Assembly (NCBI GenBank): GCA_002011475.1
Contig: MTNP01000008.1
Location: 4,037 to 68,036, forward strand
Length of the DNA stretch: 64,000 nt
Source: Dehalococcoides sp. JdFR-54
Lineage (GTDB): Bacteria > Chloroflexota > Dehalococcoidia > JdFR-54
Direction of reading: 5' to 3'
Part shown: positions 1 through 64,000 of the stretch, piece after piece
Position numbering within the stretch: position 1 is the first letter of the stretch
Layout: the number at the start of each line of letters is the position of its first letter
The notes under the pieces: model-generated
Told to the model about the DNA's origin: nothing
What the model saw: the letters and a program-made list of their open reading frames with translations, nothing else
The model's database searches: none
Made by a program: the position numbers and the translations under genes

Positions 1-222
1 CACATCAGCCCCCATGTCGCCGAGGAACATGCTAGAAAAGGACGCCGGAGCCAAATGAGTCATGTCAAGAACCCTGATTCCCTCCAGTGGCATGGGCATT
101 TGCTGTCTCCTCCTTGCTGGACTATATCGAGGGCAAGACCCTGCACCAAGATATATGCTGCCCGTATAGGTGTCAAGTTGGCTTGGGGGGACGGGCGCCC
201 CTTTGCTCCAAAAGGGAACTTC

Positions 223-1128
223 CTACTGACAACGGCATTTTCGTCCTACTGCGGTGGCCACCGTGGCCAGTTCCCTCATCAGCTCTGCAAACTCAGCAGT
301 CGATATCGTCTGGGCAGCATCGCTGATGGAATCTTTCGGCGAGTAATGGGTCTCTATGATGAGCCCATCAGCGCCACAGGCGATGGCGGCCCGGCTCATG
401 GCTGGCACCAGGCGGGCAGTGCCTGTGCCGTGGCTGGGGTCCACTATCACTGGGAGGTGCGTCTCTCCCTTAAGATAGGGCACGGCGCTGAGGTCCAGGG
501 TGAAGCGTAGCTCGGTGGATAACCCCCTTATTCCCCTTTCGCACAGGATCACCTGGCCGTTGCCTTCCGCCATGATATGTTCCGCCGCCAGCAGGAACTC
601 TCTGTAGGTGGCCGATAGGCCCCGCTTGAGCAGCACTGGCTTCGATGTCCTGCCCACCTCGCGCAGGAGGGGGTAGTTCTGCATGTTCCGGGAGCCGATC
701 TGAAGGCAGTGGGCATATTGGGCCACCAGCTCCACGTCCCGTGGGTCCATGACCTCGGTGACGACCTTGAGGCCGGTCTCACGAGAAGCAGCCAGGAGAT
801 ACTCCAGTCCGACCTTGCCCAGCCCCTGGAAGTCATAGGGTGAGGTCCTGGGCTTGAAGGCGCCACCGCGCAAGATGGTGGCTCCCGCCTCCTTTACCTC
901 ATGGGCAATACGCAGTATTTGCTCAGCGCTTTCAACCGAGCAGGGTCCGGCCATTATCGCCAGCTCCGCCAGGCCCACCTTGACCCCATCTATGTCCACC
1001 ACCGTGCCCGCTGGCCGACCGTGGCGGCTGGTGAGGGGCTGGAGTGGCCTCCGCGGCGCCCTTCCCCGACCAGGAACGGAACGGGCTCCTTTTTCAGTCT
1101 CCCCATGCTCACCTGCGCTGGCTCTCAT
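223..1128 (-). CDS. 3-deoxy-7-phosphoheptulonate (DAHP) synthase, class I-beta (KDO8PS-like). The first ATG gives a 45-aa Arg/Pro-rich N-extension; an in-frame GTG at 1002 gives a canonical 259-aa protein.
   Basis: Translation aligns along its length with archaeal/Thermotoga-type I-beta DAHP synthases ([24 protein letters not shown]...[14 protein letters not shown]). Stop TAG at 223-225 on the reverse strand. Confidence 0.82.
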
Positions 1129-1164
1129 TCTCTTGACCCCCGAGGAGAGTCGAAGTAAGTCAAA

Positions 1165-1198
1165 CTGAGAGACCCTCCCGCCTGGGAGGGTCTCTCAG
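1165..1198. other. Perfect 15-bp-stem inverted repeat (CTGAGAGACCCTCCC gcct GGGAGGGTCTCTCAG) upstream of the DAHP synthase start, followed on + by a T-rich stretch. Possible intrinsic terminator/insulator hairpin.
   Basis: Read directly from the sequence: 15/15 complementary arms with a 4-nt loop. Confidence 0.45.
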
Positions 1199-1668
1199 TT
1201 GCTTTAGCTATTTAACTGTTTCTTAATTTTCTCTGGATTTCATCTTCAGGTCACTCGCCTCCCAGGCCCGTTCGCAAGCGTGCCAAACCAAAAATAGAAA
1301 TAGTAGCTGCTGGCCTGGTCAAGCATATCGACCTTCACGATGATATGATAACACTAGCCACACGAAGATGTCAATAAGACCGAAGACAACTACGCTACAG
1401 AAATCTGCTGCACTGCTCTTGACCGGGGAAACCCAATGAGCTACCCTATTAACCGCCTGCCCGCTGGCCGGTTTTGAGGGCCCGCGACAGTGCCTCTGCC
1501 CGTTATCAATCAGGAAGGCCTGCCAAGAACGGGCATCTCCTGATCAACCTACCGGCGGTGTAGAAGAGCTTATAGGGAAAGGCGACTGAGAGGGGTGGAC
1601 AATATTCTACCTTTACCACCGCGAATCTCGGGGTCCCTATAGAGTTAGCTAGCAATCGGAGCTGCGAC

Positions 1669-2469
1669 ATGGATCTCGCCGAACAAATCAAGACCCGCGC
1701 TCGGGAGCTTTGGCCGGTGGAGGTAGGTATCTGTTCCGCTCTAGCCCTGCCTCTCAACAAGGCTTCGCTGGACAGGATGTTGCCCGGGTGTCGTTCTGTT
1801 GTTTGCATAATGTTTCCCCATGCGGAGACCGCGCTGGCCTCTGCCGACCTTTACGTAAAACAATATGACACCATCTTCTGCTACAATGGGGTGGCTCGCA
1901 TCAGCCACCAGTTAGCCCGCTATCTGGAAATGCAGGGTTATCAGGCGGTAGCAGTCCCAGCCTTCATCCCTTTGGACATGAGTGATGCCACCATGGGGAT
2001 GGTAGGAGCTGTCAATTGGAAACAGGCCGCTGTTGAGAGCGGCTTGGCGAGTTGGGGAAAGAATGGGCTGGCGGTGAGCCCTCTCTTTGGGCCGCGCACC
2101 CGCCTGGGTGGGCTCATCACCACCGCTGAGCTCAAGCTCGACGAAAAGCTGGATTTCTCCCCCTGTATCAACTGTAATTTATGTGTCGAGTCGTGTCCGG
2201 CAGGGGCATTGCTGGGCGATGGCTGGGTAGACAAGAAACTTTGCGCTGACCATGTCTTGTCGTACGGGCTGCGTGCTTTAACGCGGCTTCTCATGGATGT
2301 AGCTACGACTAAAGATGAAGCAAGTGCCAAAAAAGCGATCTACAGTTACCGCACCCGCGAGCTCTGGCAGGCGCTTGAGACGGGAAACTATTATTACTGC
2401 TGGACATGTCAAAGCGTTTGCCCGGTGGGCAAAGGCCACCCTCCTGCAGATGCGGATTCACAGGGTTGA
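1669..2469 (+). CDS. QueG-like (epoxyqueuosine reductase family, DUF1730 + 2x[4Fe-4S]) iron-sulfur protein, truncated (266 aa, no C-terminal HEAT domain).
   Basis: SGLASWGKNGL...SPLFGPRTRLGGLITTAEL segment followed by CINCNLCVESCPAGAL and CWTCQSVCPVG ferredoxin motifs, resembling the QueG core. Confidence 0.55.
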   Translation: MDLAEQIKTRARELWPVEVGICSALALPLNKASLDRMLPGCRSVVCIMFPHAETALASADLYVKQYDTIFCYNGVARISHQLARYLEMQGYQAVAVPAFIPLDMSDATMGMVGAVNWKQAAVESGLASWGKNGLAVSPLFGPRTRLGGLITTAELKLDEKLDFSPCINCNLCVESCPAGALLGDGWVDKKLCADHVLSYGLRALTRLLMDVATTKDEASAKKAIYSYRTRELWQALETGNYYYCWTCQSVCPVGKGHPPADADSQG

Positions 2470-2738
2470 GACGCTTGAGCAAGGAAAAGGCTATACCATC
2501 GTAGGGAAGTATGATAGGCATAATTAGCGACAAGGGGGAAAAGCATACCCAGGCCCCAGATGTTAGTACCTGCCGGGAAAGCTATCAGGTCCACAGCAGC
2601 CAAGGGAAACCAGGTCTAGAAAAACTTTACCAGAGGGCATCCCAGCCCCAGGTTGGGCCGCCTGAAGGGCACGAAGTCATAGCTCAGGTTGGGTTAGGCT
2701 TCCTGTCGTGATTTCCTTGGCGAGACTGGATGAAAGTC

Positions 2739-2767
2739 TTGACAAATCGGTATTAATGGCCTATTCT
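2739..2767 (+). promoter_or_regulatory. Near-consensus sigma-70 promoter TTGACA-N17-TATTCT upstream of the TRAP SBP gene.
   Basis: TTGACA at 2739-2744, 17-nt spacer, TATTCT at 2762-2767. A ~115-nt 5'UTR with an AGGAGGTG SD precedes the GTG start at 2885. Confidence 0.5.
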
Positions 2768-2884
2768 ACATCTGTCAAGCTCCCGAAATTATTATCGGAA
2801 GGAGGTGACGAACAGAGAAGCTATAAACAAACTGTATCGTCAGACAAGAGGGGAGGGATTTATGCTTTCAGGAGGTGAATTAGA

Positions 2885-4051
2885 GTGAGACAGAAATGTT
2901 TACTCCTCGTGTTATCCCTGGTACTGGTAGGCAGCTTGCTGGCAGTAGCTTGCGTCAGAGAGACCACCGTAACCAAGACCCAAGTCGAAACCCGAACCGT
3001 AACCGAAGCAGCGGCCGAGATCACGGTAACCGAGACGGTGACTGCGGCCCCGGTCACAGTAACTGAAACTGTAAAAGAGACGGTCACTGTCACTGCCACA
3101 GCCCCCCCACAGCCCGTCATTATGAGGGTGACCTCTGATGCGCCGGCAGCCCCCCACCCCAAAGGCGCCGCTATGGATTGGTTCAAGGCAGAGCTGGAGA
3201 AGCGGATCCCGGGGAGTGAGGTGAGGCTCTACCCCGCCGGTTCTCTGTATACCGACCCCGATGCCGTCGAGGCCCTGGCCCTGGGCACCCTGGAGGCATG
3301 CTGGGGGCAGGCGGGCAAGATCTCAGGGTTTGAGCCTAAGGCCTCCATTTTCGCACTGCCGTTTCTCCTCACCAGCAAGGAAGCCGTGTTAGCCCTGCCC
3401 GATAGCGAGCTGGGGAGGTATATCAGCGACCTCATGGAGACCAAGGGCATCAAGACCCTGGGTTACGGATACGTGAGCACCTACCTGGGTATGTGCAGCA
3501 CCTATCGTATCACCACGCCAGATGACCTGAAGGGCAAGAAGTTCAGGGTCTTCGTGAAGTTGACCCAGGAGCCGATGATGGAGGCCCTGGGGTGCTCACC
3601 CACCACCCTGGCCTGGGCCGAGGTGCCCAGCGCCCTGGGCTCCGGGGTGGTCGATGGTGTTTGCACCTCTACCGGTGGCTGGCGCAAGATCAAGGACTTG
3701 GCACCATACTACACCACCCTGGGCTATGGCGGCTTCGGCACAGACCTCTATCCCTTCTGGGTCAGCACCAAGTGGTGGAATACCTTGACCCCCGAGACCC
3801 AGGCTGTCATCGCTCAGACTGCCTACGAGGCCTGCCTCTACGAACAGGAGCTGCAGGACAAGGACGACCAAAGGATGCTGGATGAGTATGGCACCACGGA
3901 TCCCACCAAGCCGGGGATCTACGTCCTCAGCAAAGAGGAGGCCGAGGCCTTCAGGGCCCTCTGGGTGCCAGCGGTGTATGACAAACTTGCAGCGGTCGTG
4001 GGCAAGGACCTGGTTGCCATGGCCGTAGCCTTTGCCGAGCAGTTTAAGTAA
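2885..4051 (+). CDS. dctP: TRAP transporter substrate-binding lipoprotein (DctP family) with signal peptide, lipobox Cys and a Thr/Val-rich (TVTETVT) linker.
   Basis: N-terminal hydrophobic signal ending in ...LAVAC and repetitive TVT linker (DNA ~2965-3110). The mature part has a DctP-family fold. Followed by dctQ and dctM. Confidence 0.8.
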   Translation: MRQKCLLLVLSLVLVGSLLAVACVRETTVTKTQVETRTVTEAAAEITVTETVTAAPVTVTETVKETVTVTATAPPQPVIMRVTSDAPAAPHPKGAAMDWFKAELEKRIPGSEVRLYPAGSLYTDPDAVEALALGTLEACWGQAGKISGFEPKASIFALPFLLTSKEAVLALPDSELGRYISDLMETKGIKTLGYGYVSTYLGMCSTYRITTPDDLKGKKFRVFVKLTQEPMMEALGCSPTTLAWAEVPSALGSGVVDGVCTSTGGWRKIKDLAPYYTTLGYGGFGTDLYPFWVSTKWWNTLTPETQAVIAQTAYEACLYEQELQDKDDQRMLDEYGTTDPTKPGIYVLSKEEAEAFRALWVPAVYDKLAAVVGKDLVAMAVAFAEQFK

Positions 4052-4059
4052 ATATCCAA

Positions 4060-4098
4060 AATGTGAGGCTGATGGGTTAACCCCATCAGCCTCACATT
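4060..4098 (+). promoter_or_regulatory. Perfect 17-bp-stem hairpin (AATGTGAGGCTGATGGG ttaac CCCATCAGCCTCACATT) between dctP and dctQ. No U-tract, so likely an intra-operon attenuator/mRNA stabiliser.
   Basis: Read directly: 17/17 pairing with a 5-nt loop, located 9 nt after the dctP stop. Confidence 0.5.
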
Positions 4099-4164
4099 AC
4101 ATCCCCCCGATCTGGTGGAGACTATGCGTGATGTTTTTGCATGAATAGTCTCAGAAGGTAATGT

Positions 4165-4716
4165 ATGTTTATCAGGGTGCTTAAGAGGATAGGCCAGGCG
4201 GCGAATTTCGTAGAGGATCGTCTCATAAGATACCTAGCTGCCTTTGGCATGCTGGCTGTTGTCCTGGTAGCCCTGGTGGAGGTTTTCAGGAGGTATATCT
4301 TCGCCCGTTCCTTCCTCTGGCACTCGGATTTCGTGATCTACTTCATGTTGATGTCCTTCTTCCTCTACCTCGGCTTGGCCTTGAAAGAGGGCGCCCATCT
4401 CAGGGTTACCGTTTTTATACTGCTTTTTCGCAGGTTCTTTGGCGTCACAGCCGAAAGGGTGCTGGAAACCATCGTCAGCTTTGTAGGATTCGTCTACTGC
4501 CTATCTTTTACCTGGTTTGGCGCCAATCTATCCATGAAGACCTACGAAATAGGGAGGGTGACGGAGGGTGCCTACTATCCCTTCTGGGTGATTTTTTCGG
4601 TTCTCACCGCGGGCTTTTTCTTGCTGGGTATCCGCTACGCAGAGCAGTTCTACCTTCACATCAAGGGTCAGGTGAGCAAGGTTTCACCTGGAGGTGAGGA
4701 GCCCAAAGAGTGCTAG
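4165..4716 (+). CDS. dctQ: TRAP transporter small permease (DctQ family).
   Basis: 183 aa with 4 predicted TM segments; position between dctP and dctM; overlaps the dctM start. Confidence 0.8.
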   Translation: MFIRVLKRIGQAANFVEDRLIRYLAAFGMLAVVLVALVEVFRRYIFARSFLWHSDFVIYFMLMSFFLYLGLALKEGAHLRVTVFILLFRRFFGVTAERVLETIVSFVGFVYCLSFTWFGANLSMKTYEIGRVTEGAYYPFWVIFSVLTAGFFLLGIRYAEQFYLHIKGQVSKVSPGGEEPKEC

Positions 4717-6002
4717 CCCTGGTCTTGACCTTCCTCTTCTTCCTAATTATGGGCACTCATCTGGGAATCGCCCTGGCCCTGGGTGGTGTCGCTTGTGTGT
4801 ACCTCGTCACCGGTTATAGCTTCGATTTTGTGATCCAGTCCTTTCTATTCTTCCTGCATAAATACCCCCTTATGGCCGTCCCTTTCTTTATCCTCGCTGG
4901 CTTCCTGATGGAGAGGACCGGGCTCATCCGGCAGATCTTTGACTTCGCCGAGAGTCTTCTCAAGTTCCTGCCCGGAGGGCTGGGGGCGGCTGCTATGGCC
5001 ACCTGCATGGTCTTTGCCGCCATCACCGGCTCCAGTGTGGCCATGGCCTCCGCCATGGCGGTAATCGCCATCCCCGTCATGAGGCAGCGCGGCTATGATG
5101 AAGCCCTTGCCTCGGGGATAGTCTGCTCCGGGGGAACCCTGGGGCTTTTGATCCCTCCCAGCATAACCCTCATCGTCTACGGGGTCATAACCGAGACCTC
5201 CATTGTCCACTTATTCATGGCGGGGATGGTCCCCGGGGTAGTCTTGGGCAGCCTGTTCATCGGGGTGATCATTATTATCGCCATCAGGAGGGGGTTTCGC
5301 CCGGAGCCTACCGAGCTCAAACGCATAGGCACGACCTTCGTCCGAGCTATAGGGGGGCTTCTCTTCCCGGTCCTGGTGTTGGGCGGCCTCTACGGCGGGG
5401 TGTTCACCCCCACCGAGGCCGGGGCCGCCGCCTGTGGGTATGCCCTCCTCTATGGGCTCATCACGGGCAGGCTCAACTTCGCCAAGAAACTGCCCGAAAT
5501 TCTCACCTCTTCGTTGCAGTTAACAACCGTGGTGTTCCTCCTCGTGGGCGGGGCTGGGATCTTCGTTAAGGTCGCCGCCATCGAGTACATACCTCAGCAC
5601 TTCGCTGAGTTCATAATCGGACTGGGTCTTACGCCGCTTACCTTTGTATTTGCCTACATGGTGGTCCTGTTGATCCTGGGCTGCTTTCTCGATGCCATGG
5701 GGATGATCGTCCTTACCGTGCCCATCATTTTCCCGGTGGCCATGACCCTGGGCATCAACCCCCTTCACTTGGGTGTCCTCATCACCATCAATTCCGAGCT
5801 GGGCTGCATCACCCCTCCCGTAGGCCTTAACCTCTACGCGGTGAGCGGCCTCTCCAAGATACCAATAGCCACGGTTCTTCGCGGCTCTCTCCCCTTCTTC
5901 CTGGTGGGATTCGCCTTTTTGATCTTTATGGTCTTTACTCCCACCCTGGCCCTGTGGTTCCCTCACCTCATACATCCCCCCATCGTGTGGGGCGGTGGCT
6001 AG
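4710..6002 (+). CDS. dctM: TRAP transporter large permease (DctM family).
   Basis: 430 aa polytopic membrane protein with DctM-like conserved segments (GIVCSGGTLGLLIPPSI, NLYAVSG). Confidence 0.88.
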   Translation: MLALVLTFLFFLIMGTHLGIALALGGVACVYLVTGYSFDFVIQSFLFFLHKYPLMAVPFFILAGFLMERTGLIRQIFDFAESLLKFLPGGLGAAAMATCMVFAAITGSSVAMASAMAVIAIPVMRQRGYDEALASGIVCSGGTLGLLIPPSITLIVYGVITETSIVHLFMAGMVPGVVLGSLFIGVIIIIAIRRGFRPEPTELKRIGTTFVRAIGGLLFPVLVLGGLYGGVFTPTEAGAAACGYALLYGLITGRLNFAKKLPEILTSSLQLTTVVFLLVGGAGIFVKVAAIEYIPQHFAEFIIGLGLTPLTFVFAYMVVLLILGCFLDAMGMIVLTVPIIFPVAMTLGINPLHLGVLITINSELGCITPPVGLNLYAVSGLSKIPIATVLRGSLPFFLVGFAFLIFMVFTPTLALWFPHLIHPPIVWGGG

Positions 6003-6090
6003 TCTCCGCCCAGCTTGACTGGCTAACCGGGCTGCGGTAAAATGCGCCTCGTAGGCGATTGTTGCCCGATCTAGTTTGAGAGGGGGTAAT

Positions 6091-8537
6091 ATGGTCGAAG
6101 TATTAGTTCCCACAGAGATCGGCCCCGACTATGCGCCGCCAGCCAGCCCCAGGGTGGAGAGGCTGCGAGATAGCTTAGTTGCTATCAGAAGGTACGATAC
6201 CTGTAGCGAGCGGGCTTTACTGGTAACCGAGTCATATAAGGAGACGGAGGGACAGCCCTATATCATCAGGAGGGCTAAGGCCTTCGATAAGCTGCTCCGG
6301 AATATGACCATCTTCATCCTCGATGATGAGCTCATCGTCGGCCACAGGGCCAGCATGCGCAAGGGAGTGCCCTTCTGTCCAGAAATAGATGTGGACTGGA
6401 TAGAGAAGGAGCTGAACAACCGAGAGAGAGACTCCCTGAGCGGGAGCTGTCCGACCTGTATCGAATTTCTGACAGGGTTAAGGAGGACCTGAGAAAGGTC
6501 GTCATCCCCTACTGGAAGGGAAAGACGGTAAGAGACGCCCGCGATGAGCTGCTCGCCAAGGAGATCAGGCTCGCCAAGGAGAACGGCTTGTGGTTGGAAG
6601 GGGTGGATATGGGGGGCCAGGGGCGTATGATCCTGTATCCGCACCGGGTGCTGGAGGTGGGGCTCAAGGGAATCAAGGCTGAGACCCAGAAGAGGCTTGA
6701 CGAGGTGAACATCGCCCACGACCCCGAAGCCTACCGCAAGACCCTCTTCTGGAGAGCAGTGATTATGTACAGCGACGCTGCCATTGCCTTCGCCCATAGG
6801 TACGCCGAGAAGGCCAGGGAACTGGCCAAAAGGGAGTCAGATGTTCAGAGGAAGGCCGATCTGGAGAGGATAGCAGAGGTTTGCCAGTGGGTGCCCGAAA
6901 ATCCGGCCCGAACCTTCCACGAGGCCCTGCAAACCGCATGGTTCGCCTTCCTCCTCGCCGGACTCGATGACGATGCCGACGCCTTTGGCCTGGGCCGGGT
7001 GGACCAGTTCCTGTATCCCTATTATAAGAGGGACCTGGAGGAAGGGCGGCTCACCCAGGAAGAGGCCCAGGAGCTCTTGGATCTCTTCTGGATAAAGTTC
7101 AACGAGGCCCACAAGGCCCGGCCGGAAAGCCTGCCCCCGGGCAAGGACTCCCACGGTAAGATCGGCAAGGCGGGGGATCCCCTCTTCAACCATATGACCA
7201 TCGGCGGCATTACCGCAGATAGACAGGATGCCACCAATGACCTCACCTATATGATCCTCGCCGCCCGCGAGCATATCTTCCCCCTCCCCTATCCCAACCT
7301 TTCCCTCCGGGTTCACCCCCAAACCCCTAAGAGGTTGCTGATGAGAGCCCTTCAGGTCACCGCCAAGTGCGGGGGGTTACCTCAGTATTGCGGGGACAGC
7401 GGCATCATCAAGTCGCTCCTCAGCCGGGGGATATCTCTGGAGGATGCTCGCGACTACACCGCCCATGGCTGCTCCATCTTCAGCGCCCCGGGCCTTTACG
7501 GTAGATGGCATGTCACCTTCCCCAATATCACCAAGCCCCTGGAACTGGCCTTAAACAACGGGGTTGACCGACTCACTGGGGCCCGGATCGGGCTCCCCAC
7601 CGGCGACCCCACCACCTTCAGCTTCGAAGACCTGTTCCATGCCTTCACCAAGCAACTGGACTACATGCTGGAGCTGTCCTCTCAGGAGGTGGCTGTCACT
7701 CAAAAGGTCATGGAGGAGAAATTCCCCCTAGTGTTCACCTCCATCTTCGTGCCCGATTGTCTAGAGAAGGGCAGGGACATAACGGCGGGCGGTGCCCGCT
7801 ATGAGTGGGGCAACGCCATGGCGGGGATGGGAGCCATCACCGCCGGAGACTCCCTGGCGGCTATTAAGAAGCTGGTCTTCGACGAAAAGAGGGTCACCAT
7901 GTCTGAGCTGCTGGAGGCCCTGGACGCCGACTTCCAGGGCAAAGAGGAGCTGCACCAGCTTCTCCTCAACGCTCCCAAATACGGCAACGACGATGATTAC
8001 GCAGACTCCATAGTGAAAAGGGTGTGTGATACCTTTTGTCGGGAGGCCCAGAAATACCCCACCCCCAAGGGGAAGATGGAGCCGGAGTTCCATTCGGTAA
8101 CCCTGTCCGTGGCCTTGGGGTTCCACACCGCCGCTTCCCCGGACGGCAGGAGGGCCTGCAAACCCCTGAACCACGATATGTCGCCCACCGCCGGATGCGA
8201 CCGCAGCGGCCCCTCTGCAATGCTGAAATCGGCCAGCAAGATCGACCAGAGCGCCACCGTTACTAGCTCCTTGCTTATGACTGCCGACCCCAGCATAGTC
8301 TCCCGGGAACGGGATCTGGAGAAGTTCGCCAGTCTGCTGTGGACTTACTTCAATGTCCTAGACGGCACCAATGTGCAGCTCAATTTCCTATCCACGGAAA
8401 CCTTACGAGATGCCCAGCTTCACCCCGAGAAGTACCCCAACCTAGTGGTGCGGGTAGCTGGATTCAACGCCTTGTTTGTGGAGCTAAGCAAGCCTGTTCA
8501 GGATTACATTATCGAAAGGACCTGCCATAGCGTCTAG
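6091..8537 (+). pseudogene. Glycyl-radical enzyme (PFL2 / glycerol-dehydratase / CutC / BSS family) with its reading frame broken near 6425-6440. The N-terminal ~115 aa lie in one frame (6091..6492) and the remainder in another (6405..8537).
   Basis: N-terminal part (CSERALLVTESYKETEGQP...DELIVG) and the long ORF (…ARDYTAHGC…, C-terminal glycyl-radical motif VRVAGFNALFVEL) together align co-linearly with glycerol dehydratase-type GREs. The frame switch lies within/after a GAGAGAGAG tract. Confidence 0.8.
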
Positions 8538-8558
8538 TCTAAACTGAGAACAGCCATT

Positions 8559-8600
8559 GGCCTGGTCAGGAGGCTGGCGCCCTGACCAGGCCAGCATTTT
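8559..8600 (+). terminator. 12-bp perfect stem-loop (GGCCTGGTCAGG ...10 nt... CCTGACCAGGCC) followed by AGCATTTT. Putative partial terminator between the GRE and its activase.
   Basis: Read directly from the sequence. Confidence 0.45.
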
Positions 8601-8627
8601 GAGACATCATCGGGCTATTAAGGCAAG

Positions 8628-9542
8628 ATGAGCAGGGCTGAAAAGGGCCTTATCTCCGAGATTCAGAGGTATAGTATTCATGATGGACCCGGGATAAGAA
8701 CGGTGGTCTTCGTCAAAGGCTGCCCTTTGCGCTGCCAATGGTGTCATAACCCGGAATCACAACGCCCCGTCCCAGAGCTCCTCTACTACCCGACCAAGTG
8801 CTCGAACTTCAGGAAATGCCTCGAGATCTGCCCTCTCGGTGCCCTAACCGAGGCCGGGGGCAAGATACAAATTGACCGCTCCCTGTGCAACAACTGTGGA
8901 GACTGCAGTCAGGCTTGCCCCACCGGCGCTCTGAAGATCGTGGGGGAATGGATGGGTCTCGACCCCTTGCTGGCCAAGATAAAGAAAGACCTGCCCTTTT
9001 ATCAAACTTCCGGGGGTGGGGTGACCATATCAGGGGGTGAGCCGGCATCCCAGCCCGAGTTCGTCGCCCAGCTTTTGAGAGAATGTCAGAGAAACGCTAT
9101 TCACACTGCCATTGAAACGTGTGGTTATGTAAAATGGGAGGTCCTTTCCCACATACTGAACTACACCAACCTGGTCCTCTATGACCTAAAAGTTATGGAC
9201 CCGGAAAAACACAAGGCGTTCACCGGGGTCTCCAACGAGCTGATTGTGCACAATGCACAGCGGTTGGCCCAGCAGAGGATTCCGACCATAATCCGGGTCC
9301 CCGTTGTCCCCGGATATACCGCCTCTAATGAGAATCTGGAGGCCATAGCCCGGTTTGCCGCCACGCTGAACTCCGTAGAGGAGATCCACCTGTTGCCCTA
9401 CCACAGACTAGGCGAAGCCAAATACCAGAAGCTGGACAGAGAGTACAAGTTGGAGGGGATCGCCCCCCTGAGGGAAGAGGAGCTGGAAACCCTAGCTCAC
9501 CTGGTGGAATCCTACGGGTTTAGGGTGCAAATAGGTGGCTAG
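8628..9542 (+). CDS. Glycyl-radical enzyme activating enzyme (radical SAM, with ferredoxin-like 2x[4Fe-4S] insert).
   Basis: GIRTVVFVKGCPLRCQWCHNPES (CxxxCxxC radical-SAM motif) plus CLEICPLGAL and CNNCGDCSQACPTGAL clusters typical of PFL2-type GRE activases. Confidence 0.9.
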   Translation: MSRAEKGLISEIQRYSIHDGPGIRTVVFVKGCPLRCQWCHNPESQRPVPELLYYPTKCSNFRKCLEICPLGALTEAGGKIQIDRSLCNNCGDCSQACPTGALKIVGEWMGLDPLLAKIKKDLPFYQTSGGGVTISGGEPASQPEFVAQLLRECQRNAIHTAIETCGYVKWEVLSHILNYTNLVLYDLKVMDPEKHKAFTGVSNELIVHNAQRLAQQRIPTIIRVPVVPGYTASNENLEAIARFAATLNSVEEIHLLPYHRLGEAKYQKLDREYKLEGIAPLREEELETLAHLVESYGFRVQIGG

Positions 9543-9608
9543 GGGGCCCTATTCCATGAATTTAGAGCGTCCCGAGAAAGGACGAATCGAGAGGAAAAGG
9601 AGACAGCG

Positions 9609-10496
9609 ATGGTACAGCAGCCAGATTTGCTTGTCCAAGAGACGCCCGCCCAGCGCCTAGAGCAGGCTATTGTGGAGTTTGTCCGCTCCAGCCCGGAGAA
9701 CTGCCTCGCCAAAATAGATGGTAGCCCCATCTTTGAGGAACCGTTGGTGGCCTTTGCCGATGGCCACGATCCTCTCTTCCTCCAATACAAGACCATAATC
9801 GGCGACTTCCACCTCACCCCTCGGGAGGTTATGGAGCACCACTTCGGCCCAGAGGCTGCCCAGGTGGGCATCAGCGTCGTCTCCTGGGTGCTGCCCATCG
9901 CCAGGAAGACCCGAATGTCCAATCGCAGAATGAGCCACCGCCCCAGCCAGCGCTGGTCCCATACCCGCTGGTATGGCGAGCATTTCAACGACCAGCTTCG
10001 TCAACATGTGGTGGCTCTGCTGACGAATTGGGGCTATCGGGCGGTAGCTCCAGCCCTGAGCAGCCTCTTCCACATAGTGGAGCACTTCGGCGCCAGGATC
10101 TCTAACTGGTCGGAGAGGCACGTCGCCTATGCAGCCGGTCTGGGCACCTTCAGCCTGAATGACGGCTTTATTACCCCTAAGGGAATTGCCATGAGGTGCG
10201 GCAGCGTGGTCACAGATCTCAGCCTCCCTGCCAGCCCTAGAAACTACTCCTCCCACACTGCCAACTGCCGATTCTATAGGGGCATCTCCTGCCAGGTTTG
10301 TGCTGAGCGTTGCCCCGCCGGTGCTATCACCGCCCAGGGCCATGATAAGACACTATGCAATAGATATATGCGCGAAACCCTCCGCCACCTCCGGGGAGAA
10401 TACGGTGTGGACATCGTCGGGTGCGGTCTGTGCCAGACCAAAGTCCCTTGCGAATCTCGAATCCCGTCTGCTCGAGGGAGCCAGGCCAGCGCCTGA
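9609..10496 (+). CDS. QueG-like (epoxyqueuosine-reductase family) Fe-S protein, truncated paralogue (295 aa).
   Basis: AAGLGTFSLNDGFITPKGIAMRCGSVVTDLSLP core and CQVCAERCPAGAI ferredoxin motif resemble QueG (AAGLGWIGKN...GS.VFLGELLT...CGSCTRCIDACPTGAL). Paralogous to the ORF at 1669. Confidence 0.6.
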   Translation: MVQQPDLLVQETPAQRLEQAIVEFVRSSPENCLAKIDGSPIFEEPLVAFADGHDPLFLQYKTIIGDFHLTPREVMEHHFGPEAAQVGISVVSWVLPIARKTRMSNRRMSHRPSQRWSHTRWYGEHFNDQLRQHVVALLTNWGYRAVAPALSSLFHIVEHFGARISNWSERHVAYAAGLGTFSLNDGFITPKGIAMRCGSVVTDLSLPASPRNYSSHTANCRFYRGISCQVCAERCPAGAITAQGHDKTLCNRYMRETLRHLRGEYGVDIVGCGLCQTKVPCESRIPSARGSQASA

Positions 10497-10503
10497 TGTT
10501 GCC

Positions 10504-11724
10504 TTAGATAACGCCGGCCGCTCTAAGGGCAGCTATCTTCTCCTCACTATAGCCCAGGAGGTGCCGAAAAACCTCGTCGTTGTGCTCACCCAGTCTGGGC
10601 GCGGTGCTCCGCACCCTGCCGGGCGTGAGGGAAAATTTGCCGATGACGTTGGGCATTTTCACCGGGCCGATGTCCGGGTCCTGAACCTCGATGATGTTCT
10701 CCCGCTCCCAGAATAGAGGGTCCTGGAAGATATCGGCCATATTTTGTACCGGCCCCGCCGGGACCCCAGCGTCATCCAGGATATCCACCACCTCTTTCAA
10801 GGTATGCTCCTTGGTCCACTCCTCAACGATGCGGTTGATCTCCTCCCTATTCTCCGCCCGAGCGCTCTGGCTCACGAATCGGGGGTCGGTGGCCAGTTCC
10901 GGCCTGCCCATGGCCTGGCTCAGGCGCCTGAAAACGGGGTCAGTGCTACAGGTGATGGATACCCAGTGGTCGTCCCTGGATTTCCAGATGCCCAGGGGGG
11001 CAGTGCCAGGGAAATCGTTGCCCGTCCTTTCCTGGAGGATGCCCATCTTGTCCCACAGGGCCGGCTGATATTCCTGAAGCCGAAACAGGCCCTCGTAGAC
11101 CGCCAGGTCGATATACTGCCCCTGCCCCCCACCGATGGTATCCCTATAGTAAAGGGCGAACATGATGGACAGGGCGCCGAATATCCCGGTGATGTAGTCG
11201 GCCAGGGATATGGGCGGGTTTAGGGGCGGGCGATCGGGATACCCGGTAATATAGGTCAACCCACTACGTGCCTGACAGGTCATGCCAAAGCCGGCCTTGT
11301 GTCGGTCCGGGCCGGTCTGCCCATATCCAGAGATGCTAAGCATAATGATGCCGGGGTTCACCTCCTTCAGGTCCTCATAGGCAAGGTTCCACTCCGCCAC
11401 CGTGCCCGGGCGGAAGTTCTCGACCACCACATCAGAGATCTTCGCCAGGTCCTTGATCACCCCCTGCCCCTCACGCCTGCGCATATCAACGGTGATGCTT
11501 TTCTTATTGCGGCCGTTCACCGTCCACCACAGGGATTGCCCCTGGTATTTGGGACTCATCCCTCTCAGGCCATCGCCGACCCCCGGCTGCTCCACTTTGA
11601 TAACCTGGGCCCCGAAATCGCCGAGCAGAGAGCAAGCGAAAGGCGCCGCCAAGACATGGCCTATCTCCAGAACCCTTACCTTGGACAAAGGAAGCTCAGT
11701 GGAATTCCTCTCAACCTGCGCCAT
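10504..11724 (-). CDS. Family III (CaiB/BaiF) CoA-transferase.
   Basis: VRVLEIGHVLAAPFACSLLGDFGAQVIKVEQPG N-terminal signature and length ~405 aa. Start chosen at the second ATG (11724), preceded by GGAGGAGGG. Confidence 0.85.
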   Translation of the reverse strand: MAQVERNSTELPLSKVRVLEIGHVLAAPFACSLLGDFGAQVIKVEQPGVGDGLRGMSPKYQGQSLWWTVNGRNKKSITVDMRRREGQGVIKDLAKISDVVVENFRPGTVAEWNLAYEDLKEVNPGIIMLSISGYGQTGPDRHKAGFGMTCQARSGLTYITGYPDRPPLNPPISLADYITGIFGALSIMFALYYRDTIGGGQGQYIDLAVYEGLFRLQEYQPALWDKMGILQERTGNDFPGTAPLGIWKSRDDHWVSITCSTDPVFRRLSQAMGRPELATDPRFVSQSARAENREEINRIVEEWTKEHTLKEVVDILDDAGVPAGPVQNMADIFQDPLFWERENIIEVQDPDIGPVKMPNVIGKFSLTPGRVRSTAPRLGEHNDEVFRHLLGYSEEKIAALRAAGVI

Positions 11725-11975
11725 AGGACATCCCTCCTCCGCCGACTTGGAATGGCTTGTCATCGGCTTTCGGTCTGGGCAAAAGTATAGAGGCTCACCG
11801 CCCCTGCGTCAAGTTTGTGCGTCGTCCTCCTCTATATTGTTGACAATCTTGCCTTCAATGGCTATACTCTTCATTGGCGTGCGTCCTATCCCCTGAATGC
11901 CGTTGGCGAGAAGGAAACCCTGACTGCGCCTTCAAAGGCGGAAAGTTTGTTGCACATCATAGGGAAGGAGGGGAA

Positions 11976-12899
11976 ATGAACAGGTCGAAATCGATCACCA
12001 TCATAGAGGTGGGGCCCCGGGATGGATTCCAGAACCTGGCCGATGAGATTCCCACTGCCGACAAGATCAGGATTGTGGACCTCCTAGCTGATACTGGTCT
12101 GAAGATGATCGAGACTTCATCCTTTGTTCATCCCAAATGGATACCCCAACTGAAGGATGCCGCCGAGGTATTTGCCGGCATCCATAAGAAGCCCGGCGTC
12201 TCCTATAGCGCCTTGATCCCCAATGAGAAGGGCCTGGACAGGGCCATCGAGTGTGGGGTGGGCGAGGTGGTGTTCGTGGTCGCTGCCAGCAATAGCCTGA
12301 ACCGCGCCAATCAGAACATGACCACGGAGGAATCATTGGCCTACCTGGAACCTATTGCCCAAAAGTCGAGACGACACGGCATTCGGGTGCGCGGCATTAT
12401 CGCTGCCTCCTTCGGCTGCTCCTACGAAGGAGAGGTTCCCATCAAGCAGGTCATCGACATCGGAAAGGAGCTGCGGCGGATGGGTGCCTTCGAGATCTCC
12501 CTGGCGGATTCCTTCGGGATGGCCCACCCTCGCCAGGTTAGGCAGGTGGTATCCCGGTTTCTGAGGGAAATAAACGATGTGAGCGTGGGCGTCCATTTCC
12601 ACGATACCAAGGGCACAGGCACGGCCAACGCTTACGCCGCCTTTGAGGCTGGGGTCAATGTCTTCGAGTCCTCCATCGCCGGCCTGGGGGGCTGTCCCTA
12701 TGCCTTAGGCGCCCCCGGAAATGTGGCCACAGAGAGCCTGGTTTACATGTTCCATAAGATGGGCATAGACTCCGGCATAGACCTAGACAAATTGTTGGCC
12801 TGTGCCGAAACGGTTAAGGAGATCGTGGGCTGGCCCCCCAAGACCTGGTCCTCCGAGAGAACCCGCTGGAACTGGAAGGAAGCCTCGGTGCCGGCGTAA
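11976..12899 (+). CDS. HMG-CoA-lyase-like (HMGL family) acyl-CoA lyase; could be a citramalyl-CoA-type lyase.
   Basis: ITIIEVGPRDGFQN (DRE-TIM metallolyase motif), HFHDTKGTG, GLGGCPYA. ATG at 11976 preceded by GGAAGGAGGGG. Confidence 0.8.
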   Translation: MNRSKSITIIEVGPRDGFQNLADEIPTADKIRIVDLLADTGLKMIETSSFVHPKWIPQLKDAAEVFAGIHKKPGVSYSALIPNEKGLDRAIECGVGEVVFVVAASNSLNRANQNMTTEESLAYLEPIAQKSRRHGIRVRGIIAASFGCSYEGEVPIKQVIDIGKELRRMGAFEISLADSFGMAHPRQVRQVVSRFLREINDVSVGVHFHDTKGTGTANAYAAFEAGVNVFESSIAGLGGCPYALGAPGNVATESLVYMFHKMGIDSGIDLDKLLACAETVKEIVGWPPKTWSSERTRWNWKEASVPA

Positions 12900-12931
12900 C
12901 ATCCCCTGCCAGTTTATGGAAAGGATAGGCC

Positions 12932-13816
12932 ATGCGAGCCCAAGTGACCCTCACCCCCACTGAGTCGAAGAAACTGATTGCCAAGGCGGTGGCGAGGATG
13001 GACATAGTGAAGCGGGCCTTGGCACAGGGAACAGTAGTTCTGCACCCCAGCAGTAGCACCTACTTCATCGTAGAAGAGATCACCAGGGATAAGCCCAAGA
13101 CCAATACCTGGGTCTGCGGCATCGTAGCCCCCAAGGGTACCTGCGTAGAGATGGGCTCTGCCATAGGCAGTCATTCCATAGTCTCAAAAGTGACCCAGGA
13201 GAGTGCCACTACCAATCCCAAGGCTTTCCGGCATTCCTGGGTCATTAGAGGCGGCGAAATGACCACGGGTATACCCCTCGGCTCCCTCCTGGAGGATTTA
13301 GGCCCTGAGGATGTCTATATAAAGGGCGTGAATGCCCTAGATACAGAGGGCAACGTCGGCGTCCTCATCGGCAATCCCATAGAGGGAGGCACTATCGGAC
13401 AGGTAATGGCTGCCTCCAGGGGAAAGGGATTTAACGTTATCTTCCCAGTGGGCCTGGAGAAGTTGATCCCCATTCCCGTCAAAGAGGCGGCTAAGGAGGC
13501 CCTGAGAACGAGCTATGAGTACGCCATGGGTATAGGCTGTGCCCTATTCCCCTGCCAAGGGATAACGGTGACCGAGCCCAAGGCCATCGAGATCCTCAGC
13601 GGCGCCACGGCCATCCCTATTTCGGCGGGCGGTTTAGGCGGGGCGGAGGGATCGGTAACGCTGGTCATTAGGGGGGATGAAGAGCAAGTTCGTAAGGCCA
13701 TTGATTATGCGGAGCAGTCCAAAGGGGCCAGATTACCCCAGGTGCGCACCTTTAATTGCCATCAGTGCGACGTCTCATTCTGTTACTTCCCGGTGGGCGA
13801 TAAGCCTTGGGCCTGA
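12932..13816 (+). CDS. Conserved hypothetical protein (294 aa) with a Cys-rich C-terminus (CHQCDVSFCYFP); no family recognised.
   Basis: Long ORF with consistent codon usage sitting inside the metabolic gene cluster; two internal Cys-containing loops (GTCVEMG, GIGCALFPCQG). Confidence 0.5.
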   Translation: MRAQVTLTPTESKKLIAKAVARMDIVKRALAQGTVVLHPSSSTYFIVEEITRDKPKTNTWVCGIVAPKGTCVEMGSAIGSHSIVSKVTQESATTNPKAFRHSWVIRGGEMTTGIPLGSLLEDLGPEDVYIKGVNALDTEGNVGVLIGNPIEGGTIGQVMAASRGKGFNVIFPVGLEKLIPIPVKEAAKEALRTSYEYAMGIGCALFPCQGITVTEPKAIEILSGATAIPISAGGLGGAEGSVTLVIRGDEEQVRKAIDYAEQSKGARLPQVRTFNCHQCDVSFCYFPVGDKPWA

Positions 13817-14017
13817 GTGGGCGACTCCCAAGGGATGGGATAGTGACCAGGATGTCCCAAAGCATGTGCGGTGGCCGCCCAGGTCGGCGCCGAGAAGATG
13901 CTAGAGTTAATGCCTGAGCCTGCTGCAAAGTGAGGCAGTGGCAAATAGCTTGGCCTTTTTACGCATACCTCAGGAGTTCCACGTCTCCACACGACTTCAA
14001 GGGGAGGAATTAGAGTA

Positions 14018-14947
14018 ATGCAGGAGCTTCTGGTGAGCAGGAAAACCCTTTATGACCTGATGTACAATTCCATCGTCATGGCAGCTACTATTATGCCCTC
14101 CGATGTCAAAGACGAAATCCTGAGCCTGATAGCCGAGGAGACCAACGAGATCGCCCGATTGCATCTGGAGTCTACCATGCGGAACTGCATTGAGCTGGGG
14201 GAGAAGGAGGACAGGCTACTTTGTCCCGATACCGGAACTCCCCTATATTATGTAAGGGTAGGCAATAACGTGAGGATAGAGGGAGGATTCTCCGCCCTAT
14301 ATGATGAGAGCAAGAAGGCGGTCAGCGATGCCACGGCCAATGCCAAGCTGAGACCTAACATGGTTCATCCCATAACCCGCAAGAGCACCGGGAACAATAT
14401 TGGCCACTACGTGCCCAGGGTGGAGATAAGGTTCGACCCGGATATAGATTATATGGACGTTATCGCCGTTCCCAAAGGAGGCGGCTCTGAGATCTTCGGC
14501 ACCTTTTATCGCGTGATGTACCCCGCCGACGGCAGAAAGGGGATAATGAAGTTCATCCTAGATTGTATCAAGGAGTCCACCTATGCCGGAAAGACCTGCC
14601 CGCCCAATGTGCTCGGCATCGGCATCGGGGGCACCGCGGACATCTGCATGAAGATAGCCAAGGAAGCGGCGGTGCTGCGACCCATCGGCAGTCGCCACCC
14701 CGACAAGGATATAGCTGACCTGGAGCTGGAAGTGGTGGAACTCATAAAAACGGCAGGGGCAGGGCCCATGGGGATGGGTGGTACCTCCGGGGTGCTGGAT
14801 GTACACATCGAATACGCGGTTACCCATACCGCCGGATTGCCCATAGCCTTTAATGCCCAGTGTGCCCTCAGCCGGCGGAAGGTGGCCCGCATTACCCCGG
14901 ACGGGCAAATCACCTACAGCGATTTCCCCCAATGGGAATACAGGTAA
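14018..14947 (+). CDS. Class I (Fe-S) fumarate hydratase / tartrate dehydratase alpha-type subunit; candidate mesaconase.
   Basis: N-terminal catalytic domain motifs of FumA/TtdA (CPDTGTP, KTCPPNVLGIGIGGT). Strong SD AAGGGGAGG. Confidence 0.85.
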   Translation: MQELLVSRKTLYDLMYNSIVMAATIMPSDVKDEILSLIAEETNEIARLHLESTMRNCIELGEKEDRLLCPDTGTPLYYVRVGNNVRIEGGFSALYDESKKAVSDATANAKLRPNMVHPITRKSTGNNIGHYVPRVEIRFDPDIDYMDVIAVPKGGGSEIFGTFYRVMYPADGRKGIMKFILDCIKESTYAGKTCPPNVLGIGIGGTADICMKIAKEAAVLRPIGSRHPDKDIADLELEVVELIKTAGAGPMGMGGTSGVLDVHIEYAVTHTAGLPIAFNAQCALSRRKVARITPDGQITYSDFPQWEYR

Positions 14948-14979
14948 TAGGTCTTGTCCCAGCCAGTGAGTAGGAGGAA

Positions 14980-15609
14980 TTGAACATGGCCACGAAAAGA
15001 CTGACCATCCCCCTCTCCCAAGAAGACGTCCGGGGGCTAAAGGTCGGCGACATTGTCTACTTGGATGGGCTCATCTACACGGCGAGGTCGCTGTTTCAGT
15101 TACAGGTCGTGGAGCAGGACATACTGCCGCCCATCGATTTCAGCAGACTGAATGTAATGGTTCATATAGGCCCGGTGATGAAGAAGGTGGGAGATAGCTG
15201 GATGCCAGTGAGCATGGCCCCCACGTCCAGCATTCGCTTTGAGAAGCTGGGGCCCACCATAATCAAGAAGCTGGGCGTCAGGGCCTTCATCGGCAAGACT
15301 ACCATGGGCGAGAAGACCATGCAGGCCATGAAAGAGTACGGCTGTGTCCACCTCTCTGTAGTTGGGGTGATGGGCAACATCTTCGCCAAACAGGTCAAGC
15401 GAGTGGTGGAGGTGCATAACCTGGAGTTGGGCATCCCTGAAGCCACCTGGGTGATGGAAGTGGAAAACGCCGGGCCCTTCATCGTGGATATTGATACTCA
15501 CGGCAACAACCTGTTCCACCAAGTAAATGCCGAGGTGGAGAAAAGATTCGACCAAGTCTATGAGAAGTATGGGCTCAAGGACTTTGCCTATACCAACGTG
15601 GGTGCCTGA
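14980..15609 (+). CDS. Class I fumarate hydratase / tartrate dehydratase beta-type subunit.
   Basis: 209 aa resembling the TtdB/FumA C-terminal domain; immediately downstream of the alpha subunit; SD AGGAGG. Confidence 0.8.
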   Translation: MNMATKRLTIPLSQEDVRGLKVGDIVYLDGLIYTARSLFQLQVVEQDILPPIDFSRLNVMVHIGPVMKKVGDSWMPVSMAPTSSIRFEKLGPTIIKKLGVRAFIGKTTMGEKTMQAMKEYGCVHLSVVGVMGNIFAKQVKRVVEVHNLELGIPEATWVMEVENAGPFIVDIDTHGNNLFHQVNAEVEKRFDQVYEKYGLKDFAYTNVGA

Positions 15610-15645
15610 GCTAGATCAGAAGAACTCACCGAGTTTTCCCGGAAG

Positions 15646-15846
15646 ATGAGCTACAAGAAGCTGGGATTCGCCTTCTGTGCCAGGGTGACCCATGAGGCCC
15701 TGGGAGAGCTGATAGAGAGGTTCCATAAGTTTTCAGCACCGGTTTTCTCCGAAAGCCGAAGGCGTGAGATCATAGCCAAGGTGAGGTCGGTGGAGGCCGA
15801 GGCGGCGATCTCCAATTTGACCAGTTTGTTCGTAAAAGAAACCTGA
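15646..15846 (+). CDS. Small hypothetical protein (66 aa).
   Basis: ORF with cluster-like codon usage and no overlap; weak RBS. Confidence 0.25.
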   Translation: MSYKKLGFAFCARVTHEALGELIERFHKFSAPVFSESRRREIIAKVRSVEAEAAISNLTSLFVKET

Positions 15847-15864
15847 AAGGAGGCAAGGAGCGTC

Positions 15865-16296
15865 ATGGCCGAAGCTGCCATCTGGAACCTGAAAGAGGTC
15901 TTAGAGCGGAGCCGCGTCTCTGATGAGGATGTCAAGGGAAAGGGCTTTGCCGAGTCCATCAGCAGAACCTTTCTGGTACAGAGCAAGTACCTTTCCGTAG
16001 TACTGGTACAGGCACAGCCTCAGACTTCCCCTTACTTGCACACCCATCAGGACCACGACGAGGTCATCCTCGTCCTGGAGGGGGAGGGCGAGTTCGTTTC
16101 TGGAGACATCACCAAGAAGGTCGGGCCTGGAGACCTCATCTATGCCCCCGCGGGCACGGTACACGCGCCCAACTTTCCTGGTAAAGCGGTGAGGCTAGCC
16201 ATCTACGCGCCCCACTTCGACCCCGACAGACCCGATAGGGTGGAAGTGAAGCCTTCGGGCTGGATGCGTGAAGGCAAGGCCGCCTCACCGGATTAG
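15865..16296 (+). CDS. Cupin-domain protein.
   Basis: 143 aa with a cupin_2-like core (HTHQDHDEVILVLEGEGEF...PAGTVHAP); SD AAAGGAGG. Confidence 0.6.
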   Translation: MAEAAIWNLKEVLERSRVSDEDVKGKGFAESISRTFLVQSKYLSVVLVQAQPQTSPYLHTHQDHDEVILVLEGEGEFVSGDITKKVGPGDLIYAPAGTVHAPNFPGKAVRLAIYAPHFDPDRPDRVEVKPSGWMREGKAASPD

Positions 16297-16352
16297 AAGA
16301 TGCCTCCTCCCCCTTTGTCTAGGACATAGAAGCTTGGCTGAGGGAATGCAAT

Positions 16353-17621
16353 ATGGCTAGAATCTATGAGTATCAAGGAAAGCAATTGCTCAAAGCTGTA
16401 GGGATACCTGTTCCTCAGGGGGATGTGGCTGCCACCCCTGAAGAGGTCCGCAGGATTGCAGCAAGCATAGGAAAGCCTGTGGCCATCAAGGCTCAGATAT
16501 GGGTCACGGGGCGTTTCAAGGCGGGCGGCATAAGATTCGCCAGCGACTCTGAAGAGGCGGAGAAAATCGCTCAGGAATTCCTGGGAAGTAGGATCAAGGG
16601 CTTGCTTGTAGAACAGGTGCTCGTTGAAGAGAAACTGGATGTGGATCGTGAGTTCTATGTCGGCGTAATCGTGAACGACTCCTACAAGGTTAGGGCCCCG
16701 GTCTTGGTGTTCTGTAGCGAGGGTGGGGTGGATGTGGAGGAGGTGGCCGCCCGAAATCCGGAACGGGTAGCTACCCTGCCCGTCGATTACCTCAAGGGGG
16801 TGGGGCCCTCGGAGGCGCAAGAGCTAATAGCCAAGATGTCCCTAGAAGCTGCCCTGTCCTCTGAGCTGGTCAAGGTCATCTCCGGCCTCTACCAGGCTTT
16901 CCAGAAGTACGATGCCCGGGTGGCCGAGATCAACCCCCTGGTCTTCACCAAAGACGGCCGTATCTATGCAGCGGATTGCCGGTTCACCCTCGATGATAAC
17001 GCCCTCTTCCGCCACCCCGAGTTCGGCATTAAGGTCCCTCGGGACATGGATCGAGAGCCCACCGAACTCGAGGAGATCGCCTGGCAGATAGAAGAAACCG
17101 ACTACCGGGGAACGGGCTACTTCACTCAGCTAGTCCCCGAGGTCAAAGAGGAGGGCTACGTCGGCTTCCACGGCATAGGCGGGGGGGCAGCCATGCTGGC
17201 GGCTAGCGCCCTGCTAACCCGCGGGCTGAAGATAGCTGACTATGCAGATACCAGCGGCGACCCACCCGCCAGCAAGGTGTATAAGGTGATCAAATGCATC
17301 TTGGCACTGCCCGTCGATGGCTATGTATTGATGGGCTCGGTCCTCGCCAACCAAGAACAATGGCATCATGCCCATGCCATCGTTAAAGCCTTGAGGGAGG
17401 AGCTGAAGGATAGGCCCGGATTCCCCGTGCTGCTCCTCGTCGCCGGGAACAAGGAAAACGAATCCCACCAGATCATCAGAGATGGCCTGAAGGACCTGCC
17501 CATACGCTGGGAACTCTACGGGCGGGATTACATCTACAAGACCGATTTCATAGCCGACAGGGCGGCGGACTTGGTGAAGGCCTATCTGGAAGAGAAACAC
17601 CACAAAGCAGCAGGCAGGTGA
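16353..17621 (+). CDS. Succinyl-CoA-synthetase-like acid--CoA ligase (ADP-forming), beta subunit (ATP-grasp), copy 1.
   Basis: MARIYEYQGKQLLK...GIPVP N-terminus, ATP-grasp and C-terminal CoA-ligase domain, as in SucC / MtkA / CcsA. Confidence 0.8.
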   Translation: MARIYEYQGKQLLKAVGIPVPQGDVAATPEEVRRIAASIGKPVAIKAQIWVTGRFKAGGIRFASDSEEAEKIAQEFLGSRIKGLLVEQVLVEEKLDVDREFYVGVIVNDSYKVRAPVLVFCSEGGVDVEEVAARNPERVATLPVDYLKGVGPSEAQELIAKMSLEAALSSELVKVISGLYQAFQKYDARVAEINPLVFTKDGRIYAADCRFTLDDNALFRHPEFGIKVPRDMDREPTELEEIAWQIEETDYRGTGYFTQLVPEVKEEGYVGFHGIGGGAAMLAASALLTRGLKIADYADTSGDPPASKVYKVIKCILALPVDGYVLMGSVLANQEQWHHAHAIVKALREELKDRPGFPVLLLVAGNKENESHQIIRDGLKDLPIRWELYGRDYIYKTDFIADRAADLVKAYLEEKHHKAAGR

Positions 17622-17627
17622 ATCATC

Positions 17628-17966
17628 ATGGCCCAAGGAAAACTGGAGTTCGAGGCTCGAACCTCCAAGATCACCATCGATTACGACCGGTGTGAGCCGG
17701 CCACAAAGAACACCCCCAACCCCTCCTGCGGCTTCGCCTGTATTAAGGCCGACCGCTGCTACGGCCGAAATGTCCTGAAAATAGAGGGGAATAGACCTGT
17801 GCTTGCCAGTCCGAACCCGGAGGAGATAAGGCGTTTGTGCAACGAGTGTCTGGCCTGCGAATATGACTGCTGGCTCTATGGGGCGGGCTGTATCCACATC
17901 GAGATCCCCTTCCCCGACCTCGACGCCTATAAAGAGAAGGTCAGGACAGGAAAAAGAGGTGAGTAG
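17628..17966 (+). CDS. Small Cys-rich (ferredoxin-like) protein inserted between ligase beta and alpha genes.
   Basis: 112 aa, translationally coupled on both sides, with CNECLACEYDC and upstream C..C..C pattern. Confidence 0.5.
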   Translation: MAQGKLEFEARTSKITIDYDRCEPATKNTPNPSCGFACIKADRCYGRNVLKIEGNRPVLASPNPEEIRRLCNECLACEYDCWLYGAGCIHIEIPFPDLDAYKEKVRTGKRGE

Positions 17967-17968
17967 AG

Positions 17969-18868
17969 ATGGCCATAATCGTTGACAAGACCACCAGAGT
18001 GCTCGTCCAAGGTATCACGGGGCGATTCGGCGAATTCATAACCAGGAACATGCTGGAGGTCGGTACCAATGTAGTGGCCGGGGTGACCCCAGGGCGCGGG
18101 GGTCAGGCGGTATGGGGTATCCCCGTCTACAATACCGTTAGGGAGGCGATAGAAGAGCAGGGGCCCATAGATGCCAGCGTTGTCCTGGTACCTGGCCCAG
18201 ATGCTAAAAAGGCGGTGCTGGAGGCTTTCGACCAAGGGATAAAGACCCTGCTAATGGAGGTGGAGCGGGTCCCCCTGCACGACGCCTTGGAGGTAATAGC
18301 CCACGCCAAGAAAGCCGGCGCCCGATTGATCGGCCCCGGCTCCGCAGGGCTGGTCAGCCCCGGCAAGGCCTCCCTGGGCGTCTTCGGTTCCCCCGAGGAG
18401 TTAGCCCGGGTCGCCTTCATCCCGGGCCGGGTTGGGGTTATCTCGCGAAGCGGTGGGCAAACCTCCACCCTCTCCTGGAACGTCTGCCGCGCCGGGCTGG
18501 GCATAAGCACTGCCATCAACCTGGGCTCCGAGCCGGTCTTGGGCACCACCTTCGCCGAGCTTCTATGCCTGTTTCAAGCCGACGACGAGACCGACGGGGT
18601 AGCCTATTTCGGGGAGATCGGCACAGTCCAAGAAGAGGAGGCAGCGGAGGTTATCAAGGAGGGGAAGTATACCAAGCCGTTGGTAGCCTACGTCGCCGGC
18701 AGAGCCCTCCCCTCGGGGCTGCGCTTCTCCCACGCCAGCGCCATCATTGAGGGCGGCAGGGGCACAGCGGAGAGCAAGGTCAGGGCCCTGAAGGAGGCCG
18801 GAGTATACGTAGCCGATAGGCCGGAGGACATAGGCCCTACCTTAGCGCAGATCCTCAAACGCGACTAA
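17969..18868 (+). CDS. Succinyl-CoA-synthetase-like ligase alpha subunit (CoA-binding), copy 1.
   Basis: VLVQGITGRFG CoA-binding N-terminus and phosphohistidine loop FSHASAII (SucD MGHAGAII). Confidence 0.8.
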   Translation: MAIIVDKTTRVLVQGITGRFGEFITRNMLEVGTNVVAGVTPGRGGQAVWGIPVYNTVREAIEEQGPIDASVVLVPGPDAKKAVLEAFDQGIKTLLMEVERVPLHDALEVIAHAKKAGARLIGPGSAGLVSPGKASLGVFGSPEELARVAFIPGRVGVISRSGGQTSTLSWNVCRAGLGISTAINLGSEPVLGTTFAELLCLFQADDETDGVAYFGEIGTVQEEEAAEVIKEGKYTKPLVAYVAGRALPSGLRFSHASAIIEGGRGTAESKVRALKEAGVYVADRPEDIGPTLAQILKRD

Positions 18869-18881
18869 ATGGGAGATAGCC

Positions 18882-19838
18882 ATGGGCAGTATCCTGAGAA
18901 CAATGCTCTTCATTCCCGCCAATAGCTGGCGGATGATCCTGAGAGCCCGGGATGAGATGGAGGATGCCGTTATCCTGGACCTGGAGGACGCCGTGCCCAT
19001 CGGCGAAAAGGAGACCGCCAGGGTTCTGGCCAGGGATTGCATCCCCCTGCTCAAGGAAAGAGCCATAGACGTTTTCATCCGGGTGAATTCGCTGGCCACC
19101 GGTCTAACCAGGGAAGATTTGAACTACGTAGTAGTCGAGGGAGCGGACGGCATAGTGCTCCCCAAATCGGAATCGAAGCAGGACATCCTCGCCCTAGATG
19201 AGTTCTTGCAGGATGAAGAGAGGAAAAAGGGCTTGGAACCCAACAGCGTCGCTATTATGCCTTTGGTGGAGACTCCCAGGGGGGTTCTGAATGTGAGGGA
19301 CATCGTCTCCGCCAGCCCAAGGGTGATTGCCGTGGGCTTTGGCGCTGGGGATTTCCTCAGGGAGCTGGGGGAGGGGTTCGCCATCACCAGACTAACCCCG
19401 GAGGAGTACTTCCCTATGATTCTCTATGCCCGCTCCAGCATCTCCTTGGCCGCCAGCGCCGCCGGCATTCTGCCTATAGATACCCCCTTCTTCGGGCTGC
19501 TTACCGATACCGAGGGGCTAATCGCTGAGTCCGAGAAGGCCAAGCTTCTGGGATTCAAGGGGAAGATGCTCATTCACCCCCGCCACATCAACCCCGTGAA
19601 TGAGATCTTCTCGCCTTCCGAGGCAGACATCGACTTCGCTAGGCAAATGGTGCAGGCCTACAAGGAAGCCGAGGCCAGGGGGCTGGGGGCAGCCTCCTTC
19701 GGCGGCAGGATGATCGACTATGCCATGCATACCATGGGAATGGACCTCTTGGCCAAAGCCGAAGCCATAGCCGAAAAGAGCCAACGGAGGCTCCGAGTGT
19801 CATCCTCTGCGGGGGCAGCAACTGAGGAGACTTCTTAG
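18882..19838 (+). CDS. CitE-like (HpcH/HpaI family) acyl-CoA lyase, such as malyl-/beta-methylmalyl-/citramalyl-/citryl-CoA lyase.
   Basis: MLFIPAN...AVILDLEDAV N-terminal signature of the citrate lyase beta / malyl-CoA lyase family. Confidence 0.8.
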   Translation: MGSILRTMLFIPANSWRMILRARDEMEDAVILDLEDAVPIGEKETARVLARDCIPLLKERAIDVFIRVNSLATGLTREDLNYVVVEGADGIVLPKSESKQDILALDEFLQDEERKKGLEPNSVAIMPLVETPRGVLNVRDIVSASPRVIAVGFGAGDFLRELGEGFAITRLTPEEYFPMILYARSSISLAASAAGILPIDTPFFGLLTDTEGLIAESEKAKLLGFKGKMLIHPRHINPVNEIFSPSEADIDFARQMVQAYKEAEARGLGAASFGGRMIDYAMHTMGMDLLAKAEAIAEKSQRRLRVSSSAGAATEETS

Positions 19839-19855
19839 CCGGAACTCTGCCAGAA

Positions 19856-20998
19856 ATGGACCTATACGAGCACCAGGCCAAGGCAATCTTCCAGCAATAC
19901 GGGATACCTATCCCCCGAGGGCTGGTGGTCAGGGATGAGTCCTCCCTCCAGGCAGCGTTCGATGCCATCGGCCAAGAGAGCTTCGGAGTGCTCAAGGCCC
20001 AAGTGCTGACCGGGGGGCGGGGCAAGGCGGGGGGCATAAAAGTGGTGGACTCCCTGCCCCAGGCCCTGGAACTGCTCCCCAATATCCTGGGGATGCGGAT
20101 AAAGGAGTTCCCCGTAGATTCGCTCCTGGTGGAAGAAAGACTACACATAAAGAACGAATACTTCATGGGCCTCACCATAGACCCTGAGGCCTCGCTGCCT
20201 GTTCTGCTGCTGAGTCCTCGGGGCGGCATGGATATAGAGGAGGTCGCCAAAGATTACCCCTCGGCCCTGGGCAAATATGTAATACACCCCTCCCGCGGGC
20301 TACCTTCCTTTGCTGTGATGGACTTGGCCAGGGGACTGGGGTTTCCCCACAGGTTATGGGGGGCGCTAATAGACATCGCCGGCAAGCTCTATAAGGCCTT
20401 CTGCCAGGAAGAAGCCACCCTCGCCGAGCTCAACCCCCTGGCGGAGACGACGGGGGACAGCCTGATAGCCGTCGACAGCCGCCTCAGCGTCGATGACAAT
20501 GCCCTGTTCCGCCATCCCGAGCTCAACGAGCTGAAGAAGGGATTCAAGGAAATGTCCCTGAAGGACAAGGGGCTCGACTACATAGACCTGCGGACAGGAG
20601 AGGTGGGCCTGCTCTGCGTCGGCGCCGGCATGACCATGCTCACCATGGACCTGGTGGCACAAGCCGGCGCAAAGGCCCGGTGCTTCCTCGATGTCAGCCA
20701 CGGCATAAGTGCCGAGGGCTTGAGCACCGCCCTGGAACTATTGGCCTCAGAGCCAGGGATCAAGTGTGTCCTGGTAAACATGTTCGGCGGCCTGAGCCGG
20801 ATGGATGAAATAGCCACCTTCATGCTTCAAGCCATCGAGGCTATGGGGGGAAGGTTCCCCAAGCCTATACTGATTCGCCTCCAAGGGACAAACGCCGAGA
20901 TAGGCAGAAGGATGATGATGGAAGCCGGCTACGTCGTCTCTACTGAACTGGAAGAACTGATGGATAATTTCAAAGAACTGCTAAAGGGGACAAAGTGA
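19856..20998 (+). CDS. Succinyl-CoA-synthetase-like ligase beta subunit, copy 2.
   Basis: MDLYEHQAKAIFQQYGIP ATP-grasp N-terminus; 380 aa. Confidence 0.8.
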   Translation: MDLYEHQAKAIFQQYGIPIPRGLVVRDESSLQAAFDAIGQESFGVLKAQVLTGGRGKAGGIKVVDSLPQALELLPNILGMRIKEFPVDSLLVEERLHIKNEYFMGLTIDPEASLPVLLLSPRGGMDIEEVAKDYPSALGKYVIHPSRGLPSFAVMDLARGLGFPHRLWGALIDIAGKLYKAFCQEEATLAELNPLAETTGDSLIAVDSRLSVDDNALFRHPELNELKKGFKEMSLKDKGLDYIDLRTGEVGLLCVGAGMTMLTMDLVAQAGAKARCFLDVSHGISAEGLSTALELLASEPGIKCVLVNMFGGLSRMDEIATFMLQAIEAMGGRFPKPILIRLQGTNAEIGRRMMMEAGYVVSTELEELMDNFKELLKGTK

Positions 20999-21861
20999 GC
21001 ATCTTGGTAGACAAGAATACCCGTCTGGTGGTTCTGGGGATGACGGGAAGGCAAGGCTCCTTCCACACCAGGTTGATGCGGGAGGAGGGCACCAATATAG
21101 TGGCTGGAGTGGTGCCGGGCAAGGGGGGACAACAATTTGAGGGCATACCTATCTATGACACCATCCTACAGGCGAAACTGGCGCAGGATGCCAATGCCTG
21201 CGTCTTCTTCGTTCCTGCCTCGGCTGCTACCCAAGGTATACTGGATGCCATAGACGCCGGCATCGAGGTCGTCAGCGCCATTACCGACGGCATCCCCATG
21301 CACGATATGCTGTTGATCCAGGAGAAGTTGAAGGGAAGTCGCACCCGAGTGATAGGCCCTAACACCTCAGGGCTGATAACGCCGCGGCAGGCCAAGCTGG
21401 GCATAATGCCGTCTATGGCCTACAAGCCCGGGCCTGTGGGCGTCATGGCCAGAAGCGGCTCCCTATCCTATGAGGTGTGCTATGAGCTGAGCAAGGCTGG
21501 CCTGGGCCAAAGCACGGTGGTGGGGATAGGTGGGGACAGGATAGTAGGCACCACCTTTGCTGAGCTGGTGCCTCTATTTGAAGCCGACGCGGAAACCCGA
21601 GCCATCGTTATGGTGGGGGAGATCGGTGGGGTGGATGAGGAAAGGGCCGCCCTGACCATCAAGGAGCACTGCTCCAAACCAGTGGTGGCCATCATCGCCG
21701 GCTCTAGCGCGCCACCGGGCAAGGCCATGGGCCACGCCGGCGCCATCATCACTCAGGGCAAGGGGACCTTCGAGTCCAAAAGGGAGGCGCTTCAAGCAGC
21801 AGGGGTAAAGGTGGTCCGTTATCCCCGAGAGGTTGTCCAGGCCTTGAGGGAGGCATTCTGA
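20995..21861 (+). CDS. Succinyl-CoA-synthetase-like ligase alpha subunit, copy 2.
   Basis: [10 protein letters not shown] CoA-binding motif and canonical MGHAGAII phosphohistidine loop; overlaps beta copy 2 by 4 nt. Confidence 0.82.
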
Positions 21862-21886
21862 CCGCACTGCGTGAGGAGACAGGCCT

Positions 21887-22315
21887 ATGGCAGTTAGGTT
21901 TCTATTGGCCAAAATAGGCATAGACGGGCATGACAGGGGGGCCAGGACGGTGGCCCTGGCCCTTAGAGATGCTGGCATGGAGGTTATCTATACCGGCCCC
22001 TGGCAGAGCATCGAGAGCGTAACCGAGACCGCTATTCAGGAGGATGTGGATATCATCGGCATCAGCACCCTGGGCGGGGATTATTTCCTCGTCCCCAAAC
22101 TACTGAACCGCATTAGGGAGAAGGGACTGAACATCCCCGTCATTGTGGGCGGCATCATACCGGCCCGTGTTGAAGAGGACCTGAGGAAGGCGGGGGTGGC
22201 AGCTATATTTCACCCCGGCGCCAGCATCGACGATATCATCAAGACCATCCATTCCCTGGTCAGCCAGCATGAGTCCGGTGAGGAGGTGGGAAATGCCAGA
22301 AGAAGCAAGCCTTGA
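21887..22315 (+). CDS. Methylmalonyl-CoA mutase family, B12-binding small subunit.
   Basis: KIGIDGHDRGA (DxHxxG base-off/His-on motif) and Rossmann-like B12 domain; 142 aa. Confidence 0.85.
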   Translation: MAVRFLLAKIGIDGHDRGARTVALALRDAGMEVIYTGPWQSIESVTETAIQEDVDIIGISTLGGDYFLVPKLLNRIREKGLNIPVIVGGIIPARVEEDLRKAGVAAIFHPGASIDDIIKTIHSLVSQHESGEEVGNARRSKP

Positions 22316-23990
22316 AGAAGCTATAATTCAGTGGCAGAGAGAGTATGAGGAATCCCTGCGTCGGCTGCCCCCACGACGGAAGCAGTTTGTCACCCAGTCG
22401 GGCATCCCGCTGAAGCCCCTCTATATCCCTGAGCCGACCTCGGCCGAGGCCGCCAATTACTTGGAGAAGCTGGGCTTGCCCGGCCAGTACCCCTTCACCA
22501 GGGGCGTCTACGCCTCGATGTATCGCAATCGGGTCTGGACCAAGAGGCTCCTCGCCGGCTACGGAGCCCCTGAGAACTTCAATGAGAGGGCCAAGCTCCT
22601 CCTGGAGGCCGGGGAGACGGGGCTCAACGCCCCGGCACCCAGCGTATCTATGCGAGGCTATGATACCGACCAGATGGCAGAGATGTACGATAAGGGCTAT
22701 GTCGGGCTATATGGCACGCCCCTAGATAGCGTGCTGGACACCGAGATAAGCCTGAAGGACATACCTATTGACCAGATCAGCGTCAACTACAGTGACCCCG
22801 GCCCCTTCGTCTCCATCGCCTTGCACTTCGCCGAGGCGCGACGGCGGGGCATCCCTTTGAACGATTTGAGGGGCAGCGCCAATCAGGCCGATTGCCTATC
22901 CCACTGGGTTAGCTCCCACCAGTTTATCATCTTCCCCCTGGAAGTGCATATGCGAATGACTGTGGACTTGATCACCTGGTGCACGCGCCATGCGCGCAAA
23001 TGGCACCCGTTGAGCATCATCGGCCAGCATCACTCCCAGAGCGGCGCCACCCCCCTCCAAGAGCTGGCCTTCACCTTGGCTGCGGGCATCGCCTACGTGG
23101 AGGAGTGTTTGAAGACCGGCATGAATATCGATGAGTTCGCTCCCCGCATCAGCGGTTTCTTCGATGGCCAGATAAACTTCCTGGAATTGGCCGCCAAGCT
23201 GCGGGCAGCTCGGCGCATGTGGGCCAAGACAATGAGGGAGAGATTCGGCGCCAAAGACCCTCGTTCCTGGCAACTGCCCATCCATGTGCAGACCTCGGGC
23301 GTAGAGCTCACCCGGCAGATGCCCCTGCTCAACATCGCCCGGGTAGCCCTTCAGGCGGTGGGGGCGGTGCTGGGCGGTACCCAGTCCCTTCATACCGATT
23401 CCTGGGATGAAGCCATTACCATACCCAAGCAGGAAGCGGCGCTAATAGCCCTGATGACCCAACACATCATAAGTGAGGAGTCAGGGGCGGCCGAGGTCAT
23501 CGACCCACTGGGTGGCTCCTACTACGTGGAGGCCCTGACCGATGAACTGGAAAAAAGGGCCTGGGAGATCATCGACACCATCGACTCCATGGGCGGGATG
23601 GTCAAGGCAGTTAGCTCGGGCTGGGTCTACAGGGAGATCACCCGGTCGATACGGGAGAGCCAGGCAGCCATAGATAAAAAGGAGAAAATCGTCGTTGGCG
23701 TGAACGAGTACACCCTGCCTGAGGAGGAGCAACAGCAGTTCGAGTCCTTCGAGGTCGACCCGGAGCTAGTAGACGGGCAAATTGAGCGCACCAAGCGACT
23801 GAGGCAGGAGCGCGACCAGGCCAAGGCCAAGAGTGCTCTCGAGGAACTTCGCGCCATCGCCGAAGACCCCGGAAAGGGCAACATCTTCGAAGGGGTCTTT
23901 AATGCAGTGCAGGCCTATTGCACCCGGGGCGAGATCGTCCACACGCTCAAGGAAGTGTTGGGCGAGGGAAGGCCTTACACCACTATCTGA
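22293..23990 (+). CDS. Methylmalonyl-CoA mutase family large (catalytic TIM-barrel) subunit, split type; substrate unknown.
   Basis: ~565 aa aligning with the MCM/IcmA substrate-binding domain (TRGVYASMYR...). Start at ATG 22293 preceded by GAGGAGGTG. Overlaps the small-subunit gene. Confidence 0.82.
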   Translation: MPEEASLEEAIIQWQREYEESLRRLPPRRKQFVTQSGIPLKPLYIPEPTSAEAANYLEKLGLPGQYPFTRGVYASMYRNRVWTKRLLAGYGAPENFNERAKLLLEAGETGLNAPAPSVSMRGYDTDQMAEMYDKGYVGLYGTPLDSVLDTEISLKDIPIDQISVNYSDPGPFVSIALHFAEARRRGIPLNDLRGSANQADCLSHWVSSHQFIIFPLEVHMRMTVDLITWCTRHARKWHPLSIIGQHHSQSGATPLQELAFTLAAGIAYVEECLKTGMNIDEFAPRISGFFDGQINFLELAAKLRAARRMWAKTMRERFGAKDPRSWQLPIHVQTSGVELTRQMPLLNIARVALQAVGAVLGGTQSLHTDSWDEAITIPKQEAALIALMTQHIISEESGAAEVIDPLGGSYYVEALTDELEKRAWEIIDTIDSMGGMVKAVSSGWVYREITRSIRESQAAIDKKEKIVVGVNEYTLPEEEQQQFESFEVDPELVDGQIERTKRLRQERDQAKAKSALEELRAIAEDPGKGNIFEGVFNAVQAYCTRGEIVHTLKEVLGEGRPYTTI

Positions 23991-24010
23991 GTATCGTTTA
24001 TGAATAAACC

Positions 24011-25513
24011 ATGATCTCCGCGGCATTGGAGCACAGGGTTCGGGCCAAGGAGCTGCTGAATAGGGTGACCTCTCCCCAGGAAGCTGCCAGCTTGGTCGAG
24101 GACGGGATGTCTCTAGGAATAGGGACGGGCGATTCCATCGCCTGCCCTAAGACGTTCTTCACCGCCTTGGCCCAGCAAGCCAAAGGCAGGCTAAGGGTCA
24201 AGCTTTTCACCGGCGGGCCGGTGCCCCACGAGGTGGATGGCCTTATGGTGGAGGCCGATGCCTATGAGCGAAGGTTCGGCCAGTTCAGCAATGCCTGGCT
24301 GCGGGATGCTGCCAATGAGAGACGGTTCCCCCTCCTCGACACCCGGACGGGCACCCTGCCCCATCAGGTACGGGACGGGCGCTTTGGCAGGATCGACATA
24401 GCCCTCATCGAGGCGGCGGCCATCACCGAGGCGGGATACATCGTCCCCACCACTAGCCTCTTGGATGCCCCCAGCTATGCAGTGCTGGCTGAAAAGGTCA
24501 TAGTGGAGATAAACCCCCAGGTCCCCCCAGAGATAGAGGGCATCCACGATGTCTACATCCCCGAGGTAGCCCCCCATCGAAAGCCCATTCCCCTGGAGAA
24601 GCCAGGGGACCGCATCGGCACCCCTTATATACCGGTGAATCCAGAGAGGATCGCCGCCATAATCGAATCGAGCCTGCCCGATAATCCTCCCCCCCGGGCC
24701 GCCACCGACCAGAATAGCCAGAAGATAGCCCACCACCTGTTGGAGTTCTTCAGCAACGAGGTCAAGAGGGGCAGGCTCCCCCCCAATCTGCTGCCCCTCC
24801 AGTTCGGCGTAGGCGCCATCCCCGATGCCTTCGCCGCCGAACTGGCCAAGAGCTCCTTCACCGATATCGAGTTCTTCACCGGCACCTTTGGCGATGGGGG
24901 ACTGGACCTGATCGATGCCGGCAAGGCGAAAGCCCTTTCCACCGCTTCGTTATATCTATCGCAAGAGGGATTCCAGAGGCTATACCGAGACCTGCCCCGG
25001 TATAAGCGATACATAGTCATCAGGCCGGTGGTGCTGGCCGACTGCCCCGAGCTGGTAGCCCGGGTGGGCCTCATAGCCATGAACAGCGGCATTGAGGTAG
25101 ATATCTACGGCCATGTCAACTCCACCCATATTCAGGGGTCGAGGATAGTGAGCGGCATCGGGGGCTCCTGCGACTTCATGTGGAATGCCTTTCTCTCCGT
25201 GGTATTGCTATCGTCCACGGCCCGGAGGGGGGCCATTTCTTGCATCGTGCCCATGGTGACCCACGTGGATCACCCAGAGCACGCCGTGGATGTGATCGTC
25301 ACCGAGCAAGGGTTGGCCGACCTGAGGGGCCTGGCTCCTGTGGAGAGGGCCCGGACCATCATAGCCAACTGTGCCCACCCCGATTACAAACCACTGCTCA
25401 GCCAATACCTGGAGGAGGCCATCAATAGCCGGGGCGGCCATGAGCCCCATATGCTGGAAAAGGCCTTCTCCTTTCACCTCCGTTTTGCCGAAACGGGGAG
25501 CATGAAGCCCTGA
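24011..25513 (+). CDS. Acetyl-CoA hydrolase/transferase family CoA-transferase (Cat1/AbfT-like), copy 1.
   Basis: Two-domain AcetylCoA_hydro architecture; C-terminal VTEQGLADLRGLAPVERARTIIANCAHPDYKP signature. Confidence 0.8.
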   Translation: MISAALEHRVRAKELLNRVTSPQEAASLVEDGMSLGIGTGDSIACPKTFFTALAQQAKGRLRVKLFTGGPVPHEVDGLMVEADAYERRFGQFSNAWLRDAANERRFPLLDTRTGTLPHQVRDGRFGRIDIALIEAAAITEAGYIVPTTSLLDAPSYAVLAEKVIVEINPQVPPEIEGIHDVYIPEVAPHRKPIPLEKPGDRIGTPYIPVNPERIAAIIESSLPDNPPPRAATDQNSQKIAHHLLEFFSNEVKRGRLPPNLLPLQFGVGAIPDAFAAELAKSSFTDIEFFTGTFGDGGLDLIDAGKAKALSTASLYLSQEGFQRLYRDLPRYKRYIVIRPVVLADCPELVARVGLIAMNSGIEVDIYGHVNSTHIQGSRIVSGIGGSCDFMWNAFLSVVLLSSTARRGAISCIVPMVTHVDHPEHAVDVIVTEQGLADLRGLAPVERARTIIANCAHPDYKPLLSQYLEEAINSRGGHEPHMLEKAFSFHLRFAETGSMKP

Positions 25514-25539
25514 ACCAACCGACAATAGGGCTGGAGAAT

Positions 25540-26868
25540 GTGCAGATGTCGCAGTATGAAGATGAATTCAAAAGGAAAATAATCTCGGCGGAGGAAGCAG
25601 CGGGGCTGGTAAAATCCGGCGACTTGGTCGCCTTTAGCTATGGAAGAGAGGCTACCACCCTGGGCTACGCCCTGGTGGCCAAGGCAGGCGAGGTGGAGAA
25701 TGTCAGGGTGCACGTGCCCACACCATCCCGGGACTTCGGCTGGTATGACCCAGGCTTCGAGGACTTCTTCTCCATCGAGCTGTGCTTTGTCCTGCCCGTG
25801 GCCAGAAGGATGATGGCCGAGCGCCGGGGTGACTACCTGATCCGGCCCATATATTGGACTATGGAGCCTGGCCTGAGGCCAGCGCCGGATGTGCTCTTCG
25901 TGGAGGTGTCGCCCCCGGATGCCCATGGCTTTTGCAGCTTTGGCGCTTCGCTGTGGGACAAAAAGGAGGCAACACAGAACGCCAAGCTCGTGGTGGCCGA
26001 ATTCAATGCCAACCTCATCCGCACCTATGGCGACAATTTCGTCCACATCTCGGAGATAGACTACTTTGTAGAACATATGCCTACGGGACAAGCCCCAGGT
26101 ACAACAGACATGCTGGGGAGAAGGGATAAAGGCCCCGGCGAGATAGAGAAGGCTATAGCCGAGAATGTGGCCACGGTGATCCGGGATGGCGACACCCTGG
26201 AGATCGGTATCGGGGGGACGGCCGAGTGGCTGCCCCGGCTGGGCACCTTTGACAATAAGAGCGACCTGGGCTGGCACTCAGAGAATACCGTCCCTGGGAT
26301 CATCAGACTGGTCATGGAGGGGGTATTCACCGGCAAGTACAAGACGCTGCATCAGGGCAAGGTAGTAGCCACCGCCGTGGGCGGCGGCACCAGGGAGGAG
26401 ATGGAATTCGTTAACATGAATCCCCTCTTCGAGCTCTATGGCTCTAGGTATATGCTGGACCCAGCCATCATCGCCGCCCATGACAATATGGTGGCCATAA
26501 ATAGCTGCATCGCAGTGGACTTGACTGGGCAGATCTCCGCCGAGTCCGTAGGGCCGACCATGGTCTCCGGCACGGGGGGACAACTCGCTTTTGCCATAGG
26601 CGCCAACCTCTCCAAGGGAGGGAGGTTCATCACTGTGCTCACCTCCACCTCCCGGGACGGCACCGCCTCACGCATCGTGCCCCAACTGGAGCCTGGAACC
26701 ATCGTCACCGTCCCCCGGACGCTGACCGATATAGTGGTCACCGAGTACGGAGTAGCCAGGCTCAAGGGCAAGACCCAGCGGGAGCGGGCCGAGGCGCTCA
26801 TCGCCATCGCCCACCCCGACCACCGCCCCGAGCTGCGGAAGGCGGCCAGGAAACTGTTCTGGCCCTAG
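25540..26868 (+). CDS. 4-hydroxybutyrate/acetate CoA-transferase family (AbfT-like), copy 2.
   Basis: Co-linear similarity to AbfT (VSPPDAHGFCSFG, VTEYGVARLKGKTQRERAEALIAIAHPDHRPEL). Confidence 0.85.
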   Translation: MQMSQYEDEFKRKIISAEEAAGLVKSGDLVAFSYGREATTLGYALVAKAGEVENVRVHVPTPSRDFGWYDPGFEDFFSIELCFVLPVARRMMAERRGDYLIRPIYWTMEPGLRPAPDVLFVEVSPPDAHGFCSFGASLWDKKEATQNAKLVVAEFNANLIRTYGDNFVHISEIDYFVEHMPTGQAPGTTDMLGRRDKGPGEIEKAIAENVATVIRDGDTLEIGIGGTAEWLPRLGTFDNKSDLGWHSENTVPGIIRLVMEGVFTGKYKTLHQGKVVATAVGGGTREEMEFVNMNPLFELYGSRYMLDPAIIAAHDNMVAINSCIAVDLTGQISAESVGPTMVSGTGGQLAFAIGANLSKGGRFITVLTSTSRDGTASRIVPQLEPGTIVTVPRTLTDIVVTEYGVARLKGKTQRERAEALIAIAHPDHRPELRKAARKLFWP

Positions 26869-26895
26869 CCCCGAGGCTTTTGGAGGCAGAGAGAA

Positions 26896-27051
26896 ATGCA
26901 AGCCAAGGAGACCAAATGCCCCTGGTGCGACGAGGTTATCCAGCCCAAGGAGGTCACCACCGAGGGGAAGCATGGCAAAATCCAGGAGCTCCGGTGCCCC
27001 AAGTGTGATGGCATCATCAAGGCCCGGCTTAAGGACCTGCCGCCAATCTAA
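26896..27051 (+). CDS. Unannotated 51-aa zinc-ribbon protein (CPWC...CPKC).
   Basis: ATG at 26896, TAA at 27049. MQAKETKCPWCDEVIQPKEVTTEGKHGKIQELRCPKCDGIIKARLKDLPPI; GGAGG upstream. Missed by the >=60-aa ORF track. Confidence 0.45.
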   Translation: MQAKETKCPWCDEVIQPKEVTTEGKHGKIQELRCPKCDGIIKARLKDLPPI

Positions 27052-27063
27052 GGAGGTGCGCTC

Positions 27064-28245
27064 ATGGCTAGCGAAAAGGAAGTCGTGGCCGAGGTTTCCG
27101 AAGGCGAAATCTCCCCCCGCACCCTCGATGAGTGGAAGGCGCGGCTGGGGATGTCACTGCGTATCTCTGCCATCTTCAATATGTATGTCTCCAGGGAGGC
27201 GATACGGAACTACGTCAACGGCATCGGGGACATTAACCCTCTCTACCGCGATCCCGACTACGCAGCCAAGACCCGCTACGGCAGGCTCATTGCCCCGCCC
27301 AATTGGCTCTACAGCGTCTTCCCCACCTGGGTGCTCCAGGGTCTGCCGGGGGTGCACGCCTTCCACTCCGGCAACGACTGGCGGTTCTACCTGCCCATCT
27401 ACATGGGCGACACCATCACCCCGGAGTGCATCTTCACCGGCTTCGAGGTGAAAGGCAGCCAGTTTGCTGGCCGCATGGTCATGGAATACCAGAGGGCCAA
27501 CTTCCGCAATCAGCGGGGGGAACTGGTAGCCAGCACCGACCTATGGCTAGTCCGCACCGAGCGGAGGGCCGCCCGAAAGGCGGGCAAATACCACGATCTG
27601 AAGCTCCCCCACCCCTGGACGCCCGAGGAACTGGAGAAGGTAGACCAGGAGATAATGGCCGAGGTAGTTCGAGGGGGCGAGGTGCGCTACTGGGAGGACA
27701 CCCAGGTAGGGGAGGAACTCCAGCCAGTGGTCAAGGGCCCCCTGGGCCTGACCGACATCATCGCCTACTGCGTGGGGGCAGCGCCCATCCAGATCGCGGC
27801 TCACCACGCCCAACTAAACCTGTACCGCGCCCACCCCGCCTGGGGCTTTCGCGACCCGGAGACCAACGCCTGGGAGCCTATCTACGCCGTCCACTACCTA
27901 AAGCCGGCGGCCAAGGCCGCCGGGGTCAATTACTGCTACGACGTGGGCGCTCAACGCCAGGGCTGGCTCATAGGCTTCCTGTGCAACTGGATCGGAGACG
28001 AGGGCTGGATCAAGAAAAATTACGCCGAGTATCGAAGGTTCGTTTACCTCTCCGACGTGGTGCGGTTTACGGGCAAGGTAACGGATAAATACATTGATGA
28101 GAACGGCGAGCACTGCGTCGATATCGAGACCCATGCCATAAACCAGCGAGGGGAAGACACCATGCCCGGCCACTCCACGGTCATCCTGCCCTCCCGGGAG
28201 AAGGGCACCTGGCCGGTAGCCAGGCGGATCAGGACGGACTACTAA
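27064..28245 (+). CDS. Double hot-dog MaoC-like acyl-CoA hydratase/dehydratase (mesaconyl-/itaconyl-CoA hydratase-like).
   Basis: 393 aa with two hot-dog halves; strong SD AAGGAGGTG. Confidence 0.65.
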   Translation: MASEKEVVAEVSEGEISPRTLDEWKARLGMSLRISAIFNMYVSREAIRNYVNGIGDINPLYRDPDYAAKTRYGRLIAPPNWLYSVFPTWVLQGLPGVHAFHSGNDWRFYLPIYMGDTITPECIFTGFEVKGSQFAGRMVMEYQRANFRNQRGELVASTDLWLVRTERRAARKAGKYHDLKLPHPWTPEELEKVDQEIMAEVVRGGEVRYWEDTQVGEELQPVVKGPLGLTDIIAYCVGAAPIQIAAHHAQLNLYRAHPAWGFRDPETNAWEPIYAVHYLKPAAKAAGVNYCYDVGAQRQGWLIGFLCNWIGDEGWIKKNYAEYRRFVYLSDVVRFTGKVTDKYIDENGEHCVDIETHAINQRGEDTMPGHSTVILPSREKGTWPVARRIRTDY

Positions 28246-28251
28246 CGCCCG

Positions 28252-28575
28252 CTATCTTATCGGCTTCCTCACGAAGACCTGCACACCCACCGAGAAAGGT
28301 ATGCTCTCCCGCAGGTCCTTGCTCAGGGTTATGGACTTCTTCTTATCACCGACCTCCTCCAGCCTCTCCACCTTGAACCTGAGCGTCCTGGGGCCGATCA
28401 CCTCCACCAAGCCCCCCACCTCAACCCCCAGCTCCGCCCGGGATTCAGCATCCAAACGGCACACCCCTTTCCCGAGGTCGGCATCCACATCCTCGATGAG
28501 GGTCAGGATTATCTCTTTGCCGTAGCTAGGCGCGCGATATTTGCTGCCGATCACCTGCTCTGAAGTTTCCATCAT
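28252..28575 (-). CDS. Small hypothetical protein with two AbrB/VAT-N-like cradle-loop barrel half-motifs.
   Basis: 107 aa; CRLDAESRAELGVEVGGLVEV and ITLSKDLRESIPFSVGVQVFV resemble swapped-hairpin barrel motifs; co-directional with tfrAB. Confidence 0.3.
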   Translation of the reverse strand: MMETSEQVIGSKYRAPSYGKEIILTLIEDVDADLGKGVCRLDAESRAELGVEVGGLVEVIGPRTLRFKVERLEEVGDKKKSITLSKDLRESIPFSVGVQVFVRKPIR

Positions 28576-30137
28576 ACCTCCAGTGCTCGGGCCACCAACT
28601 CGATGAGGTCCACAATCTCCATATCCTCCCTGCCCAGGGCCTGGGCCGCCTGCTTCAGCCTGGCTGAGTCGGCAGCGCTGGCGGTTACTATGGTCTCGGC
28701 GCCGCCCTCGGCGAGCTGCCTCAACCTGGCCTGGGCTATCTTGGAGTTAACCTCCTCGGAGGCCCCCAGGCCCCCGTCGCCCATGGTATTAGCCCCCCAA
28801 TAGTATTTTGGCTCCACCAAGCTGATGCCAGGGATACTAGCCAGAATCTCCCTAGGCTCCTCGACCATACCCAAGAACCTGGACAGAAAAGCTGGGTCGT
28901 GGAAGACCACCTTCCTGTTGCCCATGGCTTTCAGGGAGATCGCCTTCGACCTGATCTTCTCCAGAATCACCTCCAGCACAGTCCTGACCTGGATATTGGA
29001 GTCGCCGGCATATTTGGGGTAGAGCTCCCTAAAGGTGTAGGCGCAGGCAGGGCTAGGGGTTATTATCTCCTCCACCCCTGTCTCCTTAAGCAGCTTCTGC
29101 ACCTTTGCTGCCTTCTCTCTAAACTCCTTCTGGAAGCCGTAGAAGTAGAGGGGGGCGCCGCAGCACTGCTCCTCCTCGTAGAGATAGGAGAGACTACTCC
29201 CCGCCTTCTGGAGCAATTCCGCCGCCCGGGCCAGAACCGCCCTCCCCCCCTCCGTGGCCGAATACTCGCACGAGGCGAAGAACAGCGTCTTGCCGGACTT
29301 AGGGATTCCCAGGTCGGTAGCCCAGGAAGCCCGCTCCTTCCCACACACCCCGTAGAGGCTATCCGTTTCCAAGATGTTGCGGCGAATCTCCCTCACCTCT
29401 TCTGGAAGGACATCCTCCTCAACCGCCCGCTGTCTAGCCAGGATCATGCTCTCCGTTATCTCTATATCCTTGGGGCACGAGGTGGTGCAGGCCCGGCACA
29501 GGGTACAGTTATACAGCCCCATATCCACGGCCTGAGCCACCCTATCATACTCCTCCAAGGGATTGAACATGGCCCGTATGATGTTCGCCAAATACATGGG
29601 CCCGACGAACCTCGCCGGGCTCTCCAACCAAGGGGGGCAGATGGAATTGCAGCCGTGGCAGTCGGCGCAGATAGTCAAAGCCCTAGAGACGCCTATCGCC
29701 TCGGGCTTGGCCGGTATAAAGCCTATGGGTTTGCCCTCTCGCCCGTATTTGATCTTGCGAAACATCTCGGCCGTCTGCTGGGTTCTATCGATGACGAGAT
29801 CCCTGATCACCGGGTATCCCTTTAGAGGCTCCAGAACGTCTCCATCCTGGGCCAGCGCCCGACAGGCAAGGGCCGGAACGCCGTTTACCGAGATGGTGCA
29901 GGCACCGCAACCAGCCTCGCGGCATCCCCTCCGGAAGGCGATGTTGGCCCGGCTGTGCTTGTTTATGTAGGTTAGGGCCATGATGGCAGTAAGGCTGGGC
30001 AGCCACTCGGCTTCATAGGTTTCGTACCTGGGTTCCGCGTCTGTCTCCGGATTGAACCGGTATACGGTCAGTTTTATAGTCTTGGTCTCGGCGGTCGCGC
30101 TCACAATGGTCACCTCGTCTCCGCTTCTAGTCTGCAA
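28572..30137 (-). CDS. Fumarate reductase/succinate dehydrogenase Fe-S subunit fused to an HdrD-like CCG domain (TfrB / type-E SdhB-like).
   Basis: N-terminal 2Fe-2S ferredoxin (CREAGCGACTISVNG), 4Fe-4S motifs (CADCHGCNSICP, CTLCRACTTSCP), then two CCG-type Cys-rich repeats (QCCGAPLY; SPACAYTF). Confidence 0.78.
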   Translation of the reverse strand: MQTRSGDEVTIVSATAETKTIKLTVYRFNPETDAEPRYETYEAEWLPSLTAIMALTYINKHSRANIAFRRGCREAGCGACTISVNGVPALACRALAQDGDVLEPLKGYPVIRDLVIDRTQQTAEMFRKIKYGREGKPIGFIPAKPEAIGVSRALTICADCHGCNSICPPWLESPARFVGPMYLANIIRAMFNPLEEYDRVAQAVDMGLYNCTLCRACTTSCPKDIEITESMILARQRAVEEDVLPEEVREIRRNILETDSLYGVCGKERASWATDLGIPKSGKTLFFASCEYSATEGGRAVLARAAELLQKAGSSLSYLYEEEQCCGAPLYFYGFQKEFREKAAKVQKLLKETGVEEIITPSPACAYTFRELYPKYAGDSNIQVRTVLEVILEKIRSKAISLKAMGNRKVVFHDPAFLSRFLGMVEEPREILASIPGISLVEPKYYWGANTMGDGGLGASEEVNSKIAQARLRQLAEGGAETIVTASAADSARLKQAAQALGREDMEIVDLIELVARALEV

Positions 30138-31887
30138 GGCCGGGTAAACCGGCCTCCTCCGGCGTGAGCAGGGTCACCCGAACCGGCCTGGCAGTGGTCT
30201 TGATCATCTTGGAGAGGCTGGAAGCCGAGGGGTCATAGGTAACCTCGATGTTCTTCAGCCAGTTCTTGTTGTCAGTATCGGGGTAGTCTTCTCGGTAGTG
30301 GTTGGCCCGGCTCTCCGTGCGCAGCAAAGCTGAGAGCGCCATCGCCTGACTCATGAACAGCCTGGGATAAAGATCCAGGGCCTCCAGCCACTCGTAGTTC
30401 CAGGTCTTGGAGCCGTCGCTGACCCTTACTTTAGGTAGCTCCTGGCTCCACATAGCGTCCATCTCCGCCACGGCCTGCCCCAGCCCCTTCCCATCCCTGA
30501 TAACGCTGACATACTTCCACATCAGATCCAGGTGTCTATCCCTGAGCTCCAGCGGGCTGATGCCGTCCCCCCTCTCCAGAGGCGCAAAGACCCGCTGCAT
30601 CTCCTCTTTGACCTGGTCCTGAGGAACCTTGGCCACCATGCCTGCCTTCTTCAGCCTGGTGGCCCGGATGGAGGCGGCCTGCCCCGCCCTGATGCCGGTC
30701 ACCATGAGATCGGGAAGAGAGTTGGAGCCGAGCCTGTTGCCACCGTGAATCCCCCCGGCGGTCTCACCGACGGCGTATAAACCGGGGATGTCCTCAGACT
30801 CAAACATAACATTTACCACCACCCCGCCGTCAGTGTAGTGGGCTGCTGGCGTTATCTCAAAGGGCTCGGTCCTGATATCTATGCCTACGCTCTTGATGTT
30901 GGCAAACATGGAGGGCAGTCTCTTCTCGATGACCTCTGGTGGAATGTGAGTAAGGCTCAGGTAAACACCACCCCTCTCCGTAGCGTTGCCCGCCATATAT
31001 TCCCTATAGATACTTCTGGAGATGAAGTCCCTAGTGGCCACCTCCAACCACTCAGGGGAATACTTGATCATGAACCGCTCGCCGTGCTTGTTGTAGAGCC
31101 TCCCCCCTTCAGACCTGAGGGCCTCACTACCGGCCATGCCTCTCAGGCCCGGGGGCCACCAGATGGCGGTGGGATGCCACTGGAGCATCTCCAGGTCCAC
31201 CACCCTCGCCCCCGCCAGCATGGCCATGTAGTAACCGTCGCCCACATTCCAGTCTCCGGTATAGGCCAGGGGAAAGACCCTTCCCATGCCACCCGTCGCC
31301 AGGACTACTGCCTTGGCCTTGAAAACGATGAACTTGCCGTCTCGAACGCTGACAGCGGTGGCTCCCGCCACCTCGCCCCGCGCATCGATCAGGAGCTTGG
31401 TCACATTTACCTCATCGAGCACCCTGACCGGGGATCTCACCAGCCTGGCCTTGAGCCCCTTTATCATCTCCGAGCCGCTCCTATCCCCGCTGCTCACCGA
31501 GCGGGCATAGGTATGGCCTCCGAATTGGCGCAGGTAGGGTCCCCCATCCTCGTCCCTATCCCAAATGCACCCCCAATCCTCGAGGGCGAAAAGGGCCATG
31601 GGAGCTTCCTTCACAAAAACCTCGACCAGAGCCTGGTCGCTGAGGAAAGAGCCGCCTAGCACTGTGTCGCAGAAATGCTGCCACCACGAGTCCCTGGGAT
31701 CCCTCACGTAAAACCCGGCTATACCACCCAGCGCTGCCGGGGTACACCCGCTGTGCCCGATGAGCCCCTTGACCGCCAGAGTCACCTCCACCCCGTGCTT
31801 GGCGGCCTCGATGGCCGCCACTATACCGGCACCACCCCCACCTACCACCAATACATCAGTCTCTATTACCTCGTCCACTTCCGGCAT
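30127..31887 (-). CDS. Fumarate reductase/succinate dehydrogenase flavoprotein subunit (TfrA/SdhA-like).
   Basis: DVLVVGGGGAGIVAA FAD fold plus FrdA/SdhA catalytic and capping-domain motifs; 586 aa. Confidence 0.85.
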   Translation of the reverse strand: MPEVDEVIETDVLVVGGGGAGIVAAIEAAKHGVEVTLAVKGLIGHSGCTPAALGGIAGFYVRDPRDSWWQHFCDTVLGGSFLSDQALVEVFVKEAPMALFALEDWGCIWDRDEDGGPYLRQFGGHTYARSVSSGDRSGSEMIKGLKARLVRSPVRVLDEVNVTKLLIDARGEVAGATAVSVRDGKFIVFKAKAVVLATGGMGRVFPLAYTGDWNVGDGYYMAMLAGARVVDLEMLQWHPTAIWWPPGLRGMAGSEALRSEGGRLYNKHGERFMIKYSPEWLEVATRDFISRSIYREYMAGNATERGGVYLSLTHIPPEVIEKRLPSMFANIKSVGIDIRTEPFEITPAAHYTDGGVVVNVMFESEDIPGLYAVGETAGGIHGGNRLGSNSLPDLMVTGIRAGQAASIRATRLKKAGMVAKVPQDQVKEEMQRVFAPLERGDGISPLELRDRHLDLMWKYVSVIRDGKGLGQAVAEMDAMWSQELPKVRVSDGSKTWNYEWLEALDLYPRLFMSQAMALSALLRTESRANHYREDYPDTDNKNWLKNIEVTYDPSASSLSKMIKTTARPVRVTLLTPEEAGLPGLAD

Positions 31888-31995
31888 GCCTTCACCTCGC
31901 TTTCGCCTCTGATTTGTCTACCCGTATGGATTGCCCCTCAACCCAGCGGAGACAAATATATTCGCCCCAGCCTAGCTTGTCAAGGCCAACTGCTG

Positions 31996-32024
31996 TTGAC
32001 ATCGAGCACCCTCTTTGGCAAAAT
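31996..32024 (+). promoter_or_regulatory. Candidate sigma-70 promoter TTGACA-N17-CAAAAT in the divergent tfrA/glmS1 intergenic region.
   Basis: Perfect -35 at 31996-32001; weak -10 at 32019-32024. Confidence 0.3.
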
Positions 32025-32087
32025 GGGGACGACACCTAGAACGCCCTTCGTTGCACGTTTCGATGCGAAGTGGGATTGCCTGGGAAG

Positions 32088-32543
32088 ATGGGGCAGCCAC
32101 AGATCACCATTATAACCGGGGTGTTACGAGATATCCACCACCTTGGCATAAAGGTAGTGGGATATGCTCTCCAGGAAGCTGGCTTCCGACCGGTCTTTAT
32201 CGGGGCCAGATTGGAGCAGGAAGAGTTCATCCAGGCCGCTATCGAGACCGATGCCAAGGCCATCTTTATGTCCTCCTCCAACGGCCACGCCGAGCTTGAC
32301 GCCGTCGATATGCGGGAGAAGTGCACAGAAGTAGGCCTGGGTAATATCCTGCTCTACCTGGGCGGCAATCTGGTCATCGCCGCTCAGGAACAGGACTGGA
32401 CGAGCATTGAAGGCCGATTCAAGGAGATGGGTTACGACCGGGTATATCCACCCGGGGTGAGCCCGGCACAGGTGATCCAGGACTTGAAGGCAGACCTAGC
32501 CCAACGATATGGAATATCCGAAGTGGCTAGGGACGAGCGGTGA
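32088..32543 (+). CDS. Glutamate mutase S-like B12-binding subunit, divergent copy 1. A GTG at 32070 is the alternative start.
   Basis: ITIITGVLRDIHHLG (DxHxxG) and C-terminal GYDRVYPPGVSPAQVIQDLK closely parallel GlmS (…DCHAVGN…GFDRVYPPGTSP…). Confidence 0.75.
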   Translation: MGQPQITIITGVLRDIHHLGIKVVGYALQEAGFRPVFIGARLEQEEFIQAAIETDAKAIFMSSSNGHAELDAVDMREKCTEVGLGNILLYLGGNLVIAAQEQDWTSIEGRFKEMGYDRVYPPGVSPAQVIQDLKADLAQRYGISEVARDER

Positions 32544-34000
32544 AGCTAGAGAACAGGCGCTGGACAGATGAGGAATTCGGGCAAGCCTTCCGGGAGGTAA
32601 TGTCCCTCTATCCCACGGGGCGGGAGGTGGATCTGGATGAGGCGGTGGAATACCTCAGGGCGCTGCCCCCGGAAAAGAGCGTCCCAGCAGCCTTTGACAG
32701 GGCGAAGCGGGATGGGCTGCTCCTGCTGAACCCCAGGGGAGGGGTGGCCACCCTGGAGGCCATGACCCAGCTTCTGCTCTGCCTCCAGAATGAGGGCGGC
32801 GCCGATATCCTGCCCGTAGAGCCGGACAGCTATTCGAGGCGCAATATGTTCCAGGAGGCAGCGGCTGGCCTTGAGGAGAGCCAGAGGCAGGGACGCTCCA
32901 TGCTTAACGGCTTTCCCCTGCCCATCCATGGCGTGGCCACCTGCCGGCGCCTCACCGAGTCGGTGCAGAGGCCCCTGGTCTGTCGCTCAGCGGCGCCCCG
33001 GACCCAATTCGTGAACACCATCGCCTTCGTCAGTGGCATAACCGAGGCAATTGGCAGCGCCACCGGTCTCGCCCTGTGCATGGAGTATGGCCTCGACCTG
33101 GCCCAGGCCATCCAGGATCAGCAGTACACAGCTCGGCTGGTGGGGTGGTTTCAGGAGCGGGGGGTTGCCCTGGGTTTAGATGTCAACAACACTGTAGCCG
33201 CCGGAACCATCGCCGAGCCGAGCCTTTCCATAGCCTACGGGGTCATTGATAGCCTCATCGCCGCCGAACAGGGGGCTCGGTATCAGTCCATCTCCTACCA
33301 GCCCAATCACCACTTCGTCCAGGACCTAGCTGGAATGCGGGCTCAGATGAAGCTGGCCCAGCACTATTTCACCAAGTTCGGATACGACTGGTCTGGGCTG
33401 AGCCAGGCTGTCCACCAGTGGAACGGGCCCTTCCCCCGCGACCCCGCCCGCGCCTATGCCATCATCGTCCTGTCCACAGCCATCGCCTACCTGGGCAAGG
33501 CGAGGCGTATCATGGTGAAGAGCTGCGAGGAGGGATTAGGAGTGCCCACGCCCCAGGCCAACGCCGCCGGCGTGCGCGCTACCCGCCAGGTCGTGGATAT
33601 GCTGCGGGGCCAGGAATTCCCAGAAAGCCCCCAACTCCGAGAGGAGCAGGCGATAATCGAGACCGAGGGCAGGCTGCTCATAGACAAGGTGCTGGAGGTG
33701 GGGGACGGCGATATCGCCGTAGGAGCGGTGCGGGCCCACGAGGCCGGGCTCATCGAGTTCCCCTTCAGCATTAACAAGGCTAACAAGGGACAGATGCTCC
33801 TGGCCCGGGACGCCACCGGGGCCGTCCGATTCCTAGACCCCGGCCACCTCCCCTTCCCCAAGGAGATTCGACAGTTCCACCAGGAGAAACTGCGGGAGAG
33901 ACAGCGCTCCGAGGGCCTAGAACCGCTGGAGATGCTCGTTCGGGATCTGCGGGAGGTGCGGGCTCCGTTCCCTGAGGCCAAAACAAGACGGTTGGTGTAA
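32540..34000 (+). CDS. Glutamate mutase E-like catalytic subunit, copy 1 (methylaspartate-mutase E-chain family).
   Basis: 486 aa, co-linear with Clostridium GlmE (RRWTDEEF, WPTGREVDL, GRSMLNGFP, AEQGARY, AAGVRATRQ). GTG start overlaps the copy-1 S-subunit stop (GTGA). Confidence 0.85.
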   Translation: MKLENRRWTDEEFGQAFREVMSLYPTGREVDLDEAVEYLRALPPEKSVPAAFDRAKRDGLLLLNPRGGVATLEAMTQLLLCLQNEGGADILPVEPDSYSRRNMFQEAAAGLEESQRQGRSMLNGFPLPIHGVATCRRLTESVQRPLVCRSAAPRTQFVNTIAFVSGITEAIGSATGLALCMEYGLDLAQAIQDQQYTARLVGWFQERGVALGLDVNNTVAAGTIAEPSLSIAYGVIDSLIAAEQGARYQSISYQPNHHFVQDLAGMRAQMKLAQHYFTKFGYDWSGLSQAVHQWNGPFPRDPARAYAIIVLSTAIAYLGKARRIMVKSCEEGLGVPTPQANAAGVRATRQVVDMLRGQEFPESPQLREEQAIIETEGRLLIDKVLEVGDGDIAVGAVRAHEAGLIEFPFSINKANKGQMLLARDATGAVRFLDPGHLPFPKEIRQFHQEKLRERQRSEGLEPLEMLVRDLREVRAPFPEAKTRRLV

Positions 34001-34004
34001 CAAG

Positions 34005-34418
34005 GTGATGGGCAAGACCGTAGTGATTGGGACCATAGGCAGTGACTGCCACGTGGTGGGCAACTGGATCATGGCTCGCAGCTTGGAGCAGGCGGGGTTT
34101 AAAGTGGTTCAATTGGGAGCCTGCGTCTCCCAGGAGGAGTTTATCGATGCCGCCGTGGAGGCCAAGGCCGATGCCATCTTCGTCTCTTCCCTCTATGGAA
34201 TGGGCCTGTTCGACTCTGAGGGGCTCAGGGAGAAGTGCATCGAGGCGGGGTTAAAGGACATCCTTCTCTACATCGGCGGCTACCTAGTGACGACCAGACA
34301 GGAATGGCCGGACATTGAGAAACAGTATAAGGACATCGGTTTCGATCGAGTGTATCCCCCCGAGACCAAGCCAGCGGTGGCTATCGCCGACCTGAAGCGG
34401 GATCTGGGATTATCCTAG
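34005..34418 (+). CDS. glmS: Glutamate mutase S subunit (B12-binding), canonical copy 2.
   Basis: MMGKTVVIGTIGSDCHVVGN...SSLYGMG...GFDRVYPPETKP is near-identical in pattern to the GlmS/MutS sigma subunit. Confidence 0.88.
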   Translation: MMGKTVVIGTIGSDCHVVGNWIMARSLEQAGFKVVQLGACVSQEEFIDAAVEAKADAIFVSSLYGMGLFDSEGLREKCIEAGLKDILLYIGGYLVTTRQEWPDIEKQYKDIGFDRVYPPETKPAVAIADLKRDLGLS

Positions 34419-34447
34419 CCCAGAGACCAAGAGGACAGGCAGAGCTT

Positions 34448-35881
34448 ATGGAACTGAGCAGCAGAAGATGGGATGAAGAACAGCTCCTCGAAGTGCGCAA
34501 GGAGGTCCTAGCCCAGTGGCCCACGGGCCGGGAGGTGGACCTGGATGAGGCCGTGGAATACCAGAAGAGCCTGCCCCAGGAGAAGGTCTGGGCTCGAAAA
34601 CTGACCCAGGGCTACCAGCAGGGCACGGTATTCACCATGCCCCAGGTGGGGCGGGCCACCGTGGAAGAGACGGCAACCCATATGAAGTATGTGGAAGAGG
34701 AAGCCGGGGCCGATGCCTGGCTCATCTTCATGGATACCTACACCCGAAAAGGTAGGTTTAAGGACGCCCAGCAGGGCATTGACGAGAGCATCAGGCAGGG
34801 CAGGTCCATGCTAAATGGATATCCCGCGGTTTGCCACGGTGTCAAGGGTCTGCGGCGGATTCGAGAGGTGAGCCAGGTTCCCTTCTATATCACCAATGTG
34901 GATGAAGACCCCAGGCTGGCCACGGAGATCGGGTTTGCCGGGGGCGCCACAGGATATCTGTCCTATGACCTCCACGATTTGCTCCAGCATTCCAAGAATT
35001 ACCCCCTGGATATGAGAATCCAGAACAACCAGTACGGCAACCGGCTTATCTCCTATTACGAGGAGCGGGGAGCCCCCATAGTGGCCTGGTCCTCCGGCCA
35101 CTTCAACGGCTGGGAGCCCCCTGGGCTGAAGATCCCCATAGTTATCCTGACCGCCTTGCTCACCGCGGAACAAGGGGTTAAGCATATCGGGCTTACCCTT
35201 GGCCTATGTGTACACCTGGTGCAGGACGTAGCGGCGCTGAGAGTGCTCCATGAGCTGACCAAGGAATACCTGGCTCGATTCGGCTACTCTGATGTAGCCG
35301 TATATCTCTGGACCTACCCCTTTCTGGGGGTCTGGCCCAGGGATGTGGACCGAACCGCAGCCCTCATCGCCTGGCAGGCAGCTATCAGCGTCCTTTCCGG
35401 GGTTGGCTGTATGATAGTCAAATCCCTGGACGAGGCCTACGTGGTGCCCGAAAAGGAGGGGAATGCCCATGCCGTAAAGATGGCCAAACAGATCATCGAC
35501 GTGGTCGGCAAGCAAAGGCTGGGGGAGAGCCAGGAGCTGAAGCTAGAACAGGAGATGCTCCGACGGGAGGTAAGGGCCAGCTTAGATAAAACCATCGAGC
35601 TGGGAGAGGGAGACGTGGCCATCGGGATGATGAGGGCAGTAGAGCGGGGGGTGCTGGACGGGGTCTTCTCCCCCTGGCTTCGGTGCCACAACAAGGTCCT
35701 CCCGGTGAGGGATGCCACCGGCGCCATCCGCTATCTGGACTATGGCAACGTGCCCCTGCCGCCGGAGGTGGTCGAGTACAATAACCAGAAGATCGCCGAA
35801 AGGGAGAAGCTGGAGGGCGTTAAGGCAGATATCGAGATGGTGATCCAGGACATCAGCTTCCTATCCCGGGCCCTATTCTAG
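34448..35881 (+). CDS. glmE: Glutamate mutase E subunit, copy 2.
   Basis: 477 aa co-linear with GlmE (RRWDEEQLLEVRKEV, WPTGREVDLDEAVEY, GRSMLNGYP, AEQGVKHI). Confidence 0.85.
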   Translation: MELSSRRWDEEQLLEVRKEVLAQWPTGREVDLDEAVEYQKSLPQEKVWARKLTQGYQQGTVFTMPQVGRATVEETATHMKYVEEEAGADAWLIFMDTYTRKGRFKDAQQGIDESIRQGRSMLNGYPAVCHGVKGLRRIREVSQVPFYITNVDEDPRLATEIGFAGGATGYLSYDLHDLLQHSKNYPLDMRIQNNQYGNRLISYYEERGAPIVAWSSGHFNGWEPPGLKIPIVILTALLTAEQGVKHIGLTLGLCVHLVQDVAALRVLHELTKEYLARFGYSDVAVYLWTYPFLGVWPRDVDRTAALIAWQAAISVLSGVGCMIVKSLDEAYVVPEKEGNAHAVKMAKQIIDVVGKQRLGESQELKLEQEMLRREVRASLDKTIELGEGDVAIGMMRAVERGVLDGVFSPWLRCHNKVLPVRDATGAIRYLDYGNVPLPPEVVEYNNQKIAEREKLEGVKADIEMVIQDISFLSRALF

Positions 35882-35911
35882 AGTATTTCCATCAGTAGAA
35901 GGGAGGGTTCC

Positions 35912-37291
35912 ATGGACAGCTCCTTTGAATTCGCCGAAAACATCGTGAATATCAGATACAGCGATCTGCCGGCAGAAGTTGTGGAAATCACCAAGAGGTG
36001 CATTCTGGATACTCTAGGCGTTATGCTGGCGGCGAGCAGCCTGGCGCCGGACGTAAAGGAAATTGTAGAGATGGTCAAGGAGGGCGGAGGCAAGGAGGAG
36101 AGCACCATCATCGCCTTCGGGGGGAGGGTGACGGCATGGATGGCCGCCTTCGCTAATGGAACCATGGGCCATCCCCTAGATTATGATGATACCCATGACC
36201 CCGCCATTGTCCATCCTACAGCACACACCATACCCGCCGCCTTCGCTATAGCGGAGCGAATTGGCGGAGTCAATGGCGAGGACTTTATCACCGCCGTAGC
36301 CTTAGCCAATGATATGGTATGTAGATTGGGGCTGGCCTTGAATAAAGGACTGTTCGGCTATGGCTGGCTAAGGCCAGTGGTCCTGGGGTTTTTCAGCTCT
36401 ACGGCGGCCGCCGGTAAGCTGCTGGGGCTAAACCGGGATCAGATGGTAAACGCCTTCGGTCTCGTCCTCAACCAAGTAGCCGGCAGCCTGGAGCCCGTCC
36501 ATACCCCCGGGTCTGCCTTCCGGGCGATACGGGATGCTTTCTCAGCCAAGGCGGGCGTTCTCTCCGCCCTCATGGCAGAGCGGGGTGTACCCGGCGACAG
36601 GAACAGCCTGCAGGGGAAATATGGCCTGTTCAACCTATATTTCCAGGGCGACTATGACCCCACCCGACTCACCGCCGAGCTGGGCAAAAGGTTTGAAGGG
36701 GTCAACGTCAGCTTTAAGCCTTGGCCTGCCTGTCGGAATGCGCACCCCTTCATAACCGCGACCCTGGATATCGTAAAGGGAAATGGTATCAAACCGGAGG
36801 ACACCGAAGCTATCCTGCTGGCGGGGGGCAGCTTTGCCCAATCCCTGTGTGAGCCTCTGGAGGAGAGACGGAGGCCCAAGGCAAGCATCGACGCCAAGGT
36901 CAGTTTGCCCTTTATCATCGGGGCAGCCCTGGCCCGGGGAAAGGTTGTCCTCTCGGACTTCACCCCCGCGGGCCTCAATGACCCCGCGGCTCTGGAAATG
37001 GCCCAAAAGGTGACCTTCAGGTTCGAGGAGCGCTTCAACACAAGTGGCATCGAGCCCGCCTTGGTCGAAATAAAGACCAAGGACGGCGGGACCTACTCAA
37101 AGGAAGTGGAGTTTGCCTACGGCCACCCTCAGAACCCCATGACCCTGGATGACCTGATAGCTAAGTTCAGGGATTGTGCCTCCTATTCGGTGAGGCCCCT
37201 GGCCAACGATGCCGTTGACCAAGTAATCCAGATGGTCACCAACTTGGAGGGCGTAGAGGACGTAGGTGCCGTTGTCCGCTTGCTGGGTTAG
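35912..37291 (+). CDS. MmgE/PrpD-family protein (2-methylcitrate dehydratase / cis-aconitate decarboxylase / IDS-epimerase superfamily).
   Basis: N-terminal FAENIVNIRYSDLPAEVVEITKRCILDTLGVMLAASS signature; 459 aa. Confidence 0.8.
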   Translation: MDSSFEFAENIVNIRYSDLPAEVVEITKRCILDTLGVMLAASSLAPDVKEIVEMVKEGGGKEESTIIAFGGRVTAWMAAFANGTMGHPLDYDDTHDPAIVHPTAHTIPAAFAIAERIGGVNGEDFITAVALANDMVCRLGLALNKGLFGYGWLRPVVLGFFSSTAAAGKLLGLNRDQMVNAFGLVLNQVAGSLEPVHTPGSAFRAIRDAFSAKAGVLSALMAERGVPGDRNSLQGKYGLFNLYFQGDYDPTRLTAELGKRFEGVNVSFKPWPACRNAHPFITATLDIVKGNGIKPEDTEAILLAGGSFAQSLCEPLEERRRPKASIDAKVSLPFIIGAALARGKVVLSDFTPAGLNDPAALEMAQKVTFRFEERFNTSGIEPALVEIKTKDGGTYSKEVEFAYGHPQNPMTLDDLIAKFRDCASYSVRPLANDAVDQVIQMVTNLEGVEDVGAVVRLLG

Positions 37292-37432
37292 CACCGCTGG
37301 CACCTGACCACCCTCCCTTACCGCCGGGAATCCGATTTTATGCCAAGTAAGAATGGTGGAACGACGGCTGAAAGGGGCTCTTCGTGGCACGGGCTCTTTG
37401 TCTGACTTGCCTCTGGGCGTAGGAGCGAAGGC

Positions 37433-38839
37433 ATGGGAGTCATCTTACTTATAGACTTTGGCAGCACTTATACCAAAATAAGGGCGGTAGACCTGGAAAA
37501 GGAAGAGGTGGTAGGGAGCTGCCAGGCGCCCAGCACGGTCGACACAGATATGACCATTGGGCTACAGGCGGCCTTCGATGCTCTCCTTGCTCAGACGGGC
37601 GTCGGCAACACCGATATAGAGGGCAAGCTTGCTTGTAGCAGTGCTGCCGGCGGCTTGCGCCTGGTGGCCAGTGGCCTGGTCCCCCGGCTGACCACTGAGG
37701 CGGCCAAGAGAGCTGCCCTCGGCGCCGGCGCCAAGGTCATAGGGGTCTATTCCTACCAGCTCACCCCCAAGGAGATAGCCGAGTTGGAGCAGAAGCGCCC
37801 CGACCTGGTGCTGCTGGTGGGTGGCACCGACGGCGGGAATACAGAGGTCATCCTCCACAATGCCAGGATGCTGGCCAACTCCGATCTGGTCTGCCCCATA
37901 GTGGTTGCCGGCAACAAAGTGGCCGCTGAGGAGGTCGAGCACATCCTCCACACCGCTGGCAAGTATGTGGCGGTGGCCGCTAATGTGATGCCAGAGGTCA
38001 GTCAGCTCAACGTAGAGCCGACTCGCGCCGTCATCAGAGAGATGTTTATGAGGCGCATCACCCATGGGAAGGGCCTGAACAAAGCCGAGAGACTCGTGGG
38101 CAGCATTATTATGCCCACTCCCATGGCTGTGCTCCGCGGCGCCGCCTTGCTGGCTCAAGGCACCCCAGAAGAGGCGGGGCTGGGCGACCTCATCGTTGTC
38201 GATGTTGGCGGCGCCACCACCGATGTGGATTCCCTGACGGAAGGCAACCCCACCCAGCCCGGCGTAGTGGCAAAGGGCTTGCCCGAACCCTACGCCAAGC
38301 GGACGGTGGAGGGTGACCTGGGAATTCGATACAGCGCACCCCATATCCTGGAAATCGCCGGCGAGAAGCGCCTGCGAGAGAACCTGATGGCAAGGGACGA
38401 GGGGCTCGCTGGCGACCTGGACCTAGGCGCCAAGCTGTCCTACTTGTCCGACCATATCGATTTTGTCCCCCAGACCCAGCATGACTCCCACCTCGATGTC
38501 GCCCTGGCCCGCAGCTCGGTGGAGATCGCCATGCAAAGACACGCCGGAGTGATAGAGACCTGCTATCTGCCATCGGGCACTGTCTACCTCCAGCATGGCA
38601 AGGACCTGACCCAGGTTAAGCGTGTCATCGGGACCGGCGGCATATTTAGCTACGGGCAGCACCCCCGCTGGATACTGGAGGGAACGCTATACAGCCAGCG
38701 GGAACCCCTGTCCCTCAGGCCCAAGGCGCCAGAATTCTTCATAGATGAACGATACCTGCTCTATGCCATAGGCTTGCTGGCCGAGATCGCCCCTGAGAAA
38801 GCCCTCCGGATAATGAAAAAACACCTGAGAAAGGTATAA
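37433..38839 (+). CDS. glmL: GlmL/MutL-type glutamate-mutase-associated chaperone (ASKHA-fold ATPase).
   Basis: VILLIDFGSTYTKIRAVD N-terminus and ~468 aa, as in component L of clostridial glm operons. Confidence 0.65.
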   Translation: MGVILLIDFGSTYTKIRAVDLEKEEVVGSCQAPSTVDTDMTIGLQAAFDALLAQTGVGNTDIEGKLACSSAAGGLRLVASGLVPRLTTEAAKRAALGAGAKVIGVYSYQLTPKEIAELEQKRPDLVLLVGGTDGGNTEVILHNARMLANSDLVCPIVVAGNKVAAEEVEHILHTAGKYVAVAANVMPEVSQLNVEPTRAVIREMFMRRITHGKGLNKAERLVGSIIMPTPMAVLRGAALLAQGTPEEAGLGDLIVVDVGGATTDVDSLTEGNPTQPGVVAKGLPEPYAKRTVEGDLGIRYSAPHILEIAGEKRLRENLMARDEGLAGDLDLGAKLSYLSDHIDFVPQTQHDSHLDVALARSSVEIAMQRHAGVIETCYLPSGTVYLQHGKDLTQVKRVIGTGGIFSYGQHPRWILEGTLYSQREPLSLRPKAPEFFIDERYLLYAIGLLAEIAPEKALRIMKKHLRKV

Positions 38840-38860
38840 GCCCGGTAGAGAGGAGGGTCA

Positions 38861-40387
38861 ATGGTTATAGGCGACATAGCCATCAGGAACGCCAGGAACT
38901 ACCCCAGCAAAATAGCCCTGGTCTTCGGGAATGACAGGTACACCTTCAAGGAATTCAACGACAGGGTCAATCGCCTGACCAGGGCTCTTCTAGACTCGGG
39001 GGTGGAACGGGGCGGGAGGATAGCCATTCTGGCCGAGAACTGCCCTCAATATGCCGAGGCCTACTTCGCCACGGCCAAAGGGGGGTTGGTCATCCTGCCC
39101 TTGAATGCCAGGCTGGCGGGGCCGGAGCTCGTCTATATCATAAACGATGCGCAGGTCAGCACCCTGCTCGTAGAAAAGGAATTCTTAGGGCTCATCGATT
39201 CCATATGGTCTCAGCTTGAGACGGTCGCGAATCTCATAACCATAGGGGAGGCGGGGGAGAATAGCTACGAGCTCTTGATCTCCCGGTATCCCCCAGAGGA
39301 GCCTGACATCCGAGTGGATGAAGACGACCTGGCTTGCCTTATGTATACCTCGGGCACCACTGGCAGGCCCAAAGGGGCCATGCTCACCCACCGAAATCTC
39401 ATCGCCAACGCCCTCAATCCCATATTGGCCTTTCAGTTCCGCCATGACGATATAACCCTGCACCTGGCCGCCCTCTATCATGTCGCCGCCCAGTGGCCGT
39501 TGATGAGCCACTTCTACCTTGGGGCCACCAACGTTCTATTGAAGAAGTTCGAGCCGCTGGCTACCCTGAAAGTCGTCGAGACGGAGAGGATTACCACCCT
39601 GAATGCAGTCCCGGTCATGATATCTGGTCTCCTCGACCAGCTGGATAAGGAAGAGCATGACCTATCCAGCGCAAGCTGGATAGGCTATGGGGCTTCCCCA
39701 ATGCCCCTGCCATTGATAAAGAGAGCCCTACATAGATTCGGCCAAGTGATGGTTCAGCTATACGGTCTAACGGAGAGCGGCGGCATAGTCACTTGGCTCC
39801 CCCAGGAGGACCATATCATCGAGGGGCCAGAGGAGAAATTGAGGCGGCTCACGTCCTGTGGCAAGGAGATTATTAATGTGGAGGTGAGGGTGGTGGATGA
39901 GGCCGGCCAGGATGTGGCTCCAGGACAAGTGGGCGAGATAATAGTAAGGGGTGACAATGTAATGAAGGGCTATTGGGCCCAGCCCGAGGCCACGGCGGAA
40001 ACCCTGAAGGGAGGATATCTCCATACCGGCGACCTGGCCACTGTAGATGAAGAGGGATATATCTACATTGTGGATAGGAAAAAGGACATGATCATCAGCG
40101 GAGGGGAGAACATCTACTCCCGCGAGGTGGAGGAGGCCATCTTTGCCCACCCCGCGGTGCGGGATGTGGCCGTCATCGGCGTCCCCGATGAAAAATGGGG
40201 CGAGGCGGTCAAGGCAGTAGTGGTCCTCAAAGAAGGCGCCACAGCGACTGAGGAGGAGATAATAGAATTCTGTCGGCAACGCATTGCCAGCTATAAGAAG
40301 CCGAAGTCTGTGGACTTCGTCCCCGAACTGCCCAGGAATGCTACGGGCAAGGTATTGAAGACACTGCTGCGGGAGCAATATGGCTAG
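38861..40387 (+). CDS. AMP-forming acyl-CoA synthetase / acid--CoA ligase.
   Basis: YTSGTTGRPKG AMP-binding motif; GEIIVRGDNVMKGY; C-terminal domain with invariant Lys (YKKPKSV). Confidence 0.88.
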   Translation: MVIGDIAIRNARNYPSKIALVFGNDRYTFKEFNDRVNRLTRALLDSGVERGGRIAILAENCPQYAEAYFATAKGGLVILPLNARLAGPELVYIINDAQVSTLLVEKEFLGLIDSIWSQLETVANLITIGEAGENSYELLISRYPPEEPDIRVDEDDLACLMYTSGTTGRPKGAMLTHRNLIANALNPILAFQFRHDDITLHLAALYHVAAQWPLMSHFYLGATNVLLKKFEPLATLKVVETERITTLNAVPVMISGLLDQLDKEEHDLSSASWIGYGASPMPLPLIKRALHRFGQVMVQLYGLTESGGIVTWLPQEDHIIEGPEEKLRRLTSCGKEIINVEVRVVDEAGQDVAPGQVGEIIVRGDNVMKGYWAQPEATAETLKGGYLHTGDLATVDEEGYIYIVDRKKDMIISGGENIYSREVEEAIFAHPAVRDVAVIGVPDEKWGEAVKAVVVLKEGATATEEEIIEFCRQRIASYKKPKSVDFVPELPRNATGKVLKTLLREQYG

Positions 40388-40422
40388 GCCATCGCGATTA
40401 CCAACCCCAGTAAACGGCAGTC

Positions 40423-41688
40423 ATGCTTAGGCCCAGGTTCTTCTACGGCTGGGCGATTGCGGGGGTGTTGGTGATCATTGGCTTTGTACTGGCCACCCCC
40501 TTCAACTCCACCCTCTCCATCTTCCTCAAACCCATGGGCGAGGAACTGGGCTGGTCGCGCACTGCCATCTCTGGGGCGGTGGCCCTGGGCTCCCTCCTGG
40601 CCGCTGCCATCAGTTTCTGCATCGGTCCTCTCCTCGACCGCTGGGGCTCGCGGGTCGCCATTTCCGCAGCGGTGGCTCTCATGGGGCTGGCCGTTATGGG
40701 CCTATCGCGGTGCACCGCCCTGTGGCACCTCTACCTTTTCCTGGGGCTCGCCCGGGCGCTGGCCAACGGCGTCCTCGATATCGGCATCGTGGTCACCAGC
40801 TCCAACTGGTTTATCCGCTGGCGAGGACGGGTGCTGGGTATGGCCCAACTGGGCATCCGGGTTGGTCAGGCGCTATTTCCCCTGGTGGCTGCCCTCCTCA
40901 TCGCCTCTCTGGACTGGCGCAATGCCTGGGTAGGCGTGGGGGGGCTGGCCATTTTTCTGGCCTTTCTGCCCTCCGTCATTTTCCTGCGTCGCCGCCCCGA
41001 AGACCACAACCTCACCCCCGATGGCCTGCCTCCGCCCAGCCCGACCCAAGGGGACGTAACAGCTACCACGGCGACCGAGCCAATGTGGACTGCCCGCCAG
41101 GCGGCAGGCACCAGCACCTTCTGGTTGCTGACTGCAGCCTTCAGCCTGTTCTTCCTAGTCGCGGCGGCCATGAACCTGCACCAGTACCCCTACCTGACTG
41201 ACATTGGCATCGACCCGGGGGTGGCCGTGGGGGCACTGAGCACCTTCTTTATCAGCGCCGCCGTGGGGGCCTTGCTCCTGGGCTCCCTGGCCGACCGTTT
41301 CCCGGTCAAGGTCCTCCTGGGCACCGTCCAGGCCGGCGCCGCCCTCGGCATCTTTATGCTCATCCTCACCAGGGGGCCGGCCATGCTCTACGCATATGCC
41401 GTTTTCTACGGCATATGCTTCGGAGGCTCCTTTCCCCTTTTCTCCCTGGCCTTCGTGAGGCACTACGGCCGGGCCTCGGCAGGCAGCATACGGGGCCTTT
41501 ACTGGCCGCTATGCATGGTCTTCAACGCCATCGGCCCGGTCTTCGCCGGCTGGATGTTCGACCGGATGGGAAACTACAATCTGGTCTTCACCATATTCTG
41601 CATCATGTTCCTGGTTGGCAGCACCCTGGTCTGGCTCTCCCGCGCCCCCACGTCCTTCCCATCGCCATCCCCTTCCCCCCAGAATTGA
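40423..41688 (+). CDS. MFS transporter (oxalate/formate-antiporter-like organic-acid carrier).
   Basis: 12-TM profile; motif A GPLLDRWGSRV. Confidence 0.78.
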   Translation: MLRPRFFYGWAIAGVLVIIGFVLATPFNSTLSIFLKPMGEELGWSRTAISGAVALGSLLAAAISFCIGPLLDRWGSRVAISAAVALMGLAVMGLSRCTALWHLYLFLGLARALANGVLDIGIVVTSSNWFIRWRGRVLGMAQLGIRVGQALFPLVAALLIASLDWRNAWVGVGGLAIFLAFLPSVIFLRRRPEDHNLTPDGLPPPSPTQGDVTATTATEPMWTARQAAGTSTFWLLTAAFSLFFLVAAAMNLHQYPYLTDIGIDPGVAVGALSTFFISAAVGALLLGSLADRFPVKVLLGTVQAGAALGIFMLILTRGPAMLYAYAVFYGICFGGSFPLFSLAFVRHYGRASAGSIRGLYWPLCMVFNAIGPVFAGWMFDRMGNYNLVFTIFCIMFLVGSTLVWLSRAPTSFPSPSPSPQN

Positions 41689-41738
41689 CGGCCTGGGTGA
41701 TTTCCTCTACACTGCCATCAAAATAGCGTAACAGTGAC

Positions 41739-42983
41739 ATGGCCACACCGGTCGCCGCGGGTCGGGTCTATTATGGCTGGATAATAGTGGCTGCCTGTCT
41801 CCTCCTCACCGCCACTGCCTTCGGCATACAGTACTGCTACGGCATATTCTTCAAGCCGCTTCAACAGGACTTCGGCTGGAGCCGAGCCACCACTGCCTCG
41901 GTAATGTCCTTTCATATGATCTTCTATGGCATCTCGGCCTTCATCAGCGGCTGGTGCACCGACAGATATGGGCCCCGAATGACAGTGGCCGCCGGGGGCC
42001 TGCTCATGGGCCTGGGGCTGGTATTGAGCAGCCAGATATCCGCCGTTTGGCAGCTATACCTCCTCTACAGTTTGCCTCTAGCCTTCGGCATTAGCACCTG
42101 CTGGTATCCTATAGTTACCACCCTCAGCCGATGGTTCAGCGGCAGAAGGGGGCTCGCCCTCGGCACAACCCGGGTTGGCCACGGGCTGGGCATCCTGGGC
42201 ATCTCGCCCCTGGTCAATTATCTGATCACCATGTTCGATTGGCGTCTCTCCTACATAATTGTTGGGCTCATCGCCTGGGCAGTTATCGTCCCCACCGCCC
42301 TGCTCTTGAAGAAGGAGCCCAGAGAGACCACCTATGCCCCCCTCCCCACCGATATGGCCCCATCCGTTCCCCAGTTTTCCCTGCGAGATGCCCTGAGAAC
42401 CCCGAACCTATGGTTTCTGATTTTTATGCAGCTCCTGTGCAGCGTCTGTTTCCGCATGGTCATGGTGCACCTGGTGCCCTATGCCACCGATGTCGGGATA
42501 TCAGCGGCGACGGCGTCGCTGGTCCTCGGCCTTATTGGTGGCGCCAACATCATAGGCGGGGTATTGATGGGTATCGCCCAGGATAGGTTCGGCGCCAGAG
42601 CCAGCTTCATCATCTCCGTGTTATTACAGTCCATATCCCTCTTCTGGCTTACCACCCTTCGCACCACCGCTGCCTTCTTCGGCTTTGCCTTGCTCTTCGG
42701 GTTCACCCTTGGGGGGTATATGGTTCAGTTCTATGGGCTCACCGCGGGCCTGTTCGGGCTGCGCTCCGTAGGTGCCATCAATGGGGCGCTGGGGACAGGG
42801 GCCGGGATCGGCGGCGCCCTGGGCCCCTTTTCAGCAGGCTATTTCTTCGACCGTACTGCCAGCTACTCCGTCCCCTTCCTTATCGCCGCCGGGGCCCTTC
42901 TGTTAGCTGGATTGCTGGCCATCTCCCTGAGGTCGCCAAGTAGGTCCCAGCACCAGCCCCCCAATGCAGTCCCGGGGGTCTGA
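41739..42983 (+). CDS. MFS transporter, second paralogue.
   Basis: 12-TM profile; GWCTDRYGPRM motif A. Confidence 0.78.
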   Translation: MATPVAAGRVYYGWIIVAACLLLTATAFGIQYCYGIFFKPLQQDFGWSRATTASVMSFHMIFYGISAFISGWCTDRYGPRMTVAAGGLLMGLGLVLSSQISAVWQLYLLYSLPLAFGISTCWYPIVTTLSRWFSGRRGLALGTTRVGHGLGILGISPLVNYLITMFDWRLSYIIVGLIAWAVIVPTALLLKKEPRETTYAPLPTDMAPSVPQFSLRDALRTPNLWFLIFMQLLCSVCFRMVMVHLVPYATDVGISAATASLVLGLIGGANIIGGVLMGIAQDRFGARASFIISVLLQSISLFWLTTLRTTAAFFGFALLFGFTLGGYMVQFYGLTAGLFGLRSVGAINGALGTGAGIGGALGPFSAGYFFDRTASYSVPFLIAAGALLLAGLLAISLRSPSRSQHQPPNAVPGV

Positions 42984-43134
42984 TCCCGTTTGTTGATTGG
43001 GGTCCAGAGGGGCGAAGCCCCTCTGTGGGTTTCCTCAGTAGGCATTGACGCTGGAAGCACTGTGCTTATCTGGACATCCCAGGGATGATATAATAGGCAG
43101 CGTAGGCAATTACGCTCTAAGGGGGACATAGCCG

Positions 43135-44451
43135 ATGACGGAACAAGAATTGCTGGACATTGCCCGGGACTATTGCTTCCGTGCTCGAGTACAGAAGAGG
43201 CAGTTCATAGGCCCAGTGCTTGCCTCTGGGAAAGGCTCCATAGTCGTCGATGTCAATGGTAAGGAGTATATCGACTTCGTCGCCGGGCAGATGTGCGCCG
43301 CTTTGGGCCACAATCATCCCAGGATTGTGGAGTCCATCCATAGAAGCTGTGAGACCATGATCCATTCCAATATGACGCATTTTAACGTGGAGGAGATCAA
43401 GCTAGCCAAGCGTCTGGGCGAGGTGTTGCCGTCCCCTCTGAAGAAGTCTCTTTTTCTGCTGACGGGCAGCGACGCCAATGAGGCTGCCATTGTCATCGCC
43501 AAAAAGTATACCAATGGCTTCGAGGTAGCCAGCCCTCATGTCAGTTTCCATGGCATGTCGGATGCGGCCAGGTCTATCACCTTCGGCGTGTGGCACGCTG
43601 GCTATGGTCCCCTCTTGCCCGGTTCTTACGCTATAATGGCCCCTTACTGCTATCGTTGTCCCGTGGACCACACCTTCCCCGAGTGCCATTATGCTTGCCT
43701 CAAGGCAGGGTTTGAGATTCTGGATGCGGAGTCTGTGGGGGCTCTGGCAGCCGTGATAACCGAGCCTCTGTTCAGTGCCGGCGGCGTCATCGACCCTCCA
43801 TCGGGTTGGCTTAAAGAACTGAAAAAGATGTGCCAAGACAGAGGCATGTTGCTCATCGTGGACGAGGCTCAAACGGGCCTGGCCAAGCTGGGGAGTATGT
43901 TCGCCTTCGAGCAGGAGGGCATTGTACCTGACATCGTCTCCATCTCCAAGCATTTCGGCGGCGAACTGACCATTAGCGCCGTGGCCACCAGTCCTGAGAT
44001 CGAAGAGGTGGTTGCCGGCCGGGAGTTTGTGTTGGGTCACTCCCATGCTGCTGATCCTATGGCCTGTGCCGCTGCCATCGTTAGCTTAGATATAATCGAA
44101 GATGAGGGTTTGGTGGACAAGGCCAAGGAAATGGGTAAGCGCATCAGGGACAGCCTCCTGGAGATGGCAAAGCGCTATGAAATAATAGGCGATGTCCGTG
44201 GCCGAGGGGTGCTCCAGGGTATAGAACTGGTGAAGGACCGGGACAGCAAAGTGCCAGCCAACGAGGCGGGGCCTGAAGTAGAGCGCCGCTGTCTAGAGGA
44301 TGGGCTCCTGATCACCGTGCGGGGCGCCCAGGGGCGAACCAACGTTCTGCGGCTGGTGGTGCCCTTTACCACCACCCAGGAGCAGATGGACCGGGCCTTC
44401 GACATCTTGGAGAGCGCCATTAAGAGCCTGAGCCCAACAGTCGTGTCCTGA
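43135..44451 (+). CDS. Class-III (omega) PLP aminotransferase.
   Basis: AT-III fold with GSDANEAA, DEAQTGL and SKHFGG (PLP Lys) motifs. SD AGGGGGAC. Confidence 0.85.
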   Translation: MTEQELLDIARDYCFRARVQKRQFIGPVLASGKGSIVVDVNGKEYIDFVAGQMCAALGHNHPRIVESIHRSCETMIHSNMTHFNVEEIKLAKRLGEVLPSPLKKSLFLLTGSDANEAAIVIAKKYTNGFEVASPHVSFHGMSDAARSITFGVWHAGYGPLLPGSYAIMAPYCYRCPVDHTFPECHYACLKAGFEILDAESVGALAAVITEPLFSAGGVIDPPSGWLKELKKMCQDRGMLLIVDEAQTGLAKLGSMFAFEQEGIVPDIVSISKHFGGELTISAVATSPEIEEVVAGREFVLGHSHAADPMACAAAIVSLDIIEDEGLVDKAKEMGKRIRDSLLEMAKRYEIIGDVRGRGVLQGIELVKDRDSKVPANEAGPEVERRCLEDGLLITVRGAQGRTNVLRLVVPFTTTQEQMDRAFDILESAIKSLSPTVVS

Positions 44452-44639
44452 TATTTGGGTATAGCCAAGACACTGCCCAGACGGCTAGATCTGCTTGGTA
44501 GGGGCCTCCATCCCTTCCAGGTACATTAGCTAAATTCAGTTCGTCGAGGCGAAGGGTCTCTAGACAGCTTTGAGCCAGGAGTTCGGCAACAGGCCCGACG
44601 ACATACACCCCCTTCCGCATGGCCGGCGCCCGAATCGAA

Positions 44640-45758
44640 CTAGACCTCCATAGGCACGCGACCGAATTTGTCTATAAGCTCAGCTACTCTACCTACCCTC
44701 TCGATCTTGCCGTCAAAGGGTAGAGTATCCCCCATGCCCACTATGAAGTTGTAGCCAGGGCTTATCTCCTTGAACAGATTCATAATATAGGCGTCGAACT
44801 CCTCCTCGGTATATTGTGGTTCAAATAGTACTGCGGGTATCCCGCCCCAAATAGTTACCTCGTCGCCCAAGGCTTTTCTCAACTCGGCAGTAGTCACCGA
44901 GGTCATCGGCGCCGGGCTCCAGGCCTCAGCCACATCGATGCCGGTCTCCAAGAAGAAGGGGAGCAATCTCCTCATCTCGCCATCGATGTGAACTTGAGTT
45001 AACTTCCCTCTAGCATGAAGGTAGTCTGAGGCCCCTCTAAGCCAGGGCACAAAGTATTTTCTAAAAATTGGCGTATGAAATTCATCGCTCCAGTTGGCGC
45101 AGAGCATAGGTATTTCCACAGGCGACTCGGCCAGGATTTGAAGCTTTTGCTTAGCCACCTCCTTCTCGAGCTCATAAAGGCGCTCTATCTGGGCAGGATG
45201 GTCGTGAAGCTCATAGAAGAAGCGCTCATAGCCGATCCAATAACGCATAATCGCCTGCATTGGCGAATACTCATCCATGCCGGTTATCACCATCCCGTCT
45301 CCGCCAACCATTCTCTCCATTTGGTAGTACTCACTAAGGTCCGGCACGATCCTGGTGTTCTCAAGAATGTACTCTATGACCGGGTAGTCTTCCTTACTCC
45401 GGAACGGATAGTCGACTTCATGGACGTTCCAGGCGCCTTCCTGGGGGATAAACCTCGTCTTTAAAGTAACGCTGCCGAGTGGGGTCCTCCACTCCGTCGT
45501 CCTATAGGGGGGATTCTCCTGGATGACAACCTCAAGGTTATCGTATTCTATTCTCCAGATACGCATGTGGCGGAGTTGAGTTCCGGCACCCTGGTCGCGC
45601 AGTATCTCCACCATATTCCAATCCTTATATTTCTTCGGCAGGGTACCATGCGCGGAATGGTAATTGTACCACACATCAATGCGGGCCCCGAAGGGCAGCT
45701 TATCCACAGGCTGTTTGCGCGCCGCTGCTAGAATCCTTGCTTTGTGAGTCATCGCCAC
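44640..45758 (-). CDS. Uroporphyrinogen-decarboxylase-fold (URO-D / MtaA-CmuA-like) protein.
   Basis: 372 aa URO-D-like TIM barrel; GTG start at 45758 with AAGGAGG 8 nt upstream. Confidence 0.6.
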   Translation of the reverse strand: MAMTHKARILAAARKQPVDKLPFGARIDVWYNYHSAHGTLPKKYKDWNMVEILRDQGAGTQLRHMRIWRIEYDNLEVVIQENPPYRTTEWRTPLGSVTLKTRFIPQEGAWNVHEVDYPFRSKEDYPVIEYILENTRIVPDLSEYYQMERMVGGDGMVITGMDEYSPMQAIMRYWIGYERFFYELHDHPAQIERLYELEKEVAKQKLQILAESPVEIPMLCANWSDEFHTPIFRKYFVPWLRGASDYLHARGKLTQVHIDGEMRRLLPFFLETGIDVAEAWSPAPMTSVTTAELRKALGDEVTIWGGIPAVLFEPQYTEEEFDAYIMNLFKEISPGYNFIVGMGDTLPFDGKIERVGRVAELIDKFGRVPMEV

Positions 45759-46343
45759 TGCTTTCGCCTCCTTTGAAATCTACCGCAGAGAGCAGCCCTT
45801 ATTCCCCTACCAGTTTGCTTCCCATTTCAACCCGCAATAAGGCGTCTCTCAGACATTTAGTGTGTATTTCATTCTGCAGGCACTACCACACCCTACTAGA
45901 TATTTTATTGCACATTTCTCGCAATCAGTATAGGGATTAACAAGAGATGGCTCCGACTACAATGAGGAAGTGCACAGCCACAAGCGCCAAATCCATGTAA
46001 AGAGAGCCATGAAATGAAGACTAGCGCAACAGCGAAGCTCAAGCAAGTGCCAGTAAGGTATTTAATGGTGGGGGTATATCCACGCAAGAAGAAGCACGCG
46101 GCGGTAGCAATAACCCGGCCTGCGTCAGACCTCTTGTTGCAGATAGGGAGAAATAAGCTACAGGTTATGGTCCCTGGGGCCTCTCTGGAGTAGGATGAGA
46201 ATGACAGAGAGGAGGAAGACCAGGTGTCAGCTCAGCTCTGAGATTCGTCAAAGAAGCATCGGAAGCCCGATAGGATTGACCGCTATCCCACCAGTGAAGT
46301 ACAATGCGGTCAACATCATGACCTGGGGGGAAGGAGGGTCCAA

Positions 46344-48005
46344 GTGAGAAGTGACAACATCAAACTCGGCATTGAACGTGCCCCGCATCGCTCCGTGCTG
46401 CGCGCCTTGGGGTGTGGCGATGAAGACATAAGGAGGCCCTTCGTTGGCGTGGTGAACAGTTTTGCTGAGATTGTGGGGGGACATATTCACCTACGCACCA
46501 TAGCTGAGGCGGTAAAGTCTGGAATAAGGAGCGCTGGTGGCACGCCCTTTGAATTCAATACCATTGCTGTCTGCGATTGCTTGGTTGTGGGCCATATCGG
46601 CATGAAGTATAGTCTCCCCAGTCGAGAGCTGATCGCTGACTCAGTGGAAGTCATGGCCGAGGCTCATCAATTCGACGCCTTGGTGTTCATTCCTAACTGC
46701 GATAAGATTACCCCTGGTATGCTAATGGCAGCGCTGAGGTTAAACATCCCCTGCGTTTTCGTCAGCGGTGGACCCGCTCAAGCAGGAAAACTAGCTGGCT
46801 ATCCGGACCTGGACCATGCGTGCATAAGTGAGGCGGTGGGACAAGTAGTAGCAGGTAAAATTGATGAGTCACAACTACTAAGGATGGAGAGGGTCAGCCG
46901 CCCTGGGTGTGGTAGTTGTGAGGGGATGTTCACCGCCAACACCATGAACTGCATAACTGAGGTCATAGGGCTCGGGCTGCCAGGTAATGGCACCATTCCG
47001 GCTGTATACGGCAGGAGGGTTTCCCTGGCGAGAGAGGCCGGAAGGCTGGTTATGAAGGTGCTGGAGTCGAATCTCCGTCCCCGAGATATTGTGACCAAGG
47101 ACTCTATCTACAATGCCCTTGTAGTAGCTATGGCAGTGGGGGGTAGTACCAATGCTATTCTTCACATGCTAGCCATTGCCAACGCTGCAGGGATACCATT
47201 CTCGCTGTCGGAGGTCAGTGACATCAGTCGAAGCACTCCCTACATTTGCAAGCTGGCCCCAGCCAGCCGCGAGCATATGGAGGACCTGCACTTGGCTGGC
47301 GGAATACCCGCCGTAATGAGACAACTTGAGAGTTTGCTAAGGCTCGATGCCAAGACAGTTGCCGGGAAGACACTGGGCGAAGTCGTCGAGTCTGCCACTG
47401 TGGAGGATGCAGACCTTGTTCGCCCTCTGTCCAACGCGCATGCGCAGACGGGTGGCCTGAATGTCCTCTTTGGCAACTTGGCGCCACACGGGGCCATAGT
47501 CAAAAGTGCCGCGGTAGACCCCAGTAGCCTGGTCCATCGCGGTCCGGCACGGGTGTTCGATTCGGAGGAGGAGGCTACCAAAGCTATTTCAGGTGGCGCA
47601 GCTCAACCTGGAGATGTGCTGGTGATACGATATGAAGGACCTCGAGGTGGTCCCGGGATGAGGGAGATGTTAGTTCCTACCTCCCTCATATCTGGTATGG
47701 GTCTGGAAGGAAAGGTAGCTTTAATTACTGATGGGCGTTTCTCAGGAGCATCCCGTGGACTTTCCATAGGACATGTGGCCCCCGAAGCAGCGAGGAAAGG
47801 CCCGATCGCAGCTCTGCGAAACGGCGATATAATAGTAATAGATGTCCCAAACCTCAGGCTGAATGTGGAATTGCCCCAGGAGGAAATAGATCGGCGCCTG
47901 TCTGAATTGCCCGAGTTCGAGTTCAAGATAAAGACCGGATATTTGAGAAGATACGCCGAACAAGTTGGCTGTGCGAGCGAAGGGGCTGTATTCGCTAAGG
48001 ATTAG
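46344..48005 (+). CDS. ilvD: IlvD/EDD-family dehydratase (dihydroxy-acid dehydratase-like) in a lower-GC segment.
   Basis: [23 protein letters not shown] and C-terminal SGASRG motifs of DHAD. GTG start with GAAGGAGGG SD. Codon usage (AGA, ATA, TTA) differs from neighbours. Confidence 0.82.
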
Positions 48006-48651
48006 ATCCCGAAACCAGAGGGATCGAGGGGGCTGAGCAACTGCGCATGGTCTTGTCAGCTTCTGCGTAAACACCCCTCGACTCAACATTCGTCCATATC
48101 GTTTGGTCGGCACAACAAAAGTGCAGGTTGTCTACCGGCCCGAGAAGGGCCCAGATTGTTTACTCGGGTTCTGAGTCAACAAAAGCTTAGTGTTGGTATC
48201 TATCCTCTTGGGACTGTTGACATGGGGACCTCTCGATCTCAATCAAGCCCTTAATATCGGCTGTGCTTACGGTTTTGGTTTTACGTTACTTGGAGATACG
48301 CAGAAGAGACCAACCTAATTGCGAGGGCTGCCAGGAAACAAGCTGAGGGTACCAAGAAACTTGCCGAGGAAACTGAAGGCAAAGACTAACTCTGAGCGAT
48401 GCTTCGATTTCCGTTCATGTCAGAACCTTGACTAACGGGAGTTATGTTCCTGAGGATCCAAGTCTTAGTGGAAGCGACGTGTTACCTATTCAGGTATCGT
48501 GTAGCAACAGTGGGCCTAAGTGGACGATACAAAGAACTTTTAGCCTGGCATTCAGCCCTTGCTACCCAGCCTGTTGCTCTATACCAAGTCTGATTGTATC
48601 ATAGGCGTTGCCCAGTTACAAAGGCTACTAAACGGGTGCAAAAGGTACGAT

Positions 48652-48912
48652 TTAGGGCTGTCCAGAGTCTTTGTTAACCACAGCGCTGATGCCATACACA
48701 TCCCTGAGGTTAGCATCTGTGATAACCGATGCCGGCTCTCCAACAGCAAACACGTGCCCCTTCTTGAGGAGGGCTATCTTGTCCCAAAAGCGGCAAGCTA
48801 GATTTACATCGTGCATAGCGAAGAGCTTCAGAGCCCGGTGCCAATTGCGGGTCTCTTGGAAGAGGAAGAGTGCCTCATCCCTCGTTATTTCTCTTTCCCT
48901 GGCCTCGTTCAA
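48652..48912 (-). pseudogene. Truncated remnant (C-terminal ~85 aa) of an ABC-transporter ATP-binding protein (siderophore/cobalamin-type).
   Basis: FAMHDVNLACRFWDKIALLKKGHVFAVGEPASVITDANLRDVYG matches the H-loop to C-terminus of FecE/BtuD-type ATPases. Walker A/Q-loop/signature region is absent. Confidence 0.55.
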
Positions 48913-48945
48913 TAAGCTGTCTTATCCTGTCTGGCGAGCCCTTGT

Positions 48946-48975
48946 TTGACACCCTAGCCAAGGCACACTTATAAT
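48946..48975 (+). promoter_or_regulatory. Consensus sigma-70 promoter TTGACA-N18-TATAAT placing the TSS 1-3 nt before the larA-like ATG (leaderless mRNA).
   Basis: TTGACA 48946-48951; TATAAT 48970-48975; ATG at 48984; no SD sequence. Confidence 0.5.
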
Positions 48976-48983
48976 TTTCCAAT

Positions 48984-50435
48984 ATGGAAAACTGGGTAGG
49001 TCATACGGCTCAAGAGCTGACTAGAATAGCTTATGGCACAGGGTTTCTCGAGGCGAGACTGCCAGAGAGGACTAAGATATTAAAGCCTCCCCCCTCCCTG
49101 CCAGCCCTGCCAGATGTGGCCGAGGCCGTAAAGCAGGCCTTGGATTCGCCCCTAAACCACGAACCCCTATCCAAGCTGGTGGGCCCAAAGTTAAAAGTTG
49201 CCATCGCTTTCGATGACCCCTGTATGCCCATTCTACCTCCCAAGCAGCCAGATTTTAGGGAAACCACTATCAAGATCTTGCTCCGGGAATTGGAGCGCCT
49301 TGGTGTCCCCAGGCACAATATTCAGCTTATTTGTGCCAATGCCCTACATCGGAAATGGACTCAGCGGGAACTGGCTACCATCCTGGGGGAAGAGCTGGTT
49401 CTCTCCTTTGGGCCTCACCGTCTGCGTTGCCACGATGCCGAGGATAAGGACGATATCGTTTGTGTGGGCGAGACACCCCGGGGTATGCTGGTGGAGGTGA
49501 GCAAGGCGGTTACGGAATCCGACCAGCTAATCTATGTCAATGTCAATTCTCAGCACTTTAATGGCGGTTGGAAGTCCATAGCAGTGGGCCTTTCCAGCTA
49601 CAACAGCATAAGGCAGCACCATCGCCCCTTTCCCAGGGCCAGCGGCAAGTCCGTGATGGACTACAGGCGCTCCTCGTTCCAGAAGATAATCTGGGAGATG
49701 GGCGACGTGGTCGCCGCCGAGCTGGCCAAGAAGGGGAGACGCATCTTCACCATTGAATCGGTGCCCACCAATCGTATACCGGCGGAAACGGCCGCCGTGT
49801 TCGCCGGCAATATCCCGGACGTCCACGAAAAGACCATCGAGATGCTCCAAAGGCAACTGGTGATAGAGGTGAGAGGGCAGGTGGATGTAGCCATCTTCGG
49901 CCTCTCGCCCCACATGGATCCCTATTCCAAGCTATCCTTTATGAACCCCATCCTGGTGCGCAATACAGCCCTTTCTTACGCCTTTGGCCTGTATCAGGGC
50001 AAGCCTTTGATCAGAGAAGGGGGCATCGCCATTTTTATTCACCCCTGCCCGCGGGCATTCGATGATATTCGCTTCCCCTCATATATAGCGATGTACGAGG
50101 AGATACTGCCCCGAACTCAAGATCCTTTCGAGATTTGGGATGTCTACTCCGAGGACTATGCCCATCGCCCCGAGTTTATTCACCACTATCGTTACCGCTA
50201 TAGCTATCACGGGGCACACCCCCTCATTCTGTGGGGCCAGGGCGCCTATGCCTTGAGGCATCTGGGCAAAGTATTCCTGGCCGGGGCCCAGGACCCGGAT
50301 GCTGCCCGCCTGATGGGCTTCGAGCCATTCCCCACGGTGGCGGAGGCCATTGCCGAGGCAGAGAGGCTGCTGGGCAAGGACTGCTCTATAGCTTACGCCT
50401 CGATGCCTCCCGCCTTCATAATTAGCGTGGAGTAG
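48984..50435 (+). CDS. LarA-family (nickel-pincer cofactor dependent 2-hydroxyacid racemase/epimerase) homologue.
   Basis: KVAIAFDDPCMP (cf. LarA IVIISSDHTRP) and NSQHFNGGWKS (cf. ESHFFAGFSGGRK, Lys that tethers the NPN cofactor); 483 aa. Confidence 0.65.
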   Translation: MENWVGHTAQELTRIAYGTGFLEARLPERTKILKPPPSLPALPDVAEAVKQALDSPLNHEPLSKLVGPKLKVAIAFDDPCMPILPPKQPDFRETTIKILLRELERLGVPRHNIQLICANALHRKWTQRELATILGEELVLSFGPHRLRCHDAEDKDDIVCVGETPRGMLVEVSKAVTESDQLIYVNVNSQHFNGGWKSIAVGLSSYNSIRQHHRPFPRASGKSVMDYRRSSFQKIIWEMGDVVAAELAKKGRRIFTIESVPTNRIPAETAAVFAGNIPDVHEKTIEMLQRQLVIEVRGQVDVAIFGLSPHMDPYSKLSFMNPILVRNTALSYAFGLYQGKPLIREGGIAIFIHPCPRAFDDIRFPSYIAMYEEILPRTQDPFEIWDVYSEDYAHRPEFIHHYRYRYSYHGAHPLILWGQGAYALRHLGKVFLAGAQDPDAARLMGFEPFPTVAEAIAEAERLLGKDCSIAYASMPPAFIISVE

Positions 50436-50512
50436 GTATTAATGAGATTCTGCATCTGTAGCGAGATATTTTGAGGGTGGGAGTTGGGGGGTATTTTCAT
50501 AAGGAGGCAAGG

Positions 50513-51319
50513 GTGACACTATCCATGTTTGACCTGACAGATAGGGTAGCCATTGTTACCGGCAGCGGGAGGGGCATCGGTAAGGGGATTGCCCTGGGCT
50601 TGGCTGAGGCAGGCGCCACGGTAGTGGTAACCTCTCGCACCCCCGCTGAAATCGAGGCTACAGCCAGCGAGATCAGAGATAAGGGGGGCACGGCTCTGGC
50701 TATCGCCACGGACATGATGGACCCTGAGCAGGTATCCAATTTGGTCCAGAAGACGGTGAGCGAGTTTGGCAAGCTGGATATTATGGTCAACAATGCCGGC
50801 GGCAGCACTGGAATCAGCCCGGCACTAGAGCTGAGCCTGGAGGACTGGGAAGGGAACCTTCGCTGGAACCTGACCAGCGCCTTCTTGGGATGCCAGGCTG
50901 CAGCCAAGATAATGATACCGCAGAGAAGGGGCAGCATTATCAACATCGGCTCCATCGCTGCCATCGCCCCTCAGCCTGGCCGAGTCCACTATTGCGCCGC
51001 CAAGGCGGGTATAGACATAATGACCAAGACGCTAGCTATGGAATGGGGCCGCTATAACGTTCGGGTTAATGCCATAAGACCGGGCACCATATGGACCTCG
51101 GCACTGGAACGGAACTACCAGAGATTCCCGGAGGATTACGATTTCCGACTCCGGCTAACCCCGCTGGGGCGTCACGGGACGCCCCGGGACCTGGTAGGGG
51201 TCACCATTTTCTTGGCCTCCGACGCCTCAGCCTTTGTTACCGGGGCCTCTTTCGCAGTGGACGGGGGGCTCCCCATAGTGGCCTCCGTGCGCAAAGATGA
51301 CCCCTCATCATTCTGGTAG
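50513..51319 (+). CDS. Short-chain dehydrogenase/reductase (FabG-like).
   Basis: VAIVTGSGRGIGKG, NNAG, catalytic S...YxxxK. GTG start 5 nt after AAGGAGG; an ATG at 50528 is the alternative. Confidence 0.88.
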   Translation: MTLSMFDLTDRVAIVTGSGRGIGKGIALGLAEAGATVVVTSRTPAEIEATASEIRDKGGTALAIATDMMDPEQVSNLVQKTVSEFGKLDIMVNNAGGSTGISPALELSLEDWEGNLRWNLTSAFLGCQAAAKIMIPQRRGSIINIGSIAAIAPQPGRVHYCAAKAGIDIMTKTLAMEWGRYNVRVNAIRPGTIWTSALERNYQRFPEDYDFRLRLTPLGRHGTPRDLVGVTIFLASDASAFVTGASFAVDGGLPIVASVRKDDPSSFW

Positions 51320-51400
51320 CCATGAGCGAAGGGAGGAGATTCACCGGGGCTAATAGTAGCTGCGCACTCGCCACGCTGCGGACTTGAGCCGAAGGCACTC

Positions 51401-51429
51401 TTGACAAACTGGCATACCCGTGGTATCCT
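51401..51429 (+). promoter_or_regulatory. Near-consensus sigma-70 promoter TTGACA-N17-TATCCT upstream of the second TRAP SBP; its -35 context (CTTGACAAA) matches the promoter at 2739.
   Basis: Read directly: TTGACA 51401-51406, TATCCT 51424-51429. Confidence 0.45.
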
Positions 51430-51513
51430 TTATAGACTGGAGGGGGTGATGCTATAAGGCAATGGACGGATAGGGACGAAGGCAATTAACAGCTTTTATG
51501 GAGAGGAGGGAAA

Positions 51514-52746
51514 ATGAATAAGGTGACGCAGAAGTTGTTGTTGGTTTCCTTTGTGTTGATGTTCGTGATGGGTTCAGCGCTGGTGGGTTGTGCCAGGGTG
51601 GAGACCGTGACAAAGACAGTGACGACCACCGAGGCAGCAGTCACCATAACGGAGACGGTAACAGCGCCCCCGGTAACGGTAACCGCCACGCCGCCGGCAG
51701 TCACAGTGACCAAGACGACTACGGTCACCAAGGAGGTTCCCGTCACCGCCACGCCGGTGGCAATCAAGTGGCGGATGCAATCCTGTGACCCGGTGGGGAG
51801 CTTCGATTACACTGCCAACCTGGTCCAGTTCTGCGACCTGGTCAGCGAATACACCAATGGCCAGATCGAGATCACCCCTTATCCGGCCCCGGCGCTGATG
51901 AAGGCCACCGAGATGCTGGATGCTGTAACCAAGGGCGCCCTGGATGGCCTGGCCGCCTGGATGGTCTACTTCATGGGCAAGGACAAGGGCATGGAGTTTT
52001 GGTGTGAATGGCCCTACGGTGTTAATATGAGCTATGCCGATATGCTGGTCTTCTACTATGAGCTGGGGGGCAAGGAACTCTACAACGAATTTCTTGCCCA
52101 GTTCGATGCCATCGAGATAGCTTGCCCTCCCCACCCCGGCGAGCCCATCCATAGCACCGTCCCCATCCCTCGCCTGGCCGACATGCGGGGCCTGAAGATG
52201 AGGACCTACTCCATAGCGGCGCTGGTTTATACCCGGGCTGGCATTCACGTCACCCCCATCACCCCAGCGGAGCTCTATACCTCCCTGGAAAGGGGCATCA
52301 TCGATATTATGGAGTATACCAGCCTGGCCACCAACATCGGCATGAAGCTCCATGAGCCGGCCCCCTACATGATAAAGCCGGCCCACTCCACCGCCGTCCT
52401 CGGCCATAGCATCGTCCTCAAGAAATCGCAATTCGAGGCCCTGCCTGAAGACCTCCAGAGGGCAATAATGGCGGCGGCCAAGGAGATGACCCTGCGGGTT
52501 ATTCACCAGAACAAGATGCTGGAGCTCGACCTGATGCAGCGTCTGCCTGAGCTTGGCATAGAATGGCACATGTGGCCGCAAGAGGACTATGACGAGATGG
52601 CCGGGTATAGCATGGAGATATGGGAAGGTTACCTCAAGGGCCTGCATGGCATTGAGCAGACCACCGAGTTCGGCCAGAAGATGATCGATATCAAGTTGCG
52701 TTATACTGAGCTGATTCGGGAGTACGGCGACGCGGTATGTAGGTAA
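51514..52746 (+). CDS. TRAP-type substrate-binding lipoprotein, second paralogue, with LVGC lipobox and TVT-repeat linker.
   Basis: Signal peptide, lipobox L-V-G-C, TVTKTVTTTEAAVTITETVTAPPVTVTATPP linker (DNA ~51595-51760). The mature domain resembles the DctP family. Confidence 0.7.
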   Translation: MNKVTQKLLLVSFVLMFVMGSALVGCARVETVTKTVTTTEAAVTITETVTAPPVTVTATPPAVTVTKTTTVTKEVPVTATPVAIKWRMQSCDPVGSFDYTANLVQFCDLVSEYTNGQIEITPYPAPALMKATEMLDAVTKGALDGLAAWMVYFMGKDKGMEFWCEWPYGVNMSYADMLVFYYELGGKELYNEFLAQFDAIEIACPPHPGEPIHSTVPIPRLADMRGLKMRTYSIAALVYTRAGIHVTPITPAELYTSLERGIIDIMEYTSLATNIGMKLHEPAPYMIKPAHSTAVLGHSIVLKKSQFEALPEDLQRAIMAAAKEMTLRVIHQNKMLELDLMQRLPELGIEWHMWPQEDYDEMAGYSMEIWEGYLKGLHGIEQTTEFGQKMIDIKLRYTELIREYGDAVCR

Positions 52747-52867
52747 AAGTCGATCGCCAAATCAGTAAAGGTTGCCTGAGAAATGAAGAGGGGTGCTCCT
52801 GTGGAGCCAGCCACAGGAGCACCCCTCTTTATTTTCCCGCAACCCTCGGCCTGGTAAGATGGGTCGC

Positions 52868-54193
52868 CTATTTCATAAGAATCCCGGGCAACCAGATGGC
52901 CAGGGGGGCGAAGGCAGCCACCAGAACCAGGCCAGTGGCCTGGAGGCCTATGAAGGGCAGAGCTGCCACATAGATGTCGTCCATCTCCACCCCCCTAGGT
53001 GCCACCCCCTTGATGTAATACAGACAATAGCCAAAGGGTGGCGTCAGGTAAGACATCTGCATGTTGATCATGAATATTAGACCATAGTGTATGGGATCAA
53101 ACCCCAACACGTCCCTGGCCAGGGGGGCGAATATAGGAGCACAGATCAGAACTATAGCGGTGGGGTCAAGAATGCACCCCATGAGGAAGAGGATGAGCTG
53201 CATTATGGCCAGAACTATCCAGCGGTTGACCTCTAACCCCGTTATGAAGTCGCTTATGTACGCGTAACCGCCGATGCCATTAAAGGTGGCACCAAAGATG
53301 GTAGCCCCCATCACGATCCACATACACATGACGCCGATCCTAAGGCTGTCCCAGGCGCAATCGACAAAGGTTCGCACATTCATTCGGCGGCGGACGACGG
53401 CGGATATGAAGGCGCCGGCCACGCCGCAGGCGGCAGCCTCAGTGGGGGTAGCAATCCCGGCGAAGATGCTTCCCAGAACCAGGAGGATAACGAATATGGG
53501 CAGGATTATACCCCGGAGCATCAGAAACCTTTGCCCCCAGGACACCGCTGCCCGTTCTTCCCTGGGGAGGGGTGGGGCCAGGCTGGGATTGATGCCAGCC
53601 CTTATGGCTATGTAGGTGATATACAGGCCAGAAAGGACAAGACCGCAGGTTATGCCGCCGGCGAAGAGCTTGCCTATCGAGTCTCCGGTCATTGCCCCGT
53701 ACAGGATCATCAGCAGGCTGGGCGGGATAAGCTGCCCCAGGGTGCCACCGGCCATAATGGCACCTATAGTTAATGTCTTGCTGAATTTGCGTTTGAGCAT
53801 CTCGGGGAGGGCGATCATCCCCATAGGCACTACCTCGGCCCCGGCTATGCCCGTCATGGCACCGGCCACGGTGCAGATGGCCACAGTCCCCATGGTCAGC
53901 CCACCCCTGAGTGGCCCAAACCAGTGATGCATCACATTATAGAGGTCCTCGATAATCCCCGACTTCTGCAAGAGGCTGGCCATCAGCACAAACAAAGGAA
54001 CAGCCAGGAGCACGAAGCTTTTCATGGTGCCCCACACATTGGCAGGGATCAGAAATATGGCGTGCGGCCCCCAGAAGAAGTAGCCGAATACTATGCCCAG
54101 GAAGCCCAAGACAAAGGCAATGGGCAGGCCCGTTATGAGCAACACCAGCAGGCTGCCACACATCAATAGGAGTATATATTCTACAGACATCAC
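52868..54193 (-). CDS. dctM: TRAP transporter large permease (DctM family), second system.
   Basis: 441-aa polytopic protein with DctM conserved blocks (GQLIPPSLLMILYG). Confidence 0.85.
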   Translation of the reverse strand: MMSVEYILLLMCGSLLVLLITGLPIAFVLGFLGIVFGYFFWGPHAIFLIPANVWGTMKSFVLLAVPLFVLMASLLQKSGIIEDLYNVMHHWFGPLRGGLTMGTVAICTVAGAMTGIAGAEVVPMGMIALPEMLKRKFSKTLTIGAIMAGGTLGQLIPPSLLMILYGAMTGDSIGKLFAGGITCGLVLSGLYITYIAIRAGINPSLAPPLPREERAAVSWGQRFLMLRGIILPIFVILLVLGSIFAGIATPTEAAACGVAGAFISAVVRRRMNVRTFVDCAWDSLRIGVMCMWIVMGATIFGATFNGIGGYAYISDFITGLEVNRWIVLAIMQLILFLMGCILDPTAIVLICAPIFAPLARDVLGFDPIHYGLIFMINMQMSYLTPPFGYCLYYIKGVAPRGVEMDDIYVAALPFIGLQATGLVLVAAFAPLAIWLPGILMK

Positions 54194-54232
54194 GTCCTCG
54201 CCTTTATTGTCTTGTGCATAGCCCCGGTAAAC

Positions 54233-54787
54233 TCATTCGGAGGCTACAGGACCAAGAGGCGCATATTCCAGACGCGACATAACCTTGCCAGTTACGGCCT
54301 GGTATATAGACCTAGTGAACTCAGCCAAGCCCTGAAGGCCCAGAAGACCAACGGCTACGGGTATCGCCGTCTTGATGGGATAAAAGGCGGGTTTCCACAC
54401 AGAATCGGGGTTAATCTCCCTGACCCGCCACGACTCGGCAGCAAAATCATAGCCCTGCCAGAACAGGATACCAATGAAAACGAAGAAGAAGACGAAGGTG
54501 ATGGAGTCGAGGATGCCCTGCGTTCTCAGGGAAAGGCGCCTGTAGACTATGTCCAGCTTCACATGACCGCCGATGAAGAGATTGTAGGCACCAGCTACCA
54601 TAAAATAGCCGCCGAAGATCATAAAACTGGTCTCGAGGACCCAAATGGTGGGGTTATGGAAGGCATACCTCAGGATCACATCGTAGCAGATCAGGCCGGC
54701 TATGACATACATAAAAAAGCTAACAGCCCGCCCCGTCCATAGGCTGATGAAGTCAATAATCTTGAGGGGGTTCTTGGGCATGCTCAT
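54233..54787 (-). CDS. dctQ: TRAP transporter small permease (DctQ family), second system.
   Basis: 184 aa, 4 TM, immediately upstream of dctM on the same strand. Confidence 0.78.
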   Translation of the reverse strand: MSMPKNPLKIIDFISLWTGRAVSFFMYVIAGLICYDVILRYAFHNPTIWVLETSFMIFGGYFMVAGAYNLFIGGHVKLDIVYRRLSLRTQGILDSITFVFFFVFIGILFWQGYDFAAESWRVREINPDSVWKPAFYPIKTAIPVAVGLLGLQGLAEFTRSIYQAVTGKVMSRLEYAPLGPVASE

Positions 54788-55024
54788 CTATGTTCCTCCA
54801 TACTATATAGCTAGGGGCAAACATAAATGCCTTTGCCTCACTTATAAACGTGCCAACGAAGATCTCGAATTGCCACAACATGCTGGCGGGCAAAATCGTT
54901 GCCATTACTTTAGGCCATTCAACCATTCGTGTCAAGACTTATATTGTCAATGGGGGAAGCAAGGGCGCCTTGACTGTAGCTGCGCTATTCGCCTGCATTC
55001 AGGGGCGAGCTAGCTGCTATTTCT

Positions 55025-56014
55025 TCAGGATGAGGAGACGGCTGGGGGTTCTATGGTGATTTCCTGGTCGAAATCGGTGAAAACCGCCTCGAGATAGACA
55101 TCCGTGGGCTGCTCCTCAGCGTAGGAGCTTTCTATGGTTATCCGATGAATCATCCGATCCTCCTGGCCGAACCAAACCCTTATCTTCCCCAAGAACTCCC
55201 CCTCAAGTAGTGGCAGGGCAACCATGGGCCGAACACTGCCTTCAATAATGCTACACTTAATGCCCTCTATCTCCTCCATGCCCCTCCACTTTAAGTCCTC
55301 GATCTCGGACACTATCTCCAATACCCGGGTCGGATAAATAGACGAAAGCTCTTCGGCTCCCATTACACTTTTCCTCCATGTTCCGTCCGGAACCTGCTCA
55401 TATAAATCGTTGCCAATGATGACCATCTCCGAAGAGGTGAACAATGGAGGGGCGAAAAACTCCATTGTCCCCTTGAACCTGTCGGGCAGGAGGAAGTCGC
55501 CCTCAAGGACGATGTTATATGTAGTTGTGATTTCCTCCTCCAGGATGTCCCAGATGGAGAACACGATGGAGGAGGGGCCGCTCACGGTCAGACCCTGCGC
55601 AAAATGGAAGGATTTGATATTTGACATGTTCTCCTTAACCTCGTTCCAAGCTGCCTCAAGGCTAATAACTTCTATATCCCTTTGTAACCCCCCTATCTCT
55701 ATGTGGTGGGTCCCCACCTCCCTAAATATTACGTTGAAAGATCGGGTCTCCGAGGCACCTGCTGCCAAGGTAACAACTTGATTGAGGTATTCCTCACCAT
55801 CTACCTTTACGGCTAGATTATAGTCGCCCGATCTATTGCCGATGTTGGCTACCTCCACCGCAACCACGACAGTCTCCTGAACAACTGCCTGAGCCGGGGT
55901 AATCGTCAGGTTGCTTACCTCGAAGTTGGGAGAACGGCAAGCAGCGGGCATGAGCATAAGCACCAGGCTCAGTAGAGATATACCTGCTAACTTAATGCTT
56001 GCCTTATTCGCCAC
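55025..56014 (-). CDS. Secreted hypothetical lipoprotein (CARDB-like N-terminal domain).
   Basis: Signal peptide with ...MPAAC lipobox-like Cys; no enzymatic motifs. Confidence 0.5.
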   Translation of the reverse strand: MANKASIKLAGISLLSLVLMLMPAACRSPNFEVSNLTITPAQAVVQETVVVAVEVANIGNRSGDYNLAVKVDGEEYLNQVVTLAAGASETRSFNVIFREVGTHHIEIGGLQRDIEVISLEAAWNEVKENMSNIKSFHFAQGLTVSGPSSIVFSIWDILEEEITTTYNIVLEGDFLLPDRFKGTMEFFAPPLFTSSEMVIIGNDLYEQVPDGTWRKSVMGAEELSSIYPTRVLEIVSEIEDLKWRGMEEIEGIKCSIIEGSVRPMVALPLLEGEFLGKIRVWFGQEDRMIHRITIESSYAEEQPTDVYLEAVFTDFDQEITIEPPAVSSS

Positions 56015-56230
56015 AGGACTTTCCCTGAAACCGTTTTGCCTCGCCCAGATGAAACAGGAGTGGGAATATTATACAATAAGTTCAGTCAATGCTGTAAAGG
56101 GAACTAATGCCGAGACGCCTCAGCTTGCATTGACCCCTTATGCAACGTGAAAACGGATTGACACAAAAGCAAGTCTGGCATAAACTTATAATGCTGGCCG
56201 GACTGCGGCCAAGCTATAAACCATCAAAGA

Positions 56231-57373
56231 ATGAGGACCCTAATGGAACAGGAGCTCGGCGAACTTGTGGCGGCCAACTCGGAGACCAATAGGACAAAAT
56301 GGGCTCTAGAGTATAAGGCGCAGGGTAAAAAGGTGATAGGGGTGTTTGACCCCCATATGCCCGAGGAACTGATTCATGCCGCCGGCATGTTGCCCTGGAG
56401 GGTCACCGGCACATGGAAGGATAGCATCCCCCTGGCCTCCGTCTATCGGCTGGCCATAAGCTGCGGCTACCCCAATCACGTCTTGGAGTCGCTCTTGGCC
56501 GGCGAGCTTGACTTTCTGGATGGGGCCGTCTTCACCGCCTGGGACGACGATATGAGAACCCTATATGATAACTTCTATTTCTCGGGCAAGATCCCCTTAG
56601 TGCATATCATGTATTTGCCGCACAAGGCGACTAAACTGACCCTTAACTACTGGGCCGGAGAGGTAGAGAGACTCAGGAAGAGGCTGGAGGAGTTTGGGGG
56701 CAAAAGGATCGACCATGCCAGCCTGAGTCACTCGATGGCGGTCTTCGACGAGATGCGCTCGCTTCTAATGAAGCTTTACCAACTGCGCCGGGGGGCTAAG
56801 CCTGCTATCAGCGGTGCCGAAGCCCTGGGGATAACTATAGCTGCCAGGGTTATGCCCAAAGAGGAATTCACTCGAAGGCTGCGGGGCCTGCTTCCTTATC
56901 TGGCAGGCCGTGAAGCCCCCCTGAAAGGGGTTAAACCCCGTTTATTGGTCTCCAGCGATTTCCTGGACGATCCAAGATATCTGGGTCTCATAGAAGACAC
57001 AGGCGCCGTGGTAGCTATGGACGACTTGGATACCGGGAGCCGATATTTCTGGAATGGGATGGCCAAGCCTGGGGGTGACCTCATCCTGGCCCTAGCTAGG
57101 TATTACCTGACTCGCCCCGCCGACCCCCACACTGACAAGTGGGCTGAGGAAGTGGGGCAGGTCATCCAATGGGCGAGGGACTTCCGCGTCGATGGGGTGA
57201 TCCAATTGGCCTTGACCAATTGTTTCCCTCGGGAGACCAGGCTCACCTATTTCAGCCAGGAGTTGACCAAGGCGGGCATCCCTAACATGACCTTCAAGCG
57301 GGACTATCAACTAACCAAAGAGGGTCAACTGCGAACCAGGATAGAGGCCTTCCTGGAGACCCTGGAAGGATAA
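56231..57373 (+). CDS. 2-hydroxyacyl-CoA dehydratase family subunit (HgdB/HadC/FldC-like).
   Basis: 380 aa with 2-hydroxyglutaryl-CoA dehydratase D-component fold and conserved Cys (ALTNCFPRE). Confidence 0.75.
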   Translation: MRTLMEQELGELVAANSETNRTKWALEYKAQGKKVIGVFDPHMPEELIHAAGMLPWRVTGTWKDSIPLASVYRLAISCGYPNHVLESLLAGELDFLDGAVFTAWDDDMRTLYDNFYFSGKIPLVHIMYLPHKATKLTLNYWAGEVERLRKRLEEFGGKRIDHASLSHSMAVFDEMRSLLMKLYQLRRGAKPAISGAEALGITIAARVMPKEEFTRRLRGLLPYLAGREAPLKGVKPRLLVSSDFLDDPRYLGLIEDTGAVVAMDDLDTGSRYFWNGMAKPGGDLILALARYYLTRPADPHTDKWAEEVGQVIQWARDFRVDGVIQLALTNCFPRETRLTYFSQELTKAGIPNMTFKRDYQLTKEGQLRTRIEAFLETLEG

Positions 57374-57422
57374 TAGGGTGTCCCGATTCAATGCCATCTA
57401 AAAATAGCTGGGAGGTAGGGTC

Positions 57423-58712
57423 ATGCACATGGAGTTCTTAGAAACAGAGATCGCCAAATACCAGAGGCGGATAGACAAGATCAAGGCCAACCCCGATCCC
57501 ACCAAGCTCAAGAGCAATCTGCAAATGTATGAGCTAGAACGGGACGAACGCATAGCAGAGCTGGAGGCCTGGAAACAGGGGAAACCCTTTGCCAGTGGGA
57601 TGTTCCCCCCCGTTTTGCTCAGATCTATGGGGTTCGAGATCTATGATGCCGAGATGGCCTGTGACCGGATGGAAAGATGGCAGGTCAAGAAATACCTTCA
57701 GCGGTGCCGAGAGCTGGGCTTCCCAGACCAGATCTGCGACCGCACCGTGCTCAAGATACCGATGGTGCTGGATGAGGACTTCCCCAATCTGAGCCTGGTG
57801 GTGGCCAACAACTGGGAATGCGAGAGTATCCCCCTCACCTTCCAGACCATAGCCCACCTGCGCGGTATCCCCTACTACTACTTGGACGTCCCCTTTGAGG
57901 CCAACGAGGAGACGCTTCAGTATGTGGTGGAGCAACTGCGGGAGCTCATCGACCTCGCCGAATCCACGGTGCCCGGCATCAAGTACGATGAAGACAAGCT
58001 CATCGAAGTTCAGAACATCGAGAAGCGCTGGTACGAGCTATATCAGGATATCCACAGACTCAAGCGGAGGGTCCCCTGCCCGGTTCCCGGACAGGAGGCC
58101 TTTAAGGAGCCTCGCTGGCCTTCCCTCTACCATGACCCGGCCCGGGCCTTGGAGGTATTCCGGATCTACCACGATGAGATAGTGGAAAGGGCAGAAAAGG
58201 GGATTTCCAATGTCCCCGAGGAGAAGCTGCGGCTAATGTGGGCGGTAAGCGGCCCCTTCTATGCCCGTCCTGACCCCTTTAGCATATTGGAGAAGCGGGG
58301 GGCGCAGGCCATCTACTTCCAGATCGGGAATGCCAGCCGGGTCGCCGGCATAAACTTCGGGATCTATGGCGATGAGACGGAATACGGGCGAAAGCTGTCA
58401 CCTTTGGAAGAGGAAGCCCGGATCCTTAATCAGTCCGCCTGGGGCGGCCTGGGGAGACGGTGGGTGGATGACATCCTGATAGCCTGTCGCGACCTCAAGC
58501 TCGATGGCATCGTCTACTTCCAGCAGTGGGGGTGCACGGTGACCGACAATCTGGCCAAGAACGTGGCCGAGGTTGCAGAACAGGAACTGGGCATCCCCAC
58601 CCTGATTATAGAGGGACGGCTGCTCATAGATGAGGCCTTCGACCCGCAAGAGATGGAGGACAAGCTAAACGGCTTTGTGGATATCTGCCTCGCTCGGAAG
58701 GGAATCGCCTGA
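57423..58712 (+). CDS. 2-hydroxyacyl-CoA dehydratase family subunit (HgdA/HadB/FldB-like).
   Basis: 429 aa; Cys ligands (NNWECES, QQWGCTVTDN) in the pattern of HgdA-type subunits. Confidence 0.75.
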   Translation: MHMEFLETEIAKYQRRIDKIKANPDPTKLKSNLQMYELERDERIAELEAWKQGKPFASGMFPPVLLRSMGFEIYDAEMACDRMERWQVKKYLQRCRELGFPDQICDRTVLKIPMVLDEDFPNLSLVVANNWECESIPLTFQTIAHLRGIPYYYLDVPFEANEETLQYVVEQLRELIDLAESTVPGIKYDEDKLIEVQNIEKRWYELYQDIHRLKRRVPCPVPGQEAFKEPRWPSLYHDPARALEVFRIYHDEIVERAEKGISNVPEEKLRLMWAVSGPFYARPDPFSILEKRGAQAIYFQIGNASRVAGINFGIYGDETEYGRKLSPLEEEARILNQSAWGGLGRRWVDDILIACRDLKLDGIVYFQQWGCTVTDNLAKNVAEVAEQELGIPTLIIEGRLLIDEAFDPQEMEDKLNGFVDICLARKGIA

Positions 58713-58815
58713 TCAGCCTTGACTCGCCCTTCCCCGGCGGTGAAGAGGAGCCTCGGCGTTCCGAGCCGCAGTGGCGGCCAAAGGAGGCGAGGCTCTTATT
58801 AAGGAAAGGAGAGGC

Positions 58816-60015
58816 ATGCTGGCACTAGAGGGCATACGAGTTATTGACCTGTCGCGGCTGGCCCCCGGGCCCTATGGCACCATGCTCCTGGGAGACCTGG
58901 GTGCCGATATTATCAAGGTGGAAAGGCCACCCCTGGAGGGCATGAAGCGGCTGACCTCGAAGCTGCCCTACTTGATAGAGGACTCCGACGATGAAAGAAC
59001 CATGGCCTTTCTGGCCACCAATCGCAATAAGCGAAGCATCATCCTCGACCTGAGGCAGGTGGAGGCCCGGGAGGTCTTCTACAAGCTGGTGGGCACAGCC
59101 GATGTCCTATTGGAGCAATTCCGGCCCGGGGTGGTGAGGCGGCTGGGTATAGACTACGATACCCTCAAAGGGATAAATCCCCGACTTATCTACTGCTCCC
59201 TCTCCGGCTATGGGCAAGACGGCCCCTATCGAGACCTGGTGGGGCACGACATAAACTACATTGCCATGGGCGGCTTTCAGGGCATGGTGGGCAACCGCCA
59301 GGGCCCGGCCATCCCCATGAACATCGTTGCCGACTATGCGGCGGGCGGGATGCATGTTGCCATCGGCATCCTGGCCGCCTTAATTGCCAGGGAAAAGACC
59401 GGCCGGGGGCAGTACCTAGACCTGGCCATGGTGGATGGTGTCGTTTCCCTCCTCGCCGCCGAGGTCTCCCGCTACCTGGTCACCGGCGTTGAGCCCAGGT
59501 GGCAAGAGTCAATGAACAATGGAGCTGTGCCCTGGTACAATATCTATGAGACCAAAGACCACAAATACATCAGCATCGGCTGTATAGAGCCCCACTTCTA
59601 TGAGCAATTGTGCCGTGTCCTGGGAAGGGAGGACCTCATCCCATATCAGGCTGCCACCGGCGAAAAACTCGAGGAGATTTTCTCCATCTTCAGGGAAATC
59701 TTCAAGACCAAGACCAGGGACGAATGGTTTGACATTATGCGCCAGGCGGATAATATCTGCGTGGGCAAGGTCTACTCCTTAGGGGAGATGCTGAATGACC
59801 CGCAGGTGCTTCACCGCCAGATGATTGTGGAGGTGGATCACCCCAAATTCGGCAAGATCAAGCAGGTCGGCATCTCCGTCAAGCTCTCGGACACGCCCGG
59901 CCAGATCAGGGGCACCGGCGCCTACCCCGGCGAGAATAGCGAGGAGATCTTGCGGGAACTGGGCTATTCCAAGGACGAGATTGGCACTCTGAAAGAAAAA
60001 GGAGCCGTGAGATAG
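58816..60015 (+). CDS. Family III (CaiB/BaiF) CoA-transferase, tandem copy 1.
   Basis: LEGIRVIDLSRLAPGPYGTMLLGDLGADIIKVERP; start at ATG 58816 after AGGAGAGG. Confidence 0.85.
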   Translation: MLALEGIRVIDLSRLAPGPYGTMLLGDLGADIIKVERPPLEGMKRLTSKLPYLIEDSDDERTMAFLATNRNKRSIILDLRQVEAREVFYKLVGTADVLLEQFRPGVVRRLGIDYDTLKGINPRLIYCSLSGYGQDGPYRDLVGHDINYIAMGGFQGMVGNRQGPAIPMNIVADYAAGGMHVAIGILAALIAREKTGRGQYLDLAMVDGVVSLLAAEVSRYLVTGVEPRWQESMNNGAVPWYNIYETKDHKYISIGCIEPHFYEQLCRVLGREDLIPYQAATGEKLEEIFSIFREIFKTKTRDEWFDIMRQADNICVGKVYSLGEMLNDPQVLHRQMIVEVDHPKFGKIKQVGISVKLSDTPGQIRGTGAYPGENSEEILRELGYSKDEIGTLKEKGAVR

Positions 60016-60057
60016 AGGCAGGGGGGAGACCCTGAGGGATCTTGTGGAGGGTAAAGC

Positions 60058-61272
60058 ATGCCGGAACAGGCCTTGAGCGATGTACGCATATTAGACCTGA
60101 CTCAGTACATTGCCGGCCCCTTTTGCACCAAGCTACTGGCCGACTTTGGGGCTGACGTAATCAAGATCGAGAGGCCAGATGGTGGCGACCCGGCCAGAAG
60201 GTTAAGGCCTTTCTTCAAGGACGAGGCCCATCAGGAAAAGAGCGGCCTATTCCTATACCTCAATATGAATAAGCGAGGCATAACCCTCAACTTGAAGAAT
60301 GCCCTGGGGGTGAAGATCTTCAAGGAGCTGGTGAGGCAGGCCGATGTGGTGGTGGAGAGCTTCAGGCCGGGGGTGATGGCTCGCCTGGGACTCGACTACG
60401 AAACCCTGGAGAAGCTCAACCCTAGGCTGGTCATGACCTCCATCTCCAACTTCGGGCAAACGGGCCCCTACCGCGATTACAAAAGCTCCGAACTCATCCT
60501 CTACGGAATGGGCGGCGAAATGTACAGCTCGGGCTTGCCTGACCGGGAACCGGTGAAAAACGCGGAGACTGTTTCCCTATACCAGGTTGGGGCTGCGGCT
60601 GCTACCGGCACTATGGGGGCACTGCTGGGCAGCCGACTGCAAGGGATAGGGCAGCACGTGGATATGAGTATGCAAGAAGCCCTCACCGCTGCCGCCCCGG
60701 ACAGGAAGAGCACCGTCATGATAGCCTATCAGTTCTGCGGGGAGATCCATCCCCGATTTCCTGGCTATGAGACGGGCTACCCCTATGGGGCTCATCCCAC
60801 CGCCGATGGCTATGTGGAGATATTCGGCGGACGGGCCTACTGGTCCAGGATAGTAAAGATGCTGGGGGAACCCGAGATCCTGAAGGATCCCAAGTGGCTA
60901 GAACCTACAGCCCAAGCCAATCCGGCCCTCAAGGAAGAATTCGAAGCCCTTTTCCTGGCCTGGTCTATGGAGCGCACCAAACGCCAGGTCATGGAGGAGG
61001 GCCAGGCGGCCAGGGCGCCGGTGGGCGCCATCTTGACCATCGACGAGGTGATTAACGACCCCCACTTCAACGAACGTGGGCTTTTCATCGAGGTCGACCA
61101 CCCGGTGGTGGGCAAATTGAAGTACCCTGGCCGGCCATTCATCATGTCCGAAACCCCCTTTCAAGCCAGAAGACCGGCCCCTCTCCTGGGTCAACACAAC
61201 GAAGAGGTCTATGGAGAACTGGGATACACGGGCGAGGAGATCGCCCGACTTCGAGAATGGGGAGTTATTTGA
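60058..61272 (+). CDS. Family III (CaiB/BaiF) CoA-transferase, tandem copy 2.
   Basis: VRILDLTQYIAGPFCTKLLADFGADVIKIERP; SD GGAGGG. Confidence 0.85.
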   Translation: MPEQALSDVRILDLTQYIAGPFCTKLLADFGADVIKIERPDGGDPARRLRPFFKDEAHQEKSGLFLYLNMNKRGITLNLKNALGVKIFKELVRQADVVVESFRPGVMARLGLDYETLEKLNPRLVMTSISNFGQTGPYRDYKSSELILYGMGGEMYSSGLPDREPVKNAETVSLYQVGAAAATGTMGALLGSRLQGIGQHVDMSMQEALTAAAPDRKSTVMIAYQFCGEIHPRFPGYETGYPYGAHPTADGYVEIFGGRAYWSRIVKMLGEPEILKDPKWLEPTAQANPALKEEFEALFLAWSMERTKRQVMEEGQAARAPVGAILTIDEVINDPHFNERGLFIEVDHPVVGKLKYPGRPFIMSETPFQARRPAPLLGQHNEEVYGELGYTGEEIARLREWGVI

Positions 61273-61300
61273 GGACAGGGTAACGGGGGAGGATTGCCAA

Positions 61301-62608
61301 ATGACCAAGCTACCTCTGGAGGGCATAAGGGTGGTGGAGCTGGGCGTGGCCTGGACTGGCCCCTGCGCCGCTATGATACTGGCCGACTTCGGGGCTGAGG
61401 TGATCAAGGTAGATACGGTTAACTTCTGGCAGACCCAGGGCCGCGGTATGGTGGCAAGACCCACCAAAGAGATGCTGGCCACTCAAACCCCCCACTCCGG
61501 CGGTTACCCCAACAAAGAGCCGGGCGAATACCCCTGGAATTGCTGGCCTGTATTCGTCACCGGGGGCAGAAACAAGCTCAGCATGAGCGTGCGCGACCTG
61601 AGAGAGCCGGAGGGCAGGGAGATATTTCTGAGGCTGATAAAGATAAGCGATATCTTCATCGAAAACAATCATCCCGATACCATGCCCAAGCTCAACCTTG
61701 ACTATGAGGTTCTTAAGGAAGTGAAACCAGACCTGATCATGGTTCGTTCATCTGCCACCGGTTTAAGCGGCCCTTATCGGGATTATCGAGCCCATGGAAG
61801 CCAGCTGGACGCCATTTGCAGCCATTCCTCGCTAAGGGGCTACCGCGATATGGACCCCTCGGCCAATACCCCGGTTTTCATCACCGACTATCTGGGGGCC
61901 TGCTTTTCGGCCCTGGCCGCCATGATGGCCCTGAACTACCGCCGGCGCACCGGGAGGGGACAGTTGATCGAGGTGGCTCAGGTGGAAACCGGCGCAGTCT
62001 GCCTTGGGGAAGCTATGATGGACCACTCCATGAATCAGAGAGTCCGCACCACCCAAGGCAACCGGGATATCCACGGTGCGGCGCCCTGTGGCTGCTACCG
62101 CTGTGCCGGAGAGGACCGCTGGGTCAACATCACCGTCACCTCGGATGAGGAATGGCAAGGCCTGTGCCGCGCCCTGGGCAACCCCCCCTGGACCCAGGAG
62201 GAGCGCTTCTCCGATGCCCGCAGCCGGTATGAAAACCAGGATGCCCTAGATCAATACATTGAGCAGTGGACAAGCCAGCGAGACCACTATGCGGTAATGC
62301 ACCTACTTCAAAAAGAAGGTGTGCCAGCAGGCCCAGTTATGGATGCCCGGGATACCTACAACGACCCCCACCTTAAGGAGCGGGGCTTCTTGGTGCCAGT
62401 CAGTCACCGGGACTGTGGTAACTACCTCCATCCTGGGGCTGCCTGGAAGCTTTCCAAAACCCCCATCACCATTCGCAGACCACCGGTCCGTTTTGGCGAG
62501 GATAACGAATACGTATACAAGCAGCTCCTCGGATTCTCAGACGAGGAATATGCCGAGTTGGAGAGGAAGGGGCATATCAGCGACGGGCCGGCGCCTCACA
62601 TTCCGTAA
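61301..62608 (+). CDS. Family III (CaiB/BaiF) CoA-transferase, tandem copy 3 (longer variant with insertion).
   Basis: LEGIRVVELGVAWTGPCAAMILADFGAEVIKVD; ATG 61301 after GGGGGAGG. Confidence 0.82.
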   Translation: MTKLPLEGIRVVELGVAWTGPCAAMILADFGAEVIKVDTVNFWQTQGRGMVARPTKEMLATQTPHSGGYPNKEPGEYPWNCWPVFVTGGRNKLSMSVRDLREPEGREIFLRLIKISDIFIENNHPDTMPKLNLDYEVLKEVKPDLIMVRSSATGLSGPYRDYRAHGSQLDAICSHSSLRGYRDMDPSANTPVFITDYLGACFSALAAMMALNYRRRTGRGQLIEVAQVETGAVCLGEAMMDHSMNQRVRTTQGNRDIHGAAPCGCYRCAGEDRWVNITVTSDEEWQGLCRALGNPPWTQEERFSDARSRYENQDALDQYIEQWTSQRDHYAVMHLLQKEGVPAGPVMDARDTYNDPHLKERGFLVPVSHRDCGNYLHPGAAWKLSKTPITIRRPPVRFGEDNEYVYKQLLGFSDEEYAELERKGHISDGPAPHIP

Positions 62609-62716
62609 CCAGCCCAGCGGCCCTTAGTCTATTTCCTCTATCTTGGGTTTTACTTGCTCTCTCAGGGGCAGGTAGGTGTCCTCGGGGTGGTGGGGCTCCA
62701 TAAGTTGCCCCACGCC

Positions 62717-63145
62717 CTAAGTTTCCTGCACCACTGTGGGCTTCACCCTTTCGCCTGTTGGCAGGTAGACATCCTCCGAGCTCACAGGCCTTAAGGGCTG
62801 TCCCACAATGTATAGATACCGCCAGGTGGTATCGCCGGTATTGGTATGCGGGCCATGAACTGCATTTGGCCTTACATAGATGCTATCGCCCGGCTCCACC
62901 TCATACTCTTTCCCCTCAACCCTATAAATACCCTTTCCCGCTAAAAAGTACATAACCTCATCACAGTTATGTACATGGGCCCCGATTTCCAGGCCTGGTT
63001 CTAGCTCGATCATGCCTAGCCTGAATTGTTGGATCCCTGTATTCTCGTGGTAAACCAGGCTCCTGGTCAGGTAGGAATCCCTGGCACCGGACTTGATAGG
63101 CATTCGTTCTACCTTGCCTTCTCCCCTTTTGATGTGAACCTTCAT
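62717..63145 (-). CDS. Cupin-2 domain protein.
   Basis: GAHVHNCDEVMYFLAGKG...VHGPHN cupin core. Confidence 0.6.
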   Translation of the reverse strand: MKVHIKRGEGKVERMPIKSGARDSYLTRSLVYHENTGIQQFRLGMIELEPGLEIGAHVHNCDEVMYFLAGKGIYRVEGKEYEVEPGDSIYVRPNAVHGPHTNTGDTTWRYLYIVGQPLRPVSSEDVYLPTGERVKPTVVQET

Positions 63146-63235
63146 GACCTCTTCGCCTCCGTCATGATCGATGCTCTTGTCGAGAAGCCCCGCCTGTAAG
63201 ATAAGGCCTGCGGGTTATTGTGTCAATGACCCTGG

Positions 63236-63264
63236 TTGACTGCCTTCTCGGCGTCCTGTACAAT
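63236..63264 (+). promoter_or_regulatory. Candidate sigma-70 promoter TTGACT-N17-TACAAT upstream of the AcnX-like gene.
   Basis: TTGACT 63236-63241; TACAAT 63259-63264; ~90-nt leader with AAGGAGG SD before the GTG at 63360. Confidence 0.4.
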
Positions 63265-63359
63265 CGGGTCGCCTCAGGTGTAGGGCTGGGACATGGGTGG
63301 CGCACTATATAGGGTGAAACCTCCGTTGCTATCCAGATCCCCAGTCAAAGGAGGTTGAT

Positions 63360-64000
63360 GTGAAGCTAACTCGTGATGAGCAAGATATGCTAGAGGGCAA
63401 AGAGGGACGGGCCAAGCAAAGGGCCATGGAACTCCTGGTACAGTATGGAGAAGCCCTCGGCGCAGAGCGCTTCGTAGACACGAACAATGTACACCTGCTC
63501 ATAGGGTTCTATCCCTATCCACAGATGGTCACACCCCGGGACAGCGACGAATTGATCTCCAAATTCCTCCTAGATACCGACGAGAGAATAGTTGTGGACC
63601 GTGTTAAGTCCTTCAACACCACCCACATCTGGGCCATAGACCTGGAACGTTGGCAGGTAATGGAAGCCTCTGAAAGCTTGCACGAACTGATGGAGGTCAT
63701 CAAGAAGTACTGCATCAGAACGGGCGTCAGCATCACCGCCACTTGCACGCCCTACCAGATAGGAAACGTCCCCACCAAGGGAGAACACTGTGCCTGGACG
63801 GAGTCCTCAGCGGTGCCCTTCTGCAACGCTGTGCTGGGGGCCCGCACCAATACCGAAGCGGCCCACAGTGCCTTCGCCATAGCCCTCACTGGCAAGGTGC
63901 CCCTTTCCGGATTCCATATAGACGAGAACCGCCTGGGCACCCACTTAATCGATGTCGAGCTTGATGTCAATGATGTGCTGGAATGGTATCTTTTAGGTTA
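63360..64000 (+). CDS. AcnX-type (DUF521) hydro-lyase catalytic subunit, 5' partial (runs off the window).
   Basis: VKLTRDEQDMLEGKEGRAKQRAMELLVQYGEALGAERFVDT... resembles the AcnX N-terminus (LTKEE..ML.G..G.A.QKAMELLV..G...GAE). The strong AAGGAGG SD precedes the GTG start; no stop before the window end. Confidence 0.6.
   Translation, partial: MKLTRDEQDMLEGKEGRAKQRAMELLVQYGEALGAERFVDTNNVHLLIGFYPYPQMVTPRDSDELISKFLLDTDERIVVDRVKSFNTTHIWAIDLERWQVMEASESLHELMEVIKKYCIRTGVSITATCTPYQIGNVPTKGEHCAWTESSAVPFCNAVLGARTNTEAAHSAFAIALTGKVPLSGFHIDENRLGTHLIDVELDVNDVLEWYLLG

Follow-up and report, generated by a model that had tools for sequence, protein, structure and literature searches.

Glycyl-radical enzymes (GREs) catalyse anaerobic reactions that are chemically demanding, and only a few dozen have been characterised among thousands of sequences. 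In decarboxylases of the HPAD and IAD type, the CxE glutamate acts as a proton relay to the Cys and is combined with an aromatic-binding pocket. X-succinate synthases possess a fumarate-binding Arg (Arg508 in BSS) and a hydrophobic hydrocarbon pocket, and the step after BSS is performed by the family III CoA-transferase BbsEF. The His on strand beta1 of the dehydratases corresponds to His160 in HypD. Among described systems, glycerol dehydratase (GDH, 1R8W) and propanediol dehydratase (PD, 5I2A) are the best sequence matches to the GRE reported here, with about 530-545 bits (532-544) over the full length. The catalytic roles of GDH Cys433, Glu435 and His164 have been described (PMC13450708, PMC7077986, PMC8473560); His164 protonates the leaving hydroxyl (PMC13450708). 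CxE is kept in all characterised eliminases and isomerases (PMC7077986, PMC13450708). The PFL2-type isomerases HplG, YbiW and PflD, whose Glu is hydrogen-bonded to the substrate hydroxyl (PMC13450708), deliver products into aldolase or C-C cleavage reactions, which resembles the lyase-rich context of the present locus, but they all retain the CxE motif that is missing here.

We analysed a window of 64,000 nucleotides from contig MTNP01000008.1 of Dehalococcoides sp. JdFR-54. It contains a genuine PFL2-class GRE gene, broken by a frameshift, preceded directly by a TRAP transporter and followed by an activase (Table 1). We consider it probable that the locus is the transporter-GRE-activase cassette of a Dehalococcoidia organic-acid catabolic island, that its GRE belongs to a clade without the Glu/His pair, that the copy in this genome was recently inactivated, and that the adjacent QueG-like gene is unrelated.

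Table 1. Features of the GRE locus; positions refer to the window
Feature	Position	Strand	Remarks
QueG-like paralogue, ~266 aa	1669-2469		QueG 7.6e-14; PDB 5D6S 2.7e-11; the clearer match
Promoter-like site ahead of the TRAP genes	2739-2767		
TRAP transporter	2885-6002	+	dctP 2885-4051 (DctP 4e-45), dctQ 4165-4716 (DctQ 7e-20), dctM 4710-6002 (DctM 1e-93), Pfam; directly upstream of GRE
Sigma-70-like promoter match	6015-6043	+	TTGACT-17-TAAAAT; consensus scan, 10/12, pattern match only; 48 nt upstream of GRE start
GRE, whole gene	6091-8537	+	814 codons when reconstructed
GRE 5' segment, frame A	6091-6429	+	residues 1-113 of the reconstructed protein; well conserved among homologues
(GA)5 dinucleotide run	6422-6431	+	holds the frame switch; splits GRE into 113 + 701 codons
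GRE 3' segment, frame B	6432-8537	+	residues 114-814 plus stop
Stop codon of frame A read on unchanged	6490-6492	+	
Earliest in-frame start codon of frame B	6588	+	TTG
GRE Arg178 codon	6624-6626	+	frame B
GRE Cys460 codon	7470-7472	+	frame B
GRE Ile462 codon	7476-7478	+	frame B
GRE Gly790 codon	8460-8462	+	frame B
GRE Phe791 codon	8463-8465	+	frame B
GC-rich hairpin, then ATTTT	8558-8592	+	between GRE stop and activase start
GRE-activating radical-SAM enzyme	8628-9542	+	TIGR02494 373 bits vs cutoff 174; Pfam Radical_SAM, Fer4_12, Fer4
295-aa Fe-S protein	9609-10496	+	distant RDH/QueG-superfamily member; TIGR02486 1.5e-6, TIGR00276 2e-6
Family III CoA-transferase	10504-11763	-	Pfam CoA_transf_3 4e-120
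HMG-CoA-lyase-like C-C lyase	11874-12899	+	Pfam HMGL-like 2e-51; NCBIfam PRK05692 362 bits

The frame-corrected protein matches the Pfam models PFL-like (683 bits, residues 20-676) and Gly_radical (83 bits), in agreement with an earlier sequence-only reading that had placed it in the PFL2 class. Its score for the NCBIfam model TIGR01774 (PFL2-3) is slightly below the cutoff (646.8 versus 678.2 bits), and it stays far under the cutoff of every characterised NCBIfam equivalog compared (HypD, HpsG, HpfG, CutC, IAD, HPAD and PFL). The best of these is HypD, for which 576 bits were reached where the cutoff is 1100; the decarboxylase models IAD and HPAD gave 445 versus 1100 and 331 versus 1150, respectively. 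Clustering with a characterised GRE, which that reading had named as a test, was not observed; GDH and PD are the best matches in the PDB. With these two enzymes the GRE has in common the PFL2 architecture, both the Cys loop and the Gly loop, and an activase with a ferredoxin insert. The equipment for storage and transfer of the radical is retained, comprising the thiyl Cys460, a complete glycyl fingerprint with the radical Gly790 and the cognate activase, which carries CPLRCQWC at residues 32-39 (CX3CX2C) and a two-cluster ferredoxin insert, as expected from the earlier assignment of a ferredoxin-domain activase behind the GRE. The fingerprint at residues 787-810 (RVAGF-NALFVE-L-SKPV-Q-DY-I-IE-R) perfectly matches the published pattern RVxG[FWY]x6-8[FL]x4Qx2[IV]x2R. 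Hence the RVAGF loop had been read correctly but cannot be called atypical.

The residues around the radical site are different. In an HMMER alignment with GDH, Cys460 of the Cys loop HGCSIF (C460-S-I462) falls on Cys433 and Ile462 on Glu435; Ile462 also aligns with Glu440 of PD. No CxE motif was found elsewhere in the GRE; both the placement of the loop and the reported exchange of the Glu for Ile hold. Arg178 occupies the position of the beta1 His (His164 in GDH, His166 in PD), which is kept in 114 of 119 close homologues. A third conserved strand is remodelled, reading TSSLLMT in place of GxxLNxK, and GDH Asp447 is replaced by Val474. The conserved His473 and His664 could supply acid-base chemistry. 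An Arg on beta1 is reminiscent of the C-S lyases IslA, IseG and HpsG, in which Arg residues on beta1 and beta8 bind TRAP-imported anionic substrates. However, these enzymes keep CxE with an essential Glu470, their Arg189 is located upstream of the Arg178 site by four residues, and the NCBIfam scores of the GRE are far under cutoff. The residue of IslA at the same beta1 site as Arg178 is Gln193 (PMC13450708, PMC8473560).

The enzyme does not stand alone. The GRE groups with seven other sequences (P0241, P0242, P0061 and P0390-P0393) at 44-47% identity, and all eight members of the clade are known only as metagenomic cluster representatives. Common to the clade are an Arg on beta1, the lack of Glu at C+2 in a Cys loop of the form GCS[IT] or GCQH, a GLYGR.H/xHS pattern, and ASSLxL replacing GxxLNxK. 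Together with P0241, P0242 and P0061 the GRE was monophyletic in 84 of 100 neighbor-joining (NJ) bootstraps, the NJ support of 81-84 being moderate; P0390-P0393 carry the same motifs as these three relatives. Moreover, all members of the four-member set differ at four positions for which conservation among 77 GREs of the His/Glu type is 80% or higher. Derived residues common to the clade across approx. 45% identity argue for selection rather than decay. On sequence grounds the GRE is a member of a small, deep-branching and uncharacterised PFL2-type clade. Absence of the Glu alone does not set it apart. Although often taken as a PFL2 hallmark, this residue is missing in about half of the nearest 150 sequence-diverse cluster representatives as well as in arylacetate decarboxylase (AAD, 7E7L; GCVL), so that the rarity of such enzymes had been overstated. 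What distinguishes the clade is a coherent and conserved active-site remodelling, in which Arg takes the place of the beta1 His, the CxE Glu is absent and the strand motif is changed. Because loss of the Glu is accompanied by loss of its His partner and by changes common to a bootstrap-supported clade, a different reaction specificity is plausible. To this extent the earlier proposal of a new specificity stands; the part of it that involved a QueG-like partner enzyme is not supported.

The state of the gene itself requires comment, since the sequence-only reading had handled the GRE as a single gene, joining the two frames silently and missing the shift. Taking out one GA unit or inserting one base in the dinucleotide run restores a continuous frame, and the corrected junction is covered by the one Pfam PFL-like match. 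The frameshift sequence is identical in the NCBI MAG contig DUEO01000008.1 from another assembly of this Dehalococcoidia population; an intact reading frame is absent in both available assemblies. The two probably derive from one set of reads, so that the (GA)5 run may contain a consensus error, in which case the gene would be intact. Most likely, however, this is a copy recently inactivated by a 2-nt insertion or a 1-nt deletion in the run, and the enzyme is probably non-functional in this genome. That both halves are conserved and that the 701-codon frame is free of stops in a genome of 58% GC implies that the inactivating event was recent. One might argue that the GRE is merely a decaying pseudogene and that the exchanges of Glu for Ile and His for Arg reflect drift under relaxed selection, uninformative on function. 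Such a view would account for the frameshift and the lack of an in-frame start ahead of the TTG codon, for the TIGR01774 score under the cutoff, for the approx. 47% identity to the nearest relative and for deviations at 8 of 86 columns with a conservation of 95% or more (homologue median 1). Yet three other homologues deviate equally often, and the Arg on beta1, the missing Glu and the ASSLxL strand recur in seven intact relatives. Together with the stop-free 701 codons after the shift and the perfect glycyl fingerprint, this indicates that the substitutions are older than the frameshift, and we regard the drift explanation as unlikely.

The surroundings of a GRE with the Glu/His pair replaced point to organic acids. 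Genes for dicarboxylate and CoA-ester enzymes lie around it, consistent with the fumarate/mesaconate setting described earlier, and the DctP binding protein is closest to structures of the C4-dicarboxylate type (4OVS, 9DSY; E about 1e-28). The CoA-transferase and the HMGL-like lyase are candidates for downstream steps, although they do not adjoin most clade members and the context genes are generic. Near clade members and sister sequences, TRAP or SDF transporters, lyases of the CitE, HMGL and DHDPS type and sigma54-PAS regulators occur. Carboxylate transporters together with C-C lyases form a genomic setting that recurs in the clade. In the proposed sequence of events, the activase would generate the Gly790 radical, which would be passed on as a thiyl radical at Cys460. 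The thiyl radical would attack a carboxylate imported by the transporter and held by Arg178, in a radical step that would proceed without Glu-mediated hydroxyl deprotonation and hence would not be a classical 1,2-elimination. The product would then pass to the CoA-transferase and C-C lyase enzymes. We suggest tentatively, as a possibility that may well prove wrong, that the clade (the GRE, P0241, P0390-P0393, P0242 and P0061) represents an undescribed GRE reaction class acting on an imported aliphatic (di)carboxylate or amino-acid-derived acid. It might perform a radical C-C/C-X rearrangement or cleavage without Glu and His, with Arg178 binding the carboxylate, and yield a product for aldol/Claisen cleavage of the HMGL, CitE or DHDPS type. 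The practical worth of the present locus is limited by the frameshifted GRE and by a QueG partnership that was not upheld, while P0241 and P0390-P0392, which come with activases, are intact targets for biochemistry.

A carboxylate substrate would also suit a decarboxylase of the AAD type. AAD has a hydrophobic residue at C+2 and no small subunit, aligns with the GRE at the Cys loop (GGCVLHQVPG) and ranks third for that segment; furthermore, the related IAD has an essential Arg, and the TRAP transporter implies a carboxylate, as decarboxylase substrates are. Over the whole protein, however, AAD reaches 372 bits compared to 532-544 bits for the dehydratases, the clade has GCS[IT] or GCQH at this loop rather than GCVL, and sequences of the GCVL type (L017, L059 and L076) fall outside the clade, as does AAD itself. 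No aromatic-acid genes were found nearby, where the context is one of aliphatic dicarboxylates. Apart from AAD with its GCVL, IAD and HPAD keep the CxE Glu that the GRE lacks at C+2. An AAD-type activity thus appears distinctly improbable.

The sequence-only reading had assigned the 295-aa protein behind the activase as a truncated QueG-like reductase partnering the GRE. Membership of the superfamily is weakly borne out: the match to TIGR00276 (QueG) extends over residues 168-284 only, with 27 bits where the cutoff is 200, and that to QueG 5D08 in the PDB has an E of 0.034. An AGLG...N...IT...G core aligns with residues 323-396 of PceA and with QueG, and eight Cys are found within residues 220-281. 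Truncation does not apply, as the protein belongs to a large Chloroflexota family of its own (6867 matches, mostly Chloroflexota/Dehalococcoidia) with members of about 285-310 aa. The second paralogue that had been pointed out upstream is confirmed (Table 1). Both proteins appear to have, in common with QueG and reductive dehalogenases, an AGLG...GxN core as well as two Fe-S motifs of the CxxCxxxCP-like kind, but they remain far under the cutoffs (27-51 versus 160-200 bits) and are devoid of the C-terminal domain of QueG. It would be conceivable that the GRE and this protein form a two-enzyme system in which a cobalamin/Fe-S reductase processes the GRE substrate or product, considering that the QueG-like gene follows the activase gene in the same orientation after 66 nt that contain no predicted terminator-like site, and that the paralogue precedes the TRAP genes by 420 nt. 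The two adjacent genes may indeed be co-transcribed in this genome. Nevertheless, no such gene was present in the seven other loci examined for clade members (five distinct gene contexts), and the suggested check of synteny by tblastn gave one weak match in 87 GRE loci (1.33 Mb), compared with matches to the activase in 73 of the 87. The three closest homologues (60-64% identity) adjoin lgt/pyrF, EF-P/methyltransferase and Dak genes, i.e. unrelated housekeeping contexts instead of GREs, and the QueG-like family is very large and Chloroflexota-wide. The synteny evidence largely refutes a two-enzyme system, which we hold to be very improbable; the gene seems to be a neighbour without relation to the GRE rather than a demonstrated partner.

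Highly unlikely, finally, is a hydroalkylase like the X-succinate synthases, by which fumarate would receive a substrate radical, or the reverse, with Arg holding a dicarboxylate and a family III CoA-transferase taking the product further. Hydrophobic residues plus one Arg at the mapped active-site positions (Ile462, Val474 and Arg178) and the nearby family III CoA-transferase and fumarase-like genes would be compatible with it, but MasD (298 bits) and TutD (257 bits) resemble the GRE weakly, the TRAP transporter indicates an anionic substrate rather than a hydrocarbon, and the GRE is not flanked by genes for small Fe-S accessory subunits (beta, gamma), small ORFs rich in Cys being absent there.

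Within the cassette, the GRE and activase genes are separated by 90 nt, in which the GC-rich hairpin is located. The RNA of positions 8541-8612 was predicted to fold with −31.5 kcal/mol, and the hairpin may serve as an attenuator or terminator.

On sequence grounds, the product of the PFL2-type glycyl-radical enzyme (GRE) gene at 6091-8537 belongs to an uncharacterised GRE subfamily whose active site has been coherently remodelled (residue numbers refer to the frame-corrected 814-aa protein). In a HMMER alignment to glycerol dehydratase (GDH, 1R8W), Cys460 falls on Cys433 and Ile462 on Glu435. Thus, the Cys loop is correctly assigned and the Glu two residues after the thiyl Cys (the CxE Glu at position C+2) is truly absent, as the sequence-only reading had proposed. 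Arg178 is placed on His164 of GDH in the same alignment and on His166 of propanediol dehydratase in a fragment alignment. In GDH, the C1-OH loses its proton to Glu435 and the departing C2-OH receives one from His164 (PMC13450708), and the HypD variants E436Q and H160Q are both inactive (PMC7077986). As the equivalents of Glu435 and His164 are both changed, both halves of the acid-base pair have been replaced. The conserved His473 and His664 could be a source of acid-base help. The parts of the radical relay are intact (Gly790, Cys460 and the activase, a radical-SAM gene at 8628-9542), the Glu/His pair of eliminases and isomerases is absent and an Arg occupies the beta1 substrate site. Among the NCBIfam models, the protein belongs to the PFL2 subfamily slightly below its cutoff (646.8 vs 678.2) and scores far below the cutoffs of all characterised GRE equivalogs. 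In a comparison with 119 homologues, 86 columns are conserved to at least 95%, and the query departs from the conserved state in 8 of them (H178R, E256D, G377R, E462I, T708S, G725S, deletion of N728 and Y791F); the homologues have a median of 1 such departure, and three of them also reach 8.

When 1.84 billion cluster representatives were searched exhaustively with HMMER, the metagenomic proteins P0241 (48%) and P0242 (46%) came out as the best matches. Among 5.8 billion protein clusters, identity above 50% was found only to the 649-aa ORF product of the GRE itself, the next best match being at 47%, and a scan of the GTDB species genomes, used for Cys-loop variant counts and synteny, returned no close relative (best identity 44%). 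Neighbour-joining of 142 sequences put the query and P0241 together in 81 of 100 bootstraps and grouped both with P0242 and P0061 in 84; the next sister group consists of the GCVT-type sequences P0012 and P0292. A follow-up search started from P0241 contributed P0390-P0393. All eight clade members carry Arg at the beta1 site (GQGRM, GLGRV, VGRTM or RGRYL), lack Glu at C+2 (GCSI, GCST or GCQH), conserve, beyond the Cys loop, GLYGR.H or a related segment with His as well as an [EG][FL]HS motif near residue 664, and have the canonical GxxLNxK replaced by [AST][AS]SLxL. As these derived residues are common to seven intact proteins at approx. 45% identity, the substitutions represent a selected active-site design older than the frameshift described below rather than pseudogene drift. 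The Phe following the radical Gly is not universal in the clade since P0390-P0393 have Tyr (RVAGY). Moreover, the Gly loop of the query, RVAGF-NALFVE-L-SKPV-Q-DY-I-IE-R, exactly fits the published GRE fingerprint RVxG[FWY]x6-8[FL]x4Qx2[IV]x2R, so that RVAGF, previously listed as atypical, is ruled out as an anomaly. Literature searches on GREs in Dehalococcoidia, or on such a Glu-less clade, returned no relevant work.

Absence of the CxE Glu as such is not very unusual and is common among uncharacterised PFL2 GREs. Only about half of the nearest 150 cluster representatives (50% identity clusters) keep Glu at C+2, the others having T, H, Q, S, D, N, V, L, M or further residues. The His/Glu/Tyr triad is missing in 25 of 80 GTDB loci, including types with Arg or Lys combined with Leu or Val from Chloroflexota and Clostridia, e.g. 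Sedimentibacter hydroxybenzoicus (L075). In the nearest relatives (P0241-P0389; L015-L094), loss of the CxE Glu and loss of the beta1 His tend to coincide, often with a Tyr-to-Phe change after the radical Gly, as in the RTF, RHF, NTF, RLF and RVY types. The characterised arylacetate decarboxylase (AAD, 7E7L) aligns as GGCVLHQVPG with Leu at C+2. CxE is retained in all characterised eliminases, isomerases, HPAD and IAD. The missing Glu places the query outside these groups but does not make it unique, and the query locus alone does not reveal the chemistry of the GRE.

The sequence-only reading had described a GRE with its activase and a QueG-like gene at 6091-10496. The features of a PFL2 GRE are real, but the observation was incomplete as the GRE region is not one reading frame. 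It comprises two ORFs in different frames, of 138 codons (6076-6492) and 649 codons (6588-8537). From the ATG at 6091, the first frame encodes a well-conserved GRE N-terminus as far as DWIEKELNNRER and then nonsense up to the stop at 6490-6492, and the second takes up at LPERELSDLYRISDRVKEDLRKVVIPYWKGKTV and reaches the stop at 8535-8537. The switch lies within the dinucleotide run GAGAGAGAGA (6422-6431). Removal of one GA unit or addition of one base results in an 814-residue GRE with the junction inside a single Pfam PFL-like match (residues 20-676, 683 bits), followed by Gly_radical (83 bits). Since the downstream frame contains no ATG, GTG or TTG from the preceding stop (6327) up to TTG 6588, the unaltered gene could yield at best a protein without the 165 N-terminal residues. 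NCBI contig DUEO01000008.1 (GCA_011170395.1, a Dehalococcoidia MAG), which matches the window at 100% identity over 20,496 bp, has the same split in its annotation (133 aa and 649 aa). An exact-sequence look-up of the 649-aa product gave no match, and this contig was reached via the QueG-like neighbour protein. The frameshift is therefore not peculiar to one assembler; as the two assemblies probably have reads in common, it may still stem from a consensus error. Conservation of the N-terminal segment and the lack of stops in the 701 codons beyond the shift point to a frameshift that is either recent or artefactual, and the GRE in this genome is probably an inactivated copy. The (GA)5 site lacks a classical slippery heptamer. 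Re-pairing by +2 on GAGAGA is conceivable but unsupported, and programmed frameshifting was therefore not taken as the default explanation.

The 295-aa QueG-like protein encoded at 9609-10496 can be recognised, if weakly, as belonging to the RDH/QueG superfamily (TIGR02486 1.5e-6, TIGR00276 2e-6), with an AGLG...N...IT core that aligns with PceA and eight Cys in two cluster-like motifs. Its description as truncated does not hold, given a very large family of its own (6867 matches) with members of about 285-310 aa; named members are mostly from Chloroflexota or Dehalococcoidia, and an identical NCBI entry is called 'epoxyqueuosine reductase [Dehalococcoidia bacterium]'. The proposal that this protein is a partner of the GRE is favoured solely by the local arrangement, i.e. 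the same strand, a gap of 66 nt and no terminator-like site predicted between the activase gene and its own. Synteny does not support it. The closest homologues (60-64% identity) are flanked by 3-hydroxyacyl-CoA dehydrogenase and Dak2/FakA-like genes (L004), by lgt and OMP-decarboxylase genes, or by UPF0020 methyltransferase and Dak genes, with no GRE nearby in these three contexts. The gene is absent from all seven other clade loci (L010-L014, L095, L096), and a tblastn search of 87 GRE loci (1.33 Mb) with both window paralogues gave one weak match (27% over 173 aa), compared with activase matches in 73 of them. The QueG-like gene is a bystander. Its paralogue at 1669-2469 is nearer to true QueG (7.6e-14; 5D6S 2.7e-11) and shares 32% identity with it over 113 residues. 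The earlier interpretation was half right; its description of the surroundings as fumarate/mesaconate enzymes is fair.

What the loci of relatives have in common is import of an organic anion and a C-C lyase downstream. P0241 is accompanied by a CitE-like lyase, an activase, TRAP genes and a sigma54-PAS regulator, the Glu-containing sister P0002 by TRAP genes and an HMGL-like lyase, L015 by DctM and an HMGL-like lyase, and the RLF-type L017 by TAXI-TRAP genes and a DHDPS-family aldolase. A sigma54-PAS regulator is also found beside P0390 and, together with an SDF transporter, beside P0392; P0061 lies near glycolate-oxidase-like FAD/CCG genes. In the inferred mechanism, a carboxylate bound by Arg178 would be attacked by the thiyl radical, the radical intermediate would be resolved without hydroxyl deprotonation by Glu, and the product would pass to the CoA-transferase and lyase enzymes encoded nearby for activation or cleavage. 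Decarboxylase-like chemistry, for which AAD is a precedent, is a possible rival, as is hydroalkylase-like chemistry. The clade offers defined, intact targets for enzymology.

On the ENA contig of P0392, the adjoining activase is called only as a 151-aa fragment (L095, 11216-11671), and the neighbouring SDF, MipA and PqiA genes are likewise broken up. This points to indel errors in a long-read assembly, and the P0392 sequence should be taken with some caution.

Features surrounding the GRE gene in the window
Feature	Position	Strand or orientation	Remarks
dctPQM TRAP genes		same strand as GRE	directly upstream of GRE
Promoter-like site of the GRE	6015-6043
Strong hairpin	8558-8592		12-bp perfect GC-rich inverted repeat (GGCCTGGTCAGG...CCTGACCAGGCC), then ATTTT; between GRE stop and activase start codons
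Family III CoA-transferase		convergent	downstream of GRE
HMG-CoA-lyase-like (HMGL-like) gene			downstream of GRE
294-aa ORF	12932-13816		between HMGL-like and fumarase-like genes; Cys-rich tail (CHQCDVSFCYFP); annotated in NCBI MAG too
Two-subunit Fe-S hydro-lyase			fumarase, tartrate dehydratase or mesaconase family; downstream of GRE
Two tandem succinyl-CoA-synthetase-like beta/alpha gene pairs	16353-21861		flanking CitE-like lyase, 18882-19838
Methylmalonyl-CoA-mutase-like gene			downstream of GRE
Acetyl-CoA hydrolase/transferases			further along the window
Fumarate-reductase or succinate-dehydrogenase flavoprotein gene and adjoining Fe-S subunit gene	28572-31887	minus
Two paralogous glutamate (methylaspartate) mutase E-chain genes	32540-34000, 34448-35881		small ORF upstream, 32070-32543
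PrpD/MmgE-like gene	35912-37291
MutL-type reactivase	37433-38839
LarA-like gene	48984-50435
Second TRAP system	51514-54193
Two adjacent HGD-D family genes	56231-58712		2-hydroxyglutaryl-CoA dehydratase D-component-like

The TRAP binding protein most resembles C4-dicarboxylate DctP structures, a loose likeness too unspecific to name the substrate. Its N-terminal membrane anchor is followed by a long, repetitive linker rich in Thr, Val and Glu (TVTKTQVETRTVTEAAAEITVTETVTAAPVTVTETVKETVTVTATAPP; window 2885-3150), which may serve to tether the protein in a cell that lacks an outer membrane. The hairpin between GRE and activase may lower activase expression relative to that of the GRE. No Pfam or NCBIfam match was obtained for the 294-aa ORF. 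The scores of the first succinyl-CoA-synthetase-like pair fall short of the SucCD cutoffs, and the beta subunit of this pair additionally matches a citrate-binding domain; together with the CitE-like lyase, these genes could form a set of synthetase and lyase for citryl-, malyl- or citramalyl-CoA. The Fe-S subunit next to the flavoprotein has a CCG domain besides its 2Fe-2S domain and 4Fe-4S dicluster, and the pair resembles a soluble enzyme of the thiol:fumarate-reductase type. The region from the small ORF to the MutL-type reactivase resembles a duplicated module of B12 carbon-skeleton mutases within a Dehalococcoidia MAG, and the HGD-D pair would be another radical dehydratase system on the same island.

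What the first reader, a model, noticed from the sequence alone, without database searches (positions are those of the whole stretch)
6400..6500. Frame break in the glycyl-radical enzyme gene at a (GA)n dinucleotide tract
The N-terminal ~115 codons (frame of 6091) and the rest of the GRE (frame opening at 6405) overlap. Homology to GRE N-termini switches frames within/just after the sequence CGAGAGAGAGAC (6421-6432): ...ELNNRER in one frame, RERLPERELSDLYRISDRVKEDLRKVVIPYWKGKT in the other. The offset equals a 1-nt loss or a 2-nt (one GA unit) gain, which fits slipped-strand mispairing. This could be a genuine pseudogene, a phase-variable or programmed event, or an assembly error.
Basis: seen in the sequence. 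Interest (0 to 1): 0.55.

Follow-up and report, generated by a model that had tools for sequence, protein, structure and literature searches.

The report
Frameshifted glycyl-radical enzyme gene at (GA)5
A glycyl-radical enzyme gene in a deep-subseafloor Dehalococcoidia genome is split in two by a single frameshift at a short GA repeat, which is most likely an ordinary, recent inactivating mutation rather than a programmed or novel mechanism.

Summary
An 814/815-codon PFL2/glycerol-dehydratase-family glycyl-radical enzyme (GRE) gene is broken once. Codons 1 to about 113 run in the frame of ATG 6091 and stop at 6490-6492; the rest runs one base back and ends at 8537. Removing one GA unit, or adding one base, restores a full-length GRE.

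By homology the switch can only be placed within 6415-6452. That interval holds (GA)5 (6422-6431), the only dinucleotide run of five or more units in the 64 kb.

Three separate assemblies of one read set are base-identical over 13,950 bp including the break: JGI, GenBank MAG GCA_011170395.1 and Logan SRR3723048 (Juan de Fuca crustal fluid). About 47 other ORFs match their Pfam profiles over essentially the whole profile or as normal separate subunits. Seventy-six homopolymer runs of at least 6 nt coincide with no other frame break. An assembler or generic indel error is therefore unlikely.

There is no slippery heptamer, no notable RNA structure and no relative sharing the frameshift, so recoding is unsupported. 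No close orthologue exists (best 47% identity) and reads were not available, so fixation versus polymorphism stays open.

Best reading: a recent slippage frameshift, hence a young pseudogene. This is ordinary and of low interest. Separately, the GRE lacks the near-universal Glu of the GCVE motif.

The parts
6091..6492 (+). N-terminal fragment ORF of the GRE (133 aa, GenBank HEX78149.1). Homologous to GRE N-termini up to about codon 113; after the tract it reads out of frame to TGA 6490-6492. GAGGGGG Shine-Dalgarno-like sequence upstream of the ATG.
6415..6452 (+). Interval in which the frame switch must lie. It falls between the last residue conserved in frame 1 (KEL, ending 6414) and the first conserved in frame 0 (D121 at 6453). 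It corresponds to a length-variable loop of the family that is 4 aa longer here.
6422..6431 (+). (GA)5 tract, the only dinucleotide run of 5 or more units in the window. Losing one unit restores the ORF.
6432..8537 (+). Remainder of the GRE coding sequence in the shifted frame (open from 6330). The called ORF starts at TTG 6588 (649 aa, HEX78150.1). It contains the catalytic Cys460 codon (7470-7472), Ile in place of the GCVE Glu (7476-7478) and the radical Gly790 codon (8460-8462).
6576..6590 (+). AAGGAG (6576-6581) six nt before TTG 6588, the only ATG/GTG/TTG in the shifted frame between 6330 and 6588. A possible but untested restart site for a truncated product.
8628..9542 (+). Intact GRE-activating radical-SAM enzyme (304 aa, TIGR02494 373 bits).
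2885..6002 (+). Intact TRAP transporter genes DctP (2885-4051), DctQ (4165-4716) and DctM (4710-6002), immediately upstream on the same strand.

Best explanation
This is a genuine frameshift mutation in the dominant genotype of the sampled Dehalococcoidia population. It most likely arose by replication slippage that added one GA unit to a (GA)4 tract: CGA GAG AGA CTC became CGAGAGAGAGACTC.

Translation from ATG 6091 now leaves the GRE frame after about 113 codons and ends 20 codons later at 6490-6492. The catalytic body, with Cys460 and the radical Gly790, is therefore not made as part of a full-length protein. The gene is a young pseudogene. The rest of the module (TRAP transporter, activase, CoA-transferase, HMGL-like lyase) is still intact.

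Shown here: the break, its position to within 38 nt, its co-location with the longest dinucleotide repeat, its reproducibility across assemblies, and the intactness of everything else.

Inferred: slippage as the mechanism, the (GA)4 ancestor, loss of function, and recency.
For: - There is a single lesion. The other 814 codons are open, and the repaired protein matches PFL-like end to end plus Gly_radical. Its third-position GC is 0.75, like the neighbouring genes. Decay has therefore not progressed, which points to a recent event.
- The break interval 6415-6452 contains the window's only dinucleotide run of 5 or more units. The frame offset equals one repeat unit gained.
- The JGI contig (153,631 bp), the GenBank MAG contig DUEO01000008.1 (104,258 bp) and the Logan SRR3723048 contig (48,687 bp) have different ends. 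They have 0 mismatches over 13,950 bp including the tract.
- About 47 other ORFs in the window match their Pfam profiles over essentially the whole profile, or are normal separate subunits. Seventy-six homopolymer runs of at least 6 nt coincide with no other frame break. The sequence is not indel-prone.
- The nearest homologue P0002 (47% identity) is one intact 806-aa ORF in a similar TRAP, activase, GRE, HMGL-like setting. One uninterrupted ORF is therefore the normal state.
Against: - All three assemblies derive from one read set (SRR3723048). They do not exclude an error carried in the reads or library, or a mixed population.
- No read pile-up, second sample or close orthologue could be examined.
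- Homology cannot place the indel on the tract itself. One extra C at 6434-6436 or one extra G at 6442-6444 would restore the frame equally well.
- Five GA units is a short tract with only modest slippage propensity.
Confidence: 0.6

Rival explanations
1. Technical artefact. The true genome has an in-frame tract, for example (GA)4. The extra GA arose during library amplification or sequencing of a low-biomass sample, or from consensus calling at low coverage, and every assembler then faithfully reproduced it.
For: All three assemblies come from the same run. Dinucleotide repeats are classic sites of polymerase stutter (general knowledge). No independent sample confirms the allele.
Against: Three different assemblies agree base for base over 13,950 bp. 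No other gene among about 47 is broken, and 76 homopolymer runs of at least 6 nt coincide with no other frame break. Stutter at only five units is normally a minority of reads and should not win a consensus on contigs of 49-154 kb (inference from general knowledge; coverage was not available).
Confidence: 0.2
2. Population polymorphism or phase variation. The GA tract varies in length among cells, switching the GRE on and off, and the assembly captured the off allele.
For: The repeat lies inside the coding sequence exactly where the frame breaks, and one unit changes the frame. Everything else in the module is intact, as expected for a reversible switch.
Against: The tract has only 5 units, and known dinucleotide contingency tracts are usually longer (own knowledge). 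The gene is a cytoplasmic catabolic enzyme, not a surface or restriction-modification gene. No second allele was found in any database. The contigs are long and unbroken through the site.
Confidence: 0.08
3. An N-terminally truncated or two-piece enzyme is still functional. The 649-aa ORF would be translated from TTG 6588, which has AAGGAG six nt upstream, alone or together with the 133-aa fragment.
For: There is an SD-like motif at the right spacing before the only start codon in that frame. The catalytic Cys and Gly lie in the 649-aa part.
Against: Such a product would lack about 165 N-terminal residues, including the invariant PYW(K)GKT segment and other invariant positions. All 119 full-length homologues are single chains. 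AAGGAG is simply the Lys-Glu codons of a conserved-frame sequence and may be coincidental.
Confidence: 0.03
4. Programmed recoding. A -1 ribosomal frameshift or transcriptional slippage at the GA tract produces full-length GRE from the sequence as it stands.
For: The needed shift is -1, and the two frames overlap by about 160 nt.
Against: There is no X_XXY_YYZ heptamer in any frame in 6330-6492. The fold of 6415-6540 is no better than shuffles (z = -0.99, 32 of 200 shuffles as good). No homologue carries a frameshift here. Transcriptional slippage is known for long homopolymer runs, not for (GA)5 (own knowledge).
Confidence: 0.02

Closest known systems
Frameshift pseudogenes created by slipped-strand mispairing at short simple-sequence repeats
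   Same: There is a single indel equal to one repeat unit (or one base), located at the longest local dinucleotide repeat. It truncates an otherwise intact gene whose neighbours remain intact.
   Different: The indel cannot be placed on the repeat itself, only within 38 nt of it. Fixation in the population is unverified.
Simple-sequence contingency loci (phase variation by coding-region dinucleotide repeats, e.g. CT repeats in Helicobacter pylori oipA; own knowledge)
   Same: A dinucleotide repeat near the 5' part of a coding sequence, where a change of one unit toggles the reading frame.
   Different: The tract has only five units. The gene encodes a cytoplasmic metabolic enzyme. No length variants were observed. 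The organism is an uncultured subsurface Dehalococcoidia with no known contingency loci.
Programmed -1 ribosomal frameshifting or transcriptional slippage (e.g. dnaX, IS element transposases)
   Same: Two overlapping frames would be joined by a -1 shift.
   Different: There is no slippery heptamer, no stimulatory structure and no conservation of the shift in relatives.
PFL2/glycerol-dehydratase family glycyl-radical enzymes (closest solved: diol dehydratase 5I2A, B12-independent glycerol dehydratase 1R8W, choline TMA-lyase)
   Same: The repaired protein aligns end to end (544-519 bits to the three closest solved structures). It has the catalytic Cys, the RVxG glycine and an adjacent activase.
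   Different: It scores below every NCBIfam equivalog cutoff and just below the subfamily cutoff (646.8 vs 678.2). It has Ile in place of the GCVE Glu (1 of 120 aligned sequences), RVAGFNA rather than RVAGYSA, and RTC rather than RTE. And it is interrupted.

Membership tests
Glycyl-radical enzyme, PFL2/glycerol-dehydratase family | Full-length PFL-like domain plus C-terminal Gly_radical domain | tested here: met
   Met only after in-silico repair: PF02901 profile positions 3-647 of 647 (683 bits) and PF01228 (83 bits); TIGR01774 646.8 bits against a cutoff of 678.2.
Glycyl-radical enzyme, PFL2/glycerol-dehydratase family | Radical glycine in the RVxG motif and catalytic Cys on the Cys loop | tested here: met
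   G790 is present (119 of 120 aligned sequences have G) and C460 is present (120 of 120).
Glycyl-radical enzyme, PFL2/glycerol-dehydratase family | Glu two residues after the catalytic Cys (GCVE), the general base of the eliminase-type members | tested here: not met
   Ile462 here; 116 of 120 aligned sequences have Glu.
Glycyl-radical enzyme, PFL2/glycerol-dehydratase family | Adjacent radical-SAM activase | tested here: met
   8628-9542, TIGR02494 373 bits against a cutoff of 174.
Glycyl-radical enzyme, PFL2/glycerol-dehydratase family | Encoded as one uninterrupted ORF of about 800 aa | tested here: not met
   Split into ORFs of 133 aa and 649 aa. All 119 full-length homologues are single ORFs.
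Programmed -1 ribosomal frameshift site | Slippery heptamer X_XXY_YYZ in the overlap | tested here: not met
   None in any frame in 6330-6492.
Programmed -1 ribosomal frameshift site | Downstream stimulatory RNA structure | tested here: not met
   6415-6540 folds at -38.8 kcal/mol, z = -0.99, with 32 of 200 shuffles as stable.
Programmed -1 ribosomal frameshift site | Frameshift conserved in relatives | tested here: not met
   No relative closer than 47% identity exists, and all relatives are single ORFs.
Simple-sequence contingency (phase-variable) locus | Repeat tract inside the coding sequence where a one-unit change switches the frame | tested here: met
   (GA)5 at 6422-6431 lies inside the 38-nt break interval, and removing one unit restores the ORF.
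Simple-sequence contingency (phase-variable) locus | Observed tract-length variation among reads, strains or samples | not testable with these tools
Only one allele is present in the databases.
Simple-sequence contingency (phase-variable) locus | Tract long enough to be hypermutable, well above the genome background | tested here: inconclusive
   It is the longest dinucleotide run in the window, but it has only 5 units. One 4-unit run and 85 3-unit runs exist elsewhere in the window. 17% of shuffled windows contain a (GA)5.
Pseudogene (recent) | Disrupted reading frame relative to intact homologues | tested here: met
Pseudogene (recent) | Lesion present in the real genome and fixed or dominant in the population | not testable with these tools
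   Supported only indirectly, by three identical assemblies of one read set.

The most novel reading that the evidence does not exclude
The (GA)n tract is a length-variable on/off switch (a contingency locus) for a divergent GRE-based organic-acid catabolic module in a slow-growing subseafloor Dehalococcoidia population, and the assembly captured the off state.
Probability: 0.05. Interest if true: 0.5.

Novelty: new member of a known kind. Interest (0 to 1): 0.15.

Why it matters
Practically, GenBank lists the two pieces (HEX78149.1 and HEX78150.1) as separate hypothetical proteins. Metabolic reconstructions of this Juan de Fuca crustal-fluid Dehalococcoidia should not count the GRE as functional without checking the reads.

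Biologically, a single fresh lesion in an otherwise intact TRAP, GRE, activase module would be a small example of ongoing gene loss in a subsurface lineage. That is ordinary.

The interrupted enzyme is more interesting than the interruption. It has no relative above 47% identity and lacks the Glu of the GCVE motif that 116 of 120 aligned family members keep.

Tried and rejected
1. Deciding between loss of GA and gain of one base using homologues. The break sits in a length-variable loop that is 4 aa longer here than in 108 of the 120 aligned sequences, so neither repair is favoured.

2. Finding an intact allele or orthologue, by five routes:
- A full-length protein search gave only the source itself, then 47% identity.
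- A junction-centred 168-aa search gave only the broken piece P0122.
- An exact DNA pattern with a variable tract length in metagenome contigs gave 0 hits. Not even the source contig is in that collection.
- The search for related loci in genome contigs gave a best match of 37% identity.
- The search for related loci in metagenome contigs gave a best match of 35% identity.

3. Recoding signals. There is no slippery heptamer and no notable RNA structure.

4. A 35-nt imperfect direct duplication as the source of the shift. GAGAAGGAGCTG at 6403 and GAGCGGGAGCTG at 6438 look alike by eye, but only 19 of 35 positions match. Removing one copy would make the loop about 8 aa shorter than the family norm. 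Rejected.

5. A generally error-prone assembly. No other split gene was found and no other frame break coincides with a homopolymer run. Rejected.

6. An excess of substitutions at conserved columns as evidence of long-term decay. The count is 17 of 137 here against 0-13 for the 29 homologues. This is inconclusive, because the query is the outgroup of a set chosen by similarity to it, and at least one of the 17 (R114L) is an alignment effect.

7. My early statement that the tract is the only run of 4 or more units was wrong. (AG)4 occurs at 22336-22343.

Full report
**What is there**

The window carries, on the + strand, three TRAP transporter genes: DctP 2885-4051, DctQ 4165-4716 and DctM 4710-6002. 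A glycyl-radical enzyme (GRE) gene follows, and then a GRE activase at 8628-9542.

The GRE gene is in two frames. From ATG 6091, which is preceded by GAGGGGG, the reading is MVEV…DVDWIEKELNNRERDSLSGSCPTCIEFLTGLRRT*, stopping at 6490-6492. The frame one base back is open from 6330 to 8537. It reads …PRERLPERELSDLYRISDRVKEDLRKVVIPYWKGKT… through to the C-terminal RVAG glycyl-radical motif.

In an alignment with 29 homologues, the conserved W103 (6397-6399) lies in the first frame. The conserved D121 (6453-6455) and the invariant PYW (from 6507) lie in the second. PYW lies beyond the first frame's stop.

Deleting one GA (6430-6431) gives an 814-aa protein; inserting one base gives 815 aa. The repaired protein matches Pfam PFL-like over profile positions 3-647 of 647 (683 bits), plus Gly_radical.

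**Where exactly is the lesion**

Homology fixes it only between 6415 and 6452. This interval corresponds to a surface-loop-like, length-variable stretch of the family. The distance from W103 to P139 is 32-33 residues in 108 of the 120 aligned sequences and 37 here.

The interval holds (GA)5 at 6422-6431. An extra C at 6434-6436 or an extra G at 6442-6444 would restore the frame equally well.

The case for the tract is circumstantial but fairly strong. It is the only dinucleotide run of 5 or more units in 64 kb. There is one 4-unit run, (AG)4 at 22336-22343, inside an intact gene, and 85 3-unit runs.

A (GA)5 somewhere in the window is unremarkable on its own (0.23 expected; 17 of 100 shuffles have one). 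Its falling inside the 38-nt interval of the only broken gene has a chance of roughly 8e-4. The offset also equals exactly one unit gained.

**Is it an artefact**

The sequence comes from a Dehalococcoidia MAG, GCA_011170395.1, contig DUEO01000008.1. There the two pieces are annotated as hypothetical proteins HEX78149.1 (133 aa) and HEX78150.1 (649 aa).

The same DNA occurs in a 153,631-bp JGI contig and in a 48,687-bp Logan contig of run SRR3723048. The retrieved copies, from the GenBank MAG contig and the Logan contig, match the window with 0 mismatches over 13,950 bp, tract included. The contig ends differ, so these are separate assemblies, but all of one read set.

That read set is a short paired-end JGI metagenome of basaltic crustal fluid from Juan de Fuca Ridge flank borehole U1362A (PMC5385130).

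About 47 other ORFs in the window match their Pfam profiles over essentially the whole profile, or are normal separate subunits. Seventy-six homopolymer runs of at least 6 nt coincide with no other frame break.

An assembler error or a generally indel-prone sequence is therefore unlikely. A library or read-level error confined to this site, or a mixed population, cannot be excluded without reads.

**Is it programmed**

No X_XXY_YYZ heptamer occurs in any frame between 6330 and 6492. The RNA from 6415 to 6540 folds no better than shuffles (z = -0.99). Every one of the 119 full-length homologues is a single ORF. Transcriptional slippage is known for long homopolymers, not for (GA)5 (own knowledge). 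Recoding is unsupported.

**Can orthologues settle it**

No. Apart from the source itself, the best protein match in 5.8 billion clusters is 47% identical. A search centred on the junction found only the broken N-terminal piece. An exact-flank DNA scan allowing any tract length found nothing in metagenome contigs. Degenerate-pattern scans of genome and metagenome collections gave at best 37% and 35% identity.

The nearest homologue, P0002, is an intact 806-aa ORF. It sits in a locus with DctPQM, two activases, a second GRE and an HMGL-like lyase. This resembles the arrangement here, so an uninterrupted gene in such a module is the normal state.

**Most likely mechanism**

The most likely mechanism is a replication-slippage gain of one GA unit, (GA)4 to (GA)5, in the dominant genotype. 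Translation then terminates 20 codons after the tract. The catalytic body, with Cys460 at 7470-7472 and Gly790 at 8460-8462, is no longer joined to its N-terminus.

There is only one lesion, no in-frame stop elsewhere in 814 codons, third-position GC of 0.75 like the neighbours, and an intact activase. The event is therefore recent. I put this at about 0.6.

The rivals are:
- a read or library artefact (0.2);
- tract-length polymorphism or phase variation (0.08);
- a functional truncated or two-piece enzyme using TTG 6588, which has AAGGAG six nt upstream (0.03);
- recoding (0.02).

**The enzyme itself**

The repaired protein belongs to the PFL2/glycerol-dehydratase branch. The closest solved structures are diol dehydratase 5I2A (544 bits), glycerol dehydratase 1R8W (532 bits) and choline TMA-lyase (519 bits). 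It reaches no NCBIfam equivalog cutoff and falls just short of the subfamily cutoff (646.8 vs 678.2).

It keeps the catalytic Cys and the radical Gly. It has Ile where 116 of 120 aligned family members have the Glu of GCVE. It is also the only one of the 120 with RVAGFNA or with RTC.

At columns conserved in at least 90% of sequences it departs 17 times out of 137, against 0-13 for the 29 homologues. This count is biased, because the query is the outgroup of the set. These features could mean a different chemistry or earlier loss of constraint, and I could not tell which.

**Verdict**

The feature is real and correctly described, and its kind is ordinary: a single frameshift at a short repeat that splits a gene. 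It is not a new mechanism. The one decisive test, a read pile-up over 6400-6460, could not be run here.

Noticed in passing
window 7470-7478 and 8451-8471, 8517-8525: The interrupted GRE has GCSI instead of GCVE (Ile462; 116 of 120 aligned family members have Glu). It is also the only one of the 120 with RVAGFNA (usually RVAGYSA) or RTC (usually RTE). It has no relative above 47% identity. This may reflect a different chemistry or earlier relaxation of constraint.
   Followed up: partly
L014 1-14185 (JGI Ga0326343_1000397) vs window 2885-12899: The nearest homologue (P0002, 47% identity) sits in a locus with GRE, DctP, DctQ, DctM, activase, GRE, activase, 2-hydroxyacid dehydrogenase and HMGL-like lyase. 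This suggests that the combination of TRAP transporter, GRE, activase and HMGL-like lyase is a recurring module for an unknown organic-acid substrate.
   Followed up: partly
window 11844-40387: A dense cluster of C4/C5-dicarboxylate and CoA-ester metabolism genes: HMGL-like lyase, two-subunit class I fumarase, two succinyl-CoA-synthetase-like pairs, HpcH/CitE-like lyase, methylmalonyl-CoA mutase, two acetyl-CoA hydrolase/transferases, a MaoC-type hydratase and a fumarate reductase/SDH flavoprotein with its Fe-S subunit. It also holds two tandem glutamate-mutase-like S/E pairs (32040-34000 and 33921-35881), PrpD/MmgE, the MutL reactivase-like protein and an acyl-CoA ligase.
   Followed up: no
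window 1576-2469 and 9609-10496: Two paralogous-looking Fe-S proteins flank the TRAP-GRE-activase block. They have weak Fer4_16 matches, and the one tested against NCBIfam (9609-10496) has weak reductive-dehalogenase/QueG similarity, far below the cutoffs. Their role is unknown.
   Followed up: no
window 12929-13816: A 295-aa ORF with coding-like GC3 and no Pfam or NCBIfam match, lying between the HMGL-like lyase and the fumarase genes.
   Followed up: no
window 51490-61272: A second TRAP transporter set (DctP on +, DctQ and DctM on -), followed by two HGD-D (2-hydroxyglutaryl-CoA dehydratase D-component) genes and two family III CoA-transferases. This is a further 2-hydroxyacyl-CoA dehydratase type module.
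   Followed up: no
window 6091-8537 (GenBank HEX78149.1 / HEX78150.1): The public record annotates the two GRE pieces as separate hypothetical proteins rather than as one frameshifted gene or pseudogene.
   Followed up: yes
window 6400-6460, metagenome-contig collection: The exact-pattern scan of the JGI metagenome collection did not return even the 153,631-bp JGI source contig. That collection apparently lacks the source record, so a zero there says less than it seems to.
   Followed up: no

Follow-up and report, generated by a model that had tools for sequence, protein, structure and literature searches.

One point of comparison is the methylaspartate clusters, in which glutamate is converted via methylaspartate and mesaconate to citramalate. 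Our positive control recovered the operon glmS-mutL-glmE-mal, and methylaspartase was found near the canonical GlmE in 69 of 70 fetched loci, counting those that extend 3 kb or more to either side of the gene. Among canonical loci of at least 8 kb (n=86), methylaspartase (MAL) occurs in 83, a FumA-like gene in 50, and a CitE gene in 46, with no CoAT3 or PrpD-like gene in any. In the reference enzyme, Clostridium cochlearium GlmE (6H9E/1CCW), glutamate is bound by positions 66, 100, 149, 150, 171, 177, and 181, and the canonical signature, RRRHEYY, is found in 105/105 canonical sequences of a MAFFT alignment of 238 homologues. A second point of comparison is the MmgE/PrpD family, whose characterized members all act on C2/C3-substituted 1,4-dicarboxylates and include a methylsuccinate epimerase that works on the free acid (PMC12290011).

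The window, a stretch of 64 kb from an anaerobic Dehalococcoidia MAG, contains at 10504-44451 at least five transcription units side by side, dealing with carboxylic-acid and CoA-thioester metabolism. The earlier note had read these ~34 kb as a methylaspartate-type route lacking methylaspartase. Pfam and NCBIfam scans recovered every enzyme family it had named, each at its coordinates, and confirmed a region rich in dicarboxylate and CoA-ester enzymes, where Glm-type B12 mutases stand with hydratase, lyase, and CoA-transferase families. Its view that the configuration is undescribed agrees with our literature search, which gave no published description of the region. Its list did not include the MmgE/PrpD-family, GlmL/MutL, AMP-forming ligase, and two MFS genes, nor the cupin, the Cys-rich 112-aa ORF, and the CDC48_N-like ORF. 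Intergenic gaps are mostly 2-56 bp across the region (4-141 bp from GlmS1 to the second MFS gene), and, given this tight spacing, we regard the genes as real operon-like arrays rather than chance ORFs. More CoA-ester gene sets lie elsewhere in the 64-kb window: a glycyl-radical enzyme, HgdAB-like genes, and three further CoAT3 genes. The features are as follows.

10504-11763, minus strand: family III (CaiB/Frc-type) CoA-transferase (PF02515, 401 bits)
11874-12899, plus strand: HMG-CoA-lyase-family (HMGL-like) acyl-CoA lyase (PF00682)
12932-13816, plus strand: conserved 294-aa protein, no Pfam or NCBIfam family, three invariant C-terminal cysteines
14018-15609, plus strand: class-I Fe-S hydro-lyase, alpha (14018-14947) and beta (14980-15609) (PF05681, PF05683)
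15865-16296, plus strand: small cupin protein (Cupin_2, 50 bits)
16353-18868, plus strand: divergent SucC-like (16353-17621; ATP-grasp_2, Citrate_bind), Cys-rich 112-aa (17628-17966), and SucD-like (17969-18868; CoA_binding, Ligase_CoA) proteins
18882-19838, plus strand: stand-alone CitE/HpcH-type acyl-CoA lyase (PF03328)
19856-21861, plus strand: near-canonical succinyl-CoA synthetase beta and alpha (SucD equivalog 378, cut-off 336; SucC 341, cut-off 370)
21887-23990, plus strand: split acyl-CoA mutase, B12-binding small (21887-22315) and large (22269-23990) subunits (PF02310, PF01642)
24011-26868, plus strand: two family-I CoA-transferases (AcetylCoA_hydro, AcetylCoA_hyd_C)
27064-28245, plus strand: 393-aa double hot-dog (R)-hydratase-like protein (FAS1_DH_region 74 bits, weak MaoC)
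28252-31887, minus strand: CDC48_N-like 107-aa ORF (28252-28575), TfrB-like Fe-S/CCG subunit (28572-30137; Fer2_3, Fer4, CCG), and TfrA-like flavoprotein (30127-31887; FAD_binding_2, Succ_DH_flav_C), TfrB and TfrA forming a soluble enzyme of fumarate-reductase type
32070-34000, plus strand: GlmS1 (32070-32543) and GlmE1 (32540-34000) (PF02310, PF06368)
34005-35881, plus strand: GlmS2 (34005-34418) and GlmE2 (34448-35881), Glm-type AdoCbl mutase
35912-37291, plus strand: MmgE/PrpD-family protein, IDS-epimerase/cis-aconitate-decarboxylase branch (PF03972, PF19305)
37433-38839, plus strand: GlmL/MutL mutase accessory protein, reactivase type (PF13941, 569 bits; NCBIfam accessory_GlmL 616, cut-off 475)
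38861-40387, plus strand: AMP-forming acyl-CoA ligase (AMP-binding, AMP-binding_C; PRK06187 subfamily 577 versus 476)
40423-42983, plus strand: two MFS transporters (40423-41688 and 41739-42983; MFS_1)
43135-44451, plus strand: class-III aminotransferase (PF00202; no NCBIfam equivalog cut-off reached)

We favor, at a probability of roughly 0.5, a reading in which remodelled Glm-type mutases act on a non-amino acid around a GlmS2-GlmE2-PrpD-like core, with no methylaspartate route. In phmmer alignments, both GlmE paralogs match C. cochlearium GlmE without gaps over residues 1-204, and the same signatures were obtained with MAFFT. GlmE1 reads RRRSILM (R66, R100, R149, S150, I171, L177, M181), keeping the three arginines and lacking Glu171, Tyr177, and Tyr181. 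GlmE2 reads QRTNLDH (Q66, R100, T149, N150, L171, D177, H181), in which Arg100 alone is left of the substrate-binding set, Arg66 and Arg149 being lost together with Glu171, Tyr177, and Tyr181. Both belong to clades that differ from the canonical sequences, and for which the literature searched held no description: a small Chloroflexota clade for GlmE1 (44-53% identity; E171 never present) and ~80 homologues for GlmE2, mostly from Chloroflexota MAGs (43-73% identity).

With a majority of substrate-contact residues substituted, the paralogs could be catalytically dead or non-enzymatic, for instance regulatory or B12-storage proteins. We consider this very improbable: the ORFs are intact, the clades are widely conserved and keep signatures of their own (D/E177-H181 for GlmE2, RRR for GlmE1), and most such loci hold a dedicated GlmL accessory protein. 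Moreover, the B12 motif DxHxxG is kept (DIHHLG in GlmS1, DCHVVG in GlmS2), and every clade conserves R100, E330, and 34 further core residues. Both GlmS/GlmE pairs are thus probably functional AdoCbl carbon-skeleton mutases with remodelled substrate pockets, which, judging from their sequences, would probably neither bind L-glutamate nor make 3-methylaspartate. Methylaspartase would then not be needed.

The methylaspartase data point the same way. The earlier note had seen no methylaspartase. In agreement with it, no MAAL Pfam match was found among all ORFs scanned in the window, and when a bona fide methylaspartase was run by tblastn on all of the window, the best E value was 0.74. With the flank requirement used for the canonical loci, methylaspartase was found near divergent GlmE genes in 0 of 31 loci, compared with the 69/70 given above; therefore, the gene is probably not "missing," and no methylaspartate is expected. 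Divergent loci of at least 8 kb (n=32) carry MAL once, CoAT3 11 times, and a PrpD-like gene 9 times, and an acyl-CoA dehydrogenase occurs in 5/34 divergent versus 0/86 canonical loci. Taken with the lost residues, these counts do not support the name glutamate mutase that the pairs had been given, and a methylaspartate pathway short of a single gene is most likely not what the region encodes.

A genuine glutamate-to-citramalate route would place methylaspartase elsewhere in the genome, or in a part missing from the MAG, or would rely on a non-orthologous enzyme (the aminotransferase, the 294-aa protein, or the PrpD-like protein). In line with it, the two GlmE paralogs exceed, by a small margin, the cut-off of the NCBIfam equivalog for methylaspartate mutase (TIGR01503; 415 and 397, cut-off 390), a GlmL equivalog is in the operon, and the PrpD-like gene sits where clostridial operons carry mal. 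Like canonical clusters, the region also has a CitE-like gene and a class-I hydro-lyase, whose subunits are 30-37% identical to theirs. This route is nevertheless improbable, given residue losses at positions invariant in all canonical sequences and the absence of methylaspartase from the divergent loci. Neither candidate that the earlier note had put forward for deamination is supported: modelling gives the 294-aa protein an RpiA/eIF2B/CoA-transferase-like fold rather than that of a lyase, and the aminotransferase, found in no relative's locus, follows a terminator-like hairpin (42973-42988) behind the second MFS gene and is probably a separate unit outside the conserved module.

That module was delineated from relatives at most 73% identical, viewed within +/-10 kb of each locus. 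Evolution has kept GlmS2-GlmE2-PrpD-like together as a unit, which GlmL, a CoA-activating enzyme, and a carboxylate transporter usually join; its counterpart in the window spans 34005-42983, with GlmS1-GlmE1 placed ahead and served by the same promoter region, and with one GlmL copy for two mutases. The order is CitE-like (77%), GlmS, GlmE, PrpD-like (65%), GlmL, AzlCD, and AMP-ligase (41%) in locus L172 (73% identity); acyl-CoA dehydrogenase, acyl-CoA synthetase, GlmS, GlmE, PrpD-like (63%), and TRAP transporter in L171 (71%); and two CoAT3, IclR, PrpD-like, GlmS, GlmE, and GlmL in L005 (68%). In L171 and L172, the PrpD-like orthologue lies immediately 3' of the GlmE2-like gene. Loci of other divergent clades contain MutL, CoA-transferases, GlmE, GlmS, ECH, and a PrpD-family gene (L136) or GlmE, MutL, and a FAD_binding_2 flavoprotein (L111). 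GlmE1-like genes neighbor either MC_hydratase, CoAT3, and HpcH lyase or 2-hydroxyacid dehydrogenase, double hot-dog, and CoAT3. The PrpD-like protein matches IDS epimerase (133 bits) and cis-aconitate decarboxylase (CAD; 107 bits) in the PDB better than true PrpD (33 bits), and carries Leu at the family's conserved His (H159 in human CAD) and Arg for K207.

Around 32-34 divergent GlmE loci, viewed out to +/-10 kb, no homologues of the HMGL-like, 294-aa, FumAB-like, SucCD, MCM-like, ScpC-like, or aminotransferase genes were found, and those of TfrA (weak, twice), MaoC, and the family-I CoA-transferases appeared once or twice. The 34-kb set is therefore not conserved as the unit that the earlier note had envisaged; only GlmS2-GlmE2-PrpD-like (with GlmL) recurs. 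This raises the possibility that unrelated paralogous operons have come together by chance, as is typical where a Dehalococcoidia genome has many CoA-transferases and hydratases, with TfrAB and the hydro-lyase as ordinary fumarate reductase and fumarase. The genes at 16353-26868 would then serve central or succinate metabolism, supplying succinyl-CoA synthetase, succinyl-CoA:acetate CoA-transferase, and possibly citryl-/malyl-CoA synthetase and lyase. SucD and the ScpC-like transferase (24011-25513; ScpC equivalog 555, cut-off 500) pass their equivalog cut-offs. The first SucC-like/SucD-like pair stays under the SucC and SucD cut-offs; its SucC-like subunit, with the Citrate_bind hit, matches Thermus SCS-beta (232 bits) and citryl-CoA synthetase (149 bits) in the PDB. 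The unrelated CoA-ester sets elsewhere in the window also fit.

We hold such a chance arrangement to be possible but doubtful. In L172, the CitE-like fragment lies immediately 5' of the GlmS-GlmE2-PrpD-like module, and FAD_binding_2 flavoproteins, double hot-dogs, and HpcH lyases repeatedly adjoin other divergent GlmE genes (in L008, a GlmE1-like gene has a 38% homologue of our double hot-dog nearby). The TfrAB-like and glm operons diverge from one common promoter region, the intergenic 31955-32024, which holds the highest-ranking promoter-like sites (31983-31955, minus strand, for TfrAB). Furthermore, the upstream operon contains an acyl-CoA mutase without a role in central metabolism. Its small subunit carries DGHDRG. 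The best PDB match of the mutase is HcmA (4R3U, 458 bits), over methylmalonyl-CoA mutase (MCM; 360 bits). In the large subunit, Leu and Ser replace Tyr89 and Arg207; the enzyme is not an MCM, and the proposed propionyl-CoA to succinyl-CoA step is not supported. It is nearest to 2-hydroxyisobutyryl-CoA mutase, yet has Pro at the HcmA Asp117 position; this LPS signature is the sole case among 150 representatives, in which YAR occurs 46 times.

Since neither the "glutamate mutases" nor the "methylmalonyl-CoA mutase" have the residues that define such enzymes, the region most likely encodes uncharacterized vitamin-B12 mutases for non-amino organic acids. Under the remodelled-mutase reading, an imported non-amino acid would undergo a Glm-type 1,2-shift from a glutarate-type to a 3-methylsuccinate-type backbone. 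The MmgE/PrpD-family enzyme could then work on the C2/C3-substituted succinate, as characterized family members all (de)protonate C2, leading to epimerization, dehydration, or decarboxylation. With two of the three arginines lost, however, GlmE2 may use something other than a dicarboxylate, which sits uneasily with its handing a succinate-type product to the PrpD-like enzyme. Conversion of the product to a CoA thioester, by the AMP-ligase or the CoA-transferases, would precede hydration by the hot-dog hydratase and cleavage by the CitE-like or HMGL-like lyases. A C=C bond of the methylsuccinate/mesaconate type may be introduced or removed by TfrAB, and hydration of the enoate so formed may fall to the class-I hydro-lyase. 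Family assignments, active-site substitutions, the lack of methylaspartase, and the conserved synteny are observed; we infer the substrate class, the step order, and the tie between the glm and 11874-28245 operons, for which proximity and the CitE-like gene of one relative, L172, speak.

The CitE-like protein is under the CitE (202/443) and RipC (156/375) cut-offs, with about equal scores to CitE, malyl-CoA lyase, and CLYBL in the PDB, while the HMGL-like one passes the NCBIfam HMG-CoA lyase subfamily (362 bits, cut-off 246; PDB HMG-CoA lyases, 258-275 bits). The mesaconyl-CoA steps of the earlier note are not supported: the double hot-dog has no MC_hydratase match in the Pfam/NCBIfam scan and the family III transferase is far under all NCBIfam equivalog cut-offs (mesaconate 229/700, succinate-glutarate 256/750). 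This transferase gene diverges from the HMGL-like gene, with a promoter-like site at 11812-11784 on the minus strand. The second family-I transferase (25540-26868), 4-hydroxybutyrate/butyryl-CoA:acetate-like, reaches 235 versus 675. The TfrAB-like operon has no membrane anchor, and its best NCBIfam matches are TfrA (521/718) and TfrB (255/385). The hydro-lyase, of the fumarase/tartrate-dehydratase/mesaconase type, passes the TIGR00722 and TIGR00723 cut-offs, and the Cys-rich 112-aa ORF is ferredoxin-like, with a CxxCxxCxxxC motif.

The two Glm-type AdoCbl mutase pairs of the window, GlmS1/GlmE1 (32070-34000) and GlmS2/GlmE2 (34005-35881), have the fold and the S-subunit motif of glutamate mutase (EC 5.4.99.1) but lack its full set of substrate-binding residues. 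Over their full length, both E subunits are about 40% identical to C. cochlearium GlmE (PDB IDs 6H9E and 1CCW), with residues 1-204 aligning without gaps, and they are 35% identical to each other. Seven positions set them apart from the canonical enzyme.

Signature residues of GlmE proteins (C. cochlearium numbering)
Canonical GlmE: R66, R100, R149, H150, E171, Y177, Y181
GlmE1: R66, R100, R149, S150, I171, L177, M181
GlmE2: Q66, R100, T149, N150, L171, D177, H181

Glu171, Tyr177, Tyr181 and His150 are thus replaced in both paralogs, and GlmE2 has also lost Arg66 and Arg149 (its position 171 is a gap by tblastn-based mapping and Leu by MAFFT, with no Glu in either). In a MAFFT alignment of 238 homologues, gathered with GlmE1 and GlmE2 as queries, the signature RRRHEYY occurs in 105/105 sequences of the canonical group, none of which exceeds 42% identity to the window proteins. 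The GlmE2 clade comprises about 80 proteins (43 to 73% identity), mainly from Chloroflexota MAGs, and keeps only R100 and a D/E/Q177-H181 pair among these positions. The GlmE1 clade is small, comes from Chloroflexota (44 to 53% identity) and retains the three arginines, never Glu171 or the tyrosines.

In the 1CCW and 1I9C structures and the mutagenesis by the Marsh laboratory, Arg66, Arg100 and Arg149 are the “arginine claw” holding both carboxylates; the amino group of the substrate has Glu171 as its partner, and the pocket is lined by Tyr177 and Tyr181. Literature searches on these residues gave nothing relevant; their roles are backed by the invariance statistics. Despite the substitutions, both pairs still look functional at the sequence level: GlmS1 (DIHHLG) and GlmS2 (DCHVVG) carry the DxHxxG B12-binding motif, all clades share R100, E330 and a further 34 core positions, and the window's GlmL accessory protein scores above its NCBIfam equivalog cut-off. 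An identical GlmL protein is found on NCBI contig DUEO01000008.1 (assembly GCA_011170395.1). The two GlmE paralogs match PF06368 (Met_asp_mut_E) with 420 and 388 bits and the TIGR01503 equivalog with 415 and 397 (cut-off, 390). To our knowledge, glutamate mutase is the only characterised member of this fold family.

The genomic context separates the two kinds of mutase in the same way. The canonical GlmE P0140 lies in an operon ordered glmS-mutL-glmE-mal, where mal encodes methylaspartase. Another 160 loci were retrieved from collections of genomes and metagenomes; we typed each GlmE by its seven-residue signature and sought mal in the same locus. The canonical controls came from a narrower-alignment genome scan using a motif shared with canonical GlmE, which gave at least 79 canonical Bacillota loci and one divergent locus among the matches listed.

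Gene families found near canonical (RRRHEYY) and divergent GlmE genes
Methylaspartase, loci with at least 3 kb of flank on both sides: canonical, 69 present and 1 absent; divergent, 0 present and 31 absent
Methylaspartase, loci of at least 8 kb: canonical 83/86, divergent 1/32
Class-I hydro-lyase alpha, loci of at least 8 kb: canonical 50/86, divergent 0/32
CitE, loci of at least 8 kb: canonical 46/86, divergent 0/32
Family III CoA-transferase, loci of at least 8 kb: canonical 0/86, divergent 11/32
PrpD-like, loci of at least 8 kb: canonical 0/86, divergent 9/32

Acyl-CoA dehydrogenases were likewise seen in 5/34 divergent loci and 0/86 canonical ones. In view of these counts, the absence of mal is a trait of the divergent mutase clades rather than a gap in one genome. 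The window itself agrees with the earlier note on this point: no scanned ORF of the 64 kb gave a MAAL Pfam match and tblastn with a genuine methylaspartase, taken from the control operon, reached E 0.74 at best, so the window is confirmed as methylaspartase-free. The note's assignment of the mutases to glutamate, in turn, is not supported, given RRRSILM in GlmE1 and QRTNLDH in GlmE2 against RRRHEYY in every canonical sequence, and no mal in the 31 well-flanked divergent loci. Only one noncanonical signature was found adjoining mal, namely RRRTECY in a near-canonical GlmE (locus L107, 10001-11425) that keeps Glu171 and lies 274 bp from methylaspartase. This case points to Glu171 as a better marker of true glutamate mutase function than His150 or Tyr177.

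When all ORFs of sizeable length were scanned against Pfam and NCBIfam, every gene family that the note had named at 10504-44451 was recovered, together with others that it had not named:

35912-37291: MmgE/PrpD-family gene (PrpD-like)
37433-38839: GlmL/MutL
38861-40387: AMP-forming acyl-CoA ligase
two MFS transporters
cupin
17628-17966, plus strand: Cys-rich ORF of 112 aa, separating the divergent SucC-like gene from its SucD-like partner
CDC48_N-like ORF after TfrB

The 112-aa ORF has a CxxCxxCxxxC motif and no family match, and is separated by gaps of 6 and 2 bp from its SucC-like and SucD-like neighbors; it would be unusual for an ADP-forming CoA ligase to have a ferredoxin-like partner. 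The CDC48_N match of the second small ORF (107 aa, 28252-28575, minus strand) is weak, and this ORF overlaps the TfrB stop codon by 4 bp. Strand switches, spacing and the best promoter- and terminator-like matches suggest five putative units; total counts in the promoter and terminator scans were not above shuffled expectation, and only best-match positions were used.

Suggested transcription units of the region
Unit 1, minus strand: family III CoA-transferase
Unit 2, 11874-28245, plus strand: HMGL-like lyase to hot-dog hydratase
Unit 3, minus strand: TfrA, TfrB and CDC48_N-like ORF
Unit 4, 32070-42983, plus strand: GlmS1 to the second MFS transporter
Unit 5: aminotransferase

A gene of the URO-D/MtaA-like methyltransferase family (44640-45758, minus strand) is convergent to the aminotransferase gene.

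A metagenome scan with GlmE2 alone gave no relative closer than 47% identity, and conservation among close relatives therefore rests on three loci, obtained by exact-protein look-ups of the closest GlmE2 relatives.

Loci of the closest GlmE2 relatives (identity to GlmE2)
L172 (73%): CitE-like fragment (77% to the window's), GlmS, GlmE, PrpD-like (65%), GlmL, AzlCD, AMP-ligase (41%), carboxyltransferase
L171 (71%): sigma-54 activator, acyl-CoA dehydrogenase, NDP-forming acyl-CoA synthetase, GlmS, GlmE, PrpD-like (63%), TRAP DctPQ
L005 (68%): two family III CoA-transferases, IclR, PrpD-family gene, GlmS, GlmE, GlmL

What is conserved is GlmS2-GlmE2-PrpD-like, usually accompanied by GlmL, an enzyme for CoA activation and a transporter; in one relative, the CitE-like lyase adjoins this unit. 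Around more distant GlmE2-like genes, the neighbors are acyl-CoA dehydrogenases, enoyl-CoA hydratases, ETF and family III CoA-transferase genes. Within 10 kb on either side of 32 to 34 divergent GlmE loci, there were no homologues of the HMGL-like, 294-aa, FumAB-like, MCM-like, ScpC-like or aminotransferase proteins, nor of either SucCD pair; homologues of TfrA, MaoC and the family-I CoA-transferases occurred once or twice, those of TfrA twice and weakly. Because these homologues fail to recur, the 34 kb cannot be kept as the single supercluster that the note had seen in it: in the comparison that it had proposed, only GlmS2-GlmE2-PrpD-like (with GlmL) recurs.

In other genomes, GlmE1-like genes stand alone with one GlmS, and we therefore regard the window's two pairs as independent mutases, standing in tandem here and sharing one GlmL. 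One GlmE1-like locus has two genes of the mesaconyl-CoA-hydratase family, a family III CoA-transferase, an HpcH lyase, MutL, IclR and TctC; another has three family III CoA-transferases, a 389-aa double hot-dog protein (38% to the window's), MutL and a 2-hydroxyacid dehydrogenase. Tandem GlmE duplicates were also seen in other clades (two copies each in L154, L155 and L097).

At least six active-site signature groups of Met_asp_mut_E were seen, mostly in Chloroflexota and other uncultured anaerobes. The methylaspartase-free groups among loci L091 to L170 are RRRSPWY (often with many copies per data set), RRRLASY, SR(L/F/M)GSSY, GRRYSSM and RRLSLYY. Their contexts vary: an RRRLASY gene (L136, 9974-11458) lies with MutL, CoA-transferases, GlmS, ECH, a PrpD-family gene and an SDR, an SRFGSSY gene (L111, 10001-11449) with MutL and an FAD_binding_2 flavoprotein, and an RRRSPWY gene (L163, 9896-11932) is a GlmE-GlmS fusion. 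We found no description of these clades in the searchable literature, which is absence of evidence within the literature covered.

The third B12 enzyme of the region, the split MCM-family mutase (21887-23990), also departs from its characterised relatives. Its large subunit has HcmA (2-hydroxyisobutyryl-CoA mutase) as its best PDB match, at 458 bits against 360 for human MCM, and, like HcmAB and isobutyryl-CoA mutase, it combines a large subunit of about 570 aa with a small one of about 140 aa and has lost MCM Arg207. MCM Tyr89 and Arg207 (P. shermanii numbering) bind the substrate carboxylate. The window protein has Leu and Ser there and Pro at HcmA Asp117, and thus has neither the Tyr89/Arg207 pair of MCM nor the Ile90/Asp117/Gln208 set of HcmA; the corresponding triads are Ile/Asp/Gln in HCM, Phe/Ala/Gln in ICM and Tyr/Ala/Arg in MCM. 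Among 150 cluster representatives, 46 have YAR (MCM) and 7 FAQ (ICM), and LPS is unique to the window; the nearest representative shares 69% identity with it, followed by others at 44 to 48%. The split mutase is a predicted acyl-CoA mutase without the carboxylate-binding Arg, and its signature points to a rare, uncharacterised specificity. The propionyl-CoA to succinyl-CoA step that the note had given to an MCM is not supported. By these signatures, the region contains three atypical putative AdoCbl mutases and offers a sample of a large Met_asp_mut_E radiation with remodelled active sites.

The partner of GlmE2 in the conserved unit, the PrpD-like protein, has both N- and C-terminal MmgE_PrpD domains; its highest PDB scores are to iminodisuccinate epimerase (133 bits) and cis-aconitate decarboxylase (CAD; 107), with true PrpD at 33. 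Compared with human CAD, it keeps D93, T97, H103 and K272, and has Leu for H159 and Arg for K207. The His replaced by Leu is conserved in the aligned CAD and iminodisuccinate epimerase structures (H159 of human CAD; “gwHp” in the epimerase). The chemistry of the PrpD-like protein may differ from that of characterised members.

The Glm-type 1,2-shift would convert a 2-X-glutarate backbone into a 2-X-3-methylsuccinate backbone, the conversion of glutamate to methylaspartate being the case in which X is NH3+. All characterised MmgE/PrpD members act on C2/C3-substituted 1,4-dicarboxylates by (de)protonation at C2 (PMC12290011). The product class of a Glm-type mutase is the substrate class of the MmgE/PrpD family, which makes the conserved GlmE2-PrpD-like pairing chemically coherent. 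The route that we propose would run from import through AdoCbl rearrangement, a PrpD-like step and CoA activation to hot-dog hydratase action and cleavage by the CitE-like or HMGL-like lyase. The TfrAB-like enzyme (28572-31887, minus strand) and the class-I hydro-lyase may provide the ene-forming and hydration steps that correspond to ammonia elimination and mesaconase in the classical pathway. For GlmE1, in which the arginine claw is kept and the amino-group partner lost, candidate substrates would be glutarate, 2-hydroxyglutarate or 2-methyleneglutarate-type acids; one GlmE1-like locus contains a 2-hydroxyacid dehydrogenase, and glutamate mutase slowly turns 2-hydroxyglutarate into 3-methylmalate. 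In GlmE2, with two Arg lost and D177/H181 gained, the migrating group is probably without a carboxylate.

We give a probability of roughly 30% to the following reading, taken as a whole: that GlmS1E1 and GlmS2E2 are new AdoCbl mutases acting on non-amino acids (glutarate to methylsuccinate, 2-hydroxyglutarate to 3-methylmalate, or a 2-methyleneglutarate-type substrate); that they belong to a nitrogen-free analogue of the methylaspartate pathway, with a dehydrogenase or dehydratase in place of ammonia elimination and with a PrpD-like epimerase/dehydratase, a TfrAB-like enoate/succinate-type dehydrogenase, the class-I hydro-lyase and the acyl-CoA lyases as partners; and that Met_asp_mut_E contains a large uncharacterised radiation of such mutases. 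Of the note's pathway proposal, chemistry of dicarboxylates (branched and linear) or CoA esters around B12 mutases without methylaspartase is retained, and its glutamate mutase, MCM and deaminase assignments and the 34-kb unit are not. Few carbon-skeleton mutase reactions that use AdoCbl are known; new rearrangements by these clades, if true, would enlarge the repertoire of B12 enzymes and provide uncultured anaerobic Chloroflexota with a route for degrading linear or branched dicarboxylates. Automated annotation names all these proteins “methylaspartate mutase subunit E”, and glutamate fermentation or a methylaspartate cycle would consequently be inferred wrongly in metabolic reconstructions. 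The RRRHEYY signature and adjacency to mal offer a simple filter between true glutamate mutases and look-alikes.

The deamination candidates of the note, the aminotransferase and the 294-aa protein (12932-13816), are not borne out: no aminotransferase homologue occurs within 10 kb of the divergent GlmE genes, and the 294-aa protein is modelled with an RpiA/eIF2B/CoA-transferase-like fold to which a small alpha/beta domain is appended. This protein has three invariant C-terminal Cys (C276, C279 and C284) and does not match the 307-aa product of an unannotated gene located after mal in a canonical operon. Its family has no Pfam or NCBIfam model and more than 1500 homologues at E<=0.001, the best 120 listed being 58 to 75% identical; they include L173 2000-2884 and L174 10001-10894, and the family's neighbors are family III CoA-transferase and acyl-CoA lyase genes, or PrpD-like genes.

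Three further known systems resemble parts of the region. The clostridial glmS/mutS-glmL/mutL-glmE/mutE-mal operon has the same small DxHxxG S subunit, E subunit of about 480 aa and GlmL/MutL gene, but it continues with mal, mesaconase and a citramalate lyase complex, where the window has the PrpD-like gene, an acyl-CoA ligase and CoA-transferases. The haloarchaeal methylaspartate cycle and the Chloroflexus 3-hydroxypropionate bi-cycle (Mct, Mch, Mcl) share with the window a family III CoA-transferase, a hot-dog hydratase and a CitE/HpcH lyase, yet the window enzymes do not reach the equivalog level of mesaconate CoA-transferase, mesaconyl-CoA hydratase or beta-methylmalyl-CoA lyase: the family III transferase is far below all cut-offs (229/700 for mesaconate CoA-transferase, NF041294), the malyl-CoA lyase model NF041626 gives 68/500, and the 393-aa double hot-dog protein has no match to PF19315 (MC_hydratase). 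The HMGL-like lyase is a good member of the HMG-CoA-lyase family; it and the family III transferase may correspond to the Chloroflexus (R)-citramalyl-CoA lyase and (R)-citramalate CoA-transferase. In the PDB comparison, the CitE-like lyase is equidistant from CitE, malyl-CoA lyase and CLYBL.

The itaconate-methylsuccinate cluster of Pseudomonads and Cupriavidus encodes Ict, Ich, Ccl, methylsuccinyl-CoA dehydrogenase and an MmgE/PrpD-family methylsuccinate isomerase, an epimerase acting on the free acid; 96% of these isomerases come from Pseudomonadota (PMC12290011, 2025). For branched C5-dicarboxylates, it joins an MmgE/PrpD enzyme to CoA activation, a hydratase of the hot-dog fold and a lyase of the CitE type, a combination that the window shares; unlike the window, it has no B12 mutase. 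An acyl-CoA dehydrogenase adjoins the module in L171, as in the itaconate cluster, and is missing from the window. The window PrpD-like protein, with Leu at CAD H159, is likened to the methylsuccinate isomerase by family.

Among the other enzymes, the second-pair SucD and the ScpC-like transferase score above their equivalog cut-offs. The first SucC-like subunit is divergent, and a citryl-CoA synthetase-plus-lyase reading of the SucC-like/CitE-like pair finds little support (149 bits for citryl-CoA synthetase versus 232 for Thermus SCS). The TfrAB-like protein has the domain architecture of thiol:fumarate reductase (a flavoprotein and a fused SdhB-like/CCG subunit) with the membrane anchor absent; the TfrA and TfrB equivalogs are its best NCBIfam matches, below cut-off (521/718 and 255/385).

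Outside the region, more genes for hydroxy acids and CoA esters lie at 46344-62608: an IlvD/Edd dehydratase, a LarA_N (2-hydroxyacid racemase-like) gene, an SDR, a second TRAP system, two HGD-D (2-hydroxyacyl-CoA dehydratase) subunits and three tandem family III CoA-transferases; among the ORFs scanned, none was seen to encode a dehydratase activator. A PFL2-family glycyl-radical enzyme (6076-8537, plus strand), whose best equivalog match, far below cut-off, is hydroxyproline dehydratase, is split over two reading frames, with PFL-like profile positions 3-103 in ORF 6076-6492 and positions 153-647 in ORF 6588-8537. Either the gene is frameshifted or a pseudogene, or the assembly is in error. 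An intact activase gene follows (8628-9542, plus strand), and a TRAP transporter precedes it (2885-6002, plus strand).
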